Part shown: piece by piece, positions 1 to 64,000 of the stretch
Position numbering within the stretch: position 1 is the first letter of the stretch
How the letters are laid out: each line of letters begins with the position of its first letter
From: a virus
Length of the DNA stretch: 64,000 nt
Direction: 5' to 3' (one strand)
IMG/VR virus record: IMGVR_UViG_3300050016_000047
Coordinates: 1 to 64,000 of that record
Position numbers and translations under genes: made by a program
The notes under the pieces: generated by a model
Told to the model about the DNA's origin: nothing
Database searches by the model: none
What the model saw: the letters and a program-made list of their open reading frames with translations, nothing else

Positions 1-246
1 CAATAGTAATAATCCACATCGCCGACTGAGAAGAATTCCCCCGTTCCGTCACATCCTATCGTAGAACATATATAAGCCATTTTAAACCCTCCTGAATTAG
101 TTAAAGCTTTACTTGAGATAATATCTCACTTGAGAATCCGTTCTAAGCGATTTTACCTTCAAAGTGTAGAATGGCTCCAACTTCACTTCTGCTACGCTCA
201 TATTGTCTGCTAGGCGGCAAGAAAACACTCTGTAGTGCCTCCGACT

Positions 247-1344
247 TCAAATCGGCAACCCTATTTCGGCTGCTTTTGCTTCTTCGGCCAGACGTTCGTC
301 CGTTTTGCGGATTTCCTCGTCGGCTTCCTCGCGTAATTTAGTTTTGAGTACTTCAGTACTGTTCCGCTCTGCGGACAACACTTCCGCCGACTTTACGAAG
401 AACCTCAAAATCTGCGGACCCTGCTCGATAAAATTCTTCGCGGCGAACTTAATCGTATAGTCGTCCAGTTGTGAGTAAAACTCCCGGAACGCACGAAGTA
501 CGTTTTCACTTCCAAACTCGGCTACTAGTTGTCCTAACTGAATTTGTTGAGCCGTGTTAAACCTAACCGTGTTTCCAGACACAAAAACAATTTCATCCAA
601 GGTCGCGGTTAAGTCTGGTGTTTGAGTTTTCTGGCTAACAACGATTCCGCCGGACTGATTCAAGAAAGCTTTAATCGGCCAACGTCCAGAATATCCATTC
701 GCCGCCCAAACCTTAAACGCGGCTAAAACAGATTCTTCGCCTACTGACTTTTCTAGTTCGTGAATTTCTTTCTTCCAGAATTTCTTTTCTTCCGGAAACA
801 AACCAAATTCCATTGCACTCAATACTATTGCAGATTCTAGCGGAACGGGTTTACTAAGCTTCTTTTCTTTACTTTCTTTTATTTCTTTTACTTTACTTTC
901 TTTTATTTTGTTCGTTTCTGTTGGGGGTGTGTTCAACACCTCTTGAACACCTGTTGAACACTCGTTGAACATCTGTTCATCGTCCGTTGAACAACGGGCA
1001 ACGCCCGATAGTAGTCCGGCACGCTTCTTAGAATAGATTCCACTTTCCCAATTTTTATAATCAGCTACAATCCTCTTTTGTTCCAGTAACTTCCCTGTTT
1101 TCTTAAACATACCCCTAACCGCAGGGGAGACTTTTAACCACTCTTCAAGAGACTCACAGTTAGCCAAAAACCACAGTCTGTTATCATCGTCTGGAAGGTA
1201 GGGTTGTTCGGGTACACAATATGCTTCGTGACACAACCACATATAGGCGTTTTTCTCTTCCCGCGTCATTCGGCGGACGGATTCCTCCGTCATAAACATG
1301 TTGTGTCGCCAAGGCTGATATTGTGGTTTACTGTCATTAGACAT
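247..1344 (-). CDS. Replication initiator-like protein (YdaU/DUF1376-like N-terminal wHTH) containing the origin iterons
   Basis: The N-terminus (QYQPW...EEKNAYMWLCHEAY...LPDDDNRLWFLA) resembles phage initiator N-termini. It is followed by an iteron-encoded linker and a Lys/Glu-rich tract, as in lambda O-type initiators. Start moved to the ATG at 1344. Confidence 0.65.
   Translation of the reverse strand: MSNDSKPQYQPWRHNMFMTEESVRRMTREEKNAYMWLCHEAYCVPEQPYLPDDDNRLWFLANCESLEEWLKVSPAVRGMFKKTGKLLEQKRIVADYKNWESGIYSKKRAGLLSGVARCSTDDEQMFNECSTGVQEVLNTPPTETNKIKESKVKEIKESKEKKLSKPVPLESAIVLSAMEFGLFPEEKKFWKKEIHELEKSVGEESVLAAFKVWAANGYSGRWPIKAFLNQSGGIVVSQKTQTPDLTATLDEIVFVSGNTVRFNTAQQIQLGQLVAEFGSENVLRAFREFYSQLDDYTIKFAAKNFIEQGPQILRFFVKSAEVLSAERNSTEVLKTKLREEADEEIRKTDERLAEEAKAAEIGLPI
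861..996. repeat. Putative replication origin: six tandem 11-bp iterons (consensus GTTGAACAyct, 931-996) next to an A/T-rich tract (861-910)
   Basis: gttcaacacct, cttgaacacct, gttgaacactc, gttgaacatct, gttcatcgtcc and gttgaacaacg lie at an exact 11-bp period inside the initiator gene. Confidence 0.7.
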
Positions 1345-2569
1345 TCGTATATACCTCTGCTGGAATACAAGTTTGTTCCGCGAATTCAGACTCGTCCGTT
1401 TTGCGGACAGGTTTAATTTTACTAATCCTAACCGGAGCGTTAACACGCTTTTTAGCTAATTCTAAGTAAGGGTCTCCTTCATTATAACACACATCACAAA
1501 GGATTGCTTTTCTATTTAATGACGCGGCTACTTGTCCGGTAGTACCGGAACCGCCGAACGGATCAAGAACAGTATCGTTTTCTCTACTGGCCGCGAGTAC
1601 ACATTTTCGCGGAAGTTCTTCTGGAAAAGTAGCGAAGTGAGCACCTTTATATGGTTGAGTAGGAAAAGTCCATACATTGCGGAGATTGCGCGTTTCAGGA
1701 ACTAGATATGTCTCTGCTTTTCCGTTACCACTAGGTTTAACATTGTTTGAAACTGCTTGACCTTTTGAAAAACTCTTTTCTCCCAATATAATATTTTTAC
1801 CTGCGTTAGCAGCTACTTCGGAAACTGCGTTTTTATCCCAATAATACTGTGCGGACTTAGTAAGCATTAATATATGTTCATACGCATCTGTTGGTCTGTC
1901 TTTACAGCTTTCAGGCATAGGATTTGGTTTGTGCCAAATTATATCTGACCTAACCCACCAACCATCTTCTTGCGCGGCTATGGCGATTCTTTGCGGGATT
2001 AAACAAAGGTCTTTTGGTTTCGCAGAACCAGTGTTTTTACCTAACGAACCAAGTTCTTGCGCGACTCCGGTGGCTCCGCGATTACTCGCTTGTTTAGAAG
2101 TTAAAGTATCTGTGCTTTTAATTCCTCTGTAGTTTCCCCCACCCGCGTAACTATCCCCTATATTCCAAAACACAACTCCGTCTTTTTTGAGAACTCGGCG
2201 TATTTCACGAAGGATTTCTACTGTATGGTCTATATACATTTTAAGAGTTGGTTCTAGTCCAAACGCCCCGCGCCAAGCACCACAGACACCACAGACACCC
2301 ACAATCTTTTCATCAGACATTAGCCGACCTTTGGTATCTGGTTTGCTGAACCCGGCCAATGTACTTTTATTACTGTATCCGCCCCCCGCTGCGGCTACAC
2401 TCTTTTCATTCCAAACATGGTCACATTCCGGCGAACCGCCCCAAATACTTTCTTGTTCCCCGGAGTACTTACGAAGACCCCAGTACGGGGGGCTGGTAAC
2501 TACACATTGTATAGATTCATCGGGTATTGGAAGATTCTTAGCATTCGCGGGCAACAGAACAACACTCAT
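1337..2569 (-). CDS. DNA methyltransferase, beta class (N4-cytosine/N6-adenine)
   Basis: TSPPYW catalytic motif, HFATFP, and VLDPFGGSGTTG SAM-binding motif. Confidence 0.93.
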   Translation of the reverse strand: MSVVLLPANAKNLPIPDESIQCVVTSPPYWGLRKYSGEQESIWGGSPECDHVWNEKSVAAAGGGYSNKSTLAGFSKPDTKGRLMSDEKIVGVCGVCGAWRGAFGLEPTLKMYIDHTVEILREIRRVLKKDGVVFWNIGDSYAGGGNYRGIKSTDTLTSKQASNRGATGVAQELGSLGKNTGSAKPKDLCLIPQRIAIAAQEDGWWVRSDIIWHKPNPMPESCKDRPTDAYEHILMLTKSAQYYWDKNAVSEVAANAGKNIILGEKSFSKGQAVSNNVKPSGNGKAETYLVPETRNLRNVWTFPTQPYKGAHFATFPEELPRKCVLAASRENDTVLDPFGGSGTTGQVAASLNRKAILCDVCYNEGDPYLELAKKRVNAPVRISKIKPVRKTDESEFAEQTCIPAEVYTNV

Positions 2570-3003
2570 ATATTAACCTCTTCCCATATAATACCACACT
2601 CGTCAAGATATTGCTTTGTCCGCAAAACGGACTCGTTCCAACGAGATAAATAATCCTCTGTCATAGTCGGCCAAACGAACCGGGATATTCCCGCCTGTAA
2701 GAGTGTAACACAACAGCGATCACACGGTGCTCCGCAAGAGAAATAACACGTATACCCGTTGACTCTTTCTCTAGCAAACAATACGGCGTTTACTTCTGCG
2801 TGTAGCGTCCTAGAATATTTGCTTTCGCGGTCGGCATATAATTCTGGTTTGTCCGGCATAATTTGTGCGAAACCGTTGAAACCCATAGAGCAAATTGTAT
2901 TGTCAGGTCTTGTAATTACCGCACCAACTTTTGTCGAAGGGTCTTTCGACCACGTAGCTATGTGCTGGGCAAGCTCTATAAATCTTCGGTCCCACTTGTT
3001 CAT
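2566..3003 (-). CDS. dCMP deaminase
   Basis: WSKDPSTKVGAVI, GFNG, HAEVNA, PCDRC zinc motifs. Confidence 0.92.
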   Translation of the reverse strand: MNKWDRRFIELAQHIATWSKDPSTKVGAVITRPDNTICSMGFNGFAQIMPDKPELYADRESKYSRTLHAEVNAVLFARERVNGYTCYFSCGAPCDRCCVTLLQAGISRFVWPTMTEDYLSRWNESVLRTKQYLDECGIIWEEVNI

Positions 3004-3917
3004 TTCTTTCCCTTCTTAACTTTAACAGGCTTTTTAGATTTTTTAACAAACTTCATATGTTCGTTTAAAATATCCATGGCCGAACCTAATAATAAGCAAC
3101 TATTAAAAGCTTCCATACCAAAGGTAAAAAGTGTTTCGTCCAGTGCCCACGGCTCGAACTTGCCATCTTCTTTACCTAGCCGTAAGATGAATCCGCCAGT
3201 CACAGCTTCATTTTGAAATTCTTCACAATACGCTTGTCTGTACGCGGAAACTTGCAAAATATATTCTTGGTGCAAAGCGTTACTCGATTTCCAATCAATA
3301 ATACTTAGTCGGTCGGCGAACTTGCTAGAACAGCATTTCTTATCTCGACACGAGTCCACCAGCGCCAGTCCATCCATAGTTCCGGCGTAACCGTACTGGC
3401 GGCTGTATATTTTCTTCTCCGTACTCTTCCAGCGAACGTTATGGAATTTCATCCACGCCAGTGCAGCTATAATACAGTTTAACGCGCGGTCATCTAAGTA
3501 TTCTTGATATGGGTAGTCGTAATCAACAATCCCGTCCGTATTGTGGATAGCGCAAATAATGGCACCTTCAATGTGTTGGTGCGCGATTTTACCTACGTTT
3601 CCAGCGTCTTCTAAAATATCTTTATGTGCAGACTTCGCGGACAGAAGCAAAGCGTTAAGTTCTCGCGGACTGAATAAATAAAACTCTTCCCCGGTCGGCC
3701 AATTAAAATCTTTATAATCTTCGGCCAGTAGCGCGGCCTTCTCTACAGTCTTCTTAGCCGCCCACGGAATAAGAAAAGTGCTTTTATCTATAATTTTTAC
3801 AATAGTAGAAACGTTCTTCTGCGGAATCCACTCCCGGCCTATTAACCGGGAGTAGACGTGTTTCCGCTGATCGAACTTAAGTAGTACTTCGTTGTTGTAG
3901 AAGTTATAGGTGTTCAT
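3000..3917 (-). CDS. PD-(D/E)XK exonuclease (Cas4/RecB-like)
   Basis: YAGTMD...IIDWKSS...LQVSAY motifs; lies next to SSB and ERF. Confidence 0.8.
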   Translation of the reverse strand: MNTYNFYNNEVLLKFDQRKHVYSRLIGREWIPQKNVSTIVKIIDKSTFLIPWAAKKTVEKAALLAEDYKDFNWPTGEEFYLFSPRELNALLLSAKSAHKDILEDAGNVGKIAHQHIEGAIICAIHNTDGIVDYDYPYQEYLDDRALNCIIAALAWMKFHNVRWKSTEKKIYSRQYGYAGTMDGLALVDSCRDKKCCSSKFADRLSIIDWKSSNALHQEYILQVSAYRQAYCEEFQNEAVTGGFILRLGKEDGKFEPWALDETLFTFGMEAFNSCLLLGSAMDILNEHMKFVKKSKKPVKVKKGKK

Positions 3918-4043
3918 ATAAATAACATGGAAGATGTTTATCCGCAGTTAGACAGTTTAAACACTTTCCACATCTAAAGTCTCCGTTCCTTCCTCCAAAC
4001 CCAATCCATCCTAAAAGGAATCCAATTAATATTCCTATGAATA

Positions 4044-4427
4044 TCAAAACGGTATGCTGTCCTCGTCTGTGATTTCTTCAGTTGCCTCCGAAGCCGTAGC
4101 TGCCGCAGCCTTCTCTAGCCTGCGTACAGTGTTAGCCACGATTTCTACCGAAGTCTTTTTCTCTCCCTTAGACTCGTACTCGCGGATTTGCAACCTTCCG
4201 TCCACAAGTACAAGGCTACCCTTGACTACGTTTTTCTGTACAATCTCGGCCAGCTTATCCCATGCCGTGACGTTTAGCCATAAAGTCTTCTTCTGCCACT
4301 CGCCAGAAGCATCTTTATAGCTTTCGTCTAAAGCGATGGAAAAGTTGGCGACTGCTTTACCCCCGGCGGTGTAACGTGTTTCCGGGTCCCTTCCTGCACG
4401 GCCTACTCCTGTGAATTTATTATACAT
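4044..4427 (-). CDS. ssb: Single-stranded DNA-binding protein
   Basis: GRDPETRYT, KGSLVLVDGRLQ, acidic C-terminal tail ending DSIPF. Confidence 0.96.
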   Translation of the reverse strand: MYNKFTGVGRAGRDPETRYTAGGKAVANFSIALDESYKDASGEWQKKTLWLNVTAWDKLAEIVQKNVVKGSLVLVDGRLQIREYESKGEKKTSVEIVANTVRRLEKAAAATASEATEEITDEDSIPF

Positions 4428-4584
4428 ATCTTTCTCTCCTATTAAATATTGAATTGCTAAGCGTCATAAGTTTTCTTTTGACACTCCTTACAAACTCGTC
4501 TAAATCTAAAACTGAGTTTCTTCGTGTTTGGAAAATCTGTATCTTCTTTGTCTGTTTTACAAGTGTAACAGTTTATAAGCATTT

Positions 4585-5472
4585 TTATCCGGCCAGTAGT
4601 TCAGCCAATCTTCCTTCGGTAGTAGCTTCGTCCAGACGCCCCAATGTGGTTAACCACTGGGCCTTAGTAAGCGCCTTAGTGTCACTGACTCCGTTAAATC
4701 CTAGAACGTAGTGTTGTAGTTTGTCCGCGCCATCTTCAATGTTCTTCTCCGGCAGGATTACATTGATATATTGGCGAAGATGTTTAATAAAAGCTGTTTT
4801 CTCTTGTTTAGTAGGTAGTTCGTTGTTTAGTCCGCTCGCGTACGTTGCAGGCAGAGTTTCAGATTTTGTTTGTCCGCTTACGGACGGAGTGTTTGTAGTA
4901 GGAACGGGAGCCGCTGTCGTCTTAGGAAGTAGTTTTGGTTGTGAAAAGTCTTTTGGTGTGTGGACGGTTCCCTCGGATTTTTTTCCATCCTCTGCCTCCG
5001 GGTCGTCGCCAGTCGGTACAAAGAAAGCTTTCATTAGGAAGTACTTAGAACTTCCCGTCATAGCTTTGTATACGCCTTTGTCGCCCTTATCTTGGCCGGA
5101 ACCGGGTATAATACACTCTCTTGTTTCGCCAGTCTCGGCGTCTTCAAAAGTCCAGCGGACCATCAGGTTAGTAATGTCGCCAGAAGCGTTAGAAATGGTG
5201 TTTTGACTTATAATTGATGGGTATACGAAAATCTTTCGTTTGGTTAGCTCTTTACGCAAAGCATCAACAATATCCGCCTCGCGGACATAAGCATAGTTGT
5301 GAAACTTATTAAAGCCGTTCTTAGGTACGTAGCCAATTACTTCCATGATTTCGCACAGCTTAGTTACTAGTCTTTTTGTTGGTAGAGTTTGATTTTGTGC
5401 CTGCTTGAGTAAGTCCGGCTGAATATACATATTATCTGTTCGTACCGCCGCTTGTCCTGTTCCAGTTTCCAT
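4585..5472 (-). CDS. ERF-family single-strand annealing recombinase
   Basis: VPKNGFNKFHNYAYV...GSGQDKGDKGVYKAMTGSSKYFLMKAF..PTGDDPE. Confidence 0.88.
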   Translation of the reverse strand: METGTGQAAVRTDNMYIQPDLLKQAQNQTLPTKRLVTKLCEIMEVIGYVPKNGFNKFHNYAYVREADIVDALRKELTKRKIFVYPSIISQNTISNASGDITNLMVRWTFEDAETGETRECIIPGSGQDKGDKGVYKAMTGSSKYFLMKAFFVPTGDDPEAEDGKKSEGTVHTPKDFSQPKLLPKTTAAPVPTTNTPSVSGQTKSETLPATYASGLNNELPTKQEKTAFIKHLRQYINVILPEKNIEDGADKLQHYVLGFNGVSDTKALTKAQWLTTLGRLDEATTEGRLAELLAG

Positions 5473-5973
5473 ATTTTCTCCTATTTCGATTGTACCACAG
5501 GTTTAACTTTATTGATTTTTTGTCCGCAAGTCTTGCAGATTTTTGGTTTTCCTTCCAAAATATCAAGTCTGTTTCGTAGTGAATCAAATGTAGTTTTTAG
5601 TTCGTGATATGTATAATAAGTTCCGCTGATACTACAATCCCAATTCATATCCAAGCCCAGAATGCTAGATAACTGTCTTAAAGTATTTGGGATTTATATA
5701 CTTAACAATTGGGATATTCTGTTTTTCCTGCGACACGATTTATTGGTTCAAGTTGAACTCCCATGAGGTGCCTATTCACGTACCCATTGCTTTTATGTTC
5801 AAGAAGATAGGCTTCGACTTCTGGCAAGTCAACATCAAAGGTCGTATAATAGGTGTCACACGTCGCCCCATTCACGTTTGCTGCGGCTCCCCTATCCTCC
5901 GTTCTGATTATGATTCTAAGCACGTTAAAGTCCCCCTCAATTGTTAAGTATATAAATCCCCTCTGTTTTCATA

Positions 5974-6714
5974 CTATCCTCCACATTCGCAAGGACCGAT
6001 GTCGATGGACTCGCGCCGCTTTACTTCGCGCTTGAGACCGTCTCTCTCAAGATCAGTAAGGGAAACGTGGCCCGTAAACATCTGATGACCAAAGAACGTC
6101 TCTTGCTGTTTCCGCTGCTCGAAAATTTCCGGAGCATTTTCCTTTACGGCCAACCAATACGCTTTGCCGCCCTTAACGCAGCCAACACAATTGGCATGAT
6201 CAGACCAAGCATACATTGCCGATGGTCGCACTCCGAGCGAAAGACACCAGTCGGCACACTGTTGCTTTGTGATGCCTTCTTCCGCAATCGGGAAACGAAT
6301 CGCCCATCCGCCTTGCTCGGCGTACATCGTGTACCGTTGTATGCGTTGCCATTCGAGTGCCGAGAACCCGAACAGGCGAATAATCTCATCGACGCCCGAT
6401 GCTCGCAGTTCGTCCATAAACTTACGACCCGGAATGACCTTCAATTCTTCCGAGCAGAATCCCATGCGGCTACTGGCCATGGCGTGATGGGCGTCGAACA
6501 CTTCATCCAAACTTCGCCCGTCAGATCGTTCAATGATCGGCATATTGAGAGCCGCTGCCATCTCCGTTAGGAATCGATACGTATCAGGATGCTCAGCCTT
6601 AGTATCATGGAAAAGCAAGACAATCTCATTTCGCGGGTAGTTTCTAAGCGCCCATCCGGCACACCACGCGGAGGTAACCCCGCCAGAAAACCCAACAATG
6701 ATTCGTCTCGTCAT
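5974..6714 (-). CDS. PAPS-reductase-like PP-loop protein
   Basis: FSGGVTSA PP-loop, DTKAEHPDTYRFL, CSEELK, HANCVGCVKGG, C-terminal CEC. Confidence 0.8.
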   Translation of the reverse strand: MTRRIIVGFSGGVTSAWCAGWALRNYPRNEIVLLFHDTKAEHPDTYRFLTEMAAALNMPIIERSDGRSLDEVFDAHHAMASSRMGFCSEELKVIPGRKFMDELRASGVDEIIRLFGFSALEWQRIQRYTMYAEQGGWAIRFPIAEEGITKQQCADWCLSLGVRPSAMYAWSDHANCVGCVKGGKAYWLAVKENAPEIFEQRKQQETFFGHQMFTGHVSLTDLERDGLKREVKRRESIDIGPCECGG

Positions 6715-7023
6715 CGGGCCTCTGCATCAAACCAAGTCTTACCATTTGTGACTTTCTCATAAGTGGTTCGTTTGCCAGCACATGCTTGAACAAGACTAGC
6801 AAGGCGCGCCATCGTGTGCCGCGACACTTTGCCAGCATTCAAGCGAAATGCAAATAATTCCCAAGTATTTTGTTGTCTTCCAAACGCTAATAATAGATCG
6901 CCTACAATTTTTTTATCGTTGTTTTCTATTTCTTCTAGGGCTTTGGCTCGACTAAAAAACATATTTGTTACTCCTATCTGAATTAAATCGCTTTCTTCCC
7001 ACGTCATGTTTTACTCCTAAAAT

Positions 7024-7097
7024 TGGTAGCGAGAGCGGGAATCGAACCCGCAACTCCAGCTTATGAGACTGGCGAAATACCATTTTTCCATCTCGCA
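7024..7097 (-). tRNA. tRNA with CAT anticodon (Met or Ile2)
   Basis: Cloverleaf with anticodon arm CCAGT-CTCATAA-GCTGG, TTCGATT T-loop, encoded CCA, and a 1:72 mismatch. Confidence 0.9.
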
Positions 7098-7099
7098 GT

Positions 7100-7174
7100 T
7101 GGTGTGGGACGAGTGAGATTTTAACTCACAGTAAATCAGCTTTGTCGGCCAGCGTCTAATTCCGCCATCGTCCC
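7100..7174 (-). ncRNA. Degenerate tRNA-like element
   Basis: Acceptor GGGACGA/TCGTCCC, Leu-like D arm TGGCGGAATTAGACGC, T arm GTGAG-TTAAAAT-CTCAC, 3' end ACACCA. The anticodon arm is irregular. Confidence 0.55.
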
Positions 7175-7178
7175 GAAT

Positions 7179-7271
7179 TGGTACTAGACCGTGGTATCGG
7201 GCCACGCCGTCGCCCCAGTCCGGGGCTTTCGCTGGCTTATAAGGCCAACCCGCACGCCTGTGCTGTCTAGC
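7179..7271 (-). tRNA. Atypical tRNA, TAT anticodon (Ile by anticodon), long variable arm
   Basis: Acceptor GCTAGAC/GTCTAGT-A-CCA, anticodon arm TTGGC-CTTATAA-GCCAG, variable hairpin GCCCCGG-A-CTGGGGC, T arm CGTGG-CCCGATA-CCACG. Confidence 0.7.
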
Positions 7272-7454
7272 TCAAATGTAGTAAAATAGTAGCCCACACT
7301 AGTAGGCCAATTGAACAAAGTAAAGAAACTACATCGTAACCTATCCCGGCATCCAAATCGGAATAGTGATAATTAGTGAGTTTTGAAGTTGTCAGTAGGC
7401 CGCCGATACTACTCATTACTATAATTACGATTAAAAATGCTTCTAAAGATGTTT

Positions 7455-9383
7455 TCATAAGTCACACTGTCCTGAACTGCAAGCTGGTTCCAAACTTCCG
7501 CTTGTATTGTCTATTGTCTCATACATTTGAAGTTTTGTCCAGTCTATTTTCGGCATATCTTTAACTCGTTGATTATATTCAACTTCTGACATTTCTGAGT
7601 ACGGAGCCTGCTTATATATATGTCCATCGTCTGAATAAGGGAGGAAACTAATCCCGCCGATTTTATCAAAGTTCCTGTATACCCACGACGCCACATCTAG
7701 CCACTCGTTTCCGCGAACATATACCGTACAGCTTGGATTGTGTTCGCACCAGTGTTCTCGGTACACTAAATAAAGGTCTAACTGTTGCAAAGCTGTGATT
7801 TCTGTCCGTATTACGGACGATTCGGCGGCCTTGACAGGGAAATAAAATACGTCTACGTTCTGTGCTGTGGATGCTCCCGGCTCACTGGGAACGCCAGAAG
7901 CCTTTAGAAGCTCACTAACAGGGTCTTTGGACGCGTTCCTAACCGCACGTAAATAGTGTCGGCTATAGCTAGGATGTATGCCGGAGCTACACCCCATAAG
8001 TTGACTCACGGTTCCGCTAGGTTTGACACAAGTAATCGCGGCGGACTGTTTAATCCCTAAATTATCCGCCCACTTCTTGTTAGTGGTTATAGCGACTTTT
8101 CTAAGAGCGTCTAAAGTTTCGGCTAGTTTGCCTCCCGGTCTGGTATCTTTTAAATCGCCGCCGACCGTAAGACGATTGTCCATAATTCCGGTAAGACTAA
8201 CTCCTAGTAGTCGCTCAGCCTCGCAGTTCTTCTTCCAGATTGGCCGCAGATACCTAAAGTCAGTTACCGTACTTTGCAGCGTTCCGATAATCGCGGCGAT
8301 TCGAACTTTACGCTTTAAACTTTCTAAATCGTCATCTTCTCTAATAACTACTTCAGAGAGATTGCAGAACTGACAACTGCGGAGTAAAATTTCTCCGCAA
8401 GGATTGGTTCCGAACTCAATGTCTTCAACGACTCTGCGTTCATTTTTTGCAGCCTGTAGTTTTGCAGCTTCTCTATTAAAGATTCCTCGTTCTCCACTTT
8501 TGGATTCATAAAGACTTGTCCACTCCTTTAAGAATATACCCATATCAGGCTTATCTGTGAATACAGCAGAATTGTTAGCAAGTTCGCGGTGCTGGTAGTC
8601 GTCCCACCACTTACCAGTCTTGGCGTCCCGCATACGGTCGTCAGATAGGTTGCTTAGACTAATCATAGCAGATCGCCGAACTCCGCCAGCTACCACCACA
8701 CTTGCAATCTTACAGAGCAAATCGTGACATTCTATACTTGTGAGTTTTCGCCCGGCGGCTTCTTTGAATAGATAAACCGTAAATCTGAATAACTCGTCCA
8801 GTGGTCCGGGTCCAGAACTTCGCCCACCAAATGTTTTAAGCACGGCTCCCGCCGGACGTAGCAAACTCAAATCCCACTTAGGAATCATGCCGCCATACAG
8901 AAGACTGATTAGTTCTTTAAATCCGCGCGCCCAGCCGATTCGACTATCTTGAATTTTTATAACTGTGTTTGATTCAAAAAATTCTTCAGCGATTACGGGC
9001 AAATGAGTAATATACTGTCGTTCCACGGAGAAACCAACTCCGGTCCCACACATAGAAATATACATCGCTTCGTCAAACGCTCGCGGATTGTCTATAGCTA
9101 AATATGCACAGTTGTATCCAGCGACGTTATCGCGGTCTAACGCGGGTCCGGCAGACCAAAACGCACGCATACTAGGCATGACTTCACCGTAGTAAATAGC
9201 ATCGTAGATTTCTTTAGATGTTTTCTCTCTTAGGTCTTTAGGTATTCGCGGCTTGAAATACTCTACATATCGAGTTACGGTTTCAGGCCAAGTCTCGCGG
9301 CGTTTTTTCTCGTTATTCCATCGGGAGTAGCGGCTAACGTAAATAAATTCTTGGTACGGCGTCATCAAAGGCTCAGTAGTCAA
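7455..9383 (-). CDS. nrdJ: Class II (adenosylcobalamin-dependent) ribonucleotide reductase
   Basis: YNC, GTGVGFS, VVAGGVRRSA, TNPCGEI, CNLSEV, TCVKPSGTVS, and the C-terminal CSSGQC cysteine pair. Confidence 0.95.
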   Translation of the reverse strand: MTTEPLMTPYQEFIYVSRYSRWNNEKKRRETWPETVTRYVEYFKPRIPKDLREKTSKEIYDAIYYGEVMPSMRAFWSAGPALDRDNVAGYNCAYLAIDNPRAFDEAMYISMCGTGVGFSVERQYITHLPVIAEEFFESNTVIKIQDSRIGWARGFKELISLLYGGMIPKWDLSLLRPAGAVLKTFGGRSSGPGPLDELFRFTVYLFKEAAGRKLTSIECHDLLCKIASVVVAGGVRRSAMISLSNLSDDRMRDAKTGKWWDDYQHRELANNSAVFTDKPDMGIFLKEWTSLYESKSGERGIFNREAAKLQAAKNERRVVEDIEFGTNPCGEILLRSCQFCNLSEVVIREDDDLESLKRKVRIAAIIGTLQSTVTDFRYLRPIWKKNCEAERLLGVSLTGIMDNRLTVGGDLKDTRPGGKLAETLDALRKVAITTNKKWADNLGIKQSAAITCVKPSGTVSQLMGCSSGIHPSYSRHYLRAVRNASKDPVSELLKASGVPSEPGASTAQNVDVFYFPVKAAESSVIRTEITALQQLDLYLVYREHWCEHNPSCTVYVRGNEWLDVASWVYRNFDKIGGISFLPYSDDGHIYKQAPYSEMSEVEYNQRVKDMPKIDWTKLQMYETIDNTSGSLEPACSSGQCDL

Positions 9384-9409
9384 TTTGTTCTTTCTGTCCG
9401 TTTTGCGGA

Positions 9410-10063
9410 CTAGTGTACCCTCGCCATAGAAACTGATTGCTTTTCCATTGGCGTAATATCATTATACAACAAAGGTATGCGGTCTTGAAAAACTTTTAAC
9501 AACGGTATCATAACGCGACGAAAATCAGGATGCGTCTCCTGCGTAGTTCGCGCCAAGAAAATCCAACGCCATGAGCGCAAATTCCCAGTCACGGCTATGG
9601 TACTGGCTAAGGCGTTAGGTAGCAGAGAGCGTGCCTCCTGCGGCCTCCAACCGTTTGTCAGCGCCCTGTCGTAAGCGTCTAAAGAAAGTGCGATGGGTGA
9701 CTCCCAATCAAAATCCGTCCACTTAGATAGCTCCGGCGCGATTACTTCTATTTCACCCTTTTTCTGGTAGTTAACAAATCGTGTACTTTCTTGTGTGAAA
9801 CTAAAAAGTCTGTGGCGAACTAATTCGTGGGTACAGCCTCTATCAATTCTAAATATTACAGTCGCAGAAGCGTGTTCCACAACTGACCAATCCCCATGTC
9901 CCATTACTACGGCTGGAATAAACTTCTGCCAAGAATCAATTGTTTGTTTATCCTCCATTCTATGACTTATTCGCGCCATACGCTCGATAAAGCGTAACTG
10001 CTCAACACCTTCTTGTGCGGTTTGCGGACGGATAAGGTCAAAACTCGGCTGAATTATGTTCAT
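9410..10063 (-). CDS. thyX: Flavin-dependent thymidylate synthase
   Basis: GHGDWSVVEH and the ThyX signature HELVRHRLFSFTQESTRFV. Confidence 0.95.
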   Translation of the reverse strand: MNIIQPSFDLIRPQTAQEGVEQLRFIERMARISHRMEDKQTIDSWQKFIPAVVMGHGDWSVVEHASATVIFRIDRGCTHELVRHRLFSFTQESTRFVNYQKKGEIEVIAPELSKWTDFDWESPIALSLDAYDRALTNGWRPQEARSLLPNALASTIAVTGNLRSWRWIFLARTTQETHPDFRRVMIPLLKVFQDRIPLLYNDITPMEKQSVSMARVH

Positions 10064-10541
10064 AGTTTTTGTCTCACTAGCGCGCTCAGTCCACCAAAAA
10101 CCCAAGCAAGACCTACAGCCAAAGTCGGGTGTGTGGGTGACAGCTTAAATAACAAAAATATAATAATACATCCAACTATAAACCAAATCGCCGTTTTCAT
10201 GCTCGTGCGCTCGTCGCAGTAATGTAAGGAGCTAGTTCCGACTGGTCTACTAAGCCGCCGTCTGTCCCGGCGTACATAATTTCCTCGTTGATTATGCGGA
10301 TTTTAGCCACTACAAACACTCGTCCAGTAGGAATGTGTACTAGAGTGTTTCCAAAGTTAAATAAGACTTCGCTGCCGCAGATTTTCATAGTCCACCTATT
10401 GTCCGCAATACGGACGTGAAAAACACCGTTCCAGCCCAAAAAAGAAACAGTATTCCGCCGGACAGAAATAACAGTATACCAAACTCTTTTATACCCTCAC
10501 CAAGTTGTTTCATTTTTCTGCCTCCAAGAACAAATTCGAGA

Positions 10542-11093
10542 CTACCTTAAGTTGCAGTCGGCCAAGTCCGTAAACTCGGCGGCTAACCATTGGACGAATA
10601 ACTGTGGTCCGCGTTCAGAAGTACCGTCTGTTTCTACGTCTTCCGGCGGGTTGTAGTGAGTAATTCCAAGCAAAGGGGCAACGTCGTAACGTCCGTTAAT
10701 TACATCTGGCGTCAGTTCTGGAAAATCAGTAATCGGTAGAAGCAACCCTTCGCTCCACTCTCCGCGCAGCTTCTTAGCTTTAATTCTGCGTCGGCGTACT
10801 GGAATGGGTCCAATCGCGTCGCCCCAAAGCCACTCAAAGGTTTTAATTTCTGGCACAACCGAATCCGGCTGCACAAAAACGGCTAAATCGCCGACTTTAA
10901 AATCTCCCTTTTTAACAATGGTTTGGTAGCCGAGCGTGCGAATAATTTCTAGTGTGTCTGCGTTTGTATGCGGCAGAATGTCCGTAATGCGGACGACGGG
11001 TACTTGGTGGTTTGCCTTGACTGGTTCGGCGGCTCCCTCGCCTACTGAACCCAGCAAACTTCCAAACACACTTGCTTGGTGTGGTGCGCTCAT
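10542..11093 (-). CDS. N-terminal OB-like domain of a DRB0094-family RNA ligase; ligase domain absent
   Basis: ILPHTNADTLE...IVKKGDFKVGDLAVFVQPDSVVP...RIKAKKLRGEWSEGLLLP...LGITHY. The ORF ends at 183 aa, before any nucleotidyltransferase motif. Confidence 0.7.
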   Translation of the reverse strand: MSAPHQASVFGSLLGSVGEGAAEPVKANHQVPVVRITDILPHTNADTLEIIRTLGYQTIVKKGDFKVGDLAVFVQPDSVVPEIKTFEWLWGDAIGPIPVRRRRIKAKKLRGEWSEGLLLPITDFPELTPDVINGRYDVAPLLGITHYNPPEDVETDGTSERGPQLFVQWLAAEFTDLADCNLR

Positions 11094-11671
11094 TGGGCCT
11101 CCGCTTTGCGGACAAGAGTTCGCCCGACTTTTTCTTGTACTAATTGAATTATAGCTTTGTTTAAATCTTTCTTTCCTTTGTATCCGTCATAGTCGCCGGT
11201 AAACTTTTGTCCCTTTTCTATAATATGCGCGAGAGATTCCCAAGTAGTGTCTTCCGGCCTCCACTGACCTTCCAAACCAAAACAGCTACAGTGGCTTCCG
11301 TTTACTTCTTTAAGTTTGCCGTCCGCGTTAGTATAAAGTACAAAACTACTTCCTTCGTAGCCCCCGTACCCATACCAAGCCGCGTGTACGATACTAGCAT
11401 TAAGTTCGTCTAGAATTTTCTGATAGTCTTTTGCTTTTGGGCCAGTGTCTCCATAGTGCTCCCCGGCGTAATTACTCGCTACGTCTTCATTGTTTTTAAA
11501 ACCTTCTATATACATGTTACTCCTTAAATTCAAAAATCCTATATAGTGATAATAGCATAACCGCCGACAAAATGCAAATAATATAAGTCGGCGTATTGCT
11601 CAAAGCCACTGTTACTGCGGCGGCCAAAGCAATTCCAAAGAATATAGCTAGTTTCGCGGTTTTAGCTTTTT

Positions 11672-12898
11672 TCATCGTCGCTCGCTTATTCCTTTCACGT
11701 TAATAATTTGTCTTAGTTCGTGTACTGGACGGGTTAGGTCTGACTGCGCGGCCATAACAGCATCAATCGGCTTGTAAGCTGACGGCGATTCGTCCACTGT
11801 TCCGGCGGATTTATCACACTCGATTCCAGCGGTAGCAGCCGCGTGTTGCGCCACAGTTATAGTTTTATTAGCTTGAGTCCGCGACATAGTTCGCCCCGCG
11901 CCGTGACTACAGCTACAGAAGCTATCGGGATTCCCTAGACCTTCCACAATATAGCTACGCGCTCCCATAGAGCCGGGAATAATTCCCATATCACCAAGTC
12001 TCGCACGAATAGCGCCTTTGCGGGTAATAAATAGCTTCTTACCAAAGTGTTTTTCTTCGTTCATATAGTTATGATGACAATGTATGGTTTCTTCTGGCGA
12101 ACAATTTAAAACACCAAGTACCGCCTTCATCATAATCTCGCGGTTAAGCCAAGCGAATCTTTGGGCTAGTTTTAAAGCATCTATATACTCGTCAAATTCC
12201 TTCTCCCCGCGCGGGATAAACGCTAATTCGCGGTCTGGAAGTACGACATGATACCTCTCACACTTCTTTTTAGCCAAGTTAGTGAAGTAGCTCCCAATAC
12301 GATTACCAAAGCCACGGCTACCTGAATGTAACACCACCCACACCCGTCGAAGTTCGTCAAGACTGACTTCAATAAAATGGTTCCCGGTCCCAAGAGTTCC
12401 AAGTTGGCGTTCTGCATTTTTACTTTTAGATTCTGGATGCTGTTCCCACAAAAACACCGCCTTACCAAATATTTCCTCGTGGTACACTCTTGCAATGTGT
12501 TCTGGCACATTGTGCCACGCCCCCCTGTCCCCTTCGCCGCCATTATTAGTTCGGCCAGCCGGGACTACTCGTTCTATTTCTGTCCGCATTACGGACGCTT
12601 TGTTAATCACATACTCCGGGTCAATATCAATTCTAACTGCCATCATACCGCATCCAATATCCACGCCAACAATTGAAGGAGGAATTGCATCTTCTAGCGC
12701 AATCACGCTACCAACAGTGCATCCGTTACCCCAGTGGCAGTCGGGCATTAGCGCCACTCCTTTTACAAACGGAAGTTTTGCTACGTTTTGTGATTGTTTA
12801 ATGGCGGCTTCTTCAAAAGGAACGCCGTGATTCCAAGCTTTTATATAACTTCCTTCTGATTCAATCATGTTAAAATTACTCACTTGGGACACTCCCAT
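11672..12898 (-). CDS. rtcB: RtcB RNA 2',3'-cyclic phosphate/5'-OH ligase
   Basis: MPDCH, VGVDIGCGM, LGTLGTGNHFIE, HSGSRG, HHNY, PGSMG, SHGAGR, AYK motifs. Confidence 0.97.
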   Translation of the reverse strand: MGVSQVSNFNMIESEGSYIKAWNHGVPFEEAAIKQSQNVAKLPFVKGVALMPDCHWGNGCTVGSVIALEDAIPPSIVGVDIGCGMMAVRIDIDPEYVINKASVMRTEIERVVPAGRTNNGGEGDRGAWHNVPEHIARVYHEEIFGKAVFLWEQHPESKSKNAERQLGTLGTGNHFIEVSLDELRRVWVVLHSGSRGFGNRIGSYFTNLAKKKCERYHVVLPDRELAFIPRGEKEFDEYIDALKLAQRFAWLNREIMMKAVLGVLNCSPEETIHCHHNYMNEEKHFGKKLFITRKGAIRARLGDMGIIPGSMGARSYIVEGLGNPDSFCSCSHGAGRTMSRTQANKTITVAQHAAATAGIECDKSAGTVDESPSAYKPIDAVMAAQSDLTRPVHELRQIINVKGISERR

Positions 12899-13134
12899 TT
12901 ATAGTATAATACTTCAATAACTGCTGCGCCTCAGCCAGCCGCGCGGTGAGGTCGGCGCATTCAGTGGTGAGTGAATGTATGGAATCCACTAAGTACGCCA
13001 GTTGAGCGCGGGCATCCGATACAGCGCGAGGCGAACCAACTTCATTGGTAGAAATGCAAGCCTCTATGGAATCTGTAACCGTTACGTACTCTATCTCCCG
13101 GCTTGGCGGCTGCGGTTTATTTGAGTCGGTCATG

Positions 13135-13689
13135 TTACCTCCTAGCCAAACTAAGAATCTTAGATACGTATTGCGGGTCGCCGCCAATTCCCAAACCCTG
13201 ATACCTAGTTACCGCTTCGCGGACACCATACTGATTAATAAGTCCTGATAGTATTTTAGCAGTTATTTTCAAATTGTCAAGAGGATTAAATAAATTTACT
13301 TGTTCCTGAAAGTCGTAGGTTTTGCGCCAAACTGAAACATTAATTTGCCCTAATCCAACCGCTCCCTTAGCCGAAACCGCGTAAGGATTACACGCACTTT
13401 CTACCGCTATAATACTCGCCATAACTTCAGGGTCTACTGATTCGTCTAATGCGGCGTTAGCCGTGTCCATAACTAAGTTTGTGTCTAGGTTGTCGCATCC
13501 CGCCGAACGGCCAAACACTCCGGCGACTAGAATAGGTGCTGTCCGGTATACGGAATAACTTAGTTTAGGCGGACGCGGCGTCAATCGCGCGGGAAGATGG
13601 ATTTCCCCGGCGGACGAAATTAGTTTTGTGCTTAGAAACGTCATACCAAAACATAGAATTAGCAGCCCCGCTAGGTTTCGCTTAGTCAT
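13135..13689 (-). CDS. Lytic transglycosylase (SLT domain) with N-terminal membrane anchor
   Basis: IIAVESACNPYAVSAKGAVGLGQI...AVTRY. Confidence 0.88.
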   Translation of the reverse strand: MTKRNLAGLLILCFGMTFLSTKLISSAGEIHLPARLTPRPPKLSYSVYRTAPILVAGVFGRSAGCDNLDTNLVMDTANAALDESVDPEVMASIIAVESACNPYAVSAKGAVGLGQINVSVWRKTYDFQEQVNLFNPLDNLKITAKILSGLINQYGVREAVTRYQGLGIGGDPQYVSKILSLARR

Positions 13690-14106
13690 AGGTTTTTCCC
13701 CACAATCGTAGCTCGCATTAGTTTCTCCAGAATTTCTACGCGCTCTTTTACTCCGTGCCAACAAGTAAGAATGTATTTTGACGCGGTTGCGTTTTTAGTA
13801 TGCGCGTCTATGTGTCGGCAATTCTCCCATTGAATAAGAAGCGCATCGTCCGGCTGGATGTTTCTATGTTCGCAAGCTGGACAGCCGCCGATTTTATCGT
13901 CGTACCAGCGGTGCAGATGTGTATCGCAAAAAGGCAATTTTAGCCTCCAATCGGTTTTAAACGTCGCGGGGATGCGTTTCTGTTTGCTTTGGATTGGTTT
14001 CCTTTGTGTTTGCAGACGCACGGATTTTTACCACAGCCTCGACACAAACCAAGTTGTGCGCGTTTTAGTTGTTTCATAGAACCAATTCCCATTACTTTTT
14101 CCTTTT

Positions 14107-14181
14107 TGGGGTGGCCGAACGGATTTGCACCGTTACTGTAAGCGCCACAGGCTTAAGTGCTACTGTTACACTACGGTCACT
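14107..14181 (-). tRNA. tRNA-His (GTG)
   Basis: Anticodon arm TAAGC-CTGTGGC-GCTTA, C73 discriminator, encoded CCA. Position -1 is A rather than G. Confidence 0.85.
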
Positions 14182-14186
14182 AGTGT

Positions 14187-14215
14187 ACTATACTACTCCA
14201 CCCGGGGAATGTCAA
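14187..14215 (-). promoter_or_regulatory. sigma70-type promoter directly upstream of tRNA-His
   Basis: TTGACA-17 nt-TATAGT on the minus strand. Confidence 0.7.
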
Positions 14216-14229
14216 GAGCTTTCTTTAGT

Positions 14230-14412
14230 TTACCGCTTCCAAAAATAGATCGCGCCTACAACCGCGATTCCAATCGTAAGTAGTAATAGCGTGGATGGCT
14301 CCGGTACGGAGGTCACGTTTTGTGACACGTGTTGTGATAACGAATTAACACTGTCGTTATCCGGGCACCCAGCTAAAAACAAAACTCCTAAAAGCAATCC
14401 AGTGATTTTCAT
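14230..14412 (-). CDS. Miniature lipoprotein with PEP-CTERM sorting signal
   Basis: Lipobox LAGC, then VPEPSTLLLL, a transmembrane helix and a basic tail WKR. Confidence 0.85.
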   Translation of the reverse strand: MKITGLLLGVLFLAGCPDNDSVNSLSQHVSQNVTSVPEPSTLLLLTIGIAVVGAIYFWKR

Positions 14413-14777
14413 AATTCTCCTTCGTCTTTTACCAATAAAACAGGTACTCCGGCTTTTACTGCTTGAAGAATCATGTTTTCTGTACCTTTGCCGCCGGGAA
14501 AAGCCAATACTAAATCTGGTTTGCCTTCTTTTAGCATTTGAGCGTTTCTAATAGGTCCGGCGGACTTACCGTGTTTAGTCCAGTCGGCGGGATATACAAG
14601 AACTTCTAAGAAAAGAGTTTCAGCCACTATTCCAGCCAAGGAGTCTGCACCTTTTGCCCCTCCGTGAATCACAACTTCTATGTTGACGCTTTCGTCAACT
14701 CCGTTAAATTTTTCCAAAATTTCGTACACCAGTTTTTTGTTATTATACTCTCGCCCACCGCATACTAGAAGTCTCAT
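14409..14777 (-). CDS. DUF2493 / YspA-like SLOG-family protein
   Basis: LVCGGREY, IHGGAKGADSLA, ADWTKHGKSAGPIRNAQML, AFPGGKGT. Confidence 0.9.
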   Translation of the reverse strand: MRLLVCGGREYNNKKLVYEILEKFNGVDESVNIEVVIHGGAKGADSLAGIVAETLFLEVLVYPADWTKHGKSAGPIRNAQMLKEGKPDLVLAFPGGKGTENMILQAVKAGVPVLLVKDEGEL

Positions 14778-15050
14778 TTCAATGCCTTTTTAGCAGCTTT
14801 AAACAGTCTCTCGGCTTCTTTTTTACTAACTTTAAGAATTTTTCTTGTCGTTTCCGGCGTATCGCACAATTCTGCCAATAATCTTACCGCACCTTTATTT
14901 AGTTTCATTTTAAAACCTCCGCGATTTTCTCCGTGATTCCAGTTCCCTTACAGACATTACATTTAGCAACTGGTGAGTACCACGTTGTCATTTTATCACC
15001 AACAAGCATAGAGCGTTTCTGTTTGCCCGTTCCATCACAAGTCGGGCATT

Positions 15051-15998
15051 TCATGTAGAAAACTTTCCCGTTCCTATAGCTACTGTAGAAGATGGATTTT
15101 TAAGTTCCGCCGCTATTTTTTCAGCGACTTCCTTGTCCGCATTACGGACAGGTCCAGACTGAGCGTAAGTCCCAAAAGTAAGTCCCGGCAAACCGTGGCC
15201 CAGTCTGTCCGCAGCAAGCTTTTCAGGCACGCCTAAACTCGCCATAATACTTGCGTTTCCTCGGCGGAACATGTGGAAGCCTCCCGGTTCAATACCACAC
15301 GTCTTGAGCAAAGGATAAAGTTTAAACTTAAGTACGTTAGGCTGGCGCAAAGGTGTTCCCGCGCGAGAACAAAACAAAAACCCTTCGGTACTTCGAATAG
15401 GATTTAGTTCTCCCTTAGAATTATATTGCACGTAGTGGTGAATTAGGTTTGCAAGCTCTTGTGAAATACTAATACTTCGTATCGCGTTAGCCGTTTTAGG
15501 CGTTTGCCCTTGTCCGCCATATACAGATTGGTTAACGGAGATATACTTTTCGTCCAAATTAATATCTTCTATTCTAAGTCCAAACACTTCCCCTGCTCGC
15601 AAACCCGTTTCCGCGAATAGCCACCACAATTCTTTGTCCGCAGGCGGACAGGCGACTAGTAGAAATTTTAACTGCTGTGCCGTAAGCCACGGTTGAGGCT
15701 GCTTAGATGTTTTGGGTAGTTCGGGCGACGGAATCTTAGGAATCAGCCCTTCTTTTACAGCTTGTTTAAACACTAGCCGGAGCGTACCCCAGTAGTTTTT
15801 TACTGACTTGGCCGATACCTCCTTACTTAGCGTGGTTAAATGAATTTGAATGTCTTTCTCGGAAATACTATCTAATGGCAACTTGCCAAAAGTCTCACAT
15901 GCTTTTCTTATGTGGCTTTCCATTGTAGCTCTGGAAGCTGGTTTTTTAAGCGTGAGAATTAGTTCGCGCCATTCGTTAGTATATTCCGAGAAAGTCAT
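15051..15998 (-). CDS. Tyrosine recombinase / integrase
   Basis: TGLRAGEVFGL, PKT, FHMFRR, LGH and TY catalytic residues. The start at 15998 follows a GGAGG ribosome-binding site. Confidence 0.9.
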   Translation of the reverse strand: MTFSEYTNEWRELILTLKKPASRATMESHIRKACETFGKLPLDSISEKDIQIHLTTLSKEVSAKSVKNYWGTLRLVFKQAVKEGLIPKIPSPELPKTSKQPQPWLTAQQLKFLLVACPPADKELWWLFAETGLRAGEVFGLRIEDINLDEKYISVNQSVYGGQGQTPKTANAIRSISISQELANLIHHYVQYNSKGELNPIRSTEGFLFCSRAGTPLRQPNVLKFKLYPLLKTCGIEPGGFHMFRRGNASIMASLGVPEKLAADRLGHGLPGLTFGTYAQSGPVRNADKEVAEKIAAELKNPSSTVAIGTGKFST

Positions 15999-16125
15999 TT
16001 TTCCTCCATAAAAGTTAAGGGCCTGCGGCGTCCCGCTCAGCTTGGTATCCTGTCCCCAAGGAGATTGGATCATACCAACCGCTCTGACACTTTCGGAGCG
16101 ACCTACGGTGTCACCAGCCCAGTTC

Positions 16126-16154
16126 ATACTACCACAGTTAGGTTACTCTGTCAA
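16126..16154 (-). promoter_or_regulatory. sigma70-type promoter of the integrase leader
   Basis: TTGACA-17 nt-TAGTAT with an extended -10 TG. Confidence 0.6.
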
Positions 16155-16292
16155 GTGTAAAATCTTACCGTCTGTGTTGGCGACTTCGCGTAGGAACTTA
16201 CATGCGACTTTGGCTTTAGATAGTGGAGTTTTAGCTTTTTCTAAGGCGTTTACCCACTTTTCCGGCCAACCGTATCTGTGTAGCGTTCATTT

Positions 16293-16781
16293 TTATTCTC
16301 CTTTTTCTAAGATTCGTAGTGCGTTTTCGTAGCGTTTAGATATTCCCTGTTCGGACTCTGGTAAAGCCGCGAGTCTCGCCGGAGTTAAGTTGTCTTTTAA
16401 ATCCGCGATTTTTACTTTGCGACCAATTCTGTTCTTTCCCGCGCGGCGGATAAAATCAACGTAGACTTCTTTGGTATAGTCGTTGCGCGGTTTAAATACC
16501 ATGTGTCCGCTTTGCGGATTAGTGTAACCACGACTAACAGACTCTACCGCCAGCATGATTTCTTCGCCAAACTCTTGTAATATTTCGTCGGAACTAACGT
16601 CCGTATCTTCTAAAACGTCGTGGAGCAATCCCACCACGATTTCGTCGCCGACTAAACCATAGTTAAAAGCTACTCGTAGAGGATGCAGGATGTACGGCTC
16701 GCCGGACTTGTCCACCTGTCCAGCGTGCGCTTTCGCCGCCATTACTAATGCTTTGCTTAGATTGGAGATTTCGTATTTCAT
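16293..16781 (-). CDS. HD-domain hydrolase, SpoT/Mesh1-like small alarmone hydrolase family
   Basis: AHAGQVDKSGEPYILHPLRV, LLHDVLEDT, VKIADLKDN. Confidence 0.85.
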   Translation of the reverse strand: MKYEISNLSKALVMAAKAHAGQVDKSGEPYILHPLRVAFNYGLVGDEIVVGLLHDVLEDTDVSSDEILQEFGEEIMLAVESVSRGYTNPQSGHMVFKPRNDYTKEVYVDFIRRAGKNRIGRKVKIADLKDNLTPARLAALPESEQGISKRYENALRILEKGE

Positions 16782-17389
16782 TAGTCACCCTCGTACCACT
16801 CTTGCAACTTAACCCAAATTACATACCCGACTAGAAACACAACTGCGGCAATTACGCCAAAAACCATATTATAAAAAATGCTGTCCGAAAGCCAATCCCA
16901 ATAATTATACATTATGTAAAATCCTGTTCTGAAAGCATACCGTAATCGTCTACAAAATCGTCATCCCCGCCGGATTCATCCCAACACATACAGCAATCAT
17001 AACAGCAATTACACATATCGCAGAGTTCCGCAACAGCTAGGGTTTCCCCGCACTCTTCGCAGCGCATAAATCCTCCTAAGCGTTAGTATTGTACTCCTTA
17101 TACTCAGGACTTGTCAAGGCTTCTTTTGTGTATTCGGCGAAAGGTTTGTTAAATGCCAGATAAGATACTCCGTATTCAAGGGGCAAGCCTTCCTCAAATA
17201 ATTCTTCCCCTTGCTTACCCGCCCACGCATAGGCGGCTACGAGGTCTGGATAAATCGGCGAATCTTTAAAATACTCCCAAATGTAAAATGAGTTTTCATC
17301 GTTCGGATACCACAAATTGTCTATTGCTTGTGCGTGAATCGCGCGGACTCCATCACTAAAATTTCCGATGTAAATTCCGTTGTCTGCGC

Positions 17390-17770
17390 TCATAGTTTTT
17401 CCTCCGTAGGTCGGCCAAATTTATCCGTAAAGCGTACAGTTCTAATACCAGCTTCCTTAAGCAATTTCATACAGTGCGGGCAAGGTGTGGAGTTCGCAAT
17501 AGTCCCATCCGCTAACTGCCTAAAAACGTATATTATAAGATTACCCTTGTCTTCGTGCCACCGTCGCCTAAGAATTGCTCTGTGCTCCGCGTGAAGATTA
17601 CAACCGCGTTCAGCCGCCGGATGCGACTGCGAATAAGTATTAAATCCTATACTAAGTAGATTGCTTCCCGCGTACAGCGCAGCCCCTAGCTTACGCGCAC
17701 GCCTAGGAGCTACGGATAGCTCCGAAGCAACTTTAGCCGTGTCAAAGCCGCGTTTCCAAGATGCGTTCAC
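17390..17770 (-). CDS. Cytidine/deoxycytidylate deaminase-fold protein
   Basis: HAE and PCPHC zinc motifs. Confidence 0.75.
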   Translation of the reverse strand: MNASWKRGFDTAKVASELSVAPRRARKLGAALYAGSNLLSIGFNTYSQSHPAAERGCNLHAEHRAILRRRWHEDKGNLIIYVFRQLADGTIANSTPCPHCMKLLKEAGIRTVRFTDKFGRPTEEKL

Positions 17771-17776
17771 AACCGA

Positions 17777-17805
17777 ATAATACTACGTTCCGCAAAGTTT
17801 GTCAA
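17777..17805 (-). promoter_or_regulatory. sigma70-type promoter, probably giving a leaderless transcript
   Basis: TTGACA-17 nt-TATTAT, ending 6 nt upstream of the GTG start at 17770. Confidence 0.6.
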
Positions 17806-18029
17806 GAAGTATTTAGTATTTTTCGTAGCCGCCCAAATCGGAATAGCTGTGGGTTAAGGCGTGCGGCGGACAGGATACCACCATCTGCATAATTGTCTTA
17901 ACGTGAATAAACATGTGCTTTCCTACGCGGTATACTGTACATTTGCCGTGAGTTTGGCATTTGTAGCCGCCGTAGGGGAGGAACGGAGTTCCAGTTGTTG
18001 CGTTGGGCCACGTTCTGTTGTGAGTCATT

Positions 18030-20093
18030 TTAAGCCTTTCTATAGTTTTCGCCGATATACCCTTCAGCCGCCAAAGGTCCATTATACCATACTGGCGACG
18101 TACTCATGCAGTCCGCGAGACAATCTAAACTAAGAGTCCACTTGTCCGTATTGCGGACTAAACATGCGAGTTCGTCGTGGAACATTCCTACTATTTTAAA
18201 TCCGAGTTCGTCGGCTAGGAACATTCCATGTAACAAAATATCCCGCGCGATAGCTTGAACGATATTTTCTATTAACTTCCCACCCCACGTTGTGATTTTG
18301 CCCCAGCCGCCGTTTAGCATCCGGCCATCGTAAACCATTGCTTCGCGTTCGTAGGGGCCTTTTTTACCTTGGATGGTCTGTACTTCCAGTCTGGCGTTTA
18401 TGTAGTGCAAATACCTTCCAGAAGGAAGCTTAATCCGCATTGTATTCCCAACCATATCAAAAGTCAAGTCCCTAAGTTTCATCTCGACTCTATCGCGGAT
18501 TACTTTATGCGTGATATAATCTAGGTCAGCCCACGCAGTAGGGATTTCATGGAATTTTTCGCGGTACACGGCTACGGCTTTATGGGCTTCCGCGCGAGTC
18601 ATGTTTACGCCGTTACGCTCGGCATAGCCCCAAACGCCTGTTTTAACTTTGTCGCCGTTTTTGTTAATTACTTCATCGCCGCCGCCAGAACCATACCCGC
18701 CGCTAAGATATGCAGGCTTAAGAAGTTGGCGTTCTTCTTTAGTAATGGTTTCGTATGGCCGCTGATAGAAAGTAACTCCAAAATCCAAATAGCAATCTAT
18801 ATTAGAACCATCTGGCCGCTTGTCAATAAAAACTCTTTTCATGGCAGAGCAGTCGGCGACTTGACCTATTACTCGTGGTTCGATAGCGTTTAAATCGCAC
18901 ACTACAAAATGCCAGCCTTCAGGAGTTTTAAAACTGCTTCGGCTAAGGCTAGAAGTTACTTCTAGGATTCGGTTAGGGTCGCCGGGAGCAGCAGGAAAAG
19001 CCTTAATCACGCCGTCGTAATCCGCATTACGGACAAGTTCTATGGCTAAATCTAGTTTACTCGCCACGTCTTTAGTCGGGCGGAATAAATTTTGTACTTG
19101 AACATCTCGACCACTCCACCTGAAAGTTCTGGCCGCCCCACCATAGTTAAACTGATTTCTAAGAAAGCCGTCTGGCGAAACCATTTGTGCCATAGTTATA
19201 AGTTTGCTGTCAGAAGTCTTAGAAATAAGTTGCCGGAGTTTCAAAGCTTCGCGGCAACTGTCGGAAATAGCTTTATTCTTGAGTGCCATAACAACGTGAT
19301 CTTTGTCTAGCTGGTTAAAAGGGTATTTCTCGTTTCTAGCCCATTCTAAGAGTTGTTTAGTAGAATTAGGGTTCTCTAGGCCAGTAACGGCTTTCTGTCG
19401 CGCTAATAGCTCGTCACGGCTTCTAATAGCCATCTTAGAGGCGTTCCCTACAAGTTGCATGTCGGTAGGCATACCAGTGTCGTTGATTTTCTGGTCTAGC
19501 TCCCAACCTTTTTGTTCTGTCGGCGGCAGGGGCAAAACTAACTTGAATATCTCCCGCTCGGCTACTACGTCCTGTTTGCAATATTCACAAAAGAGTTCCC
19601 AATCGCGCGGGTCCGTGTTCCAGTCCCTAAAATTAGGCTCGGATATACCAAACAGAGTTTCCTCGCCGCCCATACCAGCGGGTCCACAGAACAAACGAAT
19701 CAGGCGTTTGCCGTCTTTTAGTTTGGCTTGGTCGGCGGGTAGACCTAAGATTTCGCCACAATCTTCCAGTGCTCCCGGCATACTCATATGCTTGCAATAC
19801 ACAGAAGGGTCAATCCAGCGCGAGTAGTCTGTTTTAATTCCTAGCAGAACGTCGAATATTTCGCGCTCAAACCCGGCGTTCCAAGCTAATAACTTATTGT
19901 CCGTATTGCGGATAGCTTCGAGTAGTTCGGCGGGAATTGCTCCAAGATGCGGTTGCCAAAGCTGTACTGGGTTTTCTCCAAATGCGTAGGCACACAAAAG
20001 TACGCGAGTACTAGGATGCCTCGCGTAGTTGTACAGACCTACTTCGGAAAGGTCTAAGAGACTGGCGGTTTCGAAGTCCAGATGAAGTTTAAT
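18030..20093 (-). CDS. Family A DNA polymerase with 3'-5' exonuclease; probable ATT start at 20093
   Basis: The ExoI motif LDFET lies upstream of the listed ORF start. Also AWNAGFE, YCKQDV, DLNAIEPR (motif A), ENIVQAIARD and HDE (motif C). Confidence 0.92.
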   Translation of the reverse strand: MKLHLDFETASLLDLSEVGLYNYARHPSTRVLLCAYAFGENPVQLWQPHLGAIPAELLEAIRNTDNKLLAWNAGFEREIFDVLLGIKTDYSRWIDPSVYCKHMSMPGALEDCGEILGLPADQAKLKDGKRLIRLFCGPAGMGGEETLFGISEPNFRDWNTDPRDWELFCEYCKQDVVAEREIFKLVLPLPPTEQKGWELDQKINDTGMPTDMQLVGNASKMAIRSRDELLARQKAVTGLENPNSTKQLLEWARNEKYPFNQLDKDHVVMALKNKAISDSCREALKLRQLISKTSDSKLITMAQMVSPDGFLRNQFNYGGAARTFRWSGRDVQVQNLFRPTKDVASKLDLAIELVRNADYDGVIKAFPAAPGDPNRILEVTSSLSRSSFKTPEGWHFVVCDLNAIEPRVIGQVADCSAMKRVFIDKRPDGSNIDCYLDFGVTFYQRPYETITKEERQLLKPAYLSGGYGSGGGDEVINKNGDKVKTGVWGYAERNGVNMTRAEAHKAVAVYREKFHEIPTAWADLDYITHKVIRDRVEMKLRDLTFDMVGNTMRIKLPSGRYLHYINARLEVQTIQGKKGPYEREAMVYDGRMLNGGWGKITTWGGKLIENIVQAIARDILLHGMFLADELGFKIVGMFHDELACLVRNTDKWTLSLDCLADCMSTSPVWYNGPLAAEGYIGENYRKA

Positions 20094-20263
20094 TAGTTCT
20101 CCCTTAGATAATCGAGAAGTTCTCGTAAACGGTCTTTCTTCTCGGGATGGTCGGCTAAGTACCTATTAATTTTATTCATCGCGGAGGCAAGGTTTTTCTC
20201 AACCTCGTACCGCGAGATACCTAGCCGACTTGCAATAGTGGTTATAGGAGTGAGAGACTTCAA
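20093..20263 (-). CDS. Small HTH protein resembling sigma70 region 4
   Basis: MKSLTPITTIASRLGISRYEVEKNLASAMNKINRYL..., translated by hand (56 aa). Confidence 0.5.
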   Translation of the reverse strand: MKSLTPITTIASRLGISRYEVEKNLASAMNKINRYLADHPEKKDRLRELLDYLREN

Positions 20264-21939
20264 AATTAAGACAGTCCCTCCAGTTGGTTTTTAATCTTGT
20301 CGAATAACGTAAGGAAAATCTCCATCATTTCAAAGTGTTTGCTTTCCAGCGCGACTATTCCAGCCCCGCTGATAGCGGATAGGAGTGTTTTGGCTTCGGT
20401 TTGAGTAAGGATTAGTGCAACTTCCTTGGTGCCGCCCTTGATTTCGAGAATATCGCTCGTTTTAATGAAAAACTTAAGACACAGGTTTTTCACGTCGAGC
20501 GGTTTCGTGCTCTTAGCTTCCTGATTAATCGGCGTTTCTTTCGTTGCTGTTTTAGACATTACTTTCCCTCCTTGAATAACTCGATTATAGTTTCTATCTT
20601 TTTTGCCGCCAGTTCAATAATACTTGTAGTGTCCGAATCCTTGCGTGTGCCGAGTCTTTCCAGCCCTAAGAAAACTTTCTTACACTCGCGGCCTACCACT
20701 TCGCCGTAGGTACTTTCTACTGTCTGCGAAAGAAACTGGTACTGTCCGCAAACCGGACAATGAATAGTAATCCTCGCCGGGTTAACATCATACATACCAA
20801 AACAGTTTTTACAGAACGGACATTTAAGATTTAGGTTTAGCATTAGAAAGGTTTTGCCTCCATGGTCGTGGGTAGCGGCTGCTTCATAAGATGGTTGAAT
20901 TGGTCGGGCGCGTATTTCTCGATAAGCGCCATAGTCGGATCGTTAAGCTTGATTACTTTGCGATTAGTGAACAAATGCCACAAAGCAATCGTAGCGAGAC
21001 GAAAATTAGTGTTTTCCATTGTCAGCCCCTTGCGCGTAGTCCGCGAGTGCGGCGGCTATCGCATAAATAACTACTCCTACTACAAAACTAAGCCAGAAAG
21101 CTACTCTCACGACATACAGAATAATACCACACAAAATCCCAAAAGTCAAGCCAATAATTCGGCTAATTTTGGTAATTCTCCCTTCCCGCTTGCCGTCCGT
21201 AAAGCGGACAATTCGGAGGTACTGTGCGTGTTGAAACCAATTCAGCGGTTTTACCACGGCCTAACTCCAAGCCAAACATAAAACCTTTGCTTCCACTTAG
21301 GTAGCTTGCACCAAATCTCTCCCATTCGCACATTGTCGTTGCGGAGTCGCCTATGAGAGTCTATTAAATCTTGCAACGCAGTTTCCTCAGTAACGTAGTG
21401 CTTACCGCCCCATATATTTTCTATGTATTCTTTGGCCGTCATTTTAGTTTCTTACTGTCGAATGGCTCGACTTTAATTTCAGCCTTGGCGACTTGACACT
21501 TGCCGTTTAAATAGTACTCCGTCCAAATATCGCCGGATTCCTCGCCCTCGCCGGACAGAGTAAAAACTACTTTAGGATGGAGTTTGGAAAATTCTCTAAA
21601 GTTTTCCTCGTGGTCGTACCACTTACTTTCCTGATAAGTACTGGCTCCGGTTTCATCCAAAGCGTATTCCGCTTCGTCATATTTTGCCCTGAGTTCGGCA
21701 ATGATTTCTTCGGACGCCTCGTTGTTTCCCAAACTTGTTTGTAAACTATACTTTGTGTAGTATCCCATTTTAACTCCTAGTACTTCCTTTTGTCCGCCGA
21801 GTCAGCGGAATAATCGCACGCGACAATAAGAATGTCGCCTACTTTACGTGTGGTAGGGTCCGCGCCGTTGTTACAGGACACGCCGACTTGAGTCGATTCC
21901 CGTAATATTGTGTGCTAAGACAATTAAACTCATATTAGA

Positions 21940-22003
21940 ATAATACACCCTTTCTGCAACCTTGTCAAGCGGTTTTACAATTATTTTAAAACTGTGCTAT
22001 ACT
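21940..22003. promoter_or_regulatory. Divergent sigma70-type promoter pair
   Basis: Minus strand TTGACA-17-TATTAT (21968-21940); plus strand TTTACA-18-TATACT (21974-22003), ending 6 nt before ATG 22010. Confidence 0.6.
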
Positions 22004-22198
22004 TGCTTTATGAGAGAATCTAAGTTCGTTCGTCCGCGCGGTAAGCCTGTTTTCTTATACTTTTGCAAAGACTGTAAAACCCAATTAACTAAGCCGAATT
22101 GCTTAGACACGCACAGCCTAGGATGCTGGGTATGTCCTGAATGTGGTGCAGGCGCTAAGGCAACCCGCCGACCTAACAGAGAGGAAAACGAATAAAAC

Positions 22199-22864
22199 TT
22201 GTCATATCGTAGAATCCCCGTTATAAACGGTAAGAAAACATGTTGTAACTGTAAGAAACTAAAGCCAATTAAAGACTTTTTTAAATCTAATAGCCAAACT
22301 AGCGGGCTTCGTCCGCGATGCCGCGAGTGTTGTTCTACCGCCTTTGAAAAGTGGCGAGACGGTAAAAAGTGGTGCTCAGCGTGTGAAAAGTATTTAGAGC
22401 CAACCGCGTTTCGTTATGAAAAAAGACGTGGTGTTTTAATGCTTACGTATGCTTGTACTAAGTGCATTAGGAAAAAACAATCTGACGGAGCTAGGCTGCG
22501 GAAGCACCGCGTAAGCGCGGAGGACTTTTCCGCACGGCTTACTCGACAAGGGAACATGTGTGGTATTTGTAGGACTTCTGTTCCGGGCGGCATAAACAAC
22601 CAGTGGCACGTTGACCACGACCACGCATGCTGTCCCGGTAATACATCTTGTGGTAAATGTGTTCGCGGCTTGTTATGCGTTCGTTGCAATTTTGGCCTCG
22701 GCTTCTTTAAAGATGACAGTCGTATACTTTTAAGCGCATTGCTATATTTGCACAAAGGAGAACAATTATGCAGTTCAAGGATTGTAATGGAAACGCTGTT
22801 GAAGAAGGGAACATCGTATATCTCTCCCTCGGTCTTGGCGAACTTGTCACTGGAAAAATTATAA
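22199..22864 (+). CDS. Endonuclease VII-family (homing-type) nuclease
   Basis: N-terminal CxxC zinc ribbons; QGNMCGIC...HVDHDH...VRGLLCVRCNFGLGFFKDD. Confidence 0.9.
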   Translation: MSYRRIPVINGKKTCCNCKKLKPIKDFFKSNSQTSGLRPRCRECCSTAFEKWRDGKKWCSACEKYLEPTAFRYEKRRGVLMLTYACTKCIRKKQSDGARLRKHRVSAEDFSARLTRQGNMCGICRTSVPGGINNQWHVDHDHACCPGNTSCGKCVRGLLCVRCNFGLGFFKDDSRILLSALLYLHKGEQLCSSRIVMETLLKKGTSYISPSVLANLSLEKL

Positions 22865-24059
22865 AATTGGAACAAGGTTTAGGAAATCTAAACCCTGCCG
22901 AAGTTACTCAAGCTATGGCGCATTTAATTATAGTTGTGCAACGTCCCGTATACCCTAACGGCCAGATACTAGGCGTCGGCCTAGCTAAGATGCCAGATGG
23001 GGTGTCTAGCATAGTTCCTTAGCCGCGATATATTGGCAATCCTCCGCATGTACCATATCTCGTACCCACAATACGCGGCAGCCGGGGCATCCTGTCGCCA
23101 TCGTTTTGTATTCGCGGTCTGGTACAAGTGGAAATTCTATTTTACTTAACGCCCATTCGAGACTTTCTTGTAGATAGTATTTTTCTAGTTCGCGGTCGCT
23201 ACTCATTTTAAACTCCTTTTAGTCCATAGTTTTTCGCCGTTGATCGGGAATTTCCAGATTTGCATTTTACCTCCGCAGTCCGCGAATACAAAGTATAGCT
23301 CCAACCGCGAGTGACGCGATAACCCAGTATTCTAAGATTTTAAACACTATCATGTTACCCTCCACACCCTAGTTCGGTCGGCCAGACGGTTCCCGTTTCT
23401 TCTTCGTATGGCGTTTCGATTTTGTCCGCAAAACGGACGGCGTAATTCACGGCTTTTAGAATAAACTTCTCAATCGTGGCTACCCGCTCCAACTCAATCT
23501 CGCCGAATAGCTCCCAATCAAGCCGGATAGCCGCTTCGTGTGCAACCTGTGCAGGAGTCAGCCGGGGTAAATACTCTAGGATTTCTTCGGCGGTTTTCAC
23601 GTAGTCTTGACAACTTTGTTCGTAAGTTTCGCTCACGCTTCTTCCTCCAATTCTTTACCTATATTCTTTAGTTTCTCTTTAGTTTCTTCTGTCATTTCCG
23701 ATTGAATCTCTGTGAGTTCGTAGGCATCGCCGGTTAGTTTCGCGGCGGCACCTTTGAGGAGTTCGGCTTCGATCTGTGCTACCAGCCCAACGCGATTCAG
23801 CGGGGCCATAGGCACAGACCACACGTCGTTTTTAAGTACGCGGACGTACACTCTACGCGTTTTAACCTCGCCAGACTTGCTAAAGCTTCCGTCCGTATTG
23901 CGGACATAGGTGAGAGTCACTGTGACAACTCCATTTCTACAAACTCGCGCATACGGCGCATTTCTGACAAAGTTTGGGGTCCCAAAGCATCCAGCAGGTT
24001 TTCATCACTCATATTGTCTGCTAGGTCGCCTAGACACCCCTCACACAAGCCGTTTACAA

Positions 24060-25574
24060 CTAGTTTATGGCAGATCGGGCAGAGCATGTTTCCTCTCTTT
24101 CCATTGCGATTTCTTCTTTTTCCATTGCGATTTCTTTTGTACACTGTTCGCACAAACTTGTCAAGCGATATTCTAGTGGTTCTCCGCAATCGGTACAAAA
24201 GGTTCCTGCCATGGGTCCGTCGTCATGGAGTTTTGGTTCCTCTGTCCAAGCCGCGCGGTCACACTTGTTACAAACTCTCGGGTCGTCGTCGGTTAGGGTC
24301 TTAGGCTCTCCGCAAGTCTCACAGTTCGCCAAATCTGGCAACCTAGGCTCCGGCTTCGATCCCGGCTTAATCCGCGAGTCTATGCAATCTATGCGTTGGC
24401 ACAAAGTATGCTCACTTGGGATTAGCGGTTTCTTGCAATGTTCGCATAGGCGCTCGTGCTTCTTGCGCGGTCGGCGGTTGTTTAATTCATAATCTACTTC
24501 CTCAATATAGTTTTCTTGCGTAACCGTTTCGATGGCTTGGCTGCAATAGTTTGTACGAATCCAGTCAATCGCTTTTTGTGCTTTCCATCCGGTAGCGACT
24601 AGGATACACGCAATCGCGGTGCCTGTCCTGCCGTGTCCGCCGATACAGAAAACTAAAGCTTTAGATTTCTTCTCGGCCATATGTTTAACAAGGTCTTTCC
24701 AAAACTCCGGGTCAAGTACAGGAGAATCCATGTCCGGCCAATCTAACTTAATCTCCGTAGCCTTGTGAGTCTTATACTTGTTAAACCACTCAAAAGGCAC
24801 GTCATGGTTCGGCATAGTTTTGAGTCCGGTTAGGTTTATAATCAGATCGAATCCGCGCAGTTGACTCAAGCAATCAATTCGAGTCCCGGCAAATACCTTC
24901 CAAGTCTTACCGTCTATTACTTCTACAGGTTTGTGAAAACACGCACTGTATAATTGCCCCTGTCCGGTCTTTTTTTCATCCCACCAACGCGCGGAGGCTT
25001 GTCCGCCTTGTCCGCTTTGCGGAGGGTAGCTCCCGTACTGAGAAGCGGGTTTTCCCGGCGTACTGCTATAGAAAATCCCATGCTCTTTACAAAAAGAGCT
25101 TGCGCCGTCCGCCATTTTCTCGCACCGCTTACTCGTGGCCGCACCGAATACACATTGCTTTGGCGGGAGATTCGTAAGTGCGGCGGCATTAGCCTGTGCG
25201 AAGTCTTTGTCTAGGTATCTATCTTCCGGCCTAATGGTTTCGTCCACAGCGTCGGGGTCACTAGAGGTGCCCTTGAGAGCGGCTTCCGCTTCCATTGCGT
25301 CCTGTTTCAAATCCATATAGCTTTTGGCGGCTTCCTCCGGGTTATTAATCTCCCATTTTAAATCCTCTACCACGTCGGGGCAAGAGACTTCCAATTGCTC
25401 AAACGTCATGGTGGCCTGCCATGGCTGTAAGCCGTATTTAAGTTTGGCATCTTCGACAGAGGTACAATTCCACAAGGTTCGCGGAGTGTACTGTACGCGC
25501 GGCTTGATCGGGTGTATAGTTCGCGGATTCATATTTCCTTTCTTGTTTCGGTTCTTGCGGTTTCGCTTACTCAT
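24060..25574 (-). CDS. Protein with a dual-specificity/PTP phosphatase domain and C-terminal zinc ribbons
   Basis: WPDMDSP acid loop, CX5R motif VFCIGGHGRTG, AIETVTQ Q-loop. Confidence 0.8.
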   Translation of the reverse strand: MSKRNRKNRNKKGNMNPRTIHPIKPRVQYTPRTLWNCTSVEDAKLKYGLQPWQATMTFEQLEVSCPDVVEDLKWEINNPEEAAKSYMDLKQDAMEAEAALKGTSSDPDAVDETIRPEDRYLDKDFAQANAAALTNLPPKQCVFGAATSKRCEKMADGASSFCKEHGIFYSSTPGKPASQYGSYPPQSGQGGQASARWWDEKKTGQGQLYSACFHKPVEVIDGKTWKVFAGTRIDCLSQLRGFDLIINLTGLKTMPNHDVPFEWFNKYKTHKATEIKLDWPDMDSPVLDPEFWKDLVKHMAEKKSKALVFCIGGHGRTGTAIACILVATGWKAQKAIDWIRTNYCSQAIETVTQENYIEEVDYELNNRRPRKKHERLCEHCKKPLIPSEHTLCQRIDCIDSRIKPGSKPEPRLPDLANCETCGEPKTLTDDDPRVCNKCDRAAWTEEPKLHDDGPMAGTFCTDCGEPLEYRLTSLCEQCTKEIAMEKEEIAMEREETCSARSAIN

Positions 25575-28328
25575 TTAAAGATCACCCCACACGGCGATTT
25601 CTTGCGCGGTTTGTATCGGGTGACGCGGGGTCCATCCGGCTTTGTCAGCACACTCAAGGCACAGAGTTTTAAACTTTGGTGTAGTTTGTCCGCACACGTC
25701 CCAGTTGTGGCCTACTTCGCAAGTGTGCATGTAGCCTTTTGGTGTAGGGTTCATCATGGCATTTTTTACTAGGTGCTTTGTCAAGCATACCACACCCTTT
25801 AAAGATTTTCCACAAGAAAGTACGGCGTCCCTCACCGTTTCGGGTTTTGCTACTCGTTTTGCTACTCGTTTTTTGGATCGTGGCGCGGCTTCCGTTTCTG
25901 GCATAACTTCTTTTGGCATCAAACAAACATAGTCTGTGCTATACCCGCCAGTGTAATACCCGGCCTGTTTCTTAGAAAGCTTGTGATACTTGGTTTCGCT
26001 TCCCTTGCGGAAACTCGGCAACTCGTCCGTATGCGGATCGTCTTTCATTGCGCTTTCCGCGCGTTCCAAAGTTTTATAACTCCAAGTAACGGGTTGGTTT
26101 TTCCACGTTTTGTACTCGGAAGTACCCAAACCCGTTTTGTATTGGACGTGGAAAACTTTAACTTTCAGTCCGCCAAACTCCGGGCCTCCGTCTTTGATGC
26201 AAACTTGCGCTTTAGTTACTTTTAGCGCGGTCGGTTCCTCGACAAACTTAGGCAAGAGAAGTTTTGCCCTGCGGCGGTATGTCATACCAGCACGCTTGAT
26301 TGTGTCAGCGGTAGCATTTAAAACCCTGTAGATATGCGGAGCGCAGCGTACCGCACCGTATACGGGGCACTCGGCAACTTTGTCCAGTTCGCTGCCCATG
26401 ATAAACTTGTTAAATGCCCAGCCGTTGTTGTGCTCGGAATGTACCAGTTGGTTCAAAAACTCAAGCGCACCGTCTGGGTTTTTGTCCACTAACGAATTAT
26501 ACATAAGCACGCCAAACCGGACAAACTTAAACCAACTCTTCCCGCCGAAACCCTCGCGCCACAGATCGGCGTCCAAAAACGCATCAATGGCTTTAGAAAA
26601 CTTCTTACGAACGGGCAAGGCTTCGACTTTTGCCCACGCTTTGTCATAAATGCTTTCGCGGCTGATTCTCCGTGAATTGCGAGCGCCTTTTGCGTGCCGG
26701 GACTCCCCGAGTCCTGCCGCAATCGTGAGACGCCACGCGCAGCCCATCGCCGCGCCTAGTAAAATATCGTGCTTTCCGCGCCATTGCGAAATATGATGGC
26801 ATCCCGCCAGCATAAAATATGCAGCTTCGTTGTACGGGATCTCCATTTTGCAACCGATAACGAATCCCGCACGCATTAGTTCGATGCTAGGCTTAGTCTC
26901 ACCTTGTGTCGTCGGGCGGACAGTCTCGCCAATCTTAGGTGCCCACGTTATGCAAACTGGGATATTGTTTAAAACCGCGTGAATCGCATAATGGCTGGCA
27001 AGGCTACCGTTCGGGTGATGGACTATTGTGCCCGGCGGCACGTTTTTCATTTTTGTTTCCCATTCGAGCAAGTCACCTTCCGCCAGAATTACGTTAGAAA
27101 CTATAATTTCTGCCGGAATGTAATCTTGACTCGATTGGGGCAACTCAGGACCGTCGCGCAACTGTACGGCATAGCTTTGAAAGTCCGTAGGTGCCCCGCA
27201 GTGTGTTTCTGATTTCCAAAGCAATTCCATATACGGGGCATTATTTATTCCGGCTTCTTTGTTTAGTTTAGAATTACTCATGTCGCCGATAACCGGAATT
27301 GTCAGCGCGGAGGTACCAGCGGTCGCACCGTCTGTTCCTGTGCCAATCGCCAAGTGTCCAGTTGTCCAGATACCGGAATACTCGGCTTCAATTCTTTCCA
27401 TGGTAACTAATTCGGCTTCCGCGTCTGCTTCAAGAGTCTGCCGGATAATTTCGGCGGCTTCGTCCGCATTACGGATAACGCGAGAATCCACAAAACCGTG
27501 TCGTGGCCGCATGGGGCAAGGCCGCACAAACTTGTCTATTAGTTTTGATGGCTTGCAAGTTTTCGCGTCATGCAATCCGAAACCAAGCGTGCCGATATTG
27601 GACATATTTAAGTAACTCTCAAGAGCTTGCAATCCGCGTGCTTTTTGTGTTCGCGCCGTGATTTTCGGGCGATCTTCTTTCATTTTTAAAACTGGCGAAA
27701 AATCATACGCTTTATACGCGGCTTTATACTTTTCAATCGCGGGACTATCCAGCTTAGTCACTTCCCCAGTAGCTTGATTGATTTTGGAAATTTCGGTTTT
27801 GCCGTGAATATCTATAAAATCGCGGAGGGTTTTCGGCGTCGGTCTTTTAGTACTCTCGCCATAGGTATACTCTTTGCCGTCCAGCCAATACACACCACAC
27901 TGGCAGAGGTATTTGAAGTTTTCAGGTTTTTCCGCCGGGACAGCCTCGCCAACTGGAAGTTTGGTCATAGCGTCAAGCGGCCAAACTAGTTTTTCAATCC
28001 ATAGAAAATTCTTAGGCTGATACAAATGCGCGTGAACGTCGCAAGCAAAAAATCCTTCGTCGCCCTCTGTGTGGTGCATGAAATGTGTAAGCGTAGCGCC
28101 ATGCTCAGCGCCCATGCAAGGGCAATTCCCGCCGTAATTAGCTTTGTGTGTCTCGGGATTTAGGGTTACTTTTGTGGTTTTGGATTTCGCGTACAGCCCG
28201 GCGTGATTTGCACAGCATACAAACGGACTCAAAACACCCAAGTTAACGACATAGGAATTGTCGTTAGAGTGAGCGCCGTAACTTCCTTCCGTACTGCAAG
28301 GGCAATTAGTTTTGATCGGGTCTGTCAT
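25575..28328 (-). CDS. PPDK/PEP-synthase-like phosphotransferase (ATP-grasp plus phospho-His swivel domain)
   Basis: Ordered motifs QKARGL, FVRPCP, MERIEAEYSGIWT, GTGTDGATAG, YMELLW, YAVQLR, GSLASHYAIHAVLNNIP. Confidence 0.65.
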   Translation of the reverse strand: MTDPIKTNCPCSTEGSYGAHSNDNSYVVNLGVLSPFVCCANHAGLYAKSKTTKVTLNPETHKANYGGNCPCMGAEHGATLTHFMHHTEGDEGFFACDVHAHLYQPKNFLWIEKLVWPLDAMTKLPVGEAVPAEKPENFKYLCQCGVYWLDGKEYTYGESTKRPTPKTLRDFIDIHGKTEISKINQATGEVTKLDSPAIEKYKAAYKAYDFSPVLKMKEDRPKITARTQKARGLQALESYLNMSNIGTLGFGLHDAKTCKPSKLIDKFVRPCPMRPRHGFVDSRVIRNADEAAEIIRQTLEADAEAELVTMERIEAEYSGIWTTGHLAIGTGTDGATAGTSALTIPVIGDMSNSKLNKEAGINNAPYMELLWKSETHCGAPTDFQSYAVQLRDGPELPQSSQDYIPAEIIVSNVILAEGDLLEWETKMKNVPPGTIVHHPNGSLASHYAIHAVLNNIPVCITWAPKIGETVRPTTQGETKPSIELMRAGFVIGCKMEIPYNEAAYFMLAGCHHISQWRGKHDILLGAAMGCAWRLTIAAGLGESRHAKGARNSRRISRESIYDKAWAKVEALPVRKKFSKAIDAFLDADLWREGFGGKSWFKFVRFGVLMYNSLVDKNPDGALEFLNQLVHSEHNNGWAFNKFIMGSELDKVAECPVYGAVRCAPHIYRVLNATADTIKRAGMTYRRRAKLLLPKFVEEPTALKVTKAQVCIKDGGPEFGGLKVKVFHVQYKTGLGTSEYKTWKNQPVTWSYKTLERAESAMKDDPHTDELPSFRKGSETKYHKLSKKQAGYYTGGYSTDYVCLMPKEVMPETEAAPRSKKRVAKRVAKPETVRDAVLSCGKSLKGVVCLTKHLVKNAMMNPTPKGYMHTCEVGHNWDVCGQTTPKFKTLCLECADKAGWTPRHPIQTAQEIAVWGDL

Positions 28329-28346
28329 GTTTCCCCCTCTTTTAAA

Positions 28347-28375
28347 AGAATACTTTAAACTTTAAACCTTGTCAA
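28347..28375 (-). promoter_or_regulatory. sigma70-type promoter
   Basis: TTGACA-17 nt-TATTCT upstream of the RBS and ATG at 28328. Confidence 0.65.
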
Positions 28376-28669
28376 GAAGTATTTTCAAGTATTTTTTGTA
28401 TTTTTTGCTAGTACTCTGTGCGGCAGACTCCTTAGAATCTGCCGGGACAATACTAGGACTCAATGATACTGGCCGCGATTAAAACCCCAACGATCAGTAC
28501 AAAGATTCCAACCGCGAGAAATACTAATTGTATGTTAATCATTTTTCTCCTTTGTTGCGCCTAGGCAATTAGGCGGCATACGAAATAGAAAGCCCGTAAC
28601 ACCAATGTATTCTTATGTTTAGCCTGTCTCGCCCATCCCGCAAGATAGGCGAGCACGCCAAACTAGTAA

Positions 28670-28987
28670 CTAATCTTTACCGTATGCTTTTAGCATCGCG
28701 CAAGAGAGACACGACTTTTCCACGATTACCATATCGCCCACGATATAGTCACCGTCAAAAAGGTTTACGATTCGTGTCGCGGCGGGATTCACGGGCAATC
28801 CGCTAAACTTACCCTCCTCGTTAATCCAAGCCGTACCACGTCCGTTTCCCGGCTTAAGAAAAACATGCTCGATCAGTCCGCCGACAATCTTCTGCAATTC
28901 CGCGAGTTCGAATTTCTTGCCGTTCGCCGGAAGAACAATACTAACTGTTCCATCCGAGTGCAGCACACGTCCTATTGTTTGCTTCAT
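28670..28987 (-). CDS. DUF3846-like protein
   Basis: LAELQKIVGGLIE...INEEGKFSGLPVNPAAT...IVGDMVI. Confidence 0.8.
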   Translation of the reverse strand: MKQTIGRVLHSDGTVSIVLPANGKKFELAELQKIVGGLIEHVFLKPGNGRGTAWINEEGKFSGLPVNPAATRIVNLFDGDYIVGDMVIVEKSCLSCAMLKAYGKD

Positions 28988-29377
28988 TTTTCTCCCTTTC
29001 CTTTCCGCGTAGGCAATCGCGGGGAGTACGTTATTTCTGATGATAAAAGTACTCCATTGGACGCTAGACTGTCAAGTTAATTCTAGCGTCCTAGCAATAC
29101 TTTTCACAGCCTACATTCGAGAATACGTACTTCCAATGTAGGGCAATCTAGCATTAGGCGATGGCAAGCTAATTGCGCTTCACCTAGGGTGTCCCAATTC
29201 CCTAGGGTGTAATACGGGGTTGTAAACTCCGCATCGCGGGTTGCCGGGTGTATCCTGTAGCCTACCTCGAAGTGTACCTTTCGCATGTTATCCTTCTTTC
29301 CGTCCGGTTTGCGGACCGTCCTGTTAGGCCATAGCAGCCTGTCCTAGCCTCTCACGTGGAAAGACTAGGCCATGCGA

Positions 29378-30241
29378 CTAGGAACCCTGTAGCGTCACAC
29401 CTTGCGCTTGCAATTGCGTTATAATCCACTTTTGTGCGGCAGTCCCGCTATTCCAATCCGGCAAACTGCCAATGGTGTCTTTGTTAGTCGGCGGGATGTA
29501 TATGTCATAGGTGTGTTGGTCTCCTACGGGAAGCGTATCTGGTTTGCCGTAGCCGTAGGCGAAGTTATTCCAATTGTTAGGCATACGCTCTAGGACGCTA
29601 AACAGGAGTCTGCGCGCCATGCTAGGATGCGACAAGGCGTATGCAAGGCGAGGAACGTCAAGGTTCTGGTCCGCACTCTTGAGGAGTACGCTAGTACGAT
29701 CAGAACATCCGCCGGACGTGTTATTTTTGAGACCGTACACTTCGACGCGGTTTCCAGCGTATTCTAGTAATTCGACAAGGGCGCAAGCTACCGCGCCCTT
29801 GCCGATGATATGCTCCTCTGAAACCGCGTGGTACGCTCCAAGGTTATACCCTAGGCGGATTATACGGGTACCCGGACCGTCCACAATCCGGGTTTCCCAT
29901 TTTTGCCAGCATTCTGGCTCACCGTCAAGATACCGCGCAACGTCAATTCCGATACCCTCAACGTCAAATACCATATCTTGACGTTCGATTAATTGTGATA
30001 CCTTGTCAAAGATAGGTGAAGTTATAGTTTTGATGCGGGATGCGCCGTCCGTCCATCCGGTATACGCAAGGGAAACCGCGTCCGCGAAGCTTGACGTTCC
30101 GCTACCCGCGTGTCCCTGTCCCGTATGAGAGGACAGGGAGTCTAAAGCACGTGGTGACGGTGCCTTATCGCAGTATTCTATAAACTCATGCCATGAGTCG
30201 AATACGGTTTCACGTTTGATGGCATTGATTGTTTCGCGCAT
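29378..30241 (-). CDS. Putative vWA-like partner of the adjacent AAA+ ATPase
   Basis: Coupled downstream of a MoxR-type ATPase; contains IDVARYLDGEPECW and LVELLEYAGNRVEVY. Confidence 0.5.
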   Translation of the reverse strand: MRETINAIKRETVFDSWHEFIEYCDKAPSPRALDSLSSHTGQGHAGSGTSSFADAVSLAYTGWTDGASRIKTITSPIFDKVSQLIERQDMVFDVEGIGIDVARYLDGEPECWQKWETRIVDGPGTRIIRLGYNLGAYHAVSEEHIIGKGAVACALVELLEYAGNRVEVYGLKNNTSGGCSDRTSVLLKSADQNLDVPRLAYALSHPSMARRLLFSVLERMPNNWNNFAYGYGKPDTLPVGDQHTYDIYIPPTNKDTIGSLPDWNSGTAAQKWIITQLQAQGVTLQGS

Positions 30242-31536
30242 TATACCCCTACCTTGGACGCCTTAACGCTAGGCAATGGATTCGCCGACAAGATAGCCTT
30301 AACCGTGTCCACGTCAAGACCTTTGAACAGGACGTTCTCCGCGATGTGTGCGACAGGCCATCCACTATCCTTGAGGTATTCCGCGCCCTTAAAGCTTGCA
30401 CGCGGGGAAACGATCACGCGCGGGAAACGTGTTTTGCAATCCGCGCGGACCTTGCGAATCCAATTGAGCCAATCGTTTGCCACGTCCGCCGGATTGATAG
30501 CGCGAACAATCGCGGTTTCTAGGTTAGTGTCATATTCCCAGTTTAGGAACGTGAACCTCTCCGCAAAAGCCGCGTCGAATGGTCTCCGCTCTGGAAACAT
30601 GGGATTCGCGCCACGACCGCAAGTATTGCCAGTCGCGACTAGGACAAAATCCTTGTGACGTTCGATCATGCCACAAGGGAAAGCCGCATGGCCGTTTTCA
30701 AGAGCGGAATTGAGGGTAGTCAATAGGCTGGGCGAGGCATTATCTACCTCGTCTATGCAAAAAACTCCTCCGTTCTTATAAAGGTTATAGAAAACGGTTT
30801 CGCGGTAATTCCCGTTCGCATCCATGAAACCCAATAGGCGACTATCAGGGGTTTGCGGGTTAAGGGATATGTACCCGTAGTCCAATCCGAGTGCTTCGCT
30901 ACACTGTTTCGCGGCATAGGTTTTTCCGCTACCCGGCCCACCGTACAGGTAGGCGTGATGGCGCTTAGAGAGGATGTAAAGCAATTCCGGCATACTCTCA
31001 TGCGCTCCGTCAATCCGGCGGACGGTCTCAGCGGATTTGACCTCGATACTGAGTGTACGGGATTGTAGGGCGATCTTCTCAAGAGTAGCGGCCATATCGG
31101 CGAGCATATCCTGAGTAGCGAACCCCTTAGTCCCATCGGCAATAGCCTCGCGCAATTGCTCCCTGTTAATCGTGGTAGTGAAAAATGGTTTGATAGCCTC
31201 TGCGAGTACTGAACCCAGAACGTCCTTAGATGCGGACGCGGGTGTTGGTTCGCTAATAGGTTCGCTGGGTTCATCGGCGAGATACGCCTTATAAGCCGGG
31301 TTATCCGTATTGCGGACGGGCGCGTCTACGTTTGCGGGTGTCTGAACGGGTGTCGGCGGAATCGCGTCCGCCGGACGATTGTTAGGATTCGAGCAATCTA
31401 CGTGGTATGTTCCCGCGTTTGCGCCACGGCGCGCCCATGAGATATATTGACCGGCTTGGATGGTAGCGCCGCACTTCTTACACTTGCTACCAGTGAAACG
31501 GGATTGCATTATCGCCATGCTTTTGTTTCCTTTCAT
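30241..31536 (-). CDS. MoxR/CbbQ/CobS-like AAA+ ATPase with an N-terminal zinc ribbon
   Basis: Walker A GGPGSGKT, Walker B CIDEVDN, sensor ATGNT, DAAFAERF. Confidence 0.88.
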   Translation of the reverse strand: MKGNKSMAIMQSRFTGSKCKKCGATIQAGQYISWARRGANAGTYHVDCSNPNNRPADAIPPTPVQTPANVDAPVRNTDNPAYKAYLADEPSEPISEPTPASASKDVLGSVLAEAIKPFFTTTINREQLREAIADGTKGFATQDMLADMAATLEKIALQSRTLSIEVKSAETVRRIDGAHESMPELLYILSKRHHAYLYGGPGSGKTYAAKQCSEALGLDYGYISLNPQTPDSRLLGFMDANGNYRETVFYNLYKNGGVFCIDEVDNASPSLLTTLNSALENGHAAFPCGMIERHKDFVLVATGNTCGRGANPMFPERRPFDAAFAERFTFLNWEYDTNLETAIVRAINPADVANDWLNWIRKVRADCKTRFPRVIVSPRASFKGAEYLKDSGWPVAHIAENVLFKGLDVDTVKAILSANPLPSVKASKVGV

Positions 31537-31862
31537 CCGAGAATTTAAAACTAGTGAGATAATACAGGCTAAAAACTAAAATGCAAGTATAATCGTGTTA
31601 AGACAGTGTTAAATCTTATTAACGATATATACGCTTTTTATTCGCCTAATTAGGGCAAACTAGGGTATTCAGTGTGTCTATAGATGTAGGACCTTGTTTT
31701 TCCGCGCGGACCTTATCCCTCAATACGTCTGTCCTAGTGGCATCGCGCCCACATCAAACGATAAATAGACTTGCAAGGTCCAATTCTTCTGTCCGCAAAG
31801 CGGACAAAGCACCAACAAACTGCCATCACCTATGCCTACCCTGTCCCTGATAATCGTTCATA

Positions 31863-32207
31863 TTGGATTGTATGGCGTCCAAACGTAGCCTAGGACGTTC
31901 ACAAGAGGGTATAGCAGTACCTCCGGGCAAGAGCACGCCAATCAAGAAACGCCTTATTCAAGTACTGACTGGCATCGCGGAGACGGCTAAGAGCAATACC
32001 GTCAAACTAGAAGCATGTAAGCTTGCGATGCTGTTACGCTCCGAGAGTGCTACATCTAATGTAGTCACCTCGCCTACTGTCCCAGATTCGCCGACAGCAT
32101 CAAATCCCGCGCCAGTACTGGCCGATAGCAGTATAGATAGCAGTATAGATGCTAGACTCGCCGACCTGCTAAAACGTACGGATTCGCCTACTGAACAGGA
32201 TACATAG
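31863..32207 (+). CDS. Hypothetical protein, possibly terminase small subunit
   Basis: Helical segment LIQVLTGIAETAKSNTVKLEACKL resembles TerS oligomerisation helices, and the gene sits in the strand-switch region. Weak evidence. Confidence 0.3.
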   Translation: MDCMASKRSLGRSQEGIAVPPGKSTPIKKRLIQVLTGIAETAKSNTVKLEACKLAMLLRSESATSNVVTSPTVPDSPTASNPAPVLADSSIDSSIDARLADLLKRTDSPTEQDT

Positions 32208-32859
32208 ACGTATAGACGTGATATTGCAATCGTTCTAGGACGTTCTAATAGGCAAGATGATACGGTTTCCTGTAAGTTATTGATATTTGATGTGTTTTCC
32301 AGTATGGCAGGTATTACCAGACACGTGCAACGTTCTAAAATCGCCTCTAATTGACAAGTTTACTGCAAACTGCAACAAAGTAGAGTGATAACTCCTTTGT
32401 TTTCAATACATATTAATGAGTCCTATACTCTAAACTAATCTAATAGTAGCATATAGTATTGATTCTATTGTGTTTTAAGTCTTTTGTTTTGTTATAGTTG
32501 CGATTTGGGTCCCCTTATTTTCTTGAGACACCCGGCGGACCCAACCCTAGGGGGATGAGCCTCATAGCCACTCTCACCTAGCAGAAAAAACGATTTAAAA
32601 TATAAATTTTACTTGGGTCCCTTTTCAACTAGGTTCCTTTATTCATGGTAAACAAATATAAAGTACCCATGAGTATAGAAGTACATTATTCCTGCGGCCA
32701 TGTTAAACTCTTGGTCAGTCCCGGAGTCGCTGACCCAGACGGTCAGTACACCAAGTTTATATATGAGCAACACATACGTCCGAATGAAGCTGGTATATAT
32801 AAGTTAAACCTAAAGTTCACAAAATGTCTTGAGTGTGGTTTATAGTTGGTAGGCTAAAC

Positions 32860-32888
32860 TTGACAAATCCTAATATCTGTGGTATACT
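32860..32888 (+). promoter_or_regulatory. Near-consensus sigma70 promoter opening the plus-strand arm
   Basis: TTGACA-17 nt (ending TGTGG)-TATACT, 6 nt upstream of GTG 32895. Confidence 0.75.
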
Positions 32889-33624
32889 CCTTTAGTGAGC
32901 TATATATTAGTTAGGACAGACTGCAAGGTTCCCGCGTACTTTGTCCGCAAAACGGACGAAATGGTTGAAGGGACTGGTGTTATAGGCACGTTTGACAAAT
33001 CCGAAGCTACTTGTTATGCGAATCGTTGTTCCGCCGAATATATGCTTAATGAAATTACCCACAAGTTCGGTACTGAGATTGGCGATTGGAAAGTAGCAAT
33101 CCTGTGAGTGATGTAGGCGAATATATCAAGTACAACTTTAAGTATACCATGACTAATCCGCCTAAATACAAGTCATATAAGTTTAATTCAGACTCTATGA
33201 TTGAGAACAAACTTAAAGACATTCCTATTAGGCAGTTAAGAAGTGGTTTTAAAATGGCTTGTGGAAAAGATTTAACGGGTAAAAAGATTCCAAGTATAAA
33301 TCTAATATATTTTTATATTCCTACTCCGATGGGTTTTAGTAAAGAACCAGAAGAGGCTACTCCGGCGGTTTGTCAAGTCTCGGCGAACAGAAAAGAAATT
33401 CACGACGAGTTGGTTCGCAGACACACAGCTACGTTGCCGCCAAAAACTCCATCACATCTAACTGTTAAAGATATTCAGGAAATGAAGAAGCAGTTATTGA
33501 GTTGTAATTTTAAAGACCCTTATATTTATTATGGTAATTCAAACTGGCCGTGGGATTCTACCCCGCCGGTTAAGGTAAAGAAAAATGGAAAACACAAACC
33601 AGAACGATCCAGCACCCCCGAATC

Positions 33625-33698
33625 CGGGGCGTAGCTTAAGACAGAGCACTTGGTTTGGAACCAAGGCGGTGCAGGTTTAAGTCCTGCTGCCCCGACCA
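33625..33698 (+). tRNA. tRNA-Pro (TGG)
   Basis: CGGGGCG/TGCCCCG-A-CCA; anticodon arm CTTGG-TTTGGAA-CCAAG. Confidence 0.88.
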
Positions 33699-33763
33699 GT
33701 TTTAAACAGTTTTAAACAGTTTTAAACAGTTTTAAACAGTTTTAAACAGTTTTAAACAGTTTT
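33697..33763. repeat. Tandem repeat of the 10-bp unit TTTAAACAGT, six perfect copies
   Basis: Read directly at 33701-33760. Confidence 0.97.
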
Positions 33764-33836
33764 TAAAGAACCCACGTTTGTTCTAGAAGCTTGACGTACA
33801 ATCCGTCCTGTGTGGCCGGGAGAAAAGATATTATTT

Positions 33837-33977
33837 ATGTTACTTATATTACTTTTAGTGTTATTGTTATGCGGTGGTGGTTTTGGATATAGTACTTGGG
33901 GTCTTGCAGGTGGTGGTGGAATCGGTGGAGTAGTTCTGCTAGTTATCGTTATACTCCTTTTGACAGGGAGACTATAA
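33837..33977 (+). CDS. DUF3309-like small membrane protein
   Basis: MLLILLLVLLLCGGGFGYSTWGLAGGGGIGGVVLLVIVILLLTGRL, translated by hand. Confidence 0.7.
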   Translation: MLLILLLVLLLCGGGFGYSTWGLAGGGGIGGVVLLVIVILLLTGRL

Positions 33978-34201
33978 TGATTGGATTATTATTCTTAGTA
34001 GTCGTATGCGGCGTACTAGTGTATCTTGTAAACAACCTTGTACCCATGGACGGTAAATTCAAACTAGTTTTTAATTGTATAATCGGACTTATTCTATTAT
34101 ACTATGTTTTGAGTTTCTTTGGATTGGTTTCTCCCGCTCCCGGTTTTGGAGCGTATCCCGGTTATCCGTATCGCGGCGGTCCCGGTCCATACAGATATTA
34201 A
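33977..34201 (+). CDS. Thivi_2564-like small membrane protein
   Basis: GVLVYLVNNLVPMDGKFKLVFN between two transmembrane helices; TAATG coupling to the upstream gene. Confidence 0.65.
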   Translation: MIGLLFLVVVCGVLVYLVNNLVPMDGKFKLVFNCIIGLILLYYVLSFFGLVSPAPGFGAYPGYPYRGGPGPYRY

Positions 34202-34208
34202 TTTCCAC

Positions 34209-34282
34209 ATAGGAATAAGATAGTGGTAGTCTGGCTGCCTACAAATCAGTCAGCGGGTGTTCGATTCACTCTTCCTATGCCA
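34209..34282 (+). tRNA. tRNA with apparent ACA anticodon; identity uncertain
   Basis: ATAGGAA/TTCCTAT-G-CCA, TTCGATT T-loop, anticodon loop CTACAAA. Confidence 0.7.
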
Positions 34283-34287
34283 TTTAA

Positions 34288-34361
34288 GCGGGCTTGGTGT
34301 ATTGGCAGCGCCATAGTCTTCCAAACTATAGGAAAGGGTTCGATTCCCTTAGTCCGCTCCA
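34288..34361 (+). tRNA. tRNA-Gly (TCC)
   Basis: GCGGGCT/AGTCCGC-T-CCA; ATAGT-CTTCCAA-ACTAT. Confidence 0.92.
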
Positions 34362-34368
34362 TTTCTAA

Positions 34369-34441
34369 TGGCCTGTCGTATAATTGGCAATACGCCTCCC
34401 TGTTAAGGAGTACGATGTAGGTTCAAGTCCTACTGGGCCAG
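34369..34441 (+). tRNA. tRNA-Asn (GTT)
   Basis: CTCC-CTGTTAA-GGAG, GTAGG-TTCAAGT-CCTAC, G73. Confidence 0.9.
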
Positions 34442-34447
34442 CCTTTA

Positions 34448-34522
34448 GCTGGACTAGCTCCAATGTAGAGCAGCGCACCTGTAATGCGACGGTTCTCAGT
34501 TCAAGTCTGAGGTTCAGCCCCA
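34448..34522 (+). tRNA. tRNA-Thr (TGT) with C33
   Basis: GCTGGAC/GTTCAGC-C-CCA; CGCA-CCTGTAA-TGCG. Confidence 0.8.
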
Positions 34523-34627
34523 CATCAAAAAGTTTGTACCGCAGTCCGGGCATCGCTACCTTGACCGCCTTAGCGGATAAAACCGCCGAGTTTGTATTTG
34601 TTTCACAAGTAAAAAATGAAAGAGTAA

Positions 34628-34912
34628 ATGAATAGTTTTAAAAAAGTAATAGGCTCCACAGTGTTATTTGCAATGTCGTTCGTAGTAGGAATGCCTCTAG
34701 TTAACGCATCTCCTGTTCCTCAAGTTGGTATTCAATTTAGGGTGTTTGATAGAAACCATAAAGACTACCATGACTGGGATGATAGAGAAGACCGCGATTA
34801 TCGCGGCTATCTAGAATCCAGACACCGGCCATATATTGAATACAGAAAACAAAACAACAAAGAACAAAAGAACTACTGGAACTATCGTCATAGCCATCCA
34901 GACAAGGACTAA
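34628..34912 (+). CDS. Small secreted protein rich in Arg/Asp/His/Tyr
   Basis: Signal peptide followed by RVFDRNHKDYHDWDDREDRDYRGYL; recalls host-type hypothetical proteins of Acidobacteria (from memory, not searched). Confidence 0.5.
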   Translation: MNSFKKVIGSTVLFAMSFVVGMPLVNASPVPQVGIQFRVFDRNHKDYHDWDDREDRDYRGYLESRHRPYIEYRKQNNKEQKNYWNYRHSHPDKD

Positions 34913-35206
34913 GTAATCTCGGGAGTACGCGATGCTGGAACGACGGTTCCTACGAGAGTCGCCTCGACGAGTTAAAAGCTCGTCAAAGTTTATGAAGAAG
35001 TTTATGAAGAAAAAGTATATACCCGGAACATACCTATCTAGAAAAGCTTTTAAACAATATTGGAAGTTGTGGTTAATACCCAATCCGCGTAACGGAAAAA
35101 TTTAGAACTATAAGATTGAGTTAGACGTGTCCGCAAAACGGACCCTCGGTTATCTCAGCTATCAGAAGTAAAACATTAAATCAAAAAAATAAAAATAAGG
35201 AATCAA

Positions 35207-35743
35207 ATGGCAAATCCTAGTAATATTAATCGTATTTTTGGAAACCAGATCGCGGTCCTAACAAACGCTATAACCACTGTAGAAACAGCATTCAGTTTCG
35301 CTGCTGGGTATAACCCCGGTTCCGGCGTGGCTGTTTGTGCTATGCCTGCGAATGCTCTTTACGACGGAGTTCCCTTTACCGTTCGAGCAACAGGTAAGTA
35401 TACAACGGGTACCACATCAAACGTAACTCCGTGTCTATATGTAGGCACATCCCTAACCCTAAGCTCAGATTCAGCTATCTCAGCCATGACTACGTTCTCT
35501 GCCGTCACCGCGAGCGGTAACTGGATTATAGAAGCTCACGGCGTATGGGATTCCGTATCCACCAAGTATAACGGATGGTATAACGGTATTGTCGGCACGA
35601 CAGTCAAAACCGGCACAACCTTTACTAACGCTCAGACAGGAATCGCCGCAATCACGGGTCTAAGCTTCCTAGTCTCGTTCACGTTCTCAAGCGGAAACGC
35701 CGCGAATACTGCAACCCTAACCGAACTCTCACTAGAAGCATAG
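35207..35743 (+). CDS. Beta-rich putative virion protein, paralog of 60413..61081
   Basis: Shared blocks PFxVRxTG, IxEAxxxWDS, TGLxF and ExSxxx at the C-terminus. Confidence 0.5.
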   Translation: MANPSNINRIFGNQIAVLTNAITTVETAFSFAAGYNPGSGVAVCAMPANALYDGVPFTVRATGKYTTGTTSNVTPCLYVGTSLTLSSDSAISAMTTFSAVTASGNWIIEAHGVWDSVSTKYNGWYNGIVGTTVKTGTTFTNAQTGIAAITGLSFLVSFTFSSGNAANTATLTELSLEA

Positions 35744-35922
35744 GTCAACATCCGAGGGGAGCACCTTCAGATTTTGAGATGCTCCCTAACGGTACCTATT
35801 ATGACTAAAGATAAAGTCAAACCCGAATCAAACCGCCGATTAGGTAGCCACTATAAAAGTAAGAAGCTAAAGATTCGCCGATTAACCCAAACTGAATGGG
35901 ATAAGAACAATCCCAAAGACAA

Positions 35923-36384
35923 ATGATACTCCTTCGTTTTATATCCAGCCGTTCTTTTGTATCAAAAGCTATTCAAGTTAGAACAGATGGACAAGTTTCG
36001 CACGTAGAATACCTAGATACTTCTACGATGATTACTTTCGGTGCTCGGTTACAAGGTGGCGTGACGCATCGCCCTTATAACTATATTAAACCTGATTGGG
36101 AAGAACTATACACTTTCGAAGGTATCGAAGCTTCATATAAGGAAGCTTTATTTTTTAACGGTCGCAAGTACGATTGGAAAGATATAGCATCGCTCGCAGT
36201 AGGTTGGCATCCCGGTGGATACGACCCGGAAGAAGCCGTGTGTTCTTGTTTGGCCGGATACAGTAATCGTTTGGCATGGGCTAACGGAACCGCCCCAGCG
36301 TTACTTAATCCAAACCTTCCTACGTGGGAAATGACTCCACAAATTTTATATGGTGCGGTTACTAAACAAGTTGTTGTATATTAA
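35923..36384 (+). CDS. Permuted papain-like (YaeF/YiiX, NlpC/P60) amidase
   Basis: SHVE precedes GRKYDW and the catalytic-type CS. Confidence 0.65.
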   Translation: MILLRFISSRSFVSKAIQVRTDGQVSHVEYLDTSTMITFGARLQGGVTHRPYNYIKPDWEELYTFEGIEASYKEALFFNGRKYDWKDIASLAVGWHPGGYDPEEAVCSCLAGYSNRLAWANGTAPALLNPNLPTWEMTPQILYGAVTKQVVVY

Positions 36385-36395
36385 AAAGAGGATAC

Positions 36396-36989
36396 ATGAA
36401 AATTTTACCTAAAGCACTTCTGGCCTGCGTACTTAGTTTATCACTAGTTACGTATGGTTGTTCCACAGCACAATTCTTTACTGTACTGGATCAAGTAGCT
36501 CCGGCGGTTCTTAACGTTCTTCAGATTGTAACCATATTTACAGGCCATCCGGCTAACACCGCTCTTTCTACTAAAGTTTCTGCGGACGTTGCCGCAACGG
36601 AAAAACTATATTCTGACTATACGTCTGCTTCCTCGGCGGCTCAGCCCGGCATTAAGAACGATATTAATGCGGCGTTCGTTGTTCTTAATAGCGACCTAGG
36701 AGTTATATTCTCTGCCGCACAGGTTAGCGATCATAACACACAGCTTAAAATTGCCGCCTTAATTGGACTTATTCAAACAAGCGTGAGTATAGCAGAAGCG
36801 ATAATTCCTTCTCCCACACCAGCCGCAACTCTGTCAAGTAAGTTAGACGCAGATACTTTAGTTGCATCCTATAATAAAATCCTAACCGCTCCTACAGGCA
36901 ACAAAGCGGTGGATAAGTATACTCGTACCCACCAACTTCATATCCACAGTAAGCTAGCTCGTGTAGCTACTGCCGGGATTCTTAAATAA
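36396..36989 (+). CDS. Lipoprotein
   Basis: Signal peptide ending in TYGC. Confidence 0.6.
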   Translation: MKILPKALLACVLSLSLVTYGCSTAQFFTVLDQVAPAVLNVLQIVTIFTGHPANTALSTKVSADVAATEKLYSDYTSASSAAQPGIKNDINAAFVVLNSDLGVIFSAAQVSDHNTQLKIAALIGLIQTSVSIAEAIIPSPTPAATLSSKLDADTLVASYNKILTAPTGNKAVDKYTRTHQLHIHSKLARVATAGILK

Positions 36990-37792
36990 TGCCAGAACTT
37001 CCTCTAGTCAATGGGCACAGGTTTGGCTACATACGTAAACCAGCCGACCACAGAATGTTCGGAATCTCTTCGGTTCCGAACCTAAAACAAGTAACTCTTC
37101 CAACCGTATTCGGATTAGACGAGTTCATGCCTCCGGTCAAGGACCAAAAAGACCTAGGAGCGTGTACTGCGTTTGCTTCTACTGTAGACCGCGAAGCTAT
37201 CGCCCGACAGTATGAAAACAAGCAACCGATTCTCTCTCCGTTGTTTGTATACTACTATTCTCGTCTACTAGACGGCTCTTTAGATGAAGGCGATGCTGGA
37301 AGCACTGGCGAAACAACTTGTCAGGTATTCCAGCGATACGGAGCTTGTCTGGAATCCGAAGACCCTTACATTACTTCTGACTTTCAAAAGATGCCTTTCA
37401 CGGCACAGATACAAGCTGCGAAAGAGTTTAAGTCTGGAGCATATCACTCTCTGCACACCGTTCAAGATGTGCAGAACTGCATTTTCTCCGGTTATCGCAT
37501 TCGATTGGGAATGAATGTATACCAAAGTTTTGAAAACATTGGTTCTAATGGTTTGATGCCAATACCCAGTCACAAAGAAAATGTTTTAGGCGGGCATGAA
37601 ATCTTAATATACAGGTTTGACAATTCTGTTAAATGTCCAAACACCCATTCAACTGGAGCGTTTCTTGTAAGAAACTCTTGGGGTAGTTCGTGGGGGCAAG
37701 CGGGAAGTTTCTGGATGCCCTACGAGGGAATCGTAAGTTCATTACTAAACTGTGACTTAAAAATACAACATTTAGGTCCTGCGTGGAAATAG
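36989..37792 (+). CDS. C1A papain-family cysteine peptidase
   Basis: DQKDLGACTAF, GGHEI, VRNSWGSSWG. Confidence 0.93.
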   Translation: MPELPLVNGHRFGYIRKPADHRMFGISSVPNLKQVTLPTVFGLDEFMPPVKDQKDLGACTAFASTVDREAIARQYENKQPILSPLFVYYYSRLLDGSLDEGDAGSTGETTCQVFQRYGACLESEDPYITSDFQKMPFTAQIQAAKEFKSGAYHSLHTVQDVQNCIFSGYRIRLGMNVYQSFENIGSNGLMPIPSHKENVLGGHEILIYRFDNSVKCPNTHSTGAFLVRNSWGSSWGQAGSFWMPYEGIVSSLLNCDLKIQHLGPAWK

Positions 37793-38122
37793 ATGAAAAT
37801 AGTATCAAACGCTAAAACTTATGACTGGCCGACATGGTTCATTGGAATCCTGCGGTCATTTCTAAGCGGTGGTGCTGCGGCTCTCACTACGGGAACTGGT
37901 GGTGCTGTTCTTGGCATTCCCGGTCCTATGGTCTGGAAGTTAATACTTATTAACTTTGTTCTGATGGGCCTATACCGCATGGGAGAGTTCCTGCAACTAC
38001 ATGGAGCACCAGACCCAGTACTCCAAGCCGCTCTCGCGGATGCAAAAGCTGCGAGCGACATGACTAGTCAGAAAATTGCAGATATACAAGCCATACCTTC
38101 ACCAACTGATCCAAAAACTTAG
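37793..38122 (+). CDS. Small membrane protein, holin-like
   Basis: Two hydrophobic segments, directly after the peptidase. Confidence 0.4.
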   Translation: MKIVSNAKTYDWPTWFIGILRSFLSGGAAALTTGTGGAVLGIPGPMVWKLILINFVLMGLYRMGEFLQLHGAPDPVLQAALADAKAASDMTSQKIADIQAIPSPTDPKT

Positions 38123-38836
38123 GTAGTGCGTCTAGTAAGGGAAGTTTTCCAATACCCGGTAAGGAACAACTTCCTAAAGACAATCTACAGTGTCATAGAT
38201 GGCACCTTACTAGACTCCGGGTATTGGTACGTCCCCACTCCATTAGGAGACCGATGAAAAGACTCACAGTTTTGTTTTTGTTTCTTATGTTTGCAGCCAC
38301 CTCTGCATCCGCACAAAGTTTTTCTTTTGTTAATAGCTCCTCGTCCGGTCCAGAAGACCAAAGTTATAACGACAGTTCCGGCACCGGACTTATGGCCGCT
38401 CGGCAGGCACTTGGCACAGCACTTCATCAACTTACCTACGGAGGAGCAACACTTAGTCCTCCCGCTAACTTGCAGGCCATCGTGCAATGAAATGAAGTAT
38501 AAACATTTAGTAAAGGAAAATTAAGTGGCGAACAACTATAATACAAAACCAATTTACTTAGATTCAACAATGGCTTCCGGATGGAGGGCATTGCAGACTC
38601 TTAACGTTGGAACTCAGTGGGGTTTTAACGTTAGTTACGTAGAATGGCAAGCTCCCGTATCAGCGGGCGACAAGTTTGTAATAGTTGACCCGGCAAGCTC
38701 TGCTGTTCTTTTAGAAGGGTCTTGTGGTCAAGCTAACGCAGACGTACCTTTTGATTTAGGCGACACTCTCCCGGCGTGGCGAGATTTTAAAGTTACTACT
38801 CTTAATTCTGGTATTCTACTTATTTGGTATCGCTAG

Positions 38837-41326
38837 ATGAAAAAACTTCTTACTCTCTTAGGGACGATTATTCTGGGGTTTGTCATAACCGGAACCGCTT
38901 CAGCACAGTCCGGTATTCGGGCAAATACTTTTAGTGCAACTGGCGCTGACATAGCTATCAACAATGCAGGAACAGCAATAGCTTTTCACCAGCTTACGTG
39001 GGTTAAAACCGGAACTGTTAGCACTTGTACCGTAGCTCTGGATACTTCTGCTGACGGCATAACTTGGAGTGCTGGCGGGGCTATCGCTGGACAAACCTGT
39101 ACTAGCAACGGTCAGTCTGTAATCACAGGCTCTATTGCTAACTATGTACGTATGAACGTAACCACGCTTACTGGTGGTGGAACCATTAACGTAACTTGGA
39201 CCGGATATACAGCAACTCCGGGCGGAAGCATAACATTCGCTGGAGCGCCTACCGGAAGTTGTTCTGCTGCACAAACCGCTGTAGATTCAACAACCGGAGA
39301 TTTCTATTCTTGTAATGGCGGTGTGTGGTTAGCAGTTGGTCCGGGTGCCGCTGGTTCTGCGGCTTTTAGTACTCTAACTGCTGGTACTAACGGCGGGCAA
39401 GCTTTAGTGGTTGGAAACGGCTCAACGCTGTCCGTAACCGGAACAGGCACCATTGCTGCTACCTCGGCGGCTAAGTGGACAACTGCTCGCAACCTAGCTG
39501 GTAATTCTACAGACGGTTCGGCCAATGTCGCGTTCTCAAACAAATTTATAGTTCAAGGTACAACGGATTCTGGGTTATCGGGACCGCAATTCTTAGGTGC
39601 TTTGGGTACGGGTATAGTAAAGAATACAACTACAACTGGTGTTCTTAGTATAGCAGTTGCCGGAGACTTCCCAACACTAAACCAAAACACTACTGGTTCT
39701 TCTGCAACTCTATCCGGTTCTCTTACACAGTGTACTAGCGGACAGTTTGCAACAGGTATTACTTCTACAGGAGCTTCTAATTGCAGTACTCCAGCAGGTT
39801 CGGGAAACGTGAGTGGCCCAGTTACAAACACCGATGCTTTTGTTCCTCAGTGGAACGGAGCTAATAGTCTTCTTCTAAAGGACGGGTTGGCCGTAGCGAC
39901 CGCTAACACCACTTCGGCTCTAGTTCAAAGAGACGGTTCGGGTAATTTTTCAGCGGGAACCATTACTGCTACTCTTTCTGGTAACGCTTCTACAGTTACT
40001 AACGGTGTGACTGCGGCTTCTAACTTTACAAACGCTCAACTAGTGATTGCCGGTGGAGCTAATAAAACTCTAGCTACTGGTCCCGCGTATGCGTCAACAA
40101 ACACAGCATCTAACATTGTACAAAGAGATTCTAGTGGAAACTTTTCCGCTGGAACTATTACCGCGACCTTAACAGGAAACGCTGATACTGTTACCAATGG
40201 CGTCACAGCGGCATCTAACTTTACCAACACTTCTATTCTGGTAGCCGCCGGAGCTAACAAGACTTCCGCCAGTATGGGATCAGACTTCCTTTTTGCGACT
40301 CACACAATTACGGCAGGAGCCAGCGGTGTATTAGATATGTCTGGCGGTAGTTTGTTTAAAACAACCGTGGGTTCGAGTTTTACTTGCGCGGCAGAAGGAT
40401 GTTTTGGATTCGATACAGGTCCGGGCAAGATGTACCATGTATTTGCTAATGGTGCGGATTCTCTGGTAGCTACTAAACCTGTTTCCGTAACCGTAGCAAA
40501 TAACGATTGTCCTAAGTGGGTGGTAAGTGGAACCAATATATCTATTGGAACTACCGGCGCTGCTTGCGCGGCAAGCGGTGTATCGGGAACCACTGGATAT
40601 ATTCCTAAGTTTGCCAGTTCGACTACTGTAGGAAATTCCGCCGTAGACGACGGAGTAACCACAGCTTCTACTATTACATCTACTGAAGCAATCGTAGCTC
40701 CTAGTTTTTCTTCGTCCGCAAGCGGAGCAGGATACTTCCAATGTACGCAAGGAACTCTTCCCGGCGTCGGTGGTGCTAACACAGCCACACTAACATGCCC
40801 GGCAGCAGTTACGGCGTATGAAGCTGTTCTATGGGGAGCGTCCGCAACCGGAATAGTTCACGCTTCTAATTCTTCCAACGTAGATACTTTGTCTATCAGT
40901 GCCGTTGTCGGCGCAGATATGACCAACAACACCGTAACCGCTACACAACTTGCTGCTCAATACTCCAAAGATTCTTGTACGGAACTATGGGGTGGAAGCG
41001 GTACATCTTTTGCTCTTACTTCTGGAGACGACGCCATATCTAATAACTCCTGTTATAACGACTCTGGTGTAACACGAACCATAACAGCGGTTAAGTGTCG
41101 TAGCGATAACGGAACCAATACTACTACGGTGAATCCTACATTTGGTGCAGCGGGGACAGGAACGACCATATTAAGTGGTGCGCTTACCTGTGGTTCTAGT
41201 CTAGCTTATAGTTCTAGTGGAACAGTATCAAATGCAAGTTGGACAACGGGTACTGGAATTACTCCAGCCATGAGTGGTACGCTTACTGGAACCAGTATTG
41301 CCGTGATTGTAGAGTATACATACTAA
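38837..41326 (+). CDS. Gly/Thr/Ser-rich fibre-like protein with a Sec signal peptide
   Basis: Signal MKKLL...ASA|Q; fibre-type motifs AAKWTTARNL and a duplicated QRDxSGNFSAGTITATLxGNAxTVTNGV. Confidence 0.6.
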   Translation: MKKLLTLLGTIILGFVITGTASAQSGIRANTFSATGADIAINNAGTAIAFHQLTWVKTGTVSTCTVALDTSADGITWSAGGAIAGQTCTSNGQSVITGSIANYVRMNVTTLTGGGTINVTWTGYTATPGGSITFAGAPTGSCSAAQTAVDSTTGDFYSCNGGVWLAVGPGAAGSAAFSTLTAGTNGGQALVVGNGSTLSVTGTGTIAATSAAKWTTARNLAGNSTDGSANVAFSNKFIVQGTTDSGLSGPQFLGALGTGIVKNTTTTGVLSIAVAGDFPTLNQNTTGSSATLSGSLTQCTSGQFATGITSTGASNCSTPAGSGNVSGPVTNTDAFVPQWNGANSLLLKDGLAVATANTTSALVQRDGSGNFSAGTITATLSGNASTVTNGVTAASNFTNAQLVIAGGANKTLATGPAYASTNTASNIVQRDSSGNFSAGTITATLTGNADTVTNGVTAASNFTNTSILVAAGANKTSASMGSDFLFATHTITAGASGVLDMSGGSLFKTTVGSSFTCAAEGCFGFDTGPGKMYHVFANGADSLVATKPVSVTVANNDCPKWVVSGTNISIGTTGAACAASGVSGTTGYIPKFASSTTVGNSAVDDGVTTASTITSTEAIVAPSFSSSASGAGYFQCTQGTLPGVGGANTATLTCPAAVTAYEAVLWGASATGIVHASNSSNVDTLSISAVVGADMTNNTVTATQLAAQYSKDSCTELWGGSGTSFALTSGDDAISNNSCYNDSGVTRTITAVKCRSDNGTNTTTVNPTFGAAGTGTTILSGALTCGSSLAYSSSGTVSNASWTTGTGITPAMSGTLTGTSIAVIVEYTY

Positions 41327-42048
41327 TGAAACCATTACTAATTATTCTTATTAGTATCATTCTAAGTTCGCCAGTGTTTTCACAACACGTTATAATTGCA
41401 AGACGTAGAGCATCTGGCGGCGGAGGCGGTAACGACCCTCTTACATACACATTCTCACAAAGTCAGAAAACTACGGGAACGGCTAGTGGCGCGACCGTAA
41501 CTTTAACACTTAACCCAGCTTTGCACGATGTTGTAATAGCACTTGGCGGTTGTGCGAACACTGGTACGCCGACCGTTGTGGATAATGCCGGGAACTCCTA
41601 TAGCGTGAAAACAGCTTCTTTAGGTTCTGCCGTTGGCAGCCAGACATTTGTTTTTGCATCAGTTTTGCTTGATGCGCCGTCCAATGCAGATAAACAAATA
41701 ATTTTGACCTGTCCCGGCGGCGGCTCAAATGCTACTGTATTTTCGGCTGTGGACGTAACACCAAATACGACAGGGGCTACTTACGATATTTCAAACTCCG
41801 GCGGAACAGCTAGTAGCGTAACGTCAGTTACCACGCCGTCTCTTTCAACGACTTATGCACAAGAGTTTTGTACGTTTTATGAACTTCCAGCCGGGAGTAC
41901 ATCCAGTATAAACTCGCCGTGGACAGGCATAGGAGCAGACGGAGATTTTGGTGAGGCTGCCTACAACTTAAGTAGTGCGAATCCATCAGTTCCAGCAGCA
42001 ACTATTTCGAGCGGCAAATACGACTCGGTTCACCTATGCGTATACTAA
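41326..42048 (+). CDS. Secreted-type beta-rich protein
   Basis: ATG overlaps the upstream TAA; signal-like MKPLLIILISIILSSPVFSQ. Confidence 0.5.
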   Translation: MKPLLIILISIILSSPVFSQHVIIARRRASGGGGGNDPLTYTFSQSQKTTGTASGATVTLTLNPALHDVVIALGGCANTGTPTVVDNAGNSYSVKTASLGSAVGSQTFVFASVLLDAPSNADKQIILTCPGGGSNATVFSAVDVTPNTTGATYDISNSGGTASSVTSVTTPSLSTTYAQEFCTFYELPAGSTSSINSPWTGIGADGDFGEAAYNLSSANPSVPAATISSGKYDSVHLCVY

Positions 42049-43967
42049 AAAACCTTTTAGTACTTGTAGCGTTCCTGTTCTTGGCACAATCGGCCAGTGC
42101 TGCTACCGTGTACGTCTCTCAGTCTGGCGGTTCGACAAGTTGCGGTGCAGACGGCACGCAAACTACAACCGCCCTCGCCTCCGTGACTTGGACGGCTGGC
42201 AATACATACAAACTTTGCGGCACCTTCACATTTAGCGGTGGGGTTACCGGAATTGAACCGACCGCCTCCGGTACGATGGGTAACGTTCTCACCATCTACG
42301 GCGAAAACAACACGGTCATCCAGTCTCCTTATTTTTCTCATGGTGGCGGCGGAATCAACATTGATGGACTCTCTTATATCCATATAACCAGTGGAACACC
42401 TTGTGGTCAAATTCACAACTCGGTTGAAGCGGTAACTGTTTGCGATCCTACTATTCAAGATACTGCTAATGGTGATTCATTAGCGAATCAGCAAGACACG
42501 ACACTAATTCACGCGATTGGTTGTACGAACTGCGAAGTGGATAACTGGAATCTACTAAACGCCTATGTAAGCGACCTCTCAGGAGCTATTAAAGATAACA
42601 CGCAGGTTGTAGCATCTCAGTTTAGCGGGGACGGGAATAGTTTTCATAACAACAGAGTTATAAATGCGGGCGAAGGCGTAGATTTTGCCCACTACACGAC
42701 CGCGAACACTTTCCATATCAACAACAACTACTTTCAGAAAATCGGTTGGTCGCTGGGTTGTGCGGGTGATAGTTCCTTGGTACAGAAGGTGTGGTTTGAC
42801 GATAACCACGTTACTGACCCCGGTGTTTGGGCGTTGAATGCCCACATTAACGGCATCCATTGTTTCAACGGTTCTGGCGGCGGTATTCTCACACTCTACG
42901 TCTACAACAATCTGATGGATGGCTCATGGAATACGGGCATCACGTCCGGCGTTTTCTTAGAAGGAAATATTAGCAATTGGACGACGAGCACAGGCAAGCT
43001 AATCGCGTTCAATAACATCTTTCACACGACGGACAACACAAATCCCGGAGACGGCTGGATAGGCGACTTTGCGGGCAACGGGCATTTGGTCTTTAACAAC
43101 ACTTTCCTCGGCGTGAATGGGACATCCTATCTATTCGGTGTTAGCACGAATGGCGTGCAGACCGCGACAGGGCTGACTTTTGAAAATAATATTCTTCAGG
43201 GTGGAGGTCAGGTAATCCGAGACATTGATACGCCCGCGACATATACTAAGATTGACTACAACTTCTATGCAAACTCCGCAACTGGTAACCCCATATGGGA
43301 GTTTACATCGGGTTGTCGCGTAAGCAGCTTGGCTGATTGGCAAGCTTGCTCTCCGTCTCCAGATGCTCACGCACAGGCACAACTTGGCTCCCCGTGGGCA
43401 AACCTAAACAACACTACTGGTGTTGTATCCACAGGGTTCGCCGGGAATACGGGAGGATTAAATCTTACGTCGTTGTGCAGCGGCGATCTAGTTCCTTTGT
43501 GTTCTGATATTATTGGGGTTTCCCGTCCGGGTGGTTCAACTGCTTGGACCGTTGGGGCATATCAGTTTTCTGCTGGTGGTAGCCCAACGGCGGATTTATC
43601 GCCAACTAGTATTAGTTTTGGTAACGTAACGACAGGTACAACCACCGGGACCAGCACGGTGACGTTAACAAACAATGGCTCAGTAACACTAAATATATCT
43701 TCAATCGCTAAAGGTGGCTCTGACACAACAAAATTTAGTTTGACTAACGGGTGTAGTACAACTCTTGCCGCGAGTGCTTCTTGCACCTTTACTGTCAGTT
43801 TCAGTCCAACCGCAGTTACTAGCTATAGTGCAAATATAACCGTTACAACAGATGCTAGTACAAGTCCCGATCTTGTGACGTTGACGGGTGCTGGTGTTGC
43901 AGCAACTCCGGGCGGAGCGGTTTCTGGTGGAAAATTCGTTTTAGGTGGCACAGCACTTAATCACTAA
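42036..43967 (+). CDS. Signal-peptide protein with a parallel beta-helix and a C-terminal Ig-like (ASH/choice-of-anchor D) domain
   Basis: ASA|ATVYV, repeated NN beta-helix turns, LSPTSISFGNV...VTLTNNGSVTLNISSI...CTFTVSFSP. Confidence 0.7.
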   Translation: MRILKNLLVLVAFLFLAQSASAATVYVSQSGGSTSCGADGTQTTTALASVTWTAGNTYKLCGTFTFSGGVTGIEPTASGTMGNVLTIYGENNTVIQSPYFSHGGGGINIDGLSYIHITSGTPCGQIHNSVEAVTVCDPTIQDTANGDSLANQQDTTLIHAIGCTNCEVDNWNLLNAYVSDLSGAIKDNTQVVASQFSGDGNSFHNNRVINAGEGVDFAHYTTANTFHINNNYFQKIGWSLGCAGDSSLVQKVWFDDNHVTDPGVWALNAHINGIHCFNGSGGGILTLYVYNNLMDGSWNTGITSGVFLEGNISNWTTSTGKLIAFNNIFHTTDNTNPGDGWIGDFAGNGHLVFNNTFLGVNGTSYLFGVSTNGVQTATGLTFENNILQGGGQVIRDIDTPATYTKIDYNFYANSATGNPIWEFTSGCRVSSLADWQACSPSPDAHAQAQLGSPWANLNNTTGVVSTGFAGNTGGLNLTSLCSGDLVPLCSDIIGVSRPGGSTAWTVGAYQFSAGGSPTADLSPTSISFGNVTTGTTTGTSTVTLTNNGSVTLNISSIAKGGSDTTKFSLTNGCSTTLAASASCTFTVSFSPTAVTSYSANITVTTDASTSPDLVTLTGAGVAATPGGAVSGGKFVLGGTALNH

Positions 43968-44330
43968 TAGAGGAATATATGACTGACTCACACGACGCAA
44001 AAGCAGTTCTAGGAACTAAACCAAAACACTCCAGTAAGTCCAAGGGTAAAAAAGTTCACGAAATGCATATCCGCAAAGCGGACAGCGGCGGGTATATTGC
44101 TAAGCACGATATGGAACAACCCGAAGACCCTTCGCAAGAAGGTAATCCTAGCGAAGAACACGTACTACCCGACGTTCAAAGCCTTGCTCAGCATGTCCAA
44201 GACCACATGTCCCCGGAGCCTCCTGAAGCCGCACCATCGCCAGAAGACGCCGGAGCGGGAGCTTAACTTGTTAAAAGGTATGAAACAATGTGTGTATTCT
44301 TCAGATGGACGAGAATGAGTGGGTGTTAAT

Positions 44331-44510
44331 ATGAGCGCAAGTCACATGTTAGGAAAAGGTAAAAAAGTTCATCCGGGTTTTCGCTCCGTTCAAGGTCGGC
44401 TAGCAAAGAAGTATGGTAAGAAAGCCGCCGGAGCCATCCTTGCGGCTAGCACTCGCAAGGCGTCCAAGTCCGCTAAGAGAAACAATCCACGACTGAAAAG
44501 AGTTAAATAA
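44331..44510 (+). CDS. Small basic protein
   Basis: Lys/Arg-rich HPGFRSVQ...AGAILAASTRKAS...NPRLKRVK, upstream of terminase. Confidence 0.55.
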   Translation: MSASHMLGKGKKVHPGFRSVQGRLAKKYGKKAAGAILAASTRKASKSAKRNNPRLKRVK

Positions 44511-44667
44511 ATGGAATGCCAACATCTAGATTTAAAGAAAACAACCGATAAAGCGGATGACGGCTCTCCAATATATTATTGTGCGGCAAAGTGTGGAGCA
44601 GGTCTTTTCGTTGTGACTCCGTTGAAGATTGTAGTTAGTTATGGACGGGTTAACGAAAAACCAGTAG

Positions 44668-46506
44668 ATGCTTAATCCTCTAATAAACCTACCCGATGAA
44701 GACCTTTATAATCGGATGTGTGAGTTAAGAGAACTTCAAAAGCATAAACCCTCGTCTCTAGATGACATAGAACAATCTGACTTGGGTATAGAAGTTCGCA
44801 GACGAGCTAAAGCCGATCTTTACTTCTTCTTTAAGTATTTCATAGGATTCGAAGAGAAGAAAAATGATCTAGTAGTAGACCGTGTACATCGCCCAGTATG
44901 TGATTTGTTCGTTAAAAAGGACGACTCCAAACCAATCGGCGAGCAAGATTGGCGTAAAGACCGTTTGCTTCTTTATCCTCGCGGTAGTTTTAAAAGTATT
45001 ATAGACGTAGCCGACGCCGCTCAATGGATACTTAACTTTCCTAACATAACGATTTTATTTATGACGGCTTCCAAGCCTCTTGCTGTAGGGTTCTTGGACG
45101 GTCTTAAAACACACTTTGTCATAAAACAAAACAATCCCAGTTTTATGAATCTTTTTTTCTCTAAGTTTTGCGTTGACGAGAATAAACTAGACAACGCCTA
45201 TCAGTTCTATTCCCCACAAAGAACGTTCGACCGCAAAGAACCAACAGTCATGGCGTCTAGTATAGAGTCTACGTTGTCAGGGTTCCACTTTGAAGTAATG
45301 AAGGTGGACGACGTAGTTTCAAACATAAACTCAGAAAACGAACTACAGCTTAGAAAAACTATAAAACAGTTCCACTTAAACCGTAAGATGCTTATGTTGT
45401 TCGGGTATCTGGATATAATCGGTACTCGTTACGACGACATGGACTTATACGGAGAAGCAATAGAGAAGAACGTAGGCAACGTAGTATCTACTAAGCTCAG
45501 TCCTTGCCAAGAAATAATAGATAATCAAGACAACGGTTTTAGAATCCTAATAGGTAAAGGTGTAGTCCTTAAACCGGGATTCGAAGAGAAGACCTATGTA
45601 GAAGCTGGAGAAGAAGGCTGCGACCTTTTATTTCCAGAATACTTAAGTTATCCGCGTCTTATGAAAGAGTGGCGGATAGATGAAGTGTCTTTTGAAGGCC
45701 AGATTAATAATACACCGCGTCAAAAGACTTTCACTACTTTTGACCGTCCGCTTTTACTACGCCATACGGTACCTTTCACCGCTCTTCCGTTAAGTGGTCC
45801 TATTTCTATAACATGGGATTTCGCGTTTAGCAAACAAAAAGGAAGAGATTATAGTACAGCTTGTGTAGCCATATACAACGATAAAGGTCAGATGTTTATT
45901 ATAGACCTTATCAGAGACAGATTTAAAGCTAACGACTTGGCAGAAGCCGTTGTAAAACTAGCCGAGAAATGGCGACCACAAGTAGTAGGTATTGAGGATT
46001 GTTCCGGTTCTAGGTTCTTAGAACCCGCGATTATTGACCACGCAAGAAAGAACGGCTCCCCCGATGTAATGGCGGTATGCGCCGGGATTGACTGGTTTGC
46101 TCCAGATGGGCAAAAAGACGCTAAAAGAATACGTATGTCAGCTTTGCATCCTTGGCTTGTTAACGATCGTTTATTTTTTGTTTCTCATTTACCGTATCTG
46201 GAAGTCTTGTACAAAGAGTTCGAGTTGTGCTTAAGCAACCATCATCACGACGATATTCCAGATGTAATTTCTCAGCAACCCCGATACGCTCCACGTCTTC
46301 AACAAATGATTGAAAAGAATGAAATCCCAACTCTAAGTCGTGAAGACGCAGCCTATAACATTTTATTTGAAAGCGCGGATTGTTTTGGAAGAATAGGCAT
46401 GGGTTGGATTCATCAACCGCTAACACCCCCGATGGAAGACGACGTGGCTACAGAAAGTCAAATGCCCGGTTTAGAAAACATACTTGGTGCTGGTTTAATA
46501 GGATAG
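44668..46506 (+). CDS. terL: Terminase large subunit
   Basis: PRGSFKS Walker A variant, GFHFEVMKVDD Walker B, IGTRY coupling motif, RNase H-type WDFA...DYS...HDDIPD. Confidence 0.92.
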   Translation: MLNPLINLPDEDLYNRMCELRELQKHKPSSLDDIEQSDLGIEVRRRAKADLYFFFKYFIGFEEKKNDLVVDRVHRPVCDLFVKKDDSKPIGEQDWRKDRLLLYPRGSFKSIIDVADAAQWILNFPNITILFMTASKPLAVGFLDGLKTHFVIKQNNPSFMNLFFSKFCVDENKLDNAYQFYSPQRTFDRKEPTVMASSIESTLSGFHFEVMKVDDVVSNINSENELQLRKTIKQFHLNRKMLMLFGYLDIIGTRYDDMDLYGEAIEKNVGNVVSTKLSPCQEIIDNQDNGFRILIGKGVVLKPGFEEKTYVEAGEEGCDLLFPEYLSYPRLMKEWRIDEVSFEGQINNTPRQKTFTTFDRPLLLRHTVPFTALPLSGPISITWDFAFSKQKGRDYSTACVAIYNDKGQMFIIDLIRDRFKANDLAEAVVKLAEKWRPQVVGIEDCSGSRFLEPAIIDHARKNGSPDVMAVCAGIDWFAPDGQKDAKRIRMSALHPWLVNDRLFFVSHLPYLEVLYKEFELCLSNHHHDDIPDVISQQPRYAPRLQQMIEKNEIPTLSREDAAYNILFESADCFGRIGMGWIHQPLTPPMEDDVATESQMPGLENILGAGLIG

Positions 46507-46507
46507 T

Positions 46508-46651
46508 ATGATAACGGTCTATTTGATTGTAAACACCGCCAACGATAAAGTGTATGTGGGGCAGACTTCTCAAAATTTGCATCGAAGATGGCTGGCGCAC
46601 TGTCATCGTTCTGTTTGTTCCAAGCGAACGATACTACCACAGAGGTTCTAA
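46508..46651 (+). pseudogene. Truncated GIY-YIG endonuclease remnant
   Basis: MITVYLIVNTANDKVYVGQTSQNLHRRWLAH, then a stop at 47 aa. Confidence 0.75.
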
Positions 46652-46657
46652 AAAATA

Positions 46658-48775
46658 ATGGCTCTGCTAGAACAACCAATAAAATCTCCACAAACCGACG
46701 GCGTGGACCCTGTCGCGGCCCGACGTGTTCTGACAACCGGAGAATGGGATGATGCCAGCGCTTTAAAAATCGTAGTTCAGGATGCACAAAGAGCAGAGAA
46801 TTTTGAACTAACAAAGCAATGGGTTATGGCTTGGCCGCAGGCAGCAGTATTGTATCAGTCTCCATACATGTCTAAGTATTGGGAAGGAACACAGACTGAA
46901 CAGGCCAACGTGCCGTTCTTCACTGTGGCGACTTCGGTAAACTCTCTAGTCCCTCAGATTATGAATGGTTTGTTCTATGACGATCCGCCATTTATGATTC
47001 AGAAGCGTCCCGGGACTTCTGACTTGGCCGCAAAAGCTGTTGAAGAAATCCTAGCCTATCAGATTGGCGATATTGATTTTAAACGAGAACTAAGACTCGG
47101 TGCGATTAATGCGGTGTTATTCGGTACTGGTATATGGAAATGGGGATGGGAAACTTCTACTAGAGAACGCAAAACCTATCGTAGAAAAACAATGACGCCG
47201 ACCGTAAAAGTCGGGGTTCTACCAGACGTTCAAATACAAGACAACGACGAAGAAATAGAAGAAGTCTTAACCGAAGAATATATAGACCGACCTACTTTTG
47301 AACACATTGTTAATCTACGGCACCTACTAGTTGACCCCGGACTTAACGTTCCCGACATTCGTAAAGCTGGATATGTAGTTCATCGTATGTATTTAACTTG
47401 GGATGGTCTGGATAAACTTCGTGACCGTCCCGGTTTTACGATACCTTCTAGGGAAGAACTACTTGAGCTTTTCTTACCACCAGTAGAAATGGCCGAACGC
47501 GCGACTGCCGAAGTTACGGTACGGAATCCTCTTTGGGATGCTCGTGCAGAACCGCGCTACGAGAGTACTACGATTGACCCTTTTGCTCAGCCACTAGAAG
47601 TCCTAGAGCGTTGGGATAACAATAAATACATTGTCGTTCTACAGAAGAAACTCGTTATATGTAATGACAACAATCCTTATGGAGTTATTCCTTTCTTGTC
47701 CGTCGGATGGTGGGATGTTCCTGAGAGTTTCTGGTCTTTGGGACTAGCTAAAACTATTGGTTCAGAACAACGCATCCAGCAAGGTGTTACTAACGCTTGG
47801 CTGAACAACCTATCTCTAAATCTAAACGGCGTGTACACGCGCGTGCGAGGTAAGAATGCTCCAACGCAAAGTATCCGAATTGCCCCCGGACGTATTATTG
47901 ATATTGAGGAGCAGGGAGATTTTACCCCTCTCAAACGGCTTGACAGCATTCCCGAAGTAGGTGCTGCAATTCAAATGTCTCAAGCTCGCGCAGAAAGCAT
48001 ATCAGGAGCTAACGAGCTTATTACACAAGGAAGCCTGAGTGGTGGTGGAAGAAGTTCCATAACTCGAACTGCTTCCGGTGCGAACCTGATGGCTAGCGGT
48101 ACTGGTTCCAGAATCCAAGACTTCGTTGAGAAAATCGCAGACCAAGTTATAATTCCATTCTTGTACGCGGCCACAGATATGAATAGCGCGTTGATGCCGC
48201 TGTCCACTCTTAAGTATCTTCTTGACCAAGAACTTCAGTCTGCTTATAAAGGCGACTTACTAGACATACTTAATGCTAGAGTTAAGTTTAATATTTCTGC
48301 GGCTGCCAGACTACAGTCTCGTAGAAACATGGCTCAAGCTCTGCCAATTCTTATCCAGTACATTACAAGTCCTGCGATTATTCAGAGTCTTGGTACTGAA
48401 GGTAAGAAAATCAAGAACGATGAAATCCTTCGTATGCTTTGGGAAGTTTCGGATTGGAAGAACTTCCGAGATGTAATTGTAGACATGACTCCAGAAGACC
48501 AACAGAGATTTATGTCTCAGACTCCGGGTGCGATAGCTGCGATGCAAAATCAAGGTAAGCAGAAACTAGAAGACCAGAAGTTTAAGAACAAGCGAGTTCT
48601 TAACGAAGACAACAACGTAGCTAGAGCCGGGAACACTTTCTTGAAACAAGCTGGCGAAAGCAATCTTGAAAGAGCACAAAACGAAGTAGCTAGACAAACT
48701 ATAGAAAGATCGGCCACTAACTTTGAAACGGAAGGACAGCCCGGAAATCAAGGTTTCGGCGACGTACAACCTTAA
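46658..48775 (+). CDS. Portal protein
   Basis: 705 aa after terminase; FGTGIWKWGW, NPYGVIPF, SGANELITQG...RTASGA resemble P22-like portals. Confidence 0.85.
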   Translation: MALLEQPIKSPQTDGVDPVAARRVLTTGEWDDASALKIVVQDAQRAENFELTKQWVMAWPQAAVLYQSPYMSKYWEGTQTEQANVPFFTVATSVNSLVPQIMNGLFYDDPPFMIQKRPGTSDLAAKAVEEILAYQIGDIDFKRELRLGAINAVLFGTGIWKWGWETSTRERKTYRRKTMTPTVKVGVLPDVQIQDNDEEIEEVLTEEYIDRPTFEHIVNLRHLLVDPGLNVPDIRKAGYVVHRMYLTWDGLDKLRDRPGFTIPSREELLELFLPPVEMAERATAEVTVRNPLWDARAEPRYESTTIDPFAQPLEVLERWDNNKYIVVLQKKLVICNDNNPYGVIPFLSVGWWDVPESFWSLGLAKTIGSEQRIQQGVTNAWLNNLSLNLNGVYTRVRGKNAPTQSIRIAPGRIIDIEEQGDFTPLKRLDSIPEVGAAIQMSQARAESISGANELITQGSLSGGGRSSITRTASGANLMASGTGSRIQDFVEKIADQVIIPFLYAATDMNSALMPLSTLKYLLDQELQSAYKGDLLDILNARVKFNISAAARLQSRRNMAQALPILIQYITSPAIIQSLGTEGKKIKNDEILRMLWEVSDWKNFRDVIVDMTPEDQQRFMSQTPGAIAAMQNQGKQKLEDQKFKNKRVLNEDNNVARAGNTFLKQAGESNLERAQNEVARQTIERSATNFETEGQPGNQGFGDVQP

Positions 48776-49400
48776 TGACTCCTCTTACAGCAAGCCATTT
48801 TGAAGCTGGCGTGGAAGCTATGCGACTCGTAGCCGTAGACAGAGTAAACGAGTGGCATAAGGCAAAGTGGAATGACCAAGAAAGTTTATCCATAGCAGAA
48901 GTTCATCAACTATTAAACTGTGTTTCTGCCGACATTCAAATCGCTGCGGTTCAGGGCGAGCAATAAACTAAGCGCGAAAGGCTTACATGGCTAACATGAG
49001 TTCGGAAGATTTCATTAGTAGAATAGAAAGCATACGTCAGGCTCCGCTTGACAGTAACGAAGTTTTAGAAATACAGATGTGGCAGGACGGAAAAGCGTTG
49101 TCACAATTAGTAGCTTTTCCGGGATGGGAAGTTATCATATCAATGCTGCAAGGATATGCAGAAGCAGAAGTACAGCGTTGTATGAAAACCGATCCTAAAA
49201 ATAAAGAAGAAGTCGCCGCGTCTCATGCAGTTGCGTTTGCTTTAAACGGAGTTTTTCTTAGATTCTTAGAAGACGTAAACAATAGAATCGAAGCTTCTAA
49301 AACAACTCCGGATGTTATTAAACAGCAGATTAGAAAACCAGCAGATGTACCGTTCGAACAGTAAAGTAAACCGTGCTCCCGGATTGGAGCAGGAGAATGT

Positions 49401-50564
49401 ATGACTGAACAGATACCAGTACCAGTAGACCCTTGGATTGATGATGATTTTGCACCGCTAGACACTCGAAAAGATAAGTCAGACCTTATGCACGCTTTGG
49501 TAGACTTGGCAGACGAAGAACCAGAGTTTGCCCCTACCGCAGAAGAAGTGGTAGCAGCGGATGGTCCGAAGATTGTAGTTCCACCCGCTCCGGAAATTTT
49601 GGTAACCGATAAACCAGAAGTTATTGATTATCCGGATGGTTCCAGAGTTACAATAGAGAAAACGCCAAAAGGTCTTAAAGCTACACTAGACCCCGGCAAC
49701 GGCAAGAGTCTAGAAGTTTTTTACGGCAAGACCGAGAGCGAACTTCTACGCCAGCTTCTTCCGGCTAAGTTAAACGCGACTAAGATTATAAACAAGCAGA
49801 ACAAAGAACTAAAGACTGTCCGTATTGCGGACGAGTCGCGAGCGGTTCCAGCACCGCCGGTTAGTAAAGCTCTTACTGCCGATGAAGTGTTCGAAATTAA
49901 AACACAACTGGCAAGCAACCCCGACTTAGCTATGGAGACTTGGTTCCAAAAGAAAACAGGTCTATCGCTGGCGCAGCTTTCAAGTTTCGTTCAGAACGGC
50001 CAAAACGCCGCGAACAAACTAAATGCTGAAACAGAAGCTAAAGAATTTTTGCTTGATAACCCAACTTATTACAAAACAGACAATAACTTTTATGAGTTGG
50101 TTGGATACATCGCCAGAGTTAAGGGCGATAAAGATGCCAAGGCTTTACTAGTAGATGAAAAGCTAGAAGCTCTTATGGAACATCTTTCCAAGATTGGTGT
50201 ATTCACCAAAGAGAATTTGTCGGAAGCTTTTGATGAATTATCAGAAGCGGGAGAACTAGAAACTGCTCCCAGACGACAACGTAGGGAAGTTCCAGCCCCT
50301 ACAGAAGAAATTGTGGAGCCTCCGGCGATTCCGGCGGCACCCGCAACGGTACAAGAAGTGCCTGCGACAGATGAACGGATTGTTCGAACTGTTCGTAGAT
50401 CGAGAGCGGCTTTTGGACTTCGAGGAACGGATACTACGGTACCCGCAATCGAACCATCCAGCAAAGCGCCCTCAGACGAAGAGCTTGATAGTTTGAGTGA
50501 CGCAGAAATTTCTGATTTGATGAATCAGACTAAACGACTGCGTGCTCAATCCGCTCGGCGCTAG
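49401..50564 (+). CDS. Capsid scaffolding protein (putative)
   Basis: Acidic, Pro-rich and helical; immediately upstream of the capsid gene. Confidence 0.6.
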   Translation: MTEQIPVPVDPWIDDDFAPLDTRKDKSDLMHALVDLADEEPEFAPTAEEVVAADGPKIVVPPAPEILVTDKPEVIDYPDGSRVTIEKTPKGLKATLDPGNGKSLEVFYGKTESELLRQLLPAKLNATKIINKQNKELKTVRIADESRAVPAPPVSKALTADEVFEIKTQLASNPDLAMETWFQKKTGLSLAQLSSFVQNGQNAANKLNAETEAKEFLLDNPTYYKTDNNFYELVGYIARVKGDKDAKALLVDEKLEALMEHLSKIGVFTKENLSEAFDELSEAGELETAPRRQRREVPAPTEEIVEPPAIPAAPATVQEVPATDERIVRTVRRSRAAFGLRGTDTTVPAIEPSSKAPSDEELDSLSDAEISDLMNQTKRLRAQSARR

Positions 50565-50594
50565 ATATAATCTAAACGAACCGAGAATAACCAA

Positions 50595-53163
50595 ATGAGT
50601 TACTCCCCGGCTTCGATTTTGACCTCTGGCTCGCTACCGAACCTAGTTGCTATTCACTATGAACGGTCAAGCATTCCAAACTTGAAAGCTCAAACTCCTT
50701 TCATGTCAATGACGAAGCAAAAACCGTTGCCGCTGCGAAGTGGTAACCAAATCCAGTTTTATACTTATGCTCTCTTGGCTGCTAATACCAACCAAGCCGC
50801 AGAAGGTACCGTAGGAAGTCCTATCTCCGAAAGCACCACAAAAATCGTGGCGACTATCGGTCAGTACGCGGACTTCATCAACTCTTCAGACCTAGCTATG
50901 GACGTAGCGATTGACGATCCGTCGTTGCTCCAGAACCTATCAGACGAGTTGAACTACCGCCTAGCCCTAACACTAAACTCACTAGTACAGCTAACCGCTG
51001 ATAGCGCGACAGGTGTTGACGGCAGCGTAAACATCCAACTAGCAGCGGGTTCATACCTAACTGCAAATAACATCCGTACTGCGGCCCAGCAACTAGCTGG
51101 CGTGAACGCCCGTCCTCTAACTAAGGATGGCTACATGGGCGGAATCATCCATAAAATAGCAGCATAATTAGGGGTGGATGATATAAACGACGACTAATGC
51201 CCTACGTCGTTCACGATAAACTTCAAAATGTCGTGAAACTTAAATTCAGCTATATCGGTGGAACTCTCAACAGAGACAATACCGAGGGAAGATACCATTG
51301 GAACATTCATTAACAGATTTGGCGTATGCAGCAGGAATTATAGACGGTGAAGGTAGTATACTAATACTTCGCGGAGTCGGCTATAATAGAAAAGGCGAAC
51401 CATATAAAAGATACGGTTGCCGAGTATCTGTTAGCATGACAGACAAACTTGTTCCTGAATGGCTTCATAAAAATTTCGGCGGTTCTTTTTATTTTCGCCA
51501 AATGAAAGGTGCTTGGAAAGACCAGCACATTTGGATGATAACGAATAGAAACGTAAGACTGTTCATCGCGGCTATAAAGCCGTTTCTTAAGACTAAATCT
51601 AAACAAGCTGATTTAGTTTTGGAATACCTAGACCATGTTCAAGAAAATAATCCCGAATATCGGGAATTGATGGTAGGTAGAATGAAAGAATTAAATCGAA
51701 AAGGTAAACCCGTAACGACTAATACGCTGAACAATCCGCAAAACGGATTGAAGATAGAGTCTGAACTTTTGGGAGACCAAAAGAGCGACCCGATTGTGAA
51801 ATCGGCGGTAGCAACAGTTTAGCTACAGTGACTTTAAAAAGCACTTCCAAAACACCTTGGTTTTGAATGATACCTCCAGCAACGGACTAAGTGATATTCT
51901 AAAACGTAACGAGAGCACAGTCGGTAAGCTATTTGCTCCTGTTTCCAACGAGGATACCATTGAGTTCGCGGGTGTTCGGTTAACAAAAGCTGCTTAAGCC
52001 GAATTAAAATCTAACTATATCGGTGAAGACCTTGATTATTTGCAAAAAGTGCAATCAACCAAAACAACCAAGTGAAATGGATAAAGGCCGAGAAGGTCGG
52101 CCAAATCTATCTACTTGTGCAAAGTGTCGCTATAAGAAACAAGCGGACTGGAAGAGAAATCATCCCAAAGTTCGTCTTGTTAATTTTGCCAAACACCGCG
52201 CCAAAGAAAAAGGTTTAGATTGTACAATAACCCACAACGATTTTGAAATTCCAGAGTTTTGCCCTGCAACCGGCATTAAGTTGGAAATAGGAGTCGGAAA
52301 ACTACACGATGCTTCTCCAACCCTTGACAGATTTATTCCAGCGTTAGGTTATGTACCGGGAAATGTAGTTGTTATCTCGTACAAAGCCAATCGAATTAAG
52401 AACAACGGAACTGCCAAAGACTTAGAGAATGTAGCAAAGTGGATGAAGCAAGTTCAAGAAAATACCGAGGGAAGACTGTCCGCAAAACGGACGGAACCCG
52501 TAGAGGCTAATACGTTAGACAGTGCCTTTGAAAAAGATGCACTGAAGATAGAGTCCGACCTTACAGGTGACTGTAAGAGAACGTCAGTGGTGACACTGGC
52601 GGCAACGGCACATAGATTAGATGTAGTTAACTACTGGCCGTAATAACAAAGCTGTTAAGCAGACCACAACCGCTCCAACCGCAACCATCTCCAGCCAGAC
52701 ATACTACAATACGTATATCTTCGCTGACGATGCTATTTTCTCCGTGTTCTTGGGTAAGAATCCTGAGACTGGCGAGAAGAACTATAAATTAATGATACAA
52801 GAAGCGCCAATGTCGGGTTCAGTTTCCGACCCAGCAAGGCAGATTGGTGGATGGGTAAGCTATTAATTATAGTAGCTTTGCAGAGTAATCTGCATCGAAC
52901 ACAAGGCTATATCGGTGAAACACTCTTTGAGTCAATACCGAGGGAAGGCCGCGAAAGCGGAACCCGTAGAGACTACACGCCTTGCTCCTTATTTTAAGGA
53001 TGATGATATAGTCCGTTCTGCATGGCGACATGCAGAGAGTAGCAGAAATGACTACTCTCGCTATCAAGCGATAACAATTAAGAATACCCGTTATACGAAC
53101 ACCCTTAGGCCGGGATCAACAATGGTGCTTCGCCGACTGCAATCACAAACTTCCAGTTCCTAA
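50595..53163 (+). CDS. Major capsid protein (N4 gp56-like), spliced: join(50595..51152,51200..51217,51860..51980,52655..52863,53083..53163), 328 aa
   Basis: The exons total 987 nt and join in frame: ...GGIIH|PYVVHD|VLND...AGVR|F|KQTT...GGWVSY|NTRY...SSS*. Capsid motifs AAEG, QYADFINSSD, GVRF and DPARQIG are present. Confidence 0.9.
51153..51199 (+). ncRNA. 47-nt coreless group I-like mini-intron (candidate)
   Basis: The 5' exon ends in U and the element ends in G. Internal GTGGATGAT pairs with exon ATCATCCAT (terminal U.G), and the adjacent TAGGG pairs with next-exon CCCTA. Confidence 0.7.
51218..51859 (+). mobile_element. Group I intron 1 of the capsid gene (encodes a LAGLIDADG ORF)
   Basis: P1 TTCACGAT/GTCGTGAA, P10 CAAAAT/GTTTTG, P3 TTCAGC/GCTGAA, P4 TCGGT/ACCGA, P7 GACT/AGTC, terminal G. 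Confidence 0.9.
51298..51822 (+). CDS. LAGLIDADG homing endonuclease (intron-encoded)
   Basis: LAYAAGIIDGEGSI, FGG, IKPFLKTKSKQA. Confidence 0.92.
   Translation: MEHSLTDLAYAAGIIDGEGSILILRGVGYNRKGEPYKRYGCRVSVSMTDKLVPEWLHKNFGGSFYFRQMKGAWKDQHIWMITNRNVRLFIAAIKPFLKTKSKQADLVLEYLDHVQENNPEYRELMVGRMKELNRKGKPVTTNTLNNPQNGLKIESELLGDQKSDPIVKSAVATV
51981..52654 (+). mobile_element. Group I intron 2 of the capsid gene (encodes an HNH-like ORF)
   Basis: P1 TTCGGT/GCCGAA, P10 CTGCTTAA/TTAAGCAG, P3 TCTAAC/GTTAGA, core AATACCGAGGGAAG...AAGATAGAGTCCGA, terminal G. Confidence 0.9.
52023..52643 (+). CDS. HNH-like homing endonuclease (intron-encoded)
   Basis: AKHRAKEKGL...CPATG...SPTLDRFIPALGYVPGNVVVISYKANRIK. 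Confidence 0.85.
   Translation: MKTLIICKKCNQPKQPSEMDKGREGRPNLSTCAKCRYKKQADWKRNHPKVRLVNFAKHRAKEKGLDCTITHNDFEIPEFCPATGIKLEIGVGKLHDASPTLDRFIPALGYVPGNVVVISYKANRIKNNGTAKDLENVAKWMKQVQENTEGRLSAKRTEPVEANTLDSAFEKDALKIESDLTGDCKRTSVVTLAATAHRLDVVNYWP
52864..53082 (+). mobile_element. Group I intron 3 of the capsid gene (219 nt, no internal endonuclease)
   Basis: P1 AAGCTAT/GTAGCTT, P2 GCAGA-GTAA-TCTGC, P3 CAAGGC/GCCTTG, P7 GAGACT/ATAGTCC, P9 TGCATG-GCGA-CATGCA, terminal G. Confidence 0.92.
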
Positions 53164-53268
53164 AGAATTGGAATACAAAGGAAAAGGGAGTGGCCCGAAT
53201 CCACTCCCGATTCCAACTCGTTCCATTAATGAAAATGATGGGAGTTGGAGTATAAAAAGGAGTATAAA

Positions 53269-55443
53269 ATGGATTATTATGTTGCACCGAATGGAGTAGC
53301 AATAGGCTCTGGAGCAATAGACAGCCCTTGGGATATCACAACCGCGTTCAATAGTAAAGGTCATGTTATCCAGCCCGGTGATACGCTATATATTCGCGGC
53401 GGAGTTTATCTAAGTCCCGGTAATTATACGTGGTGGCCTGTATTGATAGGCGTGCCCGGCAATCCTATCTACGTCCGATCTTACCCCGGCGAACGGGCTT
53501 CGCTCGATATGCAAAATGGCGGCGATATTTTAATCTTCGATGACGTTAATAGAGTAGGAAACAATCGCGGTAACGTTCAGTATGTGGAGTTTTGGGACCT
53601 TGAGATATTCTCCTCCAACGGTAACCGCTCCGGTGGCATTCCAGAACTACAAGTCGGTGGTCCAGGCGTTGTTTTCATCCATTGTTACGTTCATGACTTA
53701 GCGAATTGGATTTTCCAACAAGGTGCTAAGGACTCTGGAGCGTACGGAAATATTATTCTCGACTTCGGCTGGCTTGAGCCGGATCGTGGTCATGGTCATA
53801 ACCTATACATTGAGAACGATGGTTCAAATGGTTCAACAAAAACATTTGAGAACAATATCATCGGTGTATCCTACGACATTACCGTACAGGAGTTTGGTAC
53901 GGCAGCGTTGACAGAAAACATCAACTTCTTCAAGAACACCGTGTTCGATGGTGGAGCCAAGGTCGGTGGGGCCAGCATTCAGTTTATGATTGGTCAGAAC
54001 CGGCCAAAGGGTATTCGCGTCAATGAAAATACCTTCTTCGTATCAGATATATATGGTTCCGGCGCGGTAGATTTTGGCTGGCCGTGGGATGTTGAGAACC
54101 ACGATGTTGAAGTTCTGGACAACTACATCGTTGGCCCTTCGGTTGATCTGCGTAACTGGGACTATGCCAACTTCCAGCGCAACCACATCTTCTCACGCAA
54201 TACCGACAGCCAGTTGAACGTCTGGACTTACACTCCATCGAATCCTCCACAGAGCACAAAGAACTGGCTTATGGACAACAACGAGTACGGTGCTGGAACA
54301 CTTCGCCTCGCCAGTGGCCATATAGACAACAACGGGGCACCAGCCACCGATACCAATCAGGGATATACCGACATAGTTCCTTGGCGTGCAGCAACCGGAG
54401 TAGATGCGAACTCCACATTCAATGCCAAGCCACAACTAGTTGTCAGGATAAATCCAAGTACAAGAATGCTAGGGCGTATTCACATTACAATATTAAACCC
54501 AGACTCCTTACCAACGGTTCCAGTGGACTTTAGCGGAATTACCGATCTACATGATGGTGACAAGTACGAACTTAGAGATGCTCAGAACTTCTATGGACCG
54601 GCAATACAAACTGGTGTATGGAGCTCTGCTGCTGCTACTCTTATCGTACCTGCTACTGGACTTGTACGCAAGGCTTTCACCGGAGCAGCTAACGTTCCGC
54701 ATACCGCTCCAAAACTTCTCACGTTTGTGTTGCTAGCAGGAACCGCTCTAAGTGGTGGTTGGGCTCCAATACCTGGACAGCCTGTACCAACGCCAAGTCC
54801 GATTCCGATTCCAGTACCTATTCCACCAAAACCAGTAGGAGGACCAATGGTCGTAAACTTATTTACCGCAAATCCAATATCCCTTCCAGCAGGCGGAGGA
54901 ACCGTTGCGCTGTCATGGGATGTCTCAGGTGTTGTTAGTTTAAGTCTGACCAGCGACCAAGGCTTGCAAGGAGGCTTGGAGCCGCTCGTAAAGACTACCG
55001 GACAACTTTCCGTTAAACAAACGACAGTTTTCACCTTGACCGGATCAGATAACACTACAGCTACGCTGACCGTCACGGTTGCCGGTGTTCCCGCTCCTAC
55101 GCCGACACCCACTCCAACTCCTACTCCTACGCCAACTCCGACGCATAGCGCCACGTTAAATTGGTCAGTAAGTCCAGATGCTGATGCTGGCTACAACATC
55201 TATCGTAACGGCGTAAAGATTGCCACTGTTGCTACACCCTCATACATTGATCATGCTGTTGTTGCTGGAACAACATATATTTACGCTGTTAGTACCGCAG
55301 CCAGTGCAACAGGGAGCGAAAGTAACATGTCAACTAATGTGTCCGCTGCAATTCCATCAGATCCGACACCAGATCCCCCGACGCCACCTGCACCGTTGCC
55401 ACAACACACGGCACCGACAAACTTAACCGTCACCGTACAGTAG
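53269..55443 (+). CDS. Beta-helix (pectate-lyase-like) protein with a PT linker and FN3-like domain; putative depolymerase or capsid appendage
   Basis: YYVAPNG...GAIDSPW, QPGDTLYIRGGVY, YPGERA, DRGHGHNLY, (PT)n, GYNIYRNG. Confidence 0.7.
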   Translation: MDYYVAPNGVAIGSGAIDSPWDITTAFNSKGHVIQPGDTLYIRGGVYLSPGNYTWWPVLIGVPGNPIYVRSYPGERASLDMQNGGDILIFDDVNRVGNNRGNVQYVEFWDLEIFSSNGNRSGGIPELQVGGPGVVFIHCYVHDLANWIFQQGAKDSGAYGNIILDFGWLEPDRGHGHNLYIENDGSNGSTKTFENNIIGVSYDITVQEFGTAALTENINFFKNTVFDGGAKVGGASIQFMIGQNRPKGIRVNENTFFVSDIYGSGAVDFGWPWDVENHDVEVLDNYIVGPSVDLRNWDYANFQRNHIFSRNTDSQLNVWTYTPSNPPQSTKNWLMDNNEYGAGTLRLASGHIDNNGAPATDTNQGYTDIVPWRAATGVDANSTFNAKPQLVVRINPSTRMLGRIHITILNPDSLPTVPVDFSGITDLHDGDKYELRDAQNFYGPAIQTGVWSSAAATLIVPATGLVRKAFTGAANVPHTAPKLLTFVLLAGTALSGGWAPIPGQPVPTPSPIPIPVPIPPKPVGGPMVVNLFTANPISLPAGGGTVALSWDVSGVVSLSLTSDQGLQGGLEPLVKTTGQLSVKQTTVFTLTGSDNTTATLTVTVAGVPAPTPTPTPTPTPTPTPTHSATLNWSVSPDADAGYNIYRNGVKIATVATPSYIDHAVVAGTTYIYAVSTAASATGSESNMSTNVSAAIPSDPTPDPPTPPAPLPQHTAPTNLTVTVQ

Positions 55444-55455
55444 TTCACACAACAG

Positions 55456-55477
55456 GGGGAATCGAAAGATTCCCCCT
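55456..55477 (+). terminator. Stable hairpin, probable terminator
   Basis: GGGGGAATC-GAAA-GATTCCCCC after the stop at 55443; the U-tract is weak. Confidence 0.55.
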
Positions 55478-55510
55478 AGTAATACAATTAAAGCTGGAGA
55501 GAGAGAGAAA

Positions 55511-55792
55511 ATGCTACCACACTTTGACGGTACTGTTACTCTTGGTAATCTTCTTGAGCTTATAGGACTTTTGGTATTTGGATTACTTGCTTGGAGAGAT
55601 ATGAATTGGCGAATGAAAATTCAAGAAGAATTTAAAGCAGCGCAACTTGTAATTAATTTAAAGCGTGATGATCAATTAGTTCAACAGGAAAAAGATCTTA
55701 GCCTTGTTCGTGAAGCAATTGTTCAACTTACTGCCATGAATCAAGGACAAGATCGAAGACTTATACTACTTGAAAATCGCCAATATAGATAG
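55511..55792 (+). CDS. Single-TM coiled-coil membrane protein
   Basis: FDGTVTLGNLL, a transmembrane helix and a coiled coil. Confidence 0.5.
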   Translation: MLPHFDGTVTLGNLLELIGLLVFGLLAWRDMNWRMKIQEEFKAAQLVINLKRDDQLVQQEKDLSLVREAIVQLTAMNQGQDRRLILLENRQYR

Positions 55793-55958
55793 AATTCTAC
55801 CAGAACTGGGATACGTAAAAGGCAACGTGGCTGTTATGTCGTTTAGAGCAAACTCTCTAAAACGAGACGGATATTTAAAAGAATTTAAGTTATTAGTAAG
55901 TTGGTTGGAAGAACAAGAACTTCGCAGGATTGGCTCAGCGGCGACGGCAGCAGTTTAG
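55770..55958 (+). pseudogene. C-terminal remnant of an HNH-like endonuclease
   Basis: IDRILPELGYVKGNVAVMSFRANSLK matches the intron 2 ORF motif; the N-terminal half is missing. Confidence 0.75.
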
Positions 55959-56165
55959 TCCGCAAAACGGACAGAGAATAAAAATGTCTGACGAAATGTA
56001 CGCCTTGGTAGGCACTGAAACAAAAGAAATTATCGTGGACAAGATTCCGTGCGGAAGAAGCATAACAACAGTTTATAGAGATTCTGCGGGCGACGTAGTT
56101 CGCCGCGACGTGAATATAGAAGTAGACGAAGGTATTATCATGGGTATCAAGGACGGTAAACTTTA

Positions 56166-56888
56166 ATGAGTATCACTCAAGCCATTGCGAATTCTTTTAA
56201 AACACAACTACTAACCGCGTCTCACAACTTTTCTGTGTTGACCGGAACCAACACAGTCTCGTCCGTAGCTGCGGCATCCGGTACGTTGGGTCCAGGTGGC
56301 ACCGCTACTACTGTGTACACTGGAACCATGACAAACGCCGCGACTAACGGATATGTCGGCATGACTATTACGTTTACTGGATTCGCCACGGCAGCAAACA
56401 ACGGAACGTTTCTTTGTGTCGCATCCACCAGTACCACGCTTACTGTGACGAACCCTAACGGAGCTAACTCCGGTGCCATGGGTACTATATACGCCACGCA
56501 AGATGTGTTTGCGATAGCTATGTATACGTCTTCGGCGACTCTTTCAAAATCTACTACAGCGTATACGTCTTCTAACGAAGTCGGTTCGTCCGGCACATAC
56601 GTTACCGGCGGAATCGGACCACAAGGCAACCTTGTCGGAAACGCGATGGCGCTGGTAAGTACCACACCAGTGCTATCCACTGACACGGCGTGTTGCTTAT
56701 TCGCTACTATCGCTTGGACTTCAGCTACTATCACCGCTCGCGGAGCACTTATTTATAATGCTTCCCTTGGCGGACAACCAGCGGTTGTAGTCCTTGACTT
56801 CGGCGCTGATAAAACCTCTACCGCTGGAACGTTTACAATTACCTTTCCGGCGCAAACGGCAAGCAACGCGATTATACAATTAGCATAA
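56166..56888 (+). CDS. Putative virion structural protein
   Basis: MSITQAIANSFK...SATITARGALIYN...VLDFGADKTSTAGTFTITFP, a recurrent phage structural-type sequence. Confidence 0.6.
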   Translation: MSITQAIANSFKTQLLTASHNFSVLTGTNTVSSVAAASGTLGPGGTATTVYTGTMTNAATNGYVGMTITFTGFATAANNGTFLCVASTSTTLTVTNPNGANSGAMGTIYATQDVFAIAMYTSSATLSKSTTAYTSSNEVGSSGTYVTGGIGPQGNLVGNAMALVSTTPVLSTDTACCLFATIAWTSATITARGALIYNASLGGQPAVVVLDFGADKTSTAGTFTITFPAQTASNAIIQLA

Positions 56889-56897
56889 AGGTTTAGA

Positions 56898-58973
56898 GTG
56901 GCCTACGCTTACTCGCAAAAAATAACCATAGACCACACCAAGGTCCCGAACACCGACCAAACGAATTACCCGCTGACATTCTACGGGACTTACGCGGCGT
57001 TAGCTACTGTTGCGAATGGCGGTAACGTTGTCAATACCGCCACAGTTAATGGTCTGGTTGTTCCTACAGATTTAATCTTTACATCTGATTCTGCTTTAAC
57101 AACCATACTTAGTTACGAAGTTGCATTCTATGATGCAACGACGGGTAAAATTGAAGCCCACATACTTATAGCAACTCTGTCTCACACGGCAGACACGTTA
57201 ATTTATTTGGGTGCCGGAAATGCGGCAGTTACCACATTCCAAGGCGGTTCGGTCGGCTCGGCTTGGAACAGCGGTTTTAAGTTCGTTGCCCATCTTTCTG
57301 ATGGAACAACACTGTCTGGTAAGGATTCGACTAGTAACGCAAACAACCTTTCAGGACAGGACGGATCACCGTCCGCTGTCGCCGGAAAACTTGACGGTGG
57401 CATGGCGACCAGCAGCAGCGATTTGCGAGCACCTGACGCAGCATCTCTCCAACCAACGAATATTACGGTTGAGCTGTGGGTAAACAGTTCCTCTCCCGGT
57501 TCTTACATTTTAAGCAAGTTGTATGCCGTCGGTGGTATCGCCAGCTATGCGATGTACACTAGTTTCTCTTCCACTTCCATATATTTCTACGTATCGGATG
57601 GAAGTTCTCTAACGAAATCTCCTAACGGGGGAAACGTCTGGGATGGGAACTGGCACTACGTCGTAGGAACGTGGGACGGTACAACAGCAACTATTTATGC
57701 GGATGCAACTTCGGGCGGCGGCACAGCCGGGGCCAGAACAGCAGCATACACTGCCTCAAACCTTTATCTCGGTTCTTTTGACGGCACGTCTTCCAGCCTT
57801 TATTACAACGGCAGCATGGATGAAGTGCGAATTTCAAACGTCGTCCGTTCCGCCGACTGGATTACTACCACATACAACAACCAGTCCAGTCCATCCACGT
57901 TTTATACACTTAGTTCCAATGGCGGAACTAATATAACCGTTTCTGTAACGGGTTCTAGTATGACTGGTTCTATTGGCACTGTTACTGAAACCGGAACTGC
58001 AAACGTATCTCCTTCTGGAAGCAGCCTTACTTTTTCAATCGGTACACCAACAAAAACTGGAACGGCGAACGTAACGTCAAGCGGTAACAGCCTTACCTTT
58101 TCAATCGGCACTACTACAAATACCGGAACAGCTAATGTAACTCCAATTGGCAACAGTCTTACTTTTTCCATAGGCACTCCTACTAAAACAGGAACCGCGA
58201 ATGTTTCACCAACTGGAAGTGTTATAACAGGTTCGGTTGGAACCACTACTGAAACAGGTTCGGCGAATGTATCTCCTTCCGGCTCCGCGTTAACGCTTTC
58301 TGTTGGAAACGTTACAGCTTCCAGTAATGTAAGCATATCAGTAAGCGGAAACAGCGTTACCGCAAGCATTGGAACACTGTCTATAACCGGAAACTCCTCA
58401 GTGAGTCCTTCCGGTGTAGTGATAACTAGTTCTGCCGGAACTGTAGTTGTTTCTGGTAATGCAACCGCAGTTTTAAGTGGAAACCTAATTACAGGTGCTA
58501 TAGGAACTGTTACTATTACAGGTAGCGCCACTATATCTGTAAACGGGAACGTTATAACTTGTTCTGCCGGAACCGTAACTGTAAGCACTGGCGGAAATAT
58601 AACCGTTAATGTTACCGGAAGTTCTATGTCTTTTAGCATAGGAACGCCGTCTATCTCCGGTTCAGCGAACGTGAGTACTACTGGTAGTTCTCTTGCGTTG
58701 CAGGCCGGAAACATAACCATATCCGGCAATGCAAATGTGTCCGTAAGCGGAAACCTATTAACTTCCGCATCCGGAACAGTGTTAATCGTCGGGAATGCAA
58801 ACGTATCCGTAAACGGAAACTTAATCACTTCTGGTGTTCATAGCGTATCCATAGGTGGTAACGCGATAGTACTTACCACTGGAAACGTTATCACGGCTGC
58901 TGTTGGAAATGTCAACATCATAGTACCCGGAACTCTAGTATACATAATTCGCGTAATTAATAAAAGTAACTAA
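56898..58973 (+). CDS. DUF2341-like plus LamG (concanavalin-like) domain protein with C-terminal 22-aa repeats
   Basis: ITIDHTKV, ITVELWVN, DGNWHYVVGTWDG, GSMDEVRISNVVRSADWI; repeats such as VSPSGSSLTFSIGTPTKTGTAN. Confidence 0.8.
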   Translation: MAYAYSQKITIDHTKVPNTDQTNYPLTFYGTYAALATVANGGNVVNTATVNGLVVPTDLIFTSDSALTTILSYEVAFYDATTGKIEAHILIATLSHTADTLIYLGAGNAAVTTFQGGSVGSAWNSGFKFVAHLSDGTTLSGKDSTSNANNLSGQDGSPSAVAGKLDGGMATSSSDLRAPDAASLQPTNITVELWVNSSSPGSYILSKLYAVGGIASYAMYTSFSSTSIYFYVSDGSSLTKSPNGGNVWDGNWHYVVGTWDGTTATIYADATSGGGTAGARTAAYTASNLYLGSFDGTSSSLYYNGSMDEVRISNVVRSADWITTTYNNQSSPSTFYTLSSNGGTNITVSVTGSSMTGSIGTVTETGTANVSPSGSSLTFSIGTPTKTGTANVTSSGNSLTFSIGTTTNTGTANVTPIGNSLTFSIGTPTKTGTANVSPTGSVITGSVGTTTETGSANVSPSGSALTLSVGNVTASSNVSISVSGNSVTASIGTLSITGNSSVSPSGVVITSSAGTVVVSGNATAVLSGNLITGAIGTVTITGSATISVNGNVITCSAGTVTVSTGGNITVNVTGSSMSFSIGTPSISGSANVSTTGSSLALQAGNITISGNANVSVSGNLLTSASGTVLIVGNANVSVNGNLITSGVHSVSIGGNAIVLTTGNVITAAVGNVNIIVPGTLVYIIRVINKSN

Positions 58974-59706
58974 AGTAATTAAGGAGTCTCATGTCTGTAA
59001 CAGGAACATTTCAAGGTCAAATCTTAGGTAACGACTCTACCGTTGCTCCCGGTACACCACAAGTTCCCAAAGCCGTAAACGGTCAGTACACAGGAACCGT
59101 GACTGAGTTTGCGAATGCTCTGGTGGTAGGGACTTCTCCAGTCTCTTTGGGACTGTTGGCATCGCCCGCGCAATTTGTATACATAAAAAATATCTCCACC
59201 AGCACTCAAACCATAACCGTAACTTGGACTCCTAACGGCGGCTCTACAGCAACCATATTAGTTCTTCAGCCACTAGGTTTTATATTTTTCGTAGAACCGG
59301 ATGCGGTAAAAGGTATTTCAGCTTTAACTGTTACATCTTCTGCTTCAGCAGGTAGTATTGAATACTATATCGTCGGCTAGCTATTTAAAGGATAGAAAAT
59401 GAGCACACCTCAGATTGACCATTTACCGCCGCAAAATCTTTTAGACTTAGCTAGAAATGAATCCGCCATGACTGCGGTTCGTATTCGCGCGGCTGAGTTA
59501 CTTATAGACGGTGGCTACAAACAAGCAAACCATCCAGACATAGTTGATCTTGTTTGGACAATTAAGAATAATCGCGCACAGGGTAAAGACGAAAAACTCG
59601 AACCTTCTCCCGAAAAGTTTGTTCCCGCACCTAGTCCGGAAGGCGGACTGCGAGCAAGTGTAACTACCGAAAGTCTTCTTCAAGACAGTTTTAAGTTAGA
59701 GGAATA

Positions 59707-60324
59707 ATGAAAACTATTGTCTTGTACGCCGCGCGGCACGGTACGACTACTTTAAATCAGCAAAATTGCTTTCGCGGAAAGATAAACGTTCCTCTTGATA
59801 AAGACGGCATACGAGACGCACACAAACTCGCCTTCCTGTTTAAACCAATAGAAATGTCCGGAGTTATAGCTTCAGACAAAGAACGTTCCGCGCATACCGC
59901 AAGAATAATATGCTCAGAACAAGACCACACTCCGGTTCTAACAGACGCCTTACATCCTCTAGATGTTGGCATGTTTACAGGTAAACCCAAGGACGCTCAA
60001 ACTCGTGAAGAACTAGACTACTATATTAAACACCCGGACGAGAGTATTCCAGATGGCGAAAGTCTTAATGAGTTTAGAAATCGTGTTCGCCCAGCACTTC
60101 AGGAAGCAATGGAAATAGGTAACGCCAAAGGTTCTCCAATTTTACTAGTAGTTCATTCCAGTGTCATACACGAAATAGGAACGGCTATAAATGGAGATAA
60201 TGTTTCGTGTTTAGTAAAACCCGGAGGAGTTATTGCAGTATGCGTTGAGAACGGCGAGTTTCACGCAGAACCTATTTTTAAACCTAAAGAAGAAACTTCA
60301 AACACCGCAGATTCGATTAGTTAA
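59707..60324 (+). CDS. Histidine phosphatase (phosphoglycerate mutase family)
   Basis: RHGTT, SDKERSAHTA, PDGES, LLVVH. Confidence 0.9.
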   Translation: MKTIVLYAARHGTTTLNQQNCFRGKINVPLDKDGIRDAHKLAFLFKPIEMSGVIASDKERSAHTARIICSEQDHTPVLTDALHPLDVGMFTGKPKDAQTREELDYYIKHPDESIPDGESLNEFRNRVRPALQEAMEIGNAKGSPILLVVHSSVIHEIGTAINGDNVSCLVKPGGVIAVCVENGEFHAEPIFKPKEETSNTADSIS

Positions 60325-60412
60325 AAAATTTTTTAAAGTTTTAAGAAATCCTCCCGCTTAACGGGGAAAAGCTTACCACGTTTTAATACGAAACAAAAAG
60401 GAATAAAAAATC

Positions 60413-61081
60413 ATGGCAAATGCAAATACATTTACTAGTTTGAGCGGTGGAACCGGAGATAACCAGATTCCATCACAAACTCTAGCGGCTACAACAGAAA
60501 CAGAATTTCAGAAGACTACTGGTACTACCACAGCGGTAGCTGTTTTAAGTATTCCTCTAGGAACCGCTATAGCAGGTTCAGCTAGTCCTCAAAATCCGAG
60601 CGTTAACGCAGCTTTGATTGGAAGCACTGGCCGTTACTATGGACTACCGACGGGAGCTAGTCGCCCTTCTCATACAGCCACGGCTTTTGAAAGTCGCCCT
60701 TTCTTGGTTCGCATAACAGGTTTGGCAACGCCCGCGTCTGATGCTGGAAACACTCTAGCTGTTATTCTATACTTGGGTACAACTAAATCCGGTACTGCTA
60801 TTGGTACTACGGCTACGGTTGCTCAAGCTACAACTACAACTGCTAAACATTTCATTATGGAAGCACAGTTGATGTGGGATAGCACTTCCCAAGCTGTAAC
60901 AGGTCAGTACTGGTTTAGTCTACCCGGAACATCTGGAACAGTTTATAGCACTTGGAAGACTTTGGCGAGCGCCGGAAGTACAATCGCTTTAACTGGATTG
61001 AACTTCTGTGCTTCAGCTACTTGGGGCAACGCTGTTGGCGGAGTCGTAGCAGTCAAAGAGTTCTCAATCAGCGAACTATAA
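60413..61081 (+). CDS. Beta-rich putative virion protein, paralog of 35207..35743
   Basis: Shares motif blocks with 35207..35743. Confidence 0.5.
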   Translation: MANANTFTSLSGGTGDNQIPSQTLAATTETEFQKTTGTTTAVAVLSIPLGTAIAGSASPQNPSVNAALIGSTGRYYGLPTGASRPSHTATAFESRPFLVRITGLATPASDAGNTLAVILYLGTTKSGTAIGTTATVAQATTTTAKHFIMEAQLMWDSTSQAVTGQYWFSLPGTSGTVYSTWKTLASAGSTIALTGLNFCASATWGNAVGGVVAVKEFSISEL

Positions 61082-62397
61082 CGAACTGTAAAAAATAGAT
61101 ACAGTGAGGAATCATGTATTCTGAACCAATCCCAGTAGAAGCAACACCTTACGATCACGATACGCAGGAGTGTTTTAGCTGTCGTAGAATACTCCTGCTT
61201 AATCGTTTTCGTAACGACACATCCACAATTAGCGGTAAAAACATCCAGTGCGAAGAATGTTTGGCGGCACCGAGACTATCCACAAGAGAACATGTTAATA
61301 GATTAGAAGAACTTAATTATAGTTCTGAAGCTACTAGGGCACAACGATGGGGTCGTGACCAACTCGATTTCATGGACTCTCGCCCGCGAGTAGGCAAAGA
61401 ACTTCACCACAGTAAGTTTCTACAAAAACTATATAACATGGTCGGGCCTAACGGAACTAAGATTTACATTACCGAAGGAAACATTCTTGGAGACCTAAGT
61501 ATATTTAAACTGCTTGGCAGAGCACCCAAGGGCGAAAGGGATTTCGAATATCTCTGCTATATGCCTACAGGAATGCTCAGTGAGTACTCTATTATTGAGT
61601 TTGATAAGCGCGACATACCAATTAAAGAAGAACGTAGAGGATACCGAACAGTTCTTCTAAGACTAATCAAGGCCAGTGTAATCACAGAAGAACAATGCAG
61701 ACAAGAGTTTGGTGAAGCGGTTGGGCCAGCAAGCATTCCTTTTAATAGAGACTTGTATCGTTGGAGAAACAGAGAAGCATCCAAGTTTTAAAAAGTTTTA
61801 AATCATCCGTTAGTGGTTTCGGATTAAACCATATCAGGAGAATATATGACAAAAGAACTACTAGGAAACGAAGAAGAAGTAAAAACAAAGTCTGACAAGT
61901 CCGCCAAAGTGGAAATGACTATTGGCGACCTTGAAAAAATAGTTGGACAAATTAAAGACCAATCCGACGATAAGATGCAGAGTCTTGCCAAGATGATTGC
62001 AGACGCTCTTATCGAATCTAAGAAACCGTATGTCAGTCCGCAGCAACTAGAGAACGAAGAAACAATGCGTAAGAGTATGCGGGAGCAGCGCAAGCGTCTA
62101 GAGGAAGACCTAGAAGCTAGCAAAGCTACGTGCCCTCACATGCAGGGTAGTAACGCTCTAAGCGACGTTTCCGGACCTATGACAGCTATTGTTCAGCATC
62201 GTTTGGATACCGGCGAGGTTATTGGAATCTGTACAAACTGTATTCGCGTGTTCCGCCAAAACGACCCAGATTACCTAGAATGGATGCGTAAGAAATCAGG
62301 AAACAAAATGTCTTCTGCTGGTATTCGTATGTTCATGCGTCCAGCCGAAGTCATGGCCGCACGGTAAACTCGTCCGCAAAACGGACAAGCAGGTTAG

Positions 62398-63120
62398 ATG
62401 CCATCTTCTAATAATACTTTAGCAAGAACTATAAACTATGCTTCCGCCTGTGTCGGCCAAGTTCCGCTGGTCGGCATTGGCGGCAATGCAAACGAACCTG
62501 CTTTTTCCATAGCCGACTGGGTTCGTAACTTTATTTTAGCGCCTCCTTTTTCTTGGAGATGGAACAGACAAGTAAACTATATAACCACTACTATAGGTCA
62601 ACAAGATTATACACTACAGCAAGCTAACTTAGGCTGGCTGGAACAAGCTACTATTTTAGTAAATGGTCAAACACAACAACTAGAAGTTTGGCTAGACCTG
62701 TCCGAAGAAACGGTAAATAATCAGCCCGTTCGAATCGCAACTAGATTAGATGATACTGAGGGCAACATAACTTTTAGAATATCCCCGCCTCCAGACAAAG
62801 CTTATAAGATAACGATTACGTTTCAAAGAAGTTCGAGTCTGTTCCAAGCAACTACAGATACGTGGTCGCCGATCCCGGACTACCTATCCTATCTTTATAA
62901 TCAAGGTTTCTTAGCTAAGACCTACGAATATAGAAACGACGCGAGATTCGCACTAAGTATGCAGATGTTTGTACGTCAGGTTATAGCCGCGAATGCCGGA
63001 CTTACCGATTCGCAAGTTAACATCTTCTTAGGCGACAGGTTGAATACTCAAAGAGAAGCGCAGAACGCTACAGGTACTTCTAGTTCTGCTCAGGCTGGGA
63101 GAGGCTTCTTCAATGGCTAA
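62398..63120 (+). CDS. Putative head-tail adaptor / tail tubular protein
   Basis: FSWRWNR, TTIGQQDY, PPPDKAY, PIPDYL; position after the head genes. Confidence 0.55.
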   Translation: MPSSNNTLARTINYASACVGQVPLVGIGGNANEPAFSIADWVRNFILAPPFSWRWNRQVNYITTTIGQQDYTLQQANLGWLEQATILVNGQTQQLEVWLDLSEETVNNQPVRIATRLDDTEGNITFRISPPPDKAYKITITFQRSSSLFQATTDTWSPIPDYLSYLYNQGFLAKTYEYRNDARFALSMQMFVRQVIAANAGLTDSQVNIFLGDRLNTQREAQNATGTSSSAQAGRGFFNG

Positions 63121-63226
63121 AACATGTACTAAATGCGGTATCGAAAAAACCCCAGATGATATTACAAGACTTCAAGCGGCTACCGAGTTTTTAATAAAAC
63201 ATAGTGAAATTGGAGTGGGAGCATAA
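63113..63226 (+). pseudogene. Internally deleted endonuclease VII remnant
   Basis: MAKTCTKCGIEKT fused to PDDITRLQAATEFL, i.e. the N- and C-terminal ends of an EndoVII-type ORF. Confidence 0.55.
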
Positions 63227-63227
63227 A

Positions 63228-64000
63228 ATGGCGTCCACCTTTGCTCTTCAAGATATTGTCAACCAAATGCGCGCCTATCCAACTATCACTCCTATTCTCG
63301 GAGCCGGAGGATACACCCAGCAGCCCGCCTTGACTATTGCCAATGATGTTCTTCAAAAAATAATTGCCCAGAACTTTAATTGGAAGTGGAATCGAGCAAA
63401 TCTTGCGCCATTCCTAACGGTCGCATTGCAGCAAGACTATGTTACGAATGTCACTAACTTAGCTTGGATTGAACAAGGATGGCGCATAGATATAAATAAT
63501 CCAGCTACAGCAACTCCGGGCAATACTAATCCAGTGTTTGCCATGGAAGCTGTATCTGACTTAGCTAGAACCTATTTTCAAGGTACGCCTTTTAATTTAT
63601 CGTGGGTTCCTAACAGCATAGCTATAATGGGAACGTGGCAAGCGAATACTTTGTATCCGAACGGATTTAACCAAGTACAAACCCCTACTTCTCCTATACA
63701 ACAATTTATAGATGTTAACGGCAACATACTTTTCGTTACTACAAACGGTACAAGTGGCGGTTCGCAACCCGCTGCTGCGGCTAGCGCGGCTGCTGGTACA
63801 ACAGTAGTGGACAACACGGTTACTTGGACCGTAGCCGACCCTAACGGCGCTGCGATTCGATTAGCTCCTATGCCCGCGACTTCTGGAATCGTATGGAGTA
63901 TTTGTCCAGTCTATCAAAAGAAACCACCCATTCTTACAAGTCTACAAAACCTCTTAACCCCTCTTCCGGACGAATATTTATACTTGTTTCGTCAAGGATT
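63228..64000 (+). CDS. Second adaptor-like protein, paralog of 62398..63120; runs off the window
   Basis: GAGGYTQQPALTIANDV...FNWKWNR...LQQDY...LAWIEQ parallels GIGGNANEPAFSIADWV...FSWRWNR...GQQDY...LGWLEQ. Confidence 0.6.
   Translation, partial: MASTFALQDIVNQMRAYPTITPILGAGGYTQQPALTIANDVLQKIIAQNFNWKWNRANLAPFLTVALQQDYVTNVTNLAWIEQGWRIDINNPATATPGNTNPVFAMEAVSDLARTYFQGTPFNLSWVPNSIAIMGTWQANTLYPNGFNQVQTPTSPIQQFIDVNGNILFVTTNGTSGGSQPAAAASAAAGTTVVDNTVTWTVADPNGAAIRLAPMPATSGIVWSICPVYQKKPPILTSLQNLLTPLPDEYLYLFRQG

Follow-up and report, generated by a model that had tools for sequence, protein, structure and literature searches.

What is the role of a 15-bp palindrome, GTCCG-N5-CGGAC, that recurs along a phage genome, mostly inside genes? 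The DNA comes from an uncultured 96-kb soil phage, whose host is probably a member of the Acidobacteria. The window, the stretch of 64,000 nt analysed here out of a genome of 96.4 kb in total, holds 22 perfect copies, whereas 100 dinucleotide shuffles contained 0.06 on average and never more than 1. With up to one mismatch the number rises to 37 (22 perfect and 15 one-mismatch sites) against 1.25 expected from such shuffles; the original prediction of at least 21 perfect and 9 near-perfect copies was therefore correct, though an undercount. The whole genome carries 28 perfect sites and 50 with at most one mismatch. When synonymous codons were shuffled within genes over the whole genome, a comparison suggested along with that prediction, 4.8 perfect sites were left, 4 of them non-coding and hence fixed, and 13.0 with at most one mismatch (maximum 21). 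This codon-preserving null is far below the observed numbers and the enrichment therefore survives, which confirms the dispersed palindrome.

Perfect copies (coordinates are given without strand) occupy diverse positions. One, GTCCGTTTTGCGGAC (1394..1408), lies where the methyltransferase and initiator genes meet and another at a gene junction at 55958..55972, while the 3′ ends of the dCMP deaminase gene (2618..2632) and of the tyrosine integrase gene (15135..15149, encoding VRNAD) each include one. Four are intergenic: 12 nt upstream of the ribonucleotide reductase (RNR) start (9396..9410), 15 nt upstream of the start of a 60-aa ORF (29302..29316), 11 nt upstream of the adaptor gene start (62372..62386) and at 35129..35143. 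A further one falls in the divergent region separating the two arms (31791..31805). Others are close to the 5′ ends of an 80-aa ORF (10401..10415, VRIAD) and a 95-aa ORF (23891..23905, VRNTD) or to the start of a 70-aa ORF (32943..32957, VRKTD), or lie within the RNR gene (7804..7818), RtcB (12582..12596, frame 2), a 94-aa zinc-ribbon-like ORF (20744..20758, frame 1), a small early ORF (21195..21209) and a 93-aa ORF (23424..23438, VRFAD). The weakest member, at 59634..59648, has perfect arms around an atypical GAAGG spacer and is possibly due to chance.

One-mismatch sites are found twice in the initiator gene (298..312, with the outer G changed to A, and 362..376), at 10015..10029, at a gene junction (11099..11113), at 16505..16519 (outer base), twice in the polymerase gene (19020..19034, VRNAD; 19899..19913, IRNTD), in a phosphatase-domain gene (25010..25024), a 917-aa gene (27462..27476, IRNAD) and an AAA_5 ATPase gene (31303..31317), and in a 95-aa ORF upstream of the terminase (44069..44083, IRKAD). 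Those at 5272..5286, with a G/C-rich spacer, and 13541..13555 are doubtful, and two matches with an inner mismatch, at 38908..38922 (atypical spacer) and 57843..57857 (G/C spacer), probably occur by chance, 1.25 being expected. The copies announced in capsid introns 1 and 2 both fall within Rfam group I intron matches: a two-mismatch copy, ATCCGCAAAACGGAT, with core TCCG-N5-CGGA (51734..51748) in intron 1, and a perfect site (52478..52492) shared by intron 2 and its HNH ORF.

In full, the motif reads YY-GTCCG-Y-WWW-R-CGGAC-RR, and its logo is 19 bp long, symmetric and centred on A/T; the spacer is constrained as had been described, and the word extends to the YY/RR flanks. Copies occur in all three frames and in both orientations relative to transcription. 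Coding copies number 21, 11 and 13 in frames 0, 1 and 2, respectively, so that the VR(K/N/I/F)(T/A)D peptides said to be shared by unrelated proteins are real for frame-0 copies while the frame preference itself is modest. As anticipated, sites (at most one mismatch) are ∼2.4-fold denser in the early arm of the window, at one per 1.2 kb, than in the virion arm, at one per 2.9 kb. Sites lie closer to gene boundaries than random, with a ∼3-fold enrichment 0–30 nt past stop codons, and they are anti-clustered, the minimum gap exceeding random in genomes G000 (P 0.025) and G015 (P<0.001).

Comparison with orthologues indicated that copies are substitutions at variable protein positions, not insertions. 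The site at 10980..10994 encodes VRITD where orthologues have VKIDN or VRIPE, which argues for substitution; in the family A DNA polymerase gene (18144..18158) VRNTD stands where orthologues have VDQNS, and in the scaffold-like gene VRIAD (49818..49832) falls where they have a variable linker. Site positions are not common to the phage and its closest relative. These data bear on the idea that the palindromes are a by-product: of a mobile mini-element, of a repair or methylation bias (HIP1/VSP-like), or of targeting by a phage methyltransferase. An N6_N4 methyltransferase gene does adjoin a site, and HIP1-type iterated palindromes occur in cyanobacterial coding DNA (PMC5861425). Against this, copies are not insertions, the flanks hold no element ends, host-type genomes are not enriched (below), and the enrichment exceeds 400-fold for at least 10 specified bases. 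Repair biases are not known to produce more than a few-fold enrichment. The methyltransferase is specific to this phage genome, with a homologue in G015 only (E 2e-06), whereas the motif is lineage-wide, and the proposal that the palindrome is its target is therefore unlikely. Overall, we regard a by-product as extremely improbable.

The original prediction left a choice between a binding site for a dimeric protein and a hairpin signal on ssDNA or RNA. Hairpins or cruciforms could serve in mRNA processing or stability, as priming signals or as attC-/REP-like elements. Every site can fold (folding energies of −5.6 to −7.6 kcal/mol for ssDNA that includes 2 nt on either side), and the enrichment directly after stop codons would fit. 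In the priming variant, a T7 gp4-like primase-helicase would use the GTC core present on both strands; this enzyme is lineage-wide, the 2–3 kb spacing is similar to Okazaki fragment length, and YYGTC, which is conserved and faces outward, may resemble T7 primase sites. However, the two halves of the site vary independently. We observed no covariation that keeps pairing: in G015, 35 sites have a paired fifth base against 38.6 expected, and hetero half-sites such as GTCCA...CGGAC are as frequent as chance expects. Positions adjoining the arms are even less complementary than chance, with 76 complementary sites against 110.7 expected at position 6 and 61 against 81.9 at flank −1 (both pooled). 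Outer G-to-A variants, read on the sense strand, create A.C in 7 cases and keep G.U in 6, that is, equally often. Moreover, GTC would be buried within the stem, one related dialect (G010) leaves a 2-nt centre only, the polar word of another (G020) shows no orientation bias relative to transcription (8:9 in the plus arm), and relative G018 has the primase yet no sites. Independent half-sites and low neighbour complementarity thus speak for duplex DNA bound by a dimeric protein and against a hairpin, which we consider very unlikely. The A/T centre, the symmetric YY/RR flanks, the lack of strand or orientation dependence and the co-diversification across relatives point the same way.

Most relatives of the phage also carry such arrays, and those down to 36% TerL identity each have their own dialect. 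The forms seen include GTCCGG-WWW-CCGGAC, GTCCAT-WWW-ATGGAC, WTCCG-N5-CGGAW, an asymmetric GTCCAGATAATGGAC and one with a spacer one base shorter; the GTCC core is conserved over this range. The dominant 15-mer of G020 is asymmetric within the arms, a feature not accounted for by a simple symmetric homodimer. A core that changes so little among very deeply diverged phages would also be compatible with a host protein that evolves slowly. Whole motif-rich genomes score 40–105, while 5/63 control IMG/VR loci score >15 (maximum 25.0), a range that 20-kb loci of relatives overlap. Few or no sites are present in G018 and L216, low densities in G007/G019 and G008, and zero sites in the cultured relative Tunturi_3.

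Could the sites then recruit a conserved host protein, such as a nucleoid-associated protein or global regulator of Acidobacteria, with dialects that reflect different hosts? The early genes evolve fast and show far less conservation than the GTCC-N6/7-GGAC core, and a Pfam/PHROGs scan of ∼150 ORFs identified no convincing phage regulator. Motif-poor relatives tend to a higher G+C (52–59%), which may indicate other hosts; yet G021 is motif-rich at 60% G+C. The TerL sisters G000 and G013 differ in their fifth base. The enrichment in candidate host genomes that had been thought worth looking for was not observed in two Acidobacteria MAGs (16 matches against 13 and 4 against 15 for a reversed-pattern control), a weak test since these MAGs are possibly not the host's. 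In one of them, G016, 6/18 matches to a looser GTCC-NN-WWW-NN-GGAC lie on a single contig, C120, which by its size (∼50.7 kb) we take to be the terminase-bearing phage contig. Recruitment of a host protein appears quite improbable.

A phage-encoded alternative is stoperator-type immunity, in which a repressor made in the lysogen would occupy all sites and block prophage transcription, the dialects being immunity specificities. Cluster A stoperators (L5, Bxb1) are asymmetric, monomer-bound and mostly in one direction relative to transcription (PMC6550527, PMC9283540). Like them, the phage has dozens of dispersed copies of a short site, many near gene boundaries; its copies are denser in the early arm, and its dialects parallel the divergence of the stoperator motif along genome distance (PMC6550527). 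A tyrosine integrase is present in 4/4 motif-rich genomes at least 90% complete (G000, G006, G010, G015) and absent from low-density G007 and G008. Nevertheless, the analogy to L5 drawn at the outset fails on two defining features, the asymmetric site and the single orientation, since the arms are symmetric here and orientation is random. Pfam and PHROGs searches of ∼150 ORFs turned up no repressor of CI, Cro, Xre or S24 type, G018 has an integrase without sites and G009 sites with no integrase found, and a GTCC core kept at 36% TerL identity is unusually stable for an immunity determinant. We judge immunity of this type unlikely.

For a dimeric protein of the phage lineage, the best candidate is, tentatively, a 220-aa early protein encoded outside the window (genome 92509–93171, minus strand) and found in all relatives whose sequence includes the early region. 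It is predicted to form a homodimer with a helix-turn-helix domain of ParB/Spo0J/Noc/KorB type, and its AF2 model has a pLDDT of 84. In an unbiased structural search of 48,161 chains, Spo0J was the top match (Z 7.8, 109 residues) and matches over >100 residues were almost all ParB-type domains; in a second look, the 13 best matches were all ParB/Spo0J/Noc/KorB DNA-binding domains (Z 5.7–8.3, 97–128 residues), although for a helical protein the tool cautions that matches at a Z of ∼8 can reflect common helical arrangements. The homodimer score was 0.75, a mark reached by 20/30 proteins solved as pairs and 1/23 solved as single chains, and 0.00 for the best control; at least 88% of contacts were common to the runs (pLDDT at least 81), with residues 80–150 outside the interface. 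All eight loci with the recognition helix KAHELRR have dense GTCC-type arrays, and 7/8 give a TCCA half-site consensus, while in TCCG dialects I, T, S or N takes the place of the His. This association is confined to one clade, with L209 (Ser) and G021 (Gly), both TCCA, as exceptions. The protein also occurs in relatives whose sites are few or absent (G018, L216) or at low density (G007/G019, G008), so that an array cannot be predicted from it. In most relatives the gene is flanked by those for the sliding clamp and the clamp loader, so that the protein could instead be part of the replisome. The parS-like organising-site reading, which initially had no cognate factor, gains a protein of predicted ParB-type fold, itself a tentative candidate.

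ParB with parS and Noc with its NBS sites form ParB-family site arrays, as does KorB with the OB operators of plasmid RK2 (PMC11790492). Here as there, the sites are palindromes of 13–16 bp, read in that family by a helix-turn-helix dimer and predicted to be so in the phage; Noc and KorB sites are dispersed over the replicon and act at a distance. The phage array is much denser than OB or parS (28–60 sites per 100 kb). Unlike the family, the candidate has no N-terminal CTPase (ParB/Srx) domain, and therefore cannot be a CTP-gated sliding clamp, and no ParA partner was seen. Nor has it a family match at sequence level: Pfam gave none, a PDB profile search gave only matches at E at least 0.096 to unrelated proteins, and no ParB family member or repressor was detected by sequence among the ORFs scanned.

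The closest precedent is the 17-bp dyad repeat TGTTCGG-NNN-CCGAACA of Cluster O mycobacteriophages (Corndog), a repeat of unknown function that Cresawn et al. 2015 (PMC4351075) expect to be bound by a dimeric protein. Both systems have >30 copies per genome, invariant inverted arms, a 3-bp separation mostly TTT/AAA and no orientation relative to transcription; in both, sites are genome-wide, denser in the early-gene arm, and lie between genes, near 5′ ends and within genes. They differ in sequence, the phages are unrelated (terminase, host phylum), copies are mostly intragenic here, Cluster O has no integrase, and a dialect series across distant relatives, including a spacer-length change and an asymmetric form, is documented here. 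DUS/USS uptake sequences are also short words at high density in coding DNA, in all frames, with lineage dialects and substitution at tolerant positions. The phage word shares its density in coding DNA, use of all frames, accumulation by substitution at tolerant positions and lineage dialects with them and with the cyanobacterial palindrome HIP1 (PMC5861425). However, those words mark cellular chromosomes whereas this one marks the phage and not candidate host genomes, and uptake sequences are not palindromes.

Taken together, the palindromes are probably duplex-DNA docking sites at which a dimeric protein of the phage lineage, for which the 220-aa protein is the best candidate, would build a genome-wide array. 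Each subunit would read one half-site, (Y)RTCC(G/A)(N), the halves flanking a 2–3 bp A/T centre, through a ParB/Spo0J/Noc/KorB-type helix-turn-helix lacking the ParB N-terminal CTPase domain. If this protein is the binder, a GTCCGCAAAACGGAC duplex would be preferred to scrambled DNA and to the GTCCAT dialect. Sites would arise by point substitution where the encoded protein tolerates it, at gene ends, linkers and intergenic junctions, and would have diversified into dialects along with the binder. Selection may hold them numerous and spread, about one per 2–3 kb, so that the whole phage chromosome would be marked and the host chromosome not. As a working view, the array may provide orientation-independent anchors or roadblocks, like Noc/KorB arrays or Cluster O repeats. 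Positioned chiefly where genes meet, and more densely in the early arm, these would control or organise the whole phage genome.

Perfect copies of the palindrome GTCCG-N5-CGGAC number 22 in the window, compared to a mean of 0.06 in 100 dinucleotide shuffles, and 37 sites are found when up to one mismatch is allowed, compared to 1.25 expected. The repeated palindrome of the original prediction is thus strongly non-random. A 96,442-bp contig, of which the window covers the first 64 kb, corresponds to the whole phage (G000); its only match in a sequencing-run search was a peat metagenome, probably the source sample. The whole genome (96 kb) carries 28 perfect sites, and 50 if one mismatch is tolerated. 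The codon-preserving shuffle proposed together with the prediction was run as follows: synonymous codons were shuffled gene by gene (300 shuffles), keeping the proteins and the codon usage of each gene. It left 4.8 perfect sites (4 of them non-coding and immovable), compared to the 28 real ones, and 13.0 sites with at most one mismatch (maximum 21 in the 300 shuffles). The enrichment survives this null, and the word is therefore written into genes against codon-level expectation.

Symmetrised over both strands, the word reads YY-GTCCG-Y-WWW-R-CGGAC-RR: of 56 half-views, 55 have A or T at the three central bases and 52 have a pyrimidine at position 6. G000 sites (duplex form: GTCCGCAAAACGGAC) occur in both orientations relative to transcription and their arms are symmetric. 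Reading frames 0, 1 and 2 hold 21, 11 and 13 sites, respectively. The VRxTD/VRxAD peptides previously noticed in unrelated proteins are therefore real but reflect the frame-0 subset only. In orthologue alignments, sites stand at ordinary, variable residues; in the polymerase, for instance, VRNTD lies opposite VDQNS and IRNTD opposite LIDPQ, and the closest relative has no sites at the same places as G000. This alignment of the copies to ordinary orthologue residues rules out in-frame mini-insertions of the RPE or MITE type.

Two divergent arms make up the G000 genome. Genes for a methyltransferase, a class II RNR, RtcB, a tyrosine integrase, PolA and an AAA_5 ATPase lie in the early arm, which beyond the window also holds those for RecA, a T7 gp4-like primase-helicase and further proteins. 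In the virion arm are the terminase and portal genes and a capsid gene interrupted by group I introns. As had been noted, the early arm is the denser in the window, with one site per 1.2 kb compared to one per 2.9 kb in the virion arm. Sites are closer to gene boundaries than random positions (median distance 61 nt versus 176 nt), as is also the case in the relatives G006, G010 and G015, and there is a 3-fold excess of site centres 0-30 nt after stop codons (259 sites, nine genomes). The majority are nonetheless intragenic. The minimum gap between sites exceeds random expectation in G000 (P 0.025) and G015 (P<0.001), and no iteron-like clustering was observed.

Other features of this genome were recorded along the way. 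The major capsid gene (window 50595-53163) has three Rfam group I intron matches, at 51649-51783, 52335-52577 and 52854-53035, the last over the gathering score, and two intron endonuclease ORFs, at 51298-51822 (PHROG HNH) and 52023-52643 (endonuclease VII/HNH). Free-standing genes of the Endonuclease_7/HNH family, probably homing endonucleases, lie at window 22199-22864 (plus strand) and genome 64184-64789, 75785-76342, 83842-84297 and 87089-87766. G000 has 4-5 copies and its relatives 2-5; one G000 copy is on the opposite strand within the early arm, and two paralogues end with a motif-encoded ESAKR(T/M). The first early-arm genes (window 29378-31536, minus strand) encode an AAA_5 ATPase (MoxR/McrB-type), extended N-terminally by 190 aa of unrecognised fold, then a DUF7192 protein; the sampled relatives have no homologue of either. 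At window 24060-28328 (minus strand), a 917-aa protein without Pfam match is followed by a 504-aa protein combining a dual-specificity phosphatase domain and a zinc ribbon, a pair that G006 alone shares. A 99-nt tRNA-Ile with anticodon TAT (ARAGORN), one of seven phage tRNAs, was found at window 7179-7277 (minus strand). An RNA-repair set adjoins the tRNA genes (window 11672-12898, minus strand, and neighbours): it consists of the ligase RtcB, an RNA ligase-like protein and a cyclic-phosphate-processing receiver domain (cREC_REC).

G000 has no DNA match in the phage collection, and an IMG/VR search with the single terminase (TerL) protein gave none; an alignment query did find homologues. Soil and peat metagenomes contain many terminase homologues, on contigs 90-100 kb long, and two sit in Acidobacteria MAGs. 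The nearest cultured phage is Tunturiibacter phage Tunturi_3 (97.6 kb, 30% TerL identity), which has an acidobacterial host. Scanning the exact 15-mer across IMG/VR gave single chance matches only; relatives have other spacers. Over-represented palindromes were sought de novo in each of 14 related genomes or large fragments from IMG/VR.

Relatives proved to carry their own versions, or dialects, of the word. G006 and G012 use GTCCGG-WWW-CCGGAC (19 GTCC-N7-GGAC), G010 uses GTCCGG-WW-CCGGAC, with a spacer shorter by one base (23 sites), and G009 uses WTCCG-N5-CGGAW (22 sites). GTCCA-N5-TGGAC is found in G013 (19 in 48 kb), GTCCAT-WWW-ATGGAC in G015 (60 sites) and GTCCR forms in G021 (24 sites). 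The dominant site of G020 and G022 (L185-L191) is one exact asymmetric 15-mer, GTCCAGATAATGGAC, which makes up most of the 40 sites in G020 and is the word of the 24 sites in G022; its two half-sites therefore differ (GTCCAG and GTCCAT). G007, G019 and G008 carry GTCCG-N5-CGGAC at low density (5-7 compared to 0.1-0.2 expected). No array (0 sites) was found in G018, which was also searched for another dialect, or in Tunturi_3, where the de novo search gave no iterated palindrome. The array is present in both deep clades of the terminase tree and thin in one clade, and even the sisters G000 and G013 differ in the fifth base. In a control set of 63 random viral loci, 5 scored above 15 (maximum 25.0); whole motif-rich genomes scored 40-105. 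Scores of the relatives' 20-kb loci overlap with those of the controls.

As an alternative to a site on duplex DNA, the original prediction had allowed a hairpin on ssDNA or RNA. The predicted folding of the sites is -5.6 to -7.6 kcal/mol. Variable positions show no pairing covariation. The fifth base of G015 sites is A or G independently in each half (35 paired, 38.6 expected). In the pool of eight genomes, 76 sites are complementary at position 6 (110.7 expected) and 61 at the first flanking base (81.9 expected); the dyad is therefore broken beside its invariant arms more than by chance. The non-complementarity of position 6 is far above chance across dialects (in G020, complementary in 1 of 40 sites, 15.3 expected), which suggests either avoidance of longer perfect palindromes or intrinsically asymmetric binding. 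Outer G-to-A variants give, on the sense strand, A.C seven times and G.U six times. Nor is the orientation to the transcript fixed: the polar word of G020 is found 8:9 in the plus-strand arm, with no preference. Nothing indicates selection for folding, and with complementarity at or below chance and free orientation, structured hairpin elements (REP, attC, terminators, RNA operators) are disfavoured. A dimeric helix-turn-helix (HTH) protein on duplex DNA would be expected to use independent half-sites with an A/T centre and about one helical turn from centre to centre, as seen here.

A host-chromosome word was also considered. DUS/USS, HIP1 and REP sequences are dense in the host chromosome, whereas in two Acidobacteria MAGs, used in place of the true host and so of limited weight, the pattern occurred 16 times compared to 13 for the reversed control and 4 times compared to 15. 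With a looser GTCC-NN-WWW-NN-GGAC, 6 of the 18 matches in one of these MAGs (G016) fall on a single contig, C120, which by its size appears to be the 50.7-kb terminase-bearing phage contig. The hairpin, insertion, host-word and methyltransferase readings are all disfavoured. The array is best explained as lineage-wide, co-diversifying sites predicted to dock a dimeric protein on duplex DNA.

Since the work on Cluster O mycobacteriophages, phages have been known to carry dispersed dyad repeats in their genes. The Cluster O phages have 34 copies of the 17-bp TGTTCGG-NNN-CCGAACA, with a centre that is mostly TTT or AAA; the repeats are unoriented, about one third are inside genes, they are denser in the early arm, and the authors predicted a dimeric binder without assigning a function (PMC4351075). 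The present array shares with them inverted invariant arms around a 3-bp A/T centre, a copy number above 30, lack of orientation and placement in genes and junctions. Its word is different, however, and its relatives by terminase are Acidobacteria-type phages, so that the two arrays are analogous, not homologous. A stoperator-type system, in which dispersed sites would be bound by a repressor, is a functional possibility: dispersal (here 28 perfect sites, and 50 when one mismatch is allowed, over 96 kb) and dialects are common to both. Cluster A stoperators are nevertheless asymmetric, oriented and bound by a monomeric repressor (PMC6550527, PMC9283540). The likeness to L5 stoperators put forward originally fails on the two defining features, asymmetry and a single orientation, both absent here (symmetric arms, both orientations, 8:9 in G020). 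Our literature search found nothing specific on a function for such sites. To our knowledge, none has been assigned to any dispersed dyad repeats in phage genes. The kind of array is thus already known yet unexplained; what is added here is a series of dialects and a testable candidate protein.

Several candidates were considered for the binder of these duplex sites. Among the Pfam and PHROG families listed for about 150 ORFs, none was that of a classical regulator such as CI, Cro, Xre or ParB. The 56-aa HTH protein suggested initially (20093-20263) gave weak HTH matches only, and jackhmmer found no homologue in the relatives. The putative replication initiator (DUF1376/primosomal-like; window 247-1446, minus strand), whose gene carries three copies of the site, was rejected: its N-terminal domains are non-homologous among GTCC-core genomes and there are no iteron-like clusters. 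In this protein and its orthologues, the C-terminal half is conserved and the N-terminal domain is of at least three unrelated types, a modular exchange of the presumed origin-binding domain. The integrase is not supported either; recombination at many identical sites would scramble the genome, and its presence tracks the array only loosely. Phylogenetic profiling returned a GNAT-like protein of 149 aa from the tail module, a zinc ribbon of the FmdB type and a sigma-like protein of 190 aa. None was convincing, and these were dropped because they were not DNA-site-like or were present in the site-free G018. The gene of the 149-aa protein (genome 74299-74748, plus strand; L183:10299-10748), missed by simple ORF picking, sits where Tunturi_3 has the annotated acetyltransferase gp22; it is found in all motif-rich relatives and G018, and is absent in G007, G008, G014 and G019.

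The remaining candidate is a 220-aa protein (genome 92509-93171, minus strand), the sole uncharacterised early protein in every relative holding the early region. It has no sequence-profile match (Pfam, including ParBc), and a protein atlas gave only leads below 0.9. Its AlphaFold model is confident (pLDDT 84). Foldseek E-values were weak; in a second-look structure comparison, the 13 best matches were all DNA-binding domains of ParB, Spo0J, Noc or KorB, with Z scores of 5.7-8.3 over 97-128 residues. In an unbiased comparison with 48,161 chains, Spo0J came top (Z 7.8, 109 residues), and the only three matches with more than 100 aligned residues were two ParB-type domains and the Raf1 N-terminal domain; these Z values are below 8-13 for a helical protein, in a range flagged by the tool as possibly generic. 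Homodimer prediction gave 0.75 compared to 0.00 for the best control, a mark reached by 20 of 30 pair-solved and 1 of 23 single-chain-solved proteins. The runs had at least 88% of contacts in common with pLDDT of at least 81, and the predicted interface consists of the N- and C-terminal helices, leaving the HTH region free.

The sequence of the putative recognition helix is G-I-T/S-K/N-A-x-x-L. Dense GTCC-type arrays are present in each of the eight loci with KAHELRR, and seven of the eight have a TCCA half-site consensus, while TCCG dialects have I, T, S or N at the His position, an association that comes largely from one clade and has exceptions. Against this candidate, the protein is also encoded by site-free or site-poor phages (G018, L216, G007, G008). 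The model aligns from its residue 9 with Spo0J starting at residue 98, which leaves no space for the N-terminal ParB/Srx CTPase domain, and the protein is therefore not a member of the ParB/KorB family in the mechanistic sense. On RK2, KorB loaded at dispersed OB palindromes can silence at a distance (PMC11790492), an activity that needs the CTPase domain the candidate lacks. Compared by geometry alone, the sites of ParB, Noc and KorB are palindromes of 13-16 bp for two HTH domains and the present site is a 15-bp dyad. From these models we tentatively propose the 220-aa ParB-fold dimer as a possible, rather than probable, binder of the sites.

The gene neighbourhood also counts against this candidate: in most relatives its gene lies between sliding-clamp and clamp-loader genes, directly 3′ of the beta-sliding-clamp-like gene (genome 90649-93171, L184:8649-11171; G010, G015, G020, G008). 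The genes that follow it in G000 are an HNH gene and those for an AAA+ clamp-loader-like ATPase and a sigma-factor-like protein of 190 aa (PHROG 351, E 3.6e-5). This gene order recalls the clamp, loader and late-sigma set of T4. No ParA-type partner was found among the Pfam families listed, the neighbouring ATPase being AAA+/clamp-loader-like.

A far more speculative reading, which we consider improbable, is that the array and the CTPase-less ParB-fold dimer would form a genome-identity system of an undescribed kind. The dialect would tag the phage's own chromosome every few genes and act with the sliding-clamp, clamp-loader and sigma-like module, for example as sequence-specific loading or anchoring points licensing replication-coupled late transcription or selective handling of 'self' DNA; co-infecting related phages of another dialect would then be excluded. 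More generally, the lineage offers a test bed: natural dialects with a base change, a change of spacer length or a broken dyad, low-density and site-free relatives including a cultured acidobacterial phage, and one concrete candidate protein. Should the sites turn out to be dispensable, this would be an equally useful negative for a recurring puzzle. Should the protein-site pair be confirmed, it would represent a phage overlaying a second, genome-wide code on its protein-coding sequence, and a source of orthogonal DNA-binding modules.

What the first reader, a model, noticed from the sequence alone, without database searches (positions are those of the whole stretch)
51144..51237. Coreless 47-nt group I-like mini-intron and an 18-nt micro-exon in the essential major capsid gene
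Seen: capsid exon 1 ends ...GGIIH (CAT, 51152) and would hit TAA five codons later. The expected continuation PYVVHD appears as an isolated 18-nt exon (51200-51217) just before full intron 1. The 47 nt in between carry the substrate signals of a group I intron and nothing else: a U at the 5' splice site; an internal guide GTGGATGAT (51174-51182) forming a 9-bp P1 with ATCATCCAT closed by the canonical U.G; an abutting TAGGG pairing with the 3' exon start CCCTA (P10); AACGACG complementary to micro-exon CGTCGTT; and a terminal G (51199). The three full introns use the same P10-then-P1 guide layout. Established: group I catalysis needs the P3-P9 core, which cannot fit in 47 nt, and engineered group I cores can act on P1 substrates in trans. 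Inference: this is a non-autonomous satellite intron excised by a neighbouring ribozyme core, in cis or by an excised intron in trans. That would make the full introns indispensable for capsid synthesis. I know of no described natural example.
Basis: partly seen in the sequence, partly recalled or inferred. Interest (0 to 1): 0.93.

Follow-up and report, generated by a model that had tools for sequence, protein, structure and literature searches.

The report
Core-less group I mini-intron in capsid gene
A 47-base insert in this soil phage's only capsid gene keeps the splice-site helices of a self-splicing (group I) intron but has no catalytic part, so it most likely borrows the ribozyme of the complete intron 18 bases downstream; no RNA data were available to show the splicing.

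Summary
In the only major capsid gene of a 96-kb peat phage contig, 47 nt (51153-51199) separate codon H186 from an 18-nt micro-exon (51200-17, PYVVHD). Intron-less homologs read GGIIHPFVVHDVLND without a break.

- **Signals:** the insert has a 9-bp P1 ending in U.G, an abutting 5-bp P10 guide, a terminal G and a 7-bp helix with the micro-exon. P1+P10 this good arose in 0 of 200,000 shuffles. It has no P3-P9 core.
- **Recurrence:** about 20 distinct 31-59-nt inserts of the same build sit at about nine sites in relatives' capsid genes. One (39 nt, locus L024) is at the same site.
- **Partner:** in all 20 resolvable loci of the first search the next interruption downstream is a full intron, 16-182 nt away.
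- **Origin:** full-length introns with homologous guides occupy the same sites elsewhere, so the minis are internal-deletion derivatives.
- **Selection:** compensatory changes keep P1, P10 and the third helix. The window and L024 are saturated at synonymous sites (pS 0.86) yet constrained downstream of the mini (pN/pS 0.2).

This rules out a dead scar and argues strongly against ribosomal hopping. Splicing by the neighbour's core is inferred, with no RNA evidence. The closest published analog is the 56-81-nt degenerate group I introns of fungal rDNA. The scan has noted the same phenomenon on other phage DNA.

The parts
50595..51152 (+). Capsid exon 1 (aa 1-186, ends GGIIH); N4-gp56-type major head protein
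   Evidence: tblastn and spliced alignment to intron-less homolog P0001; PHROG major head protein; JGI names
51144..51152 (+). P1a 5' strand ATCATCCAT; U51152 is the 5' splice site
   Evidence: 9 bp with 51174-82, U.G at the end; in the MFE fold
51153..51199 (+). 47-nt core-less mini-intron
   Evidence: Interrupts H186|P187. Stops in all frames. No Rfam core hit. A 39-nt homolog sits at the same site in L024.
51153..51167 (+). In-frame read-on K-I-A-A-stop (GCAGCATAA at 51159-67)
   Evidence: The 12-nt stretch GCAGCATAATTA is shared with the L028 mini at another site.
51169..51173 (+). P10a guide TAGGG, abutting the P1 guide
   Evidence: Pairs with 51200-04. Two compensatory changes against L024.
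51174..51182 (+). Internal guide sequence a (GTGGATGAT), P1a 3' strand
   Evidence: Homologous guide in full introns at the same site in L044, L070, L076, L125 and L139.
51186..51192 (+). 5' strand of the third helix ('PM'), AACGACG
   Evidence: Pairs with micro-exon 51205-11. L024 has ACAACGA/TCGTTGT with a compensatory C-G to T-A change.
51199..51199 (+). Terminal G (omega G) of the mini-intron
   Evidence: Every mini modelled with P1 at the right splice site ends in G.
51200..51217 (+). 18-nt micro-exon PYVVHD (aa 187-192). Every base is paired: P10a 51200-04, PM 51205-11, P1b 51210-17.
   Evidence: Against L024 it shows 3 synonymous and 1 conservative change.
51218..51859 (+). Intron 1: full group I intron, the proposed donor of the core. 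P10b guide 51222-29, guide b 51230-37, core halves about 51250-97 and about 51690-859, omega G 51859.
   Evidence: Rfam RF00028 partial hit at 51649-51783, 35 bits; core alignment with introns 2 and 3; P1 8 bp and P10 8 bp
51298..51822 (+). Homing-endonuclease ORF inside intron 1 (174 aa)
   Evidence: PHROG 5046 'HNH endonuclease', E 2e-22; weak Pfam LAGLIDADG_1 match below the cut-off
51860..51980 (+). Capsid exon 3 (aa 193-233)
51981..52654 (+). Intron 2: full group I intron with endonuclease ORF 52023-52643. Read-on ends in K-A-A-stop.
   Evidence: Rfam partial hit, 31.6 bits; PHROG 3322 endonuclease
52655..52863 (+). Capsid exon 4 (aa 233-302)
52864..53082 (+). Intron 3: ORF-less 219-nt group I intron
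   Evidence: RF00028, 61.3 bits, above the gathering score
53083..53163 (+). Capsid exon 5 (aa 303-328 plus stop)

Best explanation
The 47 nt are what remains of a full group I intron that once sat at capsid codon 186|187. An internal deletion removed everything from P2 to P9. What is left is the 5' end (loop, P10 guide, P1 guide) and the 3' end (a strand that pairs with the 3' exon, a short linker and the terminal G).

The remnant still folds into the substrate part of a group I intron. P1 presents U51152 in a U.G wobble. P10 and a third helix ('PM') hold the start of the micro-exon next to the terminal G.

Because it has no guanosine-binding core, it cannot splice itself. The core is most likely supplied by intron 1, which begins 18 nt downstream on the same transcript. 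Introns 1-3, once excised, could also act on it in trans.

Two transesterifications, at 51152|51153 and 51199|51200, would join exon 1 to the micro-exon. Ordinary splicing of intron 1 then joins the micro-exon to exon 3, giving ...GGIIH-PYVVHD-VLND....

**Shown here:** the anatomy, its recurrence, its origin by deletion, the covariation, and selection on the gene.

**Inferred:** that the RNA is spliced at these junctions, and that a neighbouring core does the chemistry.
For: 1. **Homology.** Intron-less homologs are contiguous across the site, and removing exactly the 47 nt plus the three introns gives an open 984-nt frame.
2. **Signals far beyond chance**.
3. **Same site in a distant relative.** L024 carries a 39-nt mini at 186|187, an 18-nt micro-exon and a 204-nt intron at 192|193. 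Between the window and L024, P10 has two compensatory double changes, PM has one, and P1b has one (and sequence reading).
4. **A family.** 16 unique minis came from the first set of loci and more from the second. They sit at aa 30/32, 40, 89, 92, 186, 269, 298/299 and 311, and one at aa 310 could not be modelled. Those modelled have U at the 5' splice site, a terminal G, P1 of 6-9 bp, an abutting P10 and a PM helix. Four of them (the aa-30 and aa-298 minis) fit only with one P1 mismatch. Compensatory changes occur at sites 299 and 30.
5. **Partner.** In 20 of 20 resolvable loci the next interruption downstream is a full intron, 16-182 nt away. Combined p for that closeness is 0.0013 over 8 site classes assumed independent.
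6. **Deletion origin.** Full introns with homologous P10 and P1 guides occupy the same sites in other genomes: aa 186 in L044, L070, L076, L125 and L139; aa 32 in L050; aa 40 in L043; aa 89 in L071.
7. **PM is specific to the minis.** Mean longest helix is 6.5 bp in minis against 4.8 bp for the 3' tails of full introns (Mann-Whitney p 0.0004).
8. **The gene is alive.** Window and L024 capsid genes have pS 0.86 (saturated) and pN 0.14. Downstream of the mini, pN/pS is 0.2.
9. **No way round it.** This is the only capsid gene, and introns 1-3 are the only group I cores, in the 96-kb record, which is 93% complete.
10. **Intron 1 has a complete core** that aligns with intron 3, the Rfam-positive intron.
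11. **Published precedent.** In engineered tandem Tetrahymena introns a downstream core can use a distal upstream 5' splice site (PMC10136302).
Against: - No RNA data exist. The only run holding the sequence is the DNA metagenome it probably came from.
- No natural case of a group I core splicing a separate core-less intron has been demonstrated.
- The terminal G of the mini is not tethered to P7 or P9.0 of the helper core, so the second step would need an unusual docking.
- Only two examples exist at this particular site.
- The association with a downstream intron could partly reflect how minis arise (by deletion in intron-dense genes) rather than how they are spliced.
- A published claim says that 67-nt fungal mini-introns self-splice with help from flanking exon RNA (PMC3160393). 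That leaves open a helper other than the neighbouring intron.
Confidence: 0.65

Rival explanations
1. Autonomous minimal ribozyme. The 47 nt, perhaps helped by flanking exon RNA, splice themselves without any neighbouring intron, as reported for the 67-nt PaSSU intron of Phialophora.
For: [quoted passage not shown] That is the same set of helices I find here. In vitro splicing was reported when about 300 nt of exon was present.
Against: The mini has no P7-like helix or other candidate guanosine pocket: only 3 nt lie between the guide and PM. All 20 resolvable minis have a full intron just downstream, which an autonomous element would not need.
Confidence: 0.1
2. Dead scar. An internal deletion killed an intron and with it the capsid gene, so the contig represents a defective phage, or the deletion is an assembly artefact.
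For: The element clearly arose by deletion. The genome is a metagenome assembly at about 13x depth.
Against: - The same architecture persists in L024, at saturating synonymous divergence, with pN/pS 0.2 downstream.
- Compensatory changes maintain P10 and PM.
- About 20 further minis in many samples all restore the frame exactly.
- This is the only capsid gene in the record.
- A second assembler gives the same sequence.
Confidence: 0.04
3. Translational bypass. The ribosome hops over the 47 nt, as over the 50-nt gap of T4 gene 60, or the capsid is made as two polypeptides restarting at ATG 51197.
For: The gap has about the size of the T4 gap (own knowledge). A stop lies shortly after the last exon codon. 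An in-frame ATG (51197-99) directly precedes the micro-exon, and L024 has TTG there.
Against: - There are no matched take-off and landing codons: CAT against ATG in the window, CAT against TTG in L024.
- The aa-299 minis of L023, L028, L065, L072, L079, L165 and L166 lie inside the Trp codon (T|GG). No TGG exists downstream, so only joining of the RNA can rebuild it.
- Covariation of P1 with the 5' exon and of P10 with the 3' exon is not explained by hopping or restart.
- No Shine-Dalgarno sequence lies at a usable distance from the ATG.
Confidence: 0.04
4. Alternative 5' splice site. P1a is used by intron 1 with its own 3' splice site, so the mRNA skips the micro-exon, either always or as an isoform.
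For: Exon skipping occurs between tandem group I introns that flank short exons: Twort orf142 (23 nt) and Coxiella 23S (34 nt), as summarised in PMC10136302.
Against: The micro-exon is under coding constraint: PYVVHD against PFVVHD, with 3 synonymous and 1 conservative change at saturating divergence. It is contiguous in all intron-less homologs. P10a, PM and G51199 specify a 3' splice site at 51199 and co-vary. Skipping may still occur as a by-product.
Confidence: 0.07

Closest known systems
Degenerate small group I introns of fungal nuclear SSU rDNA (Phialophora PaSSU, 67 nt; 56-81 nt in Porpidia and Arthonia), PMC3160393
   Same: Tens of nucleotides long. [quoted passage not shown]
   Different: The fungal introns sit in rRNA genes, have a putative P7, use a terminal U, and are reported to self-splice with about 300 nt of flanking exon. 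Here the host is a phage protein-coding gene, no P7 is present, the terminal base is G, and a full intron always lies 16-182 nt downstream.
Tandem phage and bacterial group I introns flanking short exons (Twort orf142 introns 2 and 3, 23-nt exon; Coxiella 23S rRNA, 34-nt exon), and engineered tandem Tetrahymena introns (PMC10136302)
   Same: Two sets of group I splice sites are separated by a very short exon. Cross-talk between neighbouring introns is documented, and a downstream core can act on a distal upstream 5' splice site.
   Different: In those cases both introns have their own core. Here the upstream one has none, so the cross-talk would be obligatory rather than a side reaction.
Canonical phage group I introns with homing endonucleases (T4 td, nrdB, sunY; Rfam RF00028)
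   Same: U.G at the 5' splice site, a guide sequence forming P1 and P10, a terminal G, and an early in-frame stop. Introns 1-3 of this gene are ordinary members.
   Different: The 47-nt element has no core, no ORF and no Rfam match.
T4 gene 60 50-nt translational bypass (own knowledge)
   Same: A gap of about 50 nt in an essential phage gene. The T4 element is linked to homing-endonuclease biology.
   Different: Bypass needs matched take-off and landing codons, which are absent here. Related minis split a codon, which hopping cannot repair.
Fragmented or trans-spliced group I introns with micro-exons in organelles (placozoan cox1, PMC5436844)
   Same: Group I splicing around very small exons, with intron parts supplied by separate RNA.
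   Different: There the core itself is split and reassembles. Here a complete foreign core would serve a second substrate.

Membership tests
Group I intron (RF00028) | P1 helix of 5' exon with internal guide, U.G wobble at the 5' splice site | tested here: met
   9 bp, 51144-52 with 51174-82, ending in U.G. P1 of 9 bp or more in 92 of 200,000 shuffles.
Group I intron (RF00028) | P10 pairing of the guide region with the 3' exon, and a terminal G | tested here: met
   TAGGG/CCCTA abutting the guide, G51199. Compensatory changes against L024.
Group I intron (RF00028) | Catalytic core P3-P9 with the guanosine-binding P7 | tested here: not met
   No Rfam match in 51153-51199, even at E up to 10. 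Only 3 nt lie between the guide and PM, and 47 nt in all.
Group I intron (RF00028) | Self-splicing with GTP and Mg | not testable with these tools
   No RNA run holds the sequence. An in vitro assay is needed.
Fungal degenerate small group I introns (PaSSU type) | P1, P10 and a 'PM' helix between mid-intron and 3' exon in an intron of under 100 nt | tested here: met
   compared with the description in PMC3160393.
Fungal degenerate small group I introns (PaSSU type) | Residual P7; location in nuclear SSU rDNA; common descent with the fungal introns | tested here: not met
   No P7-like helix. The host gene is a phage capsid gene. The mini descends from phage introns at the same capsid site.
Programmed translational bypass (T4 gene 60 type) | Matched take-off and landing codons flanking the gap | tested here: not met
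   CAT against ATG in the window and CAT against TTG in L024. Aa-299 minis split the Trp codon.
Non-autonomous partner of a full intron (proposed class) | A full group I intron immediately downstream on the same transcript | tested here: met
   Window: intron 1 lies 18 nt downstream. 20 of 20 resolvable minis have such a partner; combined p 0.0013.
Non-autonomous partner of a full intron (proposed class) | Excision depends on the neighbour's core | not testable with these tools
   Needs splicing assays with the core of intron 1 inactivated.

The most novel reading that the evidence does not exclude
Phage capsid genes carry a class of non-autonomous 'satellite' group I introns. These are 30-60-nt remnants that keep only the substrate helices (P1, P10 and a third helix with the 3' exon) and are spliced by the ribozyme core of the next intron downstream. 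One ribozyme would then serve two introns, and the full intron would become indispensable to the phage. The remnant would still destroy the homing site of the endonuclease that targets its position, so it might act as a cheap immunity scar.
Probability: 0.6. Interest if true: 0.9.

Novelty: new variant of a known kind. Interest (0 to 1): 0.8.

Why it matters
Group I introns are textbook self-splicing elements: each carries its own ribozyme. A natural intron that has lost its core and lives on a neighbour's would be the RNA-splicing counterpart of MITEs and SINEs.

- It would show that group I cores act on foreign P1/P10 substrates in vivo.
- It would turn a 'selfish' full intron into an essential gene-expression factor for the phage.
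- It would explain how intron-dense phage genes can shed intron mass without precise deletion.

It also matters for annotation. Gene callers truncate such capsid genes, as the many fragment proteins show. The system is small enough (about 1 kb) to test directly in vitro.

Tried and rejected
- **RNA evidence.** No RNA holder was listed. The only run is the DNA metagenome that is probably the source. Laying its contigs only confirmed the assembly.
- **More copies of the site-186 mini.** An exact-motif scan of IMG/VR found none. Gapped patterns found only L024's contig in IMG/VR. In JGI metagenomes they found 29 unrelated or chance hits. A second locus search seeded with P0121 found only full introns at site 186, in L125 and L139.
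The contigs behind P0121 and P0125 could not be fetched that way. The read-on of P0125 suggests a 192|193 intron without the mini, but this was not checked on DNA.
- **blastn** against GenBank phages gave no relative.
- **Ribosomal hopping, a split gene with restart, and read-through or frameshifting** were considered and rejected (see rivals; stops lie in all three frames).
- **Strand swap.** I considered whether the mini's tail could replace the P3 5' strand of intron 1. The tail has no TTCAGC-like segment.
- **Spliced-alignment artefacts** near locus ends or inside introns (L148, L155, L166 aa 68, L079 aa 311, L043 80 and 138 nt) were set aside. L126 aa 310 could not be modelled.
- **Literature.** Five searches found no description of core-less introns beside full introns in phages.
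Full report
**Setting.** The window is the first 64 kb of a 96,442-bp IMG/VR virus record, estimated 93% complete. It was probably assembled from a peat metagenome. The ORF at 50595-51167 is the N-terminal part of an N4-gp56-type major head protein. More than 100 intron-less homologs of 327-328 aa exist at about 90% identity over this part.

**Gene structure.** I used tblastn and a spliced protein-to-DNA alignment of my own against homolog P0001. They give five exons:
- 50595-51152
- 51200-51217
- 51860-51980
- 52655-52863
- 53083-53160, followed by the stop codon

The interruptions are:
- the 47-nt insert, 51153-51199
- intron 1, 51218-51859 (642 nt, with an endonuclease ORF)
- intron 2, 51981-52654 (674 nt, with an endonuclease ORF)
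- intron 3, 52864-53082 (219 nt; RF00028 at 61 bits)

Introns 1 and 2 give partial Rfam hits because their ORFs split the core. Their core halves align with intron 3. All three begin after a U and end in G. The record holds no second capsid gene and no other group I core.

**The observation.**
- P1a is 9 bp and ends in U.G.
- The P10a guide TAGGG abuts the P1 guide and pairs with the first five bases of the micro-exon.
- AACGACG (51186-92) pairs with micro-exon bases 6-12.
- The last base of the insert is G.
- The micro-exon's last eight bases form P1b with the guide of intron 1, so all 18 bases are paired.

P1+P10 of 14 bp or more never arose in 200,000 shuffles. The homolog reads GGIIH-PFVVHD-VLND without a break, so the micro-exon is real. 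The 47 nt carry stops in all three frames. A Logan contig of the source run covers the region without a difference.

**A family, not a singleton.** Capsid genes of related IMG/VR contigs are extraordinarily rich in introns. One gene has up to nine full introns plus a mini. Among 184 unique interruptions, about 20 distinct ones are 31-59 nt long. They lie at aa 30/32, 40, 89, 92, 186, 269, 298/299, 310 and 311.

After allowing a 1-nt boundary shift that does not change the protein, those I could model have the same build:
- U at the 5' splice site
- a terminal G
- P1 of 6-9 bp closed by U.G
- a P10 guide directly abutting the P1 guide
- a third helix between the later part of the insert and the 3' exon just after P10

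Four of them (the aa-30 minis of L044 and L064, and the aa-298 minis of L052 and L066) fit only with one mismatch in P1. The mini at aa 310 in L126 could not be modelled. P1, P10 and the third helix cross one another, so together they would form a stacked double pseudoknot. That last point is my inference from the pairing order.

**The same site in L024.** Locus L024 has a 39-nt mini at exactly 186|187, an 18-nt micro-exon (PFVVHD) and a 204-nt ORF-less intron at 192|193.

**Covariation.** Between the window and L024:
- P10 positions +3 (C-G to A-T) and +5 (A-T to T-A) changed on both sides.
- The third helix changed C-G to T-A at exon base 9.
- P1b changed T-A to C-G (and direct reading).

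At site 299, P1 positions -2 and -5 and P10 position +5 show double changes. At site 30, both P1 and P10 do. In L125, a full intron at site 186, the exon change ATCATCCAT to ATCATGCAT is matched by a guide change from GTGGATG to GTGCATG.

**Origin.** Full introns of 648-819 nt sit at 186|187 in L044-46, L070, L076, L125 and L139. They have the same P10-then-P1 guide (TAGGGTGGATG or TTTGGGTGGAT) followed by TAAAAT. The 5' 24 nt and the last 10 nt or so of L024's mini resemble the ends of the L139 intron. Full counterparts also exist for the minis at aa 32 (L050), 40 (L043) and 89 (L071). The minis are therefore internal-deletion derivatives that lost P2-P9.

**The third helix is specific to minis.** It is longer in minis than in the 3' tails of full introns (mean 6.5 against 4.8 bp, p 0.0004). 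This suggests it was gained or strengthened after the deletion.

**The gene is alive.** The spliced capsid frames of the window and L024 are both open and 984 nt long. They share 68% of bases and 86% of residues. Synonymous sites are saturated (pS 0.86) while pN is 0.14. For aa 187-328, downstream of the mini, pN/pS is 0.2. The micro-exon differs by three synonymous changes and one conservative change.

A capsid gene broken by an unremovable insert would not stay under such constraint. This excludes the dead-scar reading and shows that the micro-exon is translated.

**Not hopping, not a split gene.** No matched take-off and landing codons exist. Seven of the aa-299 minis (L023, L028, L065, L072, L079, L165, L166) lie inside the Trp codon (T|GG), with no TGG downstream. 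Only joining of the RNA restores the protein.

**Who supplies the chemistry?** The mini has no room for a guanosine pocket. In all 20 resolvable loci of the first search, the next interruption downstream is a full intron, 16-182 nt away. Only 8 of the 20 have a full intron as their upstream neighbour, and that one is 67-148 nt away. The combined p for the downstream closeness is 0.0013 over eight site classes treated as independent.

The same mini site pairs with different partner sites: 299 goes with 304, 311 or 318. At site 186 the two partner introns differ a great deal in size and sequence. Proximity therefore seems to matter, not a particular core.

A mini placed upstream is already folded when the core is transcribed. 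A mini placed downstream would lose its helper once that intron had excised itself. This argument about order is my inference.

Published work shows that a downstream Tetrahymena core can use a distal upstream 5' splice site in engineered tandems. It also shows that natural tandem introns cross-react: Twort with a 23-nt exon and Coxiella with a 34-nt exon (PMC10136302). I therefore favour splicing by intron 1 in cis, with trans action of excised introns 1-3 as a fallback. None of this is demonstrated.

**Comparison with what is known.** The nearest published objects are the 56-81-nt degenerate group I introns of fungal SSU rDNA. They keep P1, P7, P10 and a 'PM' helix with the 3' exon. One 67-nt member was reported to splice in vitro when about 300 nt of exon was attached (PMC3160393).

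The phage minis share P1, P10 and PM. They lack P7, end in G, sit in a protein-coding gene, and are tied to a full intron. Five full-text searches found no description of such an arrangement in phages. The scan's own earlier notes report the same phenomenon in at least eight other phage genomes. Those notes are unchecked, and I treat them as agreement, not as evidence.

**Verdict.** The claim of no natural precedent needs the fungal caveat.

Noticed in passing
window 51153-51167 and 51981-51997; related loci L024, L028, L041, L043, L044, L050, L055-57, L063, L065, L066, L068, L074-76, L126, L133, L156, L164-166: Reading on from the upstream exon into these capsid introns very often ends in Ala-Ala-stop. 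The motif GCN GCN T(AA/AG/GA), searched in the first 150 nt, occurs 28 times in frame with the exon, 2 times in frame +1 and 0 times in frame +2, at 12 different insertion sites. The window's mini (K-I-A-A-stop) and intron 2 (T-K-A-A-stop) both have it. A C-terminal -AA resembles the end of the ssrA tag, so truncated products of unspliced mRNA may be marked for proteolysis. I have not seen this described.
   Followed up: partly
L044/45/46, L070, L076, L125, L139 (intron at aa 186); L056, L057, L063, L068 (intron at aa 73): These full-length group I introns end in A (..GTA| or ..TTA|), not in the near-universal terminal G. P1 and P10 fix the junction. At aa 73, the G-ending relative L065 shows the same P7 sequence. 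Both minis at aa 186 end in G, as does their partner intron.
   Followed up: partly
window 51159-51170 and L028 3689-3700: The 12-nt stretch GCAGCATAATTA is identical in the loop of the window's mini (site 186) and of the L028 mini (site 299). The guide sequences next to it differ completely. It occurs in no other of the 117 loci held at that point. L165's mini has GCAGCATGA. This could be common descent with retargeted guides, or selection for the Ala-Ala-stop.
   Followed up: partly
related loci L165, L074, L079, L050, L070: The capsid gene family is an extreme intron hot-spot. A 984-nt coding sequence carries up to nine full introns plus a mini (L165), with exons as short as 16 nt.
   Followed up: partly
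window 55770-55958: A short ORF (62 aa) downstream of the tail-fibre-like gene resembles the C-terminal part of the intron 2 endonuclease (shared ...LGYV.GNV.V.S..AN..K..G motif, seen). It may be a remnant or a free-standing homing-endonuclease fragment.
   Followed up: no
window 33625-34519, 7027-7097 (-), 14110-14180 (-): Seven tRNA genes, five of them clustered at 33.6-34.5 kb.
   Followed up: no
protein P0125: A database ORF reads ...GGLIHPYVVHD and then KKNVVNKSS. This suggests a relative that has the 192|193 intron but no mini at 186|187.
   Followed up: no

What the first reader, a model, noticed from the sequence alone, without database searches (positions are those of the whole stretch)
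50595..53163. Major capsid gene split by three related group I introns carrying different cargo
Seen: three introns share the core strings CTATATCGGTG, AATACCGAGGGAAG, AACCCGTA and GATAxAGTC, with compensatory changes in P3 (TTCAGC/GCTGAA, TCTAAC/GTTAGA, CAAGGC/GCCTTG). Intron 1 has a LAGLIDADG ORF inserted after GAGGGAAG, intron 2 has an HNH-like ORF inserted between the two P4 strands, and intron 3 is empty. Both ORFs read through the ribozyme core. Established: phage group I introns mostly occupy DNA-metabolism genes, whereas here nrdJ, thyX, the polymerase and terL are uninterrupted and all introns sit in a highly expressed late gene. An ORF caller reports only a 190-aa fragment.
Basis: partly seen in the sequence, partly recalled or inferred. 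Interest (0 to 1): 0.7.

Follow-up and report, generated by a model that had tools for sequence, protein, structure and literature searches.

The report
Phage capsid gene with four introns
The only major capsid gene of this peat-soil phage is interrupted by three genuine group I introns (two carrying homing-endonuclease genes). A fourth, 47-base insert has an intron's splice-site pairings but no ribozyme, so it probably has to borrow the ribozyme of the intron next to it.

Summary
Three related group I introns interrupt an N4-gp56-like, HK97-fold major capsid gene at 50595-53163. Intron 3 passes Rfam's cut-off; the two ORF-bearing introns give partial Rfam and nhmmer hits. Each core string occurs exactly three times in the window, with none expected by chance, and P3, P5, P8 and P9 covary. 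The cargo is an I-CreI-like LAGLIDADG ORF in the P6 loop, an HNH/EndoVII-like ORF in the P5 loop, and none in intron 3. No other intron was found in the 96-kb genome; the RNR, DNA polymerase, terL and portal genes are intact.

One correction: the gene has five exons, not four. A 47-nt insert (51153-51199) has only a P1 helix with a U·G pair, a P10 strand and a terminal G. An 18-nt micro-exon (51200-51217, PYVVHD) follows, and intron 1 proper is 51218-51859. Only this model keeps P187 (45/50 homologs) and D192 (50/50).

The spliced 328-aa product aligns ungapped with an uninterrupted homolog. 45 of 80 related capsid loci carry 1-5 insertions, and mini-introns occur at five sites, each upstream of a full intron.

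Splicing was not observed: no RNA data were available. Earlier notes of this scan describe the same mini-intron pattern in at least seven other phage genomes.

The parts
50595..51152 (+). Capsid exon 1 (186 codons, ends ...GGIIH; its last base U pairs with G of the mini-intron's guide)
   Evidence: phrog_1357 major head protein, E 4e-15. Residues 1-186 align with the uninterrupted homolog P0001. An exon-1-only protein of exactly 186 aa occurs elsewhere (P0002).
51153..51199 (+). 47-nt coreless mini-intron: a P1 hairpin with a U·G pair, a guide carrying the P10 strand, and a terminal G. It has no P3-P9.
   Evidence: P1 has 9 pairs and P10 has 5 pairs on one contiguous guide; 0 of 5000 shuffles do as well. 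The region folds as three hairpins, z -3.2. The same element occurs in L060 with compensatory changes.
51200..51217 (+). 18-nt micro-exon encoding PYVVHD
   Evidence: It restores P187 (45/50 homologs) and D192 (50/50). L060 has PFVVHD with synonymous differences.
51218..51859 (+). Group I intron 1 proper (642 nt): P1 CACGAT/GTCGTG with U·G at 51217, P10 GTTTTG/CAAAAT, terminal G at 51859 (alternative G at 51841)
   Evidence: Partial RF00028 hit at 51649-51783, 35.3 bits. nhmmer with the family profile hits 51242-51292 (7e-9) and 51703-51792 (8e-7). Core alignment.
51298..51822 (+). LAGLIDADG homing-endonuclease ORF (174 aa, single-motif I-CreI type) inserted in the P6 loop; its last ~39 codons are read from P6'-P9.2 of the ribozyme
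   Evidence: PDB sequence hits to I-CreI and I-MsoI, E 2e-12 to 1e-5 over residues 8-124. phrog_5046, E 2e-22. Pfam PF00961 scores only 15.4 bits, below its cut-off of 23.1.
51860..51980 (+). Capsid exon 3 (VLNDTSS...EFAGVR plus the first base of a Phe codon)
   Evidence: tblastn to P0001 and other homologs; translation of the joined exons.
51981..52654 (+). Group I intron 2 (674 nt): P1 TTCGGT/GCCGAA with U·G at 51980, P10 TTAAGC/GCTTAA, terminal G at 52654
   Evidence: Partial RF00028 hit, 31.6 bits. nhmmer hit at 52457-52595, E 2.6e-16. The junction restores F233 and the KQTTTAP motif of homologs.
52023..52643 (+). HNH/EndoVII-like endonuclease ORF (206 aa) in the P5 loop. Its GTG start lies in P4, and its last ~60 codons are read from the ribozyme core.
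   Evidence: phrog_3322 endonuclease 1e-34, phrog_1035 endonuclease VII 7e-18, phrog_3118 HNH 2e-7. No Pfam, NCBIfam or PDB sequence hit.
52655..52863 (+). Capsid exon 4 (...KQTTTAPT...ARQIGGWVSY)
   Evidence: 81% identity to P0001 residues 234-302.
52864..53082 (+). Group I intron 3 (219 nt, no ORF): P1 AAGCTAT/ATAGTAGCTT. Rfam's match ends at 53035; P9.1 and P9.2 extend the intron to the terminal G at 53082.
   Evidence: RF00028 61.3 bits against a cut-off of 50. In an alignment with 12 relatives, 29 of 40 predicted pairs show compensatory changes. The 3' end is set by homology to NVKYTTTLRPGS.
53083..53163 (+). Capsid exon 5 (NTRYTNTLRPGSTMVLRRLQSQTSSS plus stop)
   Evidence: 77% identity to P0001 residues 303-328. 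The exons sum to 984 nt, or 328 codons.

Best explanation
The stretch is the phage's single major capsid gene (N4-gp56-like, HK97 fold). It is broken into five exons by four intervening sequences.

Three of them are compact group I introns of one family, at codon positions 192|193, 233|234 (phase 1) and 302|303. Two carry homing-endonuclease genes placed in peripheral loops: an I-CreI-like LAGLIDADG ORF in P6 and an HNH/EndoVII-like ORF in P5. These ORFs are read on through the ribozyme's 3' half. The third intron is ORF-less.

The fourth element, at 186|187, is 47 nt long. It retains only the substrate parts of a group I intron: a P1 hairpin with the U·G splice-site pair, a P10 strand on the same guide, and a terminal G inside a hairpin formed with the next exon. 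It looks like an internal-deletion derivative of a full intron.

Inferred mechanism. After late transcription the three ribozymes self-splice by the usual two transesterifications. The mini-intron is removed by the same chemistry, using the catalytic core of the full intron 18 nt downstream. That core would first dock the upstream P1 and later its own. The joined mRNA encodes a 328-aa capsid protein. The endonucleases would spread their introns to intron-less capsid alleles in co-infections.

Shown here: the sequence anatomy, homology, covariation and population polymorphism. Inferred: every RNA-level event.
For: - Group I identity: RF00028 scores 61.3 bits for intron 3 and gives partial hits for the other two. 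A family profile hits both ORF-bearing introns and nothing else in the genome. The core motifs occur 3 times each with 0 expected. P3, P5, P8 and P9 are compensatory among the three, and 29 of 40 pairs covary across 13 relatives.
- Gene model: the five-exon product is 328 aa, 259/328 identical and ungapped against the uninterrupted P0001. It keeps P187 and D192, which are 45/50 and 50/50 conserved.
- Fold: the P0001 model has pLDDT 86.8, and its top Foldseek hits are N4, Moo19 and cyanophage capsids, E down to 7e-15.
- Cargo.
- Optional, mobile elements: 35 of 80 related loci are uninterrupted and 45 carry 1-5 insertions at about 20 or more sites. RF00028 hits above the cut-off lie inside or at these gaps in 11 of 19 loci tested.
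- Mini-intron: its P1, P10 and terminal G are significant against shuffles. L060 has the same layout with compensatory changes in P10 (CCCTA/TAGGG against CCA/TGG) and in the 3'-splice-site hairpin.
- More mini-introns: analogous 32-59-nt elements sit at 30|31, 32|33, 40|41 and 298|299, each followed 17-150 nt later by a full intron.
- Origin: a full intron with the same P1 occupies 40|41 in L241.
Against: - No RNA evidence: the only run holding this DNA is a peat metagenome DNA run.
- Introns 1 and 2 do not reach Rfam's cut-off as contiguous matches.
- The 3' splice site of intron 1 is ambiguous. A family-like tail ends at G51841, 18 nt before the site that homology and P10 favour (51859).
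- No precedent for a group I core serving a second upstream P1 turned up in the papers I could search.
- At 40|41 the next full intron is 150 nt away, which weakens a strict cis requirement.
- The record is a metagenome assembly of an uncultured phage, so viability is unproven.
Confidence: 0.8

Rival explanations
1. Three-intron model: one intron spans 51153-51841 and uses the first P1. The PYVVHD segment is then only part of the P2/P2.1 hairpins, and exon 2 starts with HFQNTL.
For: This also gives an open 328-codon frame. The three hairpins at 51144-51236 can be read as P1-P2-P2.1. The sequence before G51841 resembles the family's conserved 3' tail.
Against: It puts H at 187 and L at 192, where 45/50 and 50/50 homologs have P and D. 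In L060 the equivalent 18 nt contain an in-frame TGA, while the micro-exon codes PFVVHD with synonymous changes. The CACGAT/GTCGTG helix has a U·G pair exactly at the codon boundary and a 6-bp P10 to 51860.
Confidence: 0.07
2. The mini-intron is spliced in trans by any free or nascent group I core in the infected cell (introns 2 and 3, or excised intron RNA), not specifically by its downstream neighbour.
For: All three cores are of one family. Mini-introns at 40|41 lie 150 nt from the next intron. L060 keeps the same mini-intron next to a core of a different type.
Against: At four of the five sites the full intron follows within 17-39 nt, and it is always downstream. No mini-intron was seen in a gene without a full intron. 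Docking of a P1 hairpin in trans is expected to be weak; this last point is an inference from general knowledge.
Confidence: 0.2
3. The mini-intron is an autonomous minimal ribozyme, like the 56-81-nt degenerate group I introns reported in fungal rDNA.
For: PMC3160393 describes small introns with P1, P7, P10 and a pairing between the intron and the 3' exon, and states that in vitro splicing was shown for one of them. The phage mini-introns also pair their tail with the 3' exon.
Against: No P7 or G-binding element can be drawn in 32-59 nt. The consistent position just upstream of a full intron would be unexplained.
Confidence: 0.08
4. The insert is not removed as RNA by ribozyme chemistry. Either the gene is defective, or ribosomes bypass the gap as in T4 gene 60, or a protein endonuclease plus the phage's RtcB ligase splices it.
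For: The phage encodes RtcB. The gap length, 47 nt, is close to the 50-nt gene 60 gap (from my own knowledge of that system). The record is a metagenome assembly.
Against: There are no matching take-off and landing codons (CAT against ATG before CCC), and there are stops in the relevant frames. All exons are intact and conserved. The P1, P10 and terminal-G signals, with compensatory changes in several lineages, are not needed by any of these routes.
Confidence: 0.05

Closest known systems
Staphylococcus phage Twort orf142 (Landthaler & Shub 1999; known to me only by title, from the reference list of PMC11878797)
   Same: A single phage gene carries three self-splicing group I introns, and alternative use of neighbouring splice sites (exon skipping) is reported.
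   Different: Here the host gene is the major capsid gene, two introns carry endonucleases of unrelated families, and a fourth element has no core. The paper itself could not be read.
Capsid-gene group I introns of lactococcal phage Tuc2009 and mycobacteriophage LittleE (PMC3706429)
   Same: A group I intron sits in a highly expressed major capsid gene. The LittleE intron holds a LAGLIDADG-like ORF, and its splicing was shown by RT-PCR.
   Different: Those genes have one intron each. Here there are four interruptions, and a whole capsid family carries insertions at about 20 or more sites.
Intron-rich jumbo 'Jug' gut phages (PMC12880540) and Bastillevirinae (PMC11878797)
   Same: Many small (~206 nt) group I introns interrupt essential phage genes, with two or three introns in some genes. 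For Jug phages, splicing is supported by metatranscriptome reads.
   Different: Those introns are spread over many genes (terL, nrdD, polymerase). In this genome all are concentrated in the capsid gene. Coreless mini-introns did not come up in the passages my term searches returned.
Small putative group I introns (56-81 nt) of Phialophora and lichen-fungus SSU rDNA (PMC3160393)
   Same: Very short inserts keep P1 and P10 and pair the intron with the 3' exon. They are proposed to be degenerate group I introns.
   Different: Those sit in nuclear rRNA genes of fungi, include a putative P7, and are claimed to be autonomous. The phage elements sit in a protein-coding gene, lack P7, and always precede a complete intron.
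Deletion derivatives of the lysin-gene group I intron in Streptococcus thermophilus phages (Foley et al.; title only, from the reference list of PMC11878797)
   Same: Natural internal deletions of a phage group I intron circulate in a phage population.
   Different: I could not read that paper, so whether any derivative lacks the whole core is unknown to me.

Membership tests
Group I self-splicing intron (Rfam RF00028) | Covariance-model score at or above the family's gathering score | tested here: met
   Intron 3 scores 61.3 bits against 50.
Group I self-splicing intron (Rfam RF00028) | The same score criterion, for the two ORF-bearing introns | tested here: inconclusive
   They score 35.3 and 31.6 bits, below 50, with E 8e-7 and 1e-5. 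The large ORF insertions break the match. A family nhmmer profile hits both halves, E 7e-9 to 3e-16.
Group I self-splicing intron (Rfam RF00028) | The 5' exon ends in U, paired with G of an internal guide (P1), and the intron ends in G | tested here: met
   There is a U at 51217, 51980 and 52863 with complementary guides, and a G at 51859, 52654 and 53082. These follow from sequence reading and homology-defined junctions.
Group I self-splicing intron (Rfam RF00028) | Core helices P3-P9 supported by compensatory changes, with a conserved P7 pair | tested here: met
   P3 differs at 5 of 6 pairs among the three introns yet stays complementary. 29 of 40 pairs covary in 13 relatives. The GACTA...AGTC motif is present in all three.
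Group I self-splicing intron (Rfam RF00028) | GTP-dependent self-splicing | not testable with these tools
   No RNA run holds the locus.
Group I self-splicing intron, applied to the 47-nt element | Own catalytic core (P3-P9, G-binding site) | tested here: not met
   Only P1, the guide and a 17-nt tail are present. It therefore works like a group I substrate but is not a self-sufficient member.
LAGLIDADG homing endonuclease | LAGLIDADG motif and domain similarity to solved members | tested here: met
   I-CreI and I-MsoI chains match at E 2e-12 to 1e-5 over residues 8-124. Pfam PF00961 scores only 15.4 bits, below its cut-off of 23.1.
HNH / His-Me finger endonuclease | Match to a curated HNH or Endonuclease VII model, with catalytic residues in place | tested here: inconclusive
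   Only PHROG families match: 3322, 1035 and 3118. Pfam, NCBIfam and PDB sequences give no hit.
N4-gp56 family / HK97-fold major capsid protein | HK97 fold, and a score above the cut-off of TIGR04387 | tested here: inconclusive
   The fold criterion is met for the 78%-identical homolog P0001: Foldseek finds the N4 capsid 9e99 at E 7e-15. TIGR04387 scores 52.1 bits, below its cut-off of 60. The window's own joined product was not folded.
T4 gene 60-type translational bypass | Matching take-off and landing codons flanking the gap | tested here: not met
   The take-off codon is CAT at 51150-51152. The codon before the micro-exon is ATG at 51197-51199.

The most novel reading that the evidence does not exclude
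Coreless mini-introns of 32-59 nt, consisting only of P1, P10 and a terminal G, form a family of dependent group I introns. They occur at five or more sites in this capsid gene family. Each would be spliced by the catalytic core of the next full intron downstream, so one ribozyme would process two tandem substrates in succession. That would make them the intron counterpart of non-autonomous transposons. The loop motif shared by mini-introns at different sites hints that they can also move or be retargeted.
Probability: 0.4. Interest if true: 0.8.

Novelty: new variant of a known kind. Interest (0 to 1): 0.6.

Why it matters
Group I introns in phage capsid genes, and several introns in one phage gene, have been described before. 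As stated, the finding is therefore a clear new example rather than a new principle.

Two things go beyond that.
- This capsid family from peat and soil phages is an intron hot spot. More than half of the sampled alleles carry insertions, at about 20 or more positions, with up to five or more per gene.
- The gene can only be read if a 47-nt insert with no ribozyme is removed.

If such inserts really use a neighbour's core, that is a mode of group I splicing and of intron decay that I did not find described. It can be tested directly with a 2.7-kb in vitro transcript.

There is also a practical consequence. ORF callers and Rfam-based annotation would report this essential gene as a 190-aa fragment, and would miss both the mini-intron and a second intron type found in relatives.

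Tried and rejected
- RNA evidence: no RNA holder is listed for this stretch. The single holder is a peat metagenome DNA run that may be the source sample.
- Pattern scan of viral contigs for the mini-intron plus micro-exon: it found only the contig already held as L060, plus chance matches.
The contigs of the exon-1-only proteins P0167 and P0199, and of P0169 (intron at 192|193 without a mini-intron), could not be fetched.
- The Twort paper (PMC22036) is not held.
- The joined capsid product of the window was not folded or searched with the remote tools. The homolog P0001 served as proxy.
- BLAST of the region against cultured phage genomes found only a 41-nt intron-core match in a T4-like phage.
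- Considered and rejected, for the reasons given under the rival explanations: frameshifting or bypass across the 47 nt; a six-residue insertion model (3' splice site at 51841 combined with the micro-exon, 334 aa); and skipping of the micro-exon (322 aa).
Full report
**What the window is.** The window is the first 64 kb of a 96,442-nt IMG/VR virus record, estimated 93% complete. The only sequencing run holding the stretch is a peat metagenome DNA run. The nearest cultured relative of the capsid protein is Tunturiibacter (Acidobacteriota) phage Tunturi_3, at 37.5% identity, where the protein is annotated as major head protein. Upstream lie terL (44668-46506) and portal (46658-48775), so the finding sits in the head module.

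**Check of the observation.**
- Rfam RF00028 scores intron 3 at 61.3 bits against a gathering score of 50. It gives partial matches of 35.3 and 31.6 bits to the 3' parts of the two ORF-bearing introns.
- The whole genome has only these three matches.
- With the ORFs cut out, the three cores align at 51-57% identity, with invariant P4, P6 and P7 strands. P3 is fully complementary but different in each: TTCAGC/GCTGAA, TCTAAC/GTTAGA, CAAGGC/GCCTTG. P5, P8 and the GNRA-capped P9 stems also differ while staying paired.
- Intron 3 aligned with 12 ORF-less relatives gives a group I topology in which 29 of 40 predicted pairs show compensatory changes.
- A profile built from that alignment hits intron 2 (E 2.6e-16) and both halves of intron 1 (7e-9 and 8e-7), and nothing else in the genome.

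**Cargo.**
- ORF 51298-51822 (174 aa) matches I-CreI and I-MsoI chains over residues 8-124, E down to 2e-12. It is therefore a single-motif LAGLIDADG enzyme. It begins six bases after GAGGGAAG, which places it in the P6 loop.
- ORF 52023-52643 (206 aa) matches PHROG endonuclease, endonuclease VII and HNH families, best E 1e-34. It has no Pfam, NCBIfam or PDB sequence hit, so 'HNH-like' rests on PHROG alone. Its GTG start lies inside P4, and the ORF fills the P5 loop.
- In both ORFs the conserved domain ends about where the ribozyme's 3' half begins. The last 39 and roughly 60 codons are translations of P6'-P9.2. Both are read in the same frame relative to the core, and that frame is also open in intron 3.

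**Gene model.** An exhaustive HMMER search with exon 1 found an uninterrupted 328-aa homolog, P0001, and a 186-aa exon-1-only protein, P0002. tblastn of P0001 places the exons.
- Intron 2: the U·G pair is at 51980, and a 6-bp P10 (TTAAGC/GCTTAA) fixes the 3' site at 52654. The junction rebuilds the Phe codon of FKQTTTAP.
- Intron 3: homology (NTRYTNTLRPGS against NVKYTTTLRPGS) puts the terminal G at 53082, 47 nt beyond the end of the Rfam match. The extra stretch holds P9.1 and P9.2 hairpins and the family tail TAACAA...G.

**The fourth interruption.** My first model, a single intron 51153-51841, gave HFQNTL where homologs have P[FY]VV[HR]D. An earlier first-reader note (e1-6052450) pointed to PYVVHD at 51200-51217, and I tested that reading.
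- In 50 homologs, P187 is present in 45 and D192 in all 50. The single-intron model puts H and L at those positions, whereas the micro-exon model keeps both.
- CACGAT|...GTCGTG forms a P1 with a U·G pair exactly at 51217. The adjoining CAAAAT pairs with GTTTTG at 51860.
- The 47 nt between exon 1 and the micro-exon carry one contiguous guide, TAGGG-G-TGGATGAT. It pairs with the end of exon 1 (9 pairs, U·G at 51152) and with the start of the micro-exon (5 pairs). The element ends in G. None of 5000 shuffles scores as well.
- The region folds into three adjacent hairpins: the first P1, a stem between the mini-intron's tail and the micro-exon with the 3' splice site in its loop, and the second P1. 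The z-score is -3.2.

The five-exon product is 328 aa and 259/328 identical to P0001 without gaps. P0001 folds with pLDDT 86.8 into an HK97-type capsid protein. Its best matches are the capsids of N4, Moo19, B2 and cyanophages.

**Relatives.** Of 80 related capsid loci in IMG/VR, 35 are uninterrupted and 45 carry one to five insertions at about 20 or more positions. RF00028 passes its cut-off in 11 of 19 of these loci tested, inside or beside the gaps in the capsid gene.

A second, roughly 200-nt intron type in these loci is missed by RF00028 even at E 0.01. It nevertheless has a group I topology, with 42 of 49 covarying pairs.

L060, whose capsid is 79% identical, has the window's arrangement: a 39-nt mini-intron, the micro-exon PFVVHD with synonymous differences, then a full intron with the same P1. 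Its P10 shows a compensatory change (CCA/TGG against CCCTA/TAGGG), and so does the 3'-splice-site hairpin. The 18 nt before its 3' site contain an in-frame TGA, which excludes the single-intron reading there.

Further coreless elements of 32-59 nt, all with U·G, a contiguous P10-G-P1 guide and a terminal G, occur at four other positions:

| Site | Loci | Next full intron |
|---|---|---|
| 30\|31 | L081-83 | 27 nt downstream |
| 32\|33 | L241 | 24 nt downstream |
| 40\|41 | L048, L049, L062, L063 | 150 nt downstream |
| 298\|299 | about five lineages, including L039, L054, L065, L069 and L076 | 17 or 39 nt downstream |

In L241 a full intron with the same P1 sits at 40|41, which fits an origin of the mini-introns by internal deletion. 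The loop motif AGCAGCATAATTA is shared by the window's mini-intron and the one at 298|299 in L039.

**How it most likely works.** The sequence, homology and covariation evidence shows a five-exon capsid gene, three group I ribozyme-type introns, two endonuclease genes, and optional presence of such introns in the population. Three steps are inferred.
1. The three full introns self-splice from the late transcript.
2. The 47-nt element is excised by group I chemistry, using the core of the intron 18 nt downstream. That core would dock the upstream P1, use G51199 and the first P10, and then form its own P1 on the newly joined exon.
3. The endonucleases drive homing into empty alleles.

The consistent position of mini-introns just upstream of a full intron is the main argument for use of the neighbour's core in cis. 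The 150-nt case, and the fact that L060 pairs the same mini-intron with a different core type, leave splicing in trans open.

**Relation to what is known.** Capsid-gene introns are known in Tuc2009 and LittleE (PMC3706429). Three introns in one gene are reported for Twort orf142 (title only). Intron-rich phages are described in PMC12880540 and PMC11878797. Very small degenerate group I introns are reported in fungal rDNA (PMC3160393). My literature searches found no report of a coreless group I-type insert in a phage protein gene, or of a core shared between two P1 helices. Earlier notes of this scan report the same pattern in at least seven other phage genomes. Those are unchecked AI notes, not independent evidence.

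**Verdict.** As stated, the finding is a new member of a known kind. With the mini-intron it becomes a new variant that deserves a bench test. All RNA-level statements remain inferences.

Noticed in passing
window 51734-51748 and 52478-52492 (31 sites across the whole window): The genome-wide palindrome RTCCG-N5-CGGAY occurs 31 times against 0.08 expected. It forms the P8 hairpin of intron 1 and the P6a hairpin of intron 2. Similar hairpins sit in P8 or P9.2 of introns in relatives (L036, L039, L061).
   Followed up: partly
window 11675-12898 (-) and 15054-16127 (-): The phage encodes an RtcB-type RNA ligase (phrog_1075, E 9e-137) and an integrase (phrog_1, E 1e-53). RtcB is probably for tRNA repair, but it is a conceivable protein route for RNA joining.
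   Followed up: no
L060:4616-4807 and 11 other introns in alignment A3: A second type of roughly 200-nt intron in related capsid genes is not detected by Rfam RF00028 even at E 0.01. It has a group I topology, with 42 of 49 covarying pairs and conserved AGACTAA...GCRATAGTC.
   Followed up: partly
window 51707-51822, 52495-52643, 52961-53163: One reading frame is open through the 3' half of all three ribozyme cores. As a result, two unrelated endonucleases share a tail of the form PV..NTL...LKIES.L.GD.K encoded by the ribozyme. In ORF-less intron 3 the same frame runs on into the last capsid exon.
   Followed up: partly
window 51842-51859: The last 18 nt of intron 1 follow a family-like 3' tail that ends at G51841. 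They are in frame (HFQNTL) and resemble the intron's own 5' end (ACTTC.AAAA). They can also pair with the start of the next exon in competition with P10. Their origin and role are unexplained.
   Followed up: partly
L061:5050-5060 and L081:5260-5275: Full LAGLIDADG-bearing introns at 186|187 in relatives appear to end in ...TA rather than G at the 3' junction defined by homology and P10. Either they have a non-G terminal nucleotide or the junction is shifted with one extra codon.
   Followed up: no
L069:5079-5500; L054:5366-5773: Two tandem related introns use the same P1 (CTGCGT/GCGCAG) at two repeats of the exon sequence ACACTGCGT (codons ~311 and ~319). This suggests spread of an intron to a look-alike site in the same gene.
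   Followed up: no
window 51158-51170 and L039:3688-3700: The 13-nt loop motif AGCAGCATAATTA is shared by mini-introns at different capsid positions (186|187 and 298|299), while their guide sequences differ.
   Followed up: partly
L042:6262-6505; L080:6962-7037: Related phage contigs carry a permuted tmRNA (RF04321, 77 bits) and a CyVA-1 RNA (RF02965, 54.6 bits) near the capsid module.
   Followed up: no
window 49401-50564 and 53245-55443: The 387-aa ORF just upstream of the capsid gene (a possible scaffold by position) has no PHROG match. The 732-aa ORF downstream has only a weak match, in its C-terminal part, to a tail-protein repeat.
   Followed up: no
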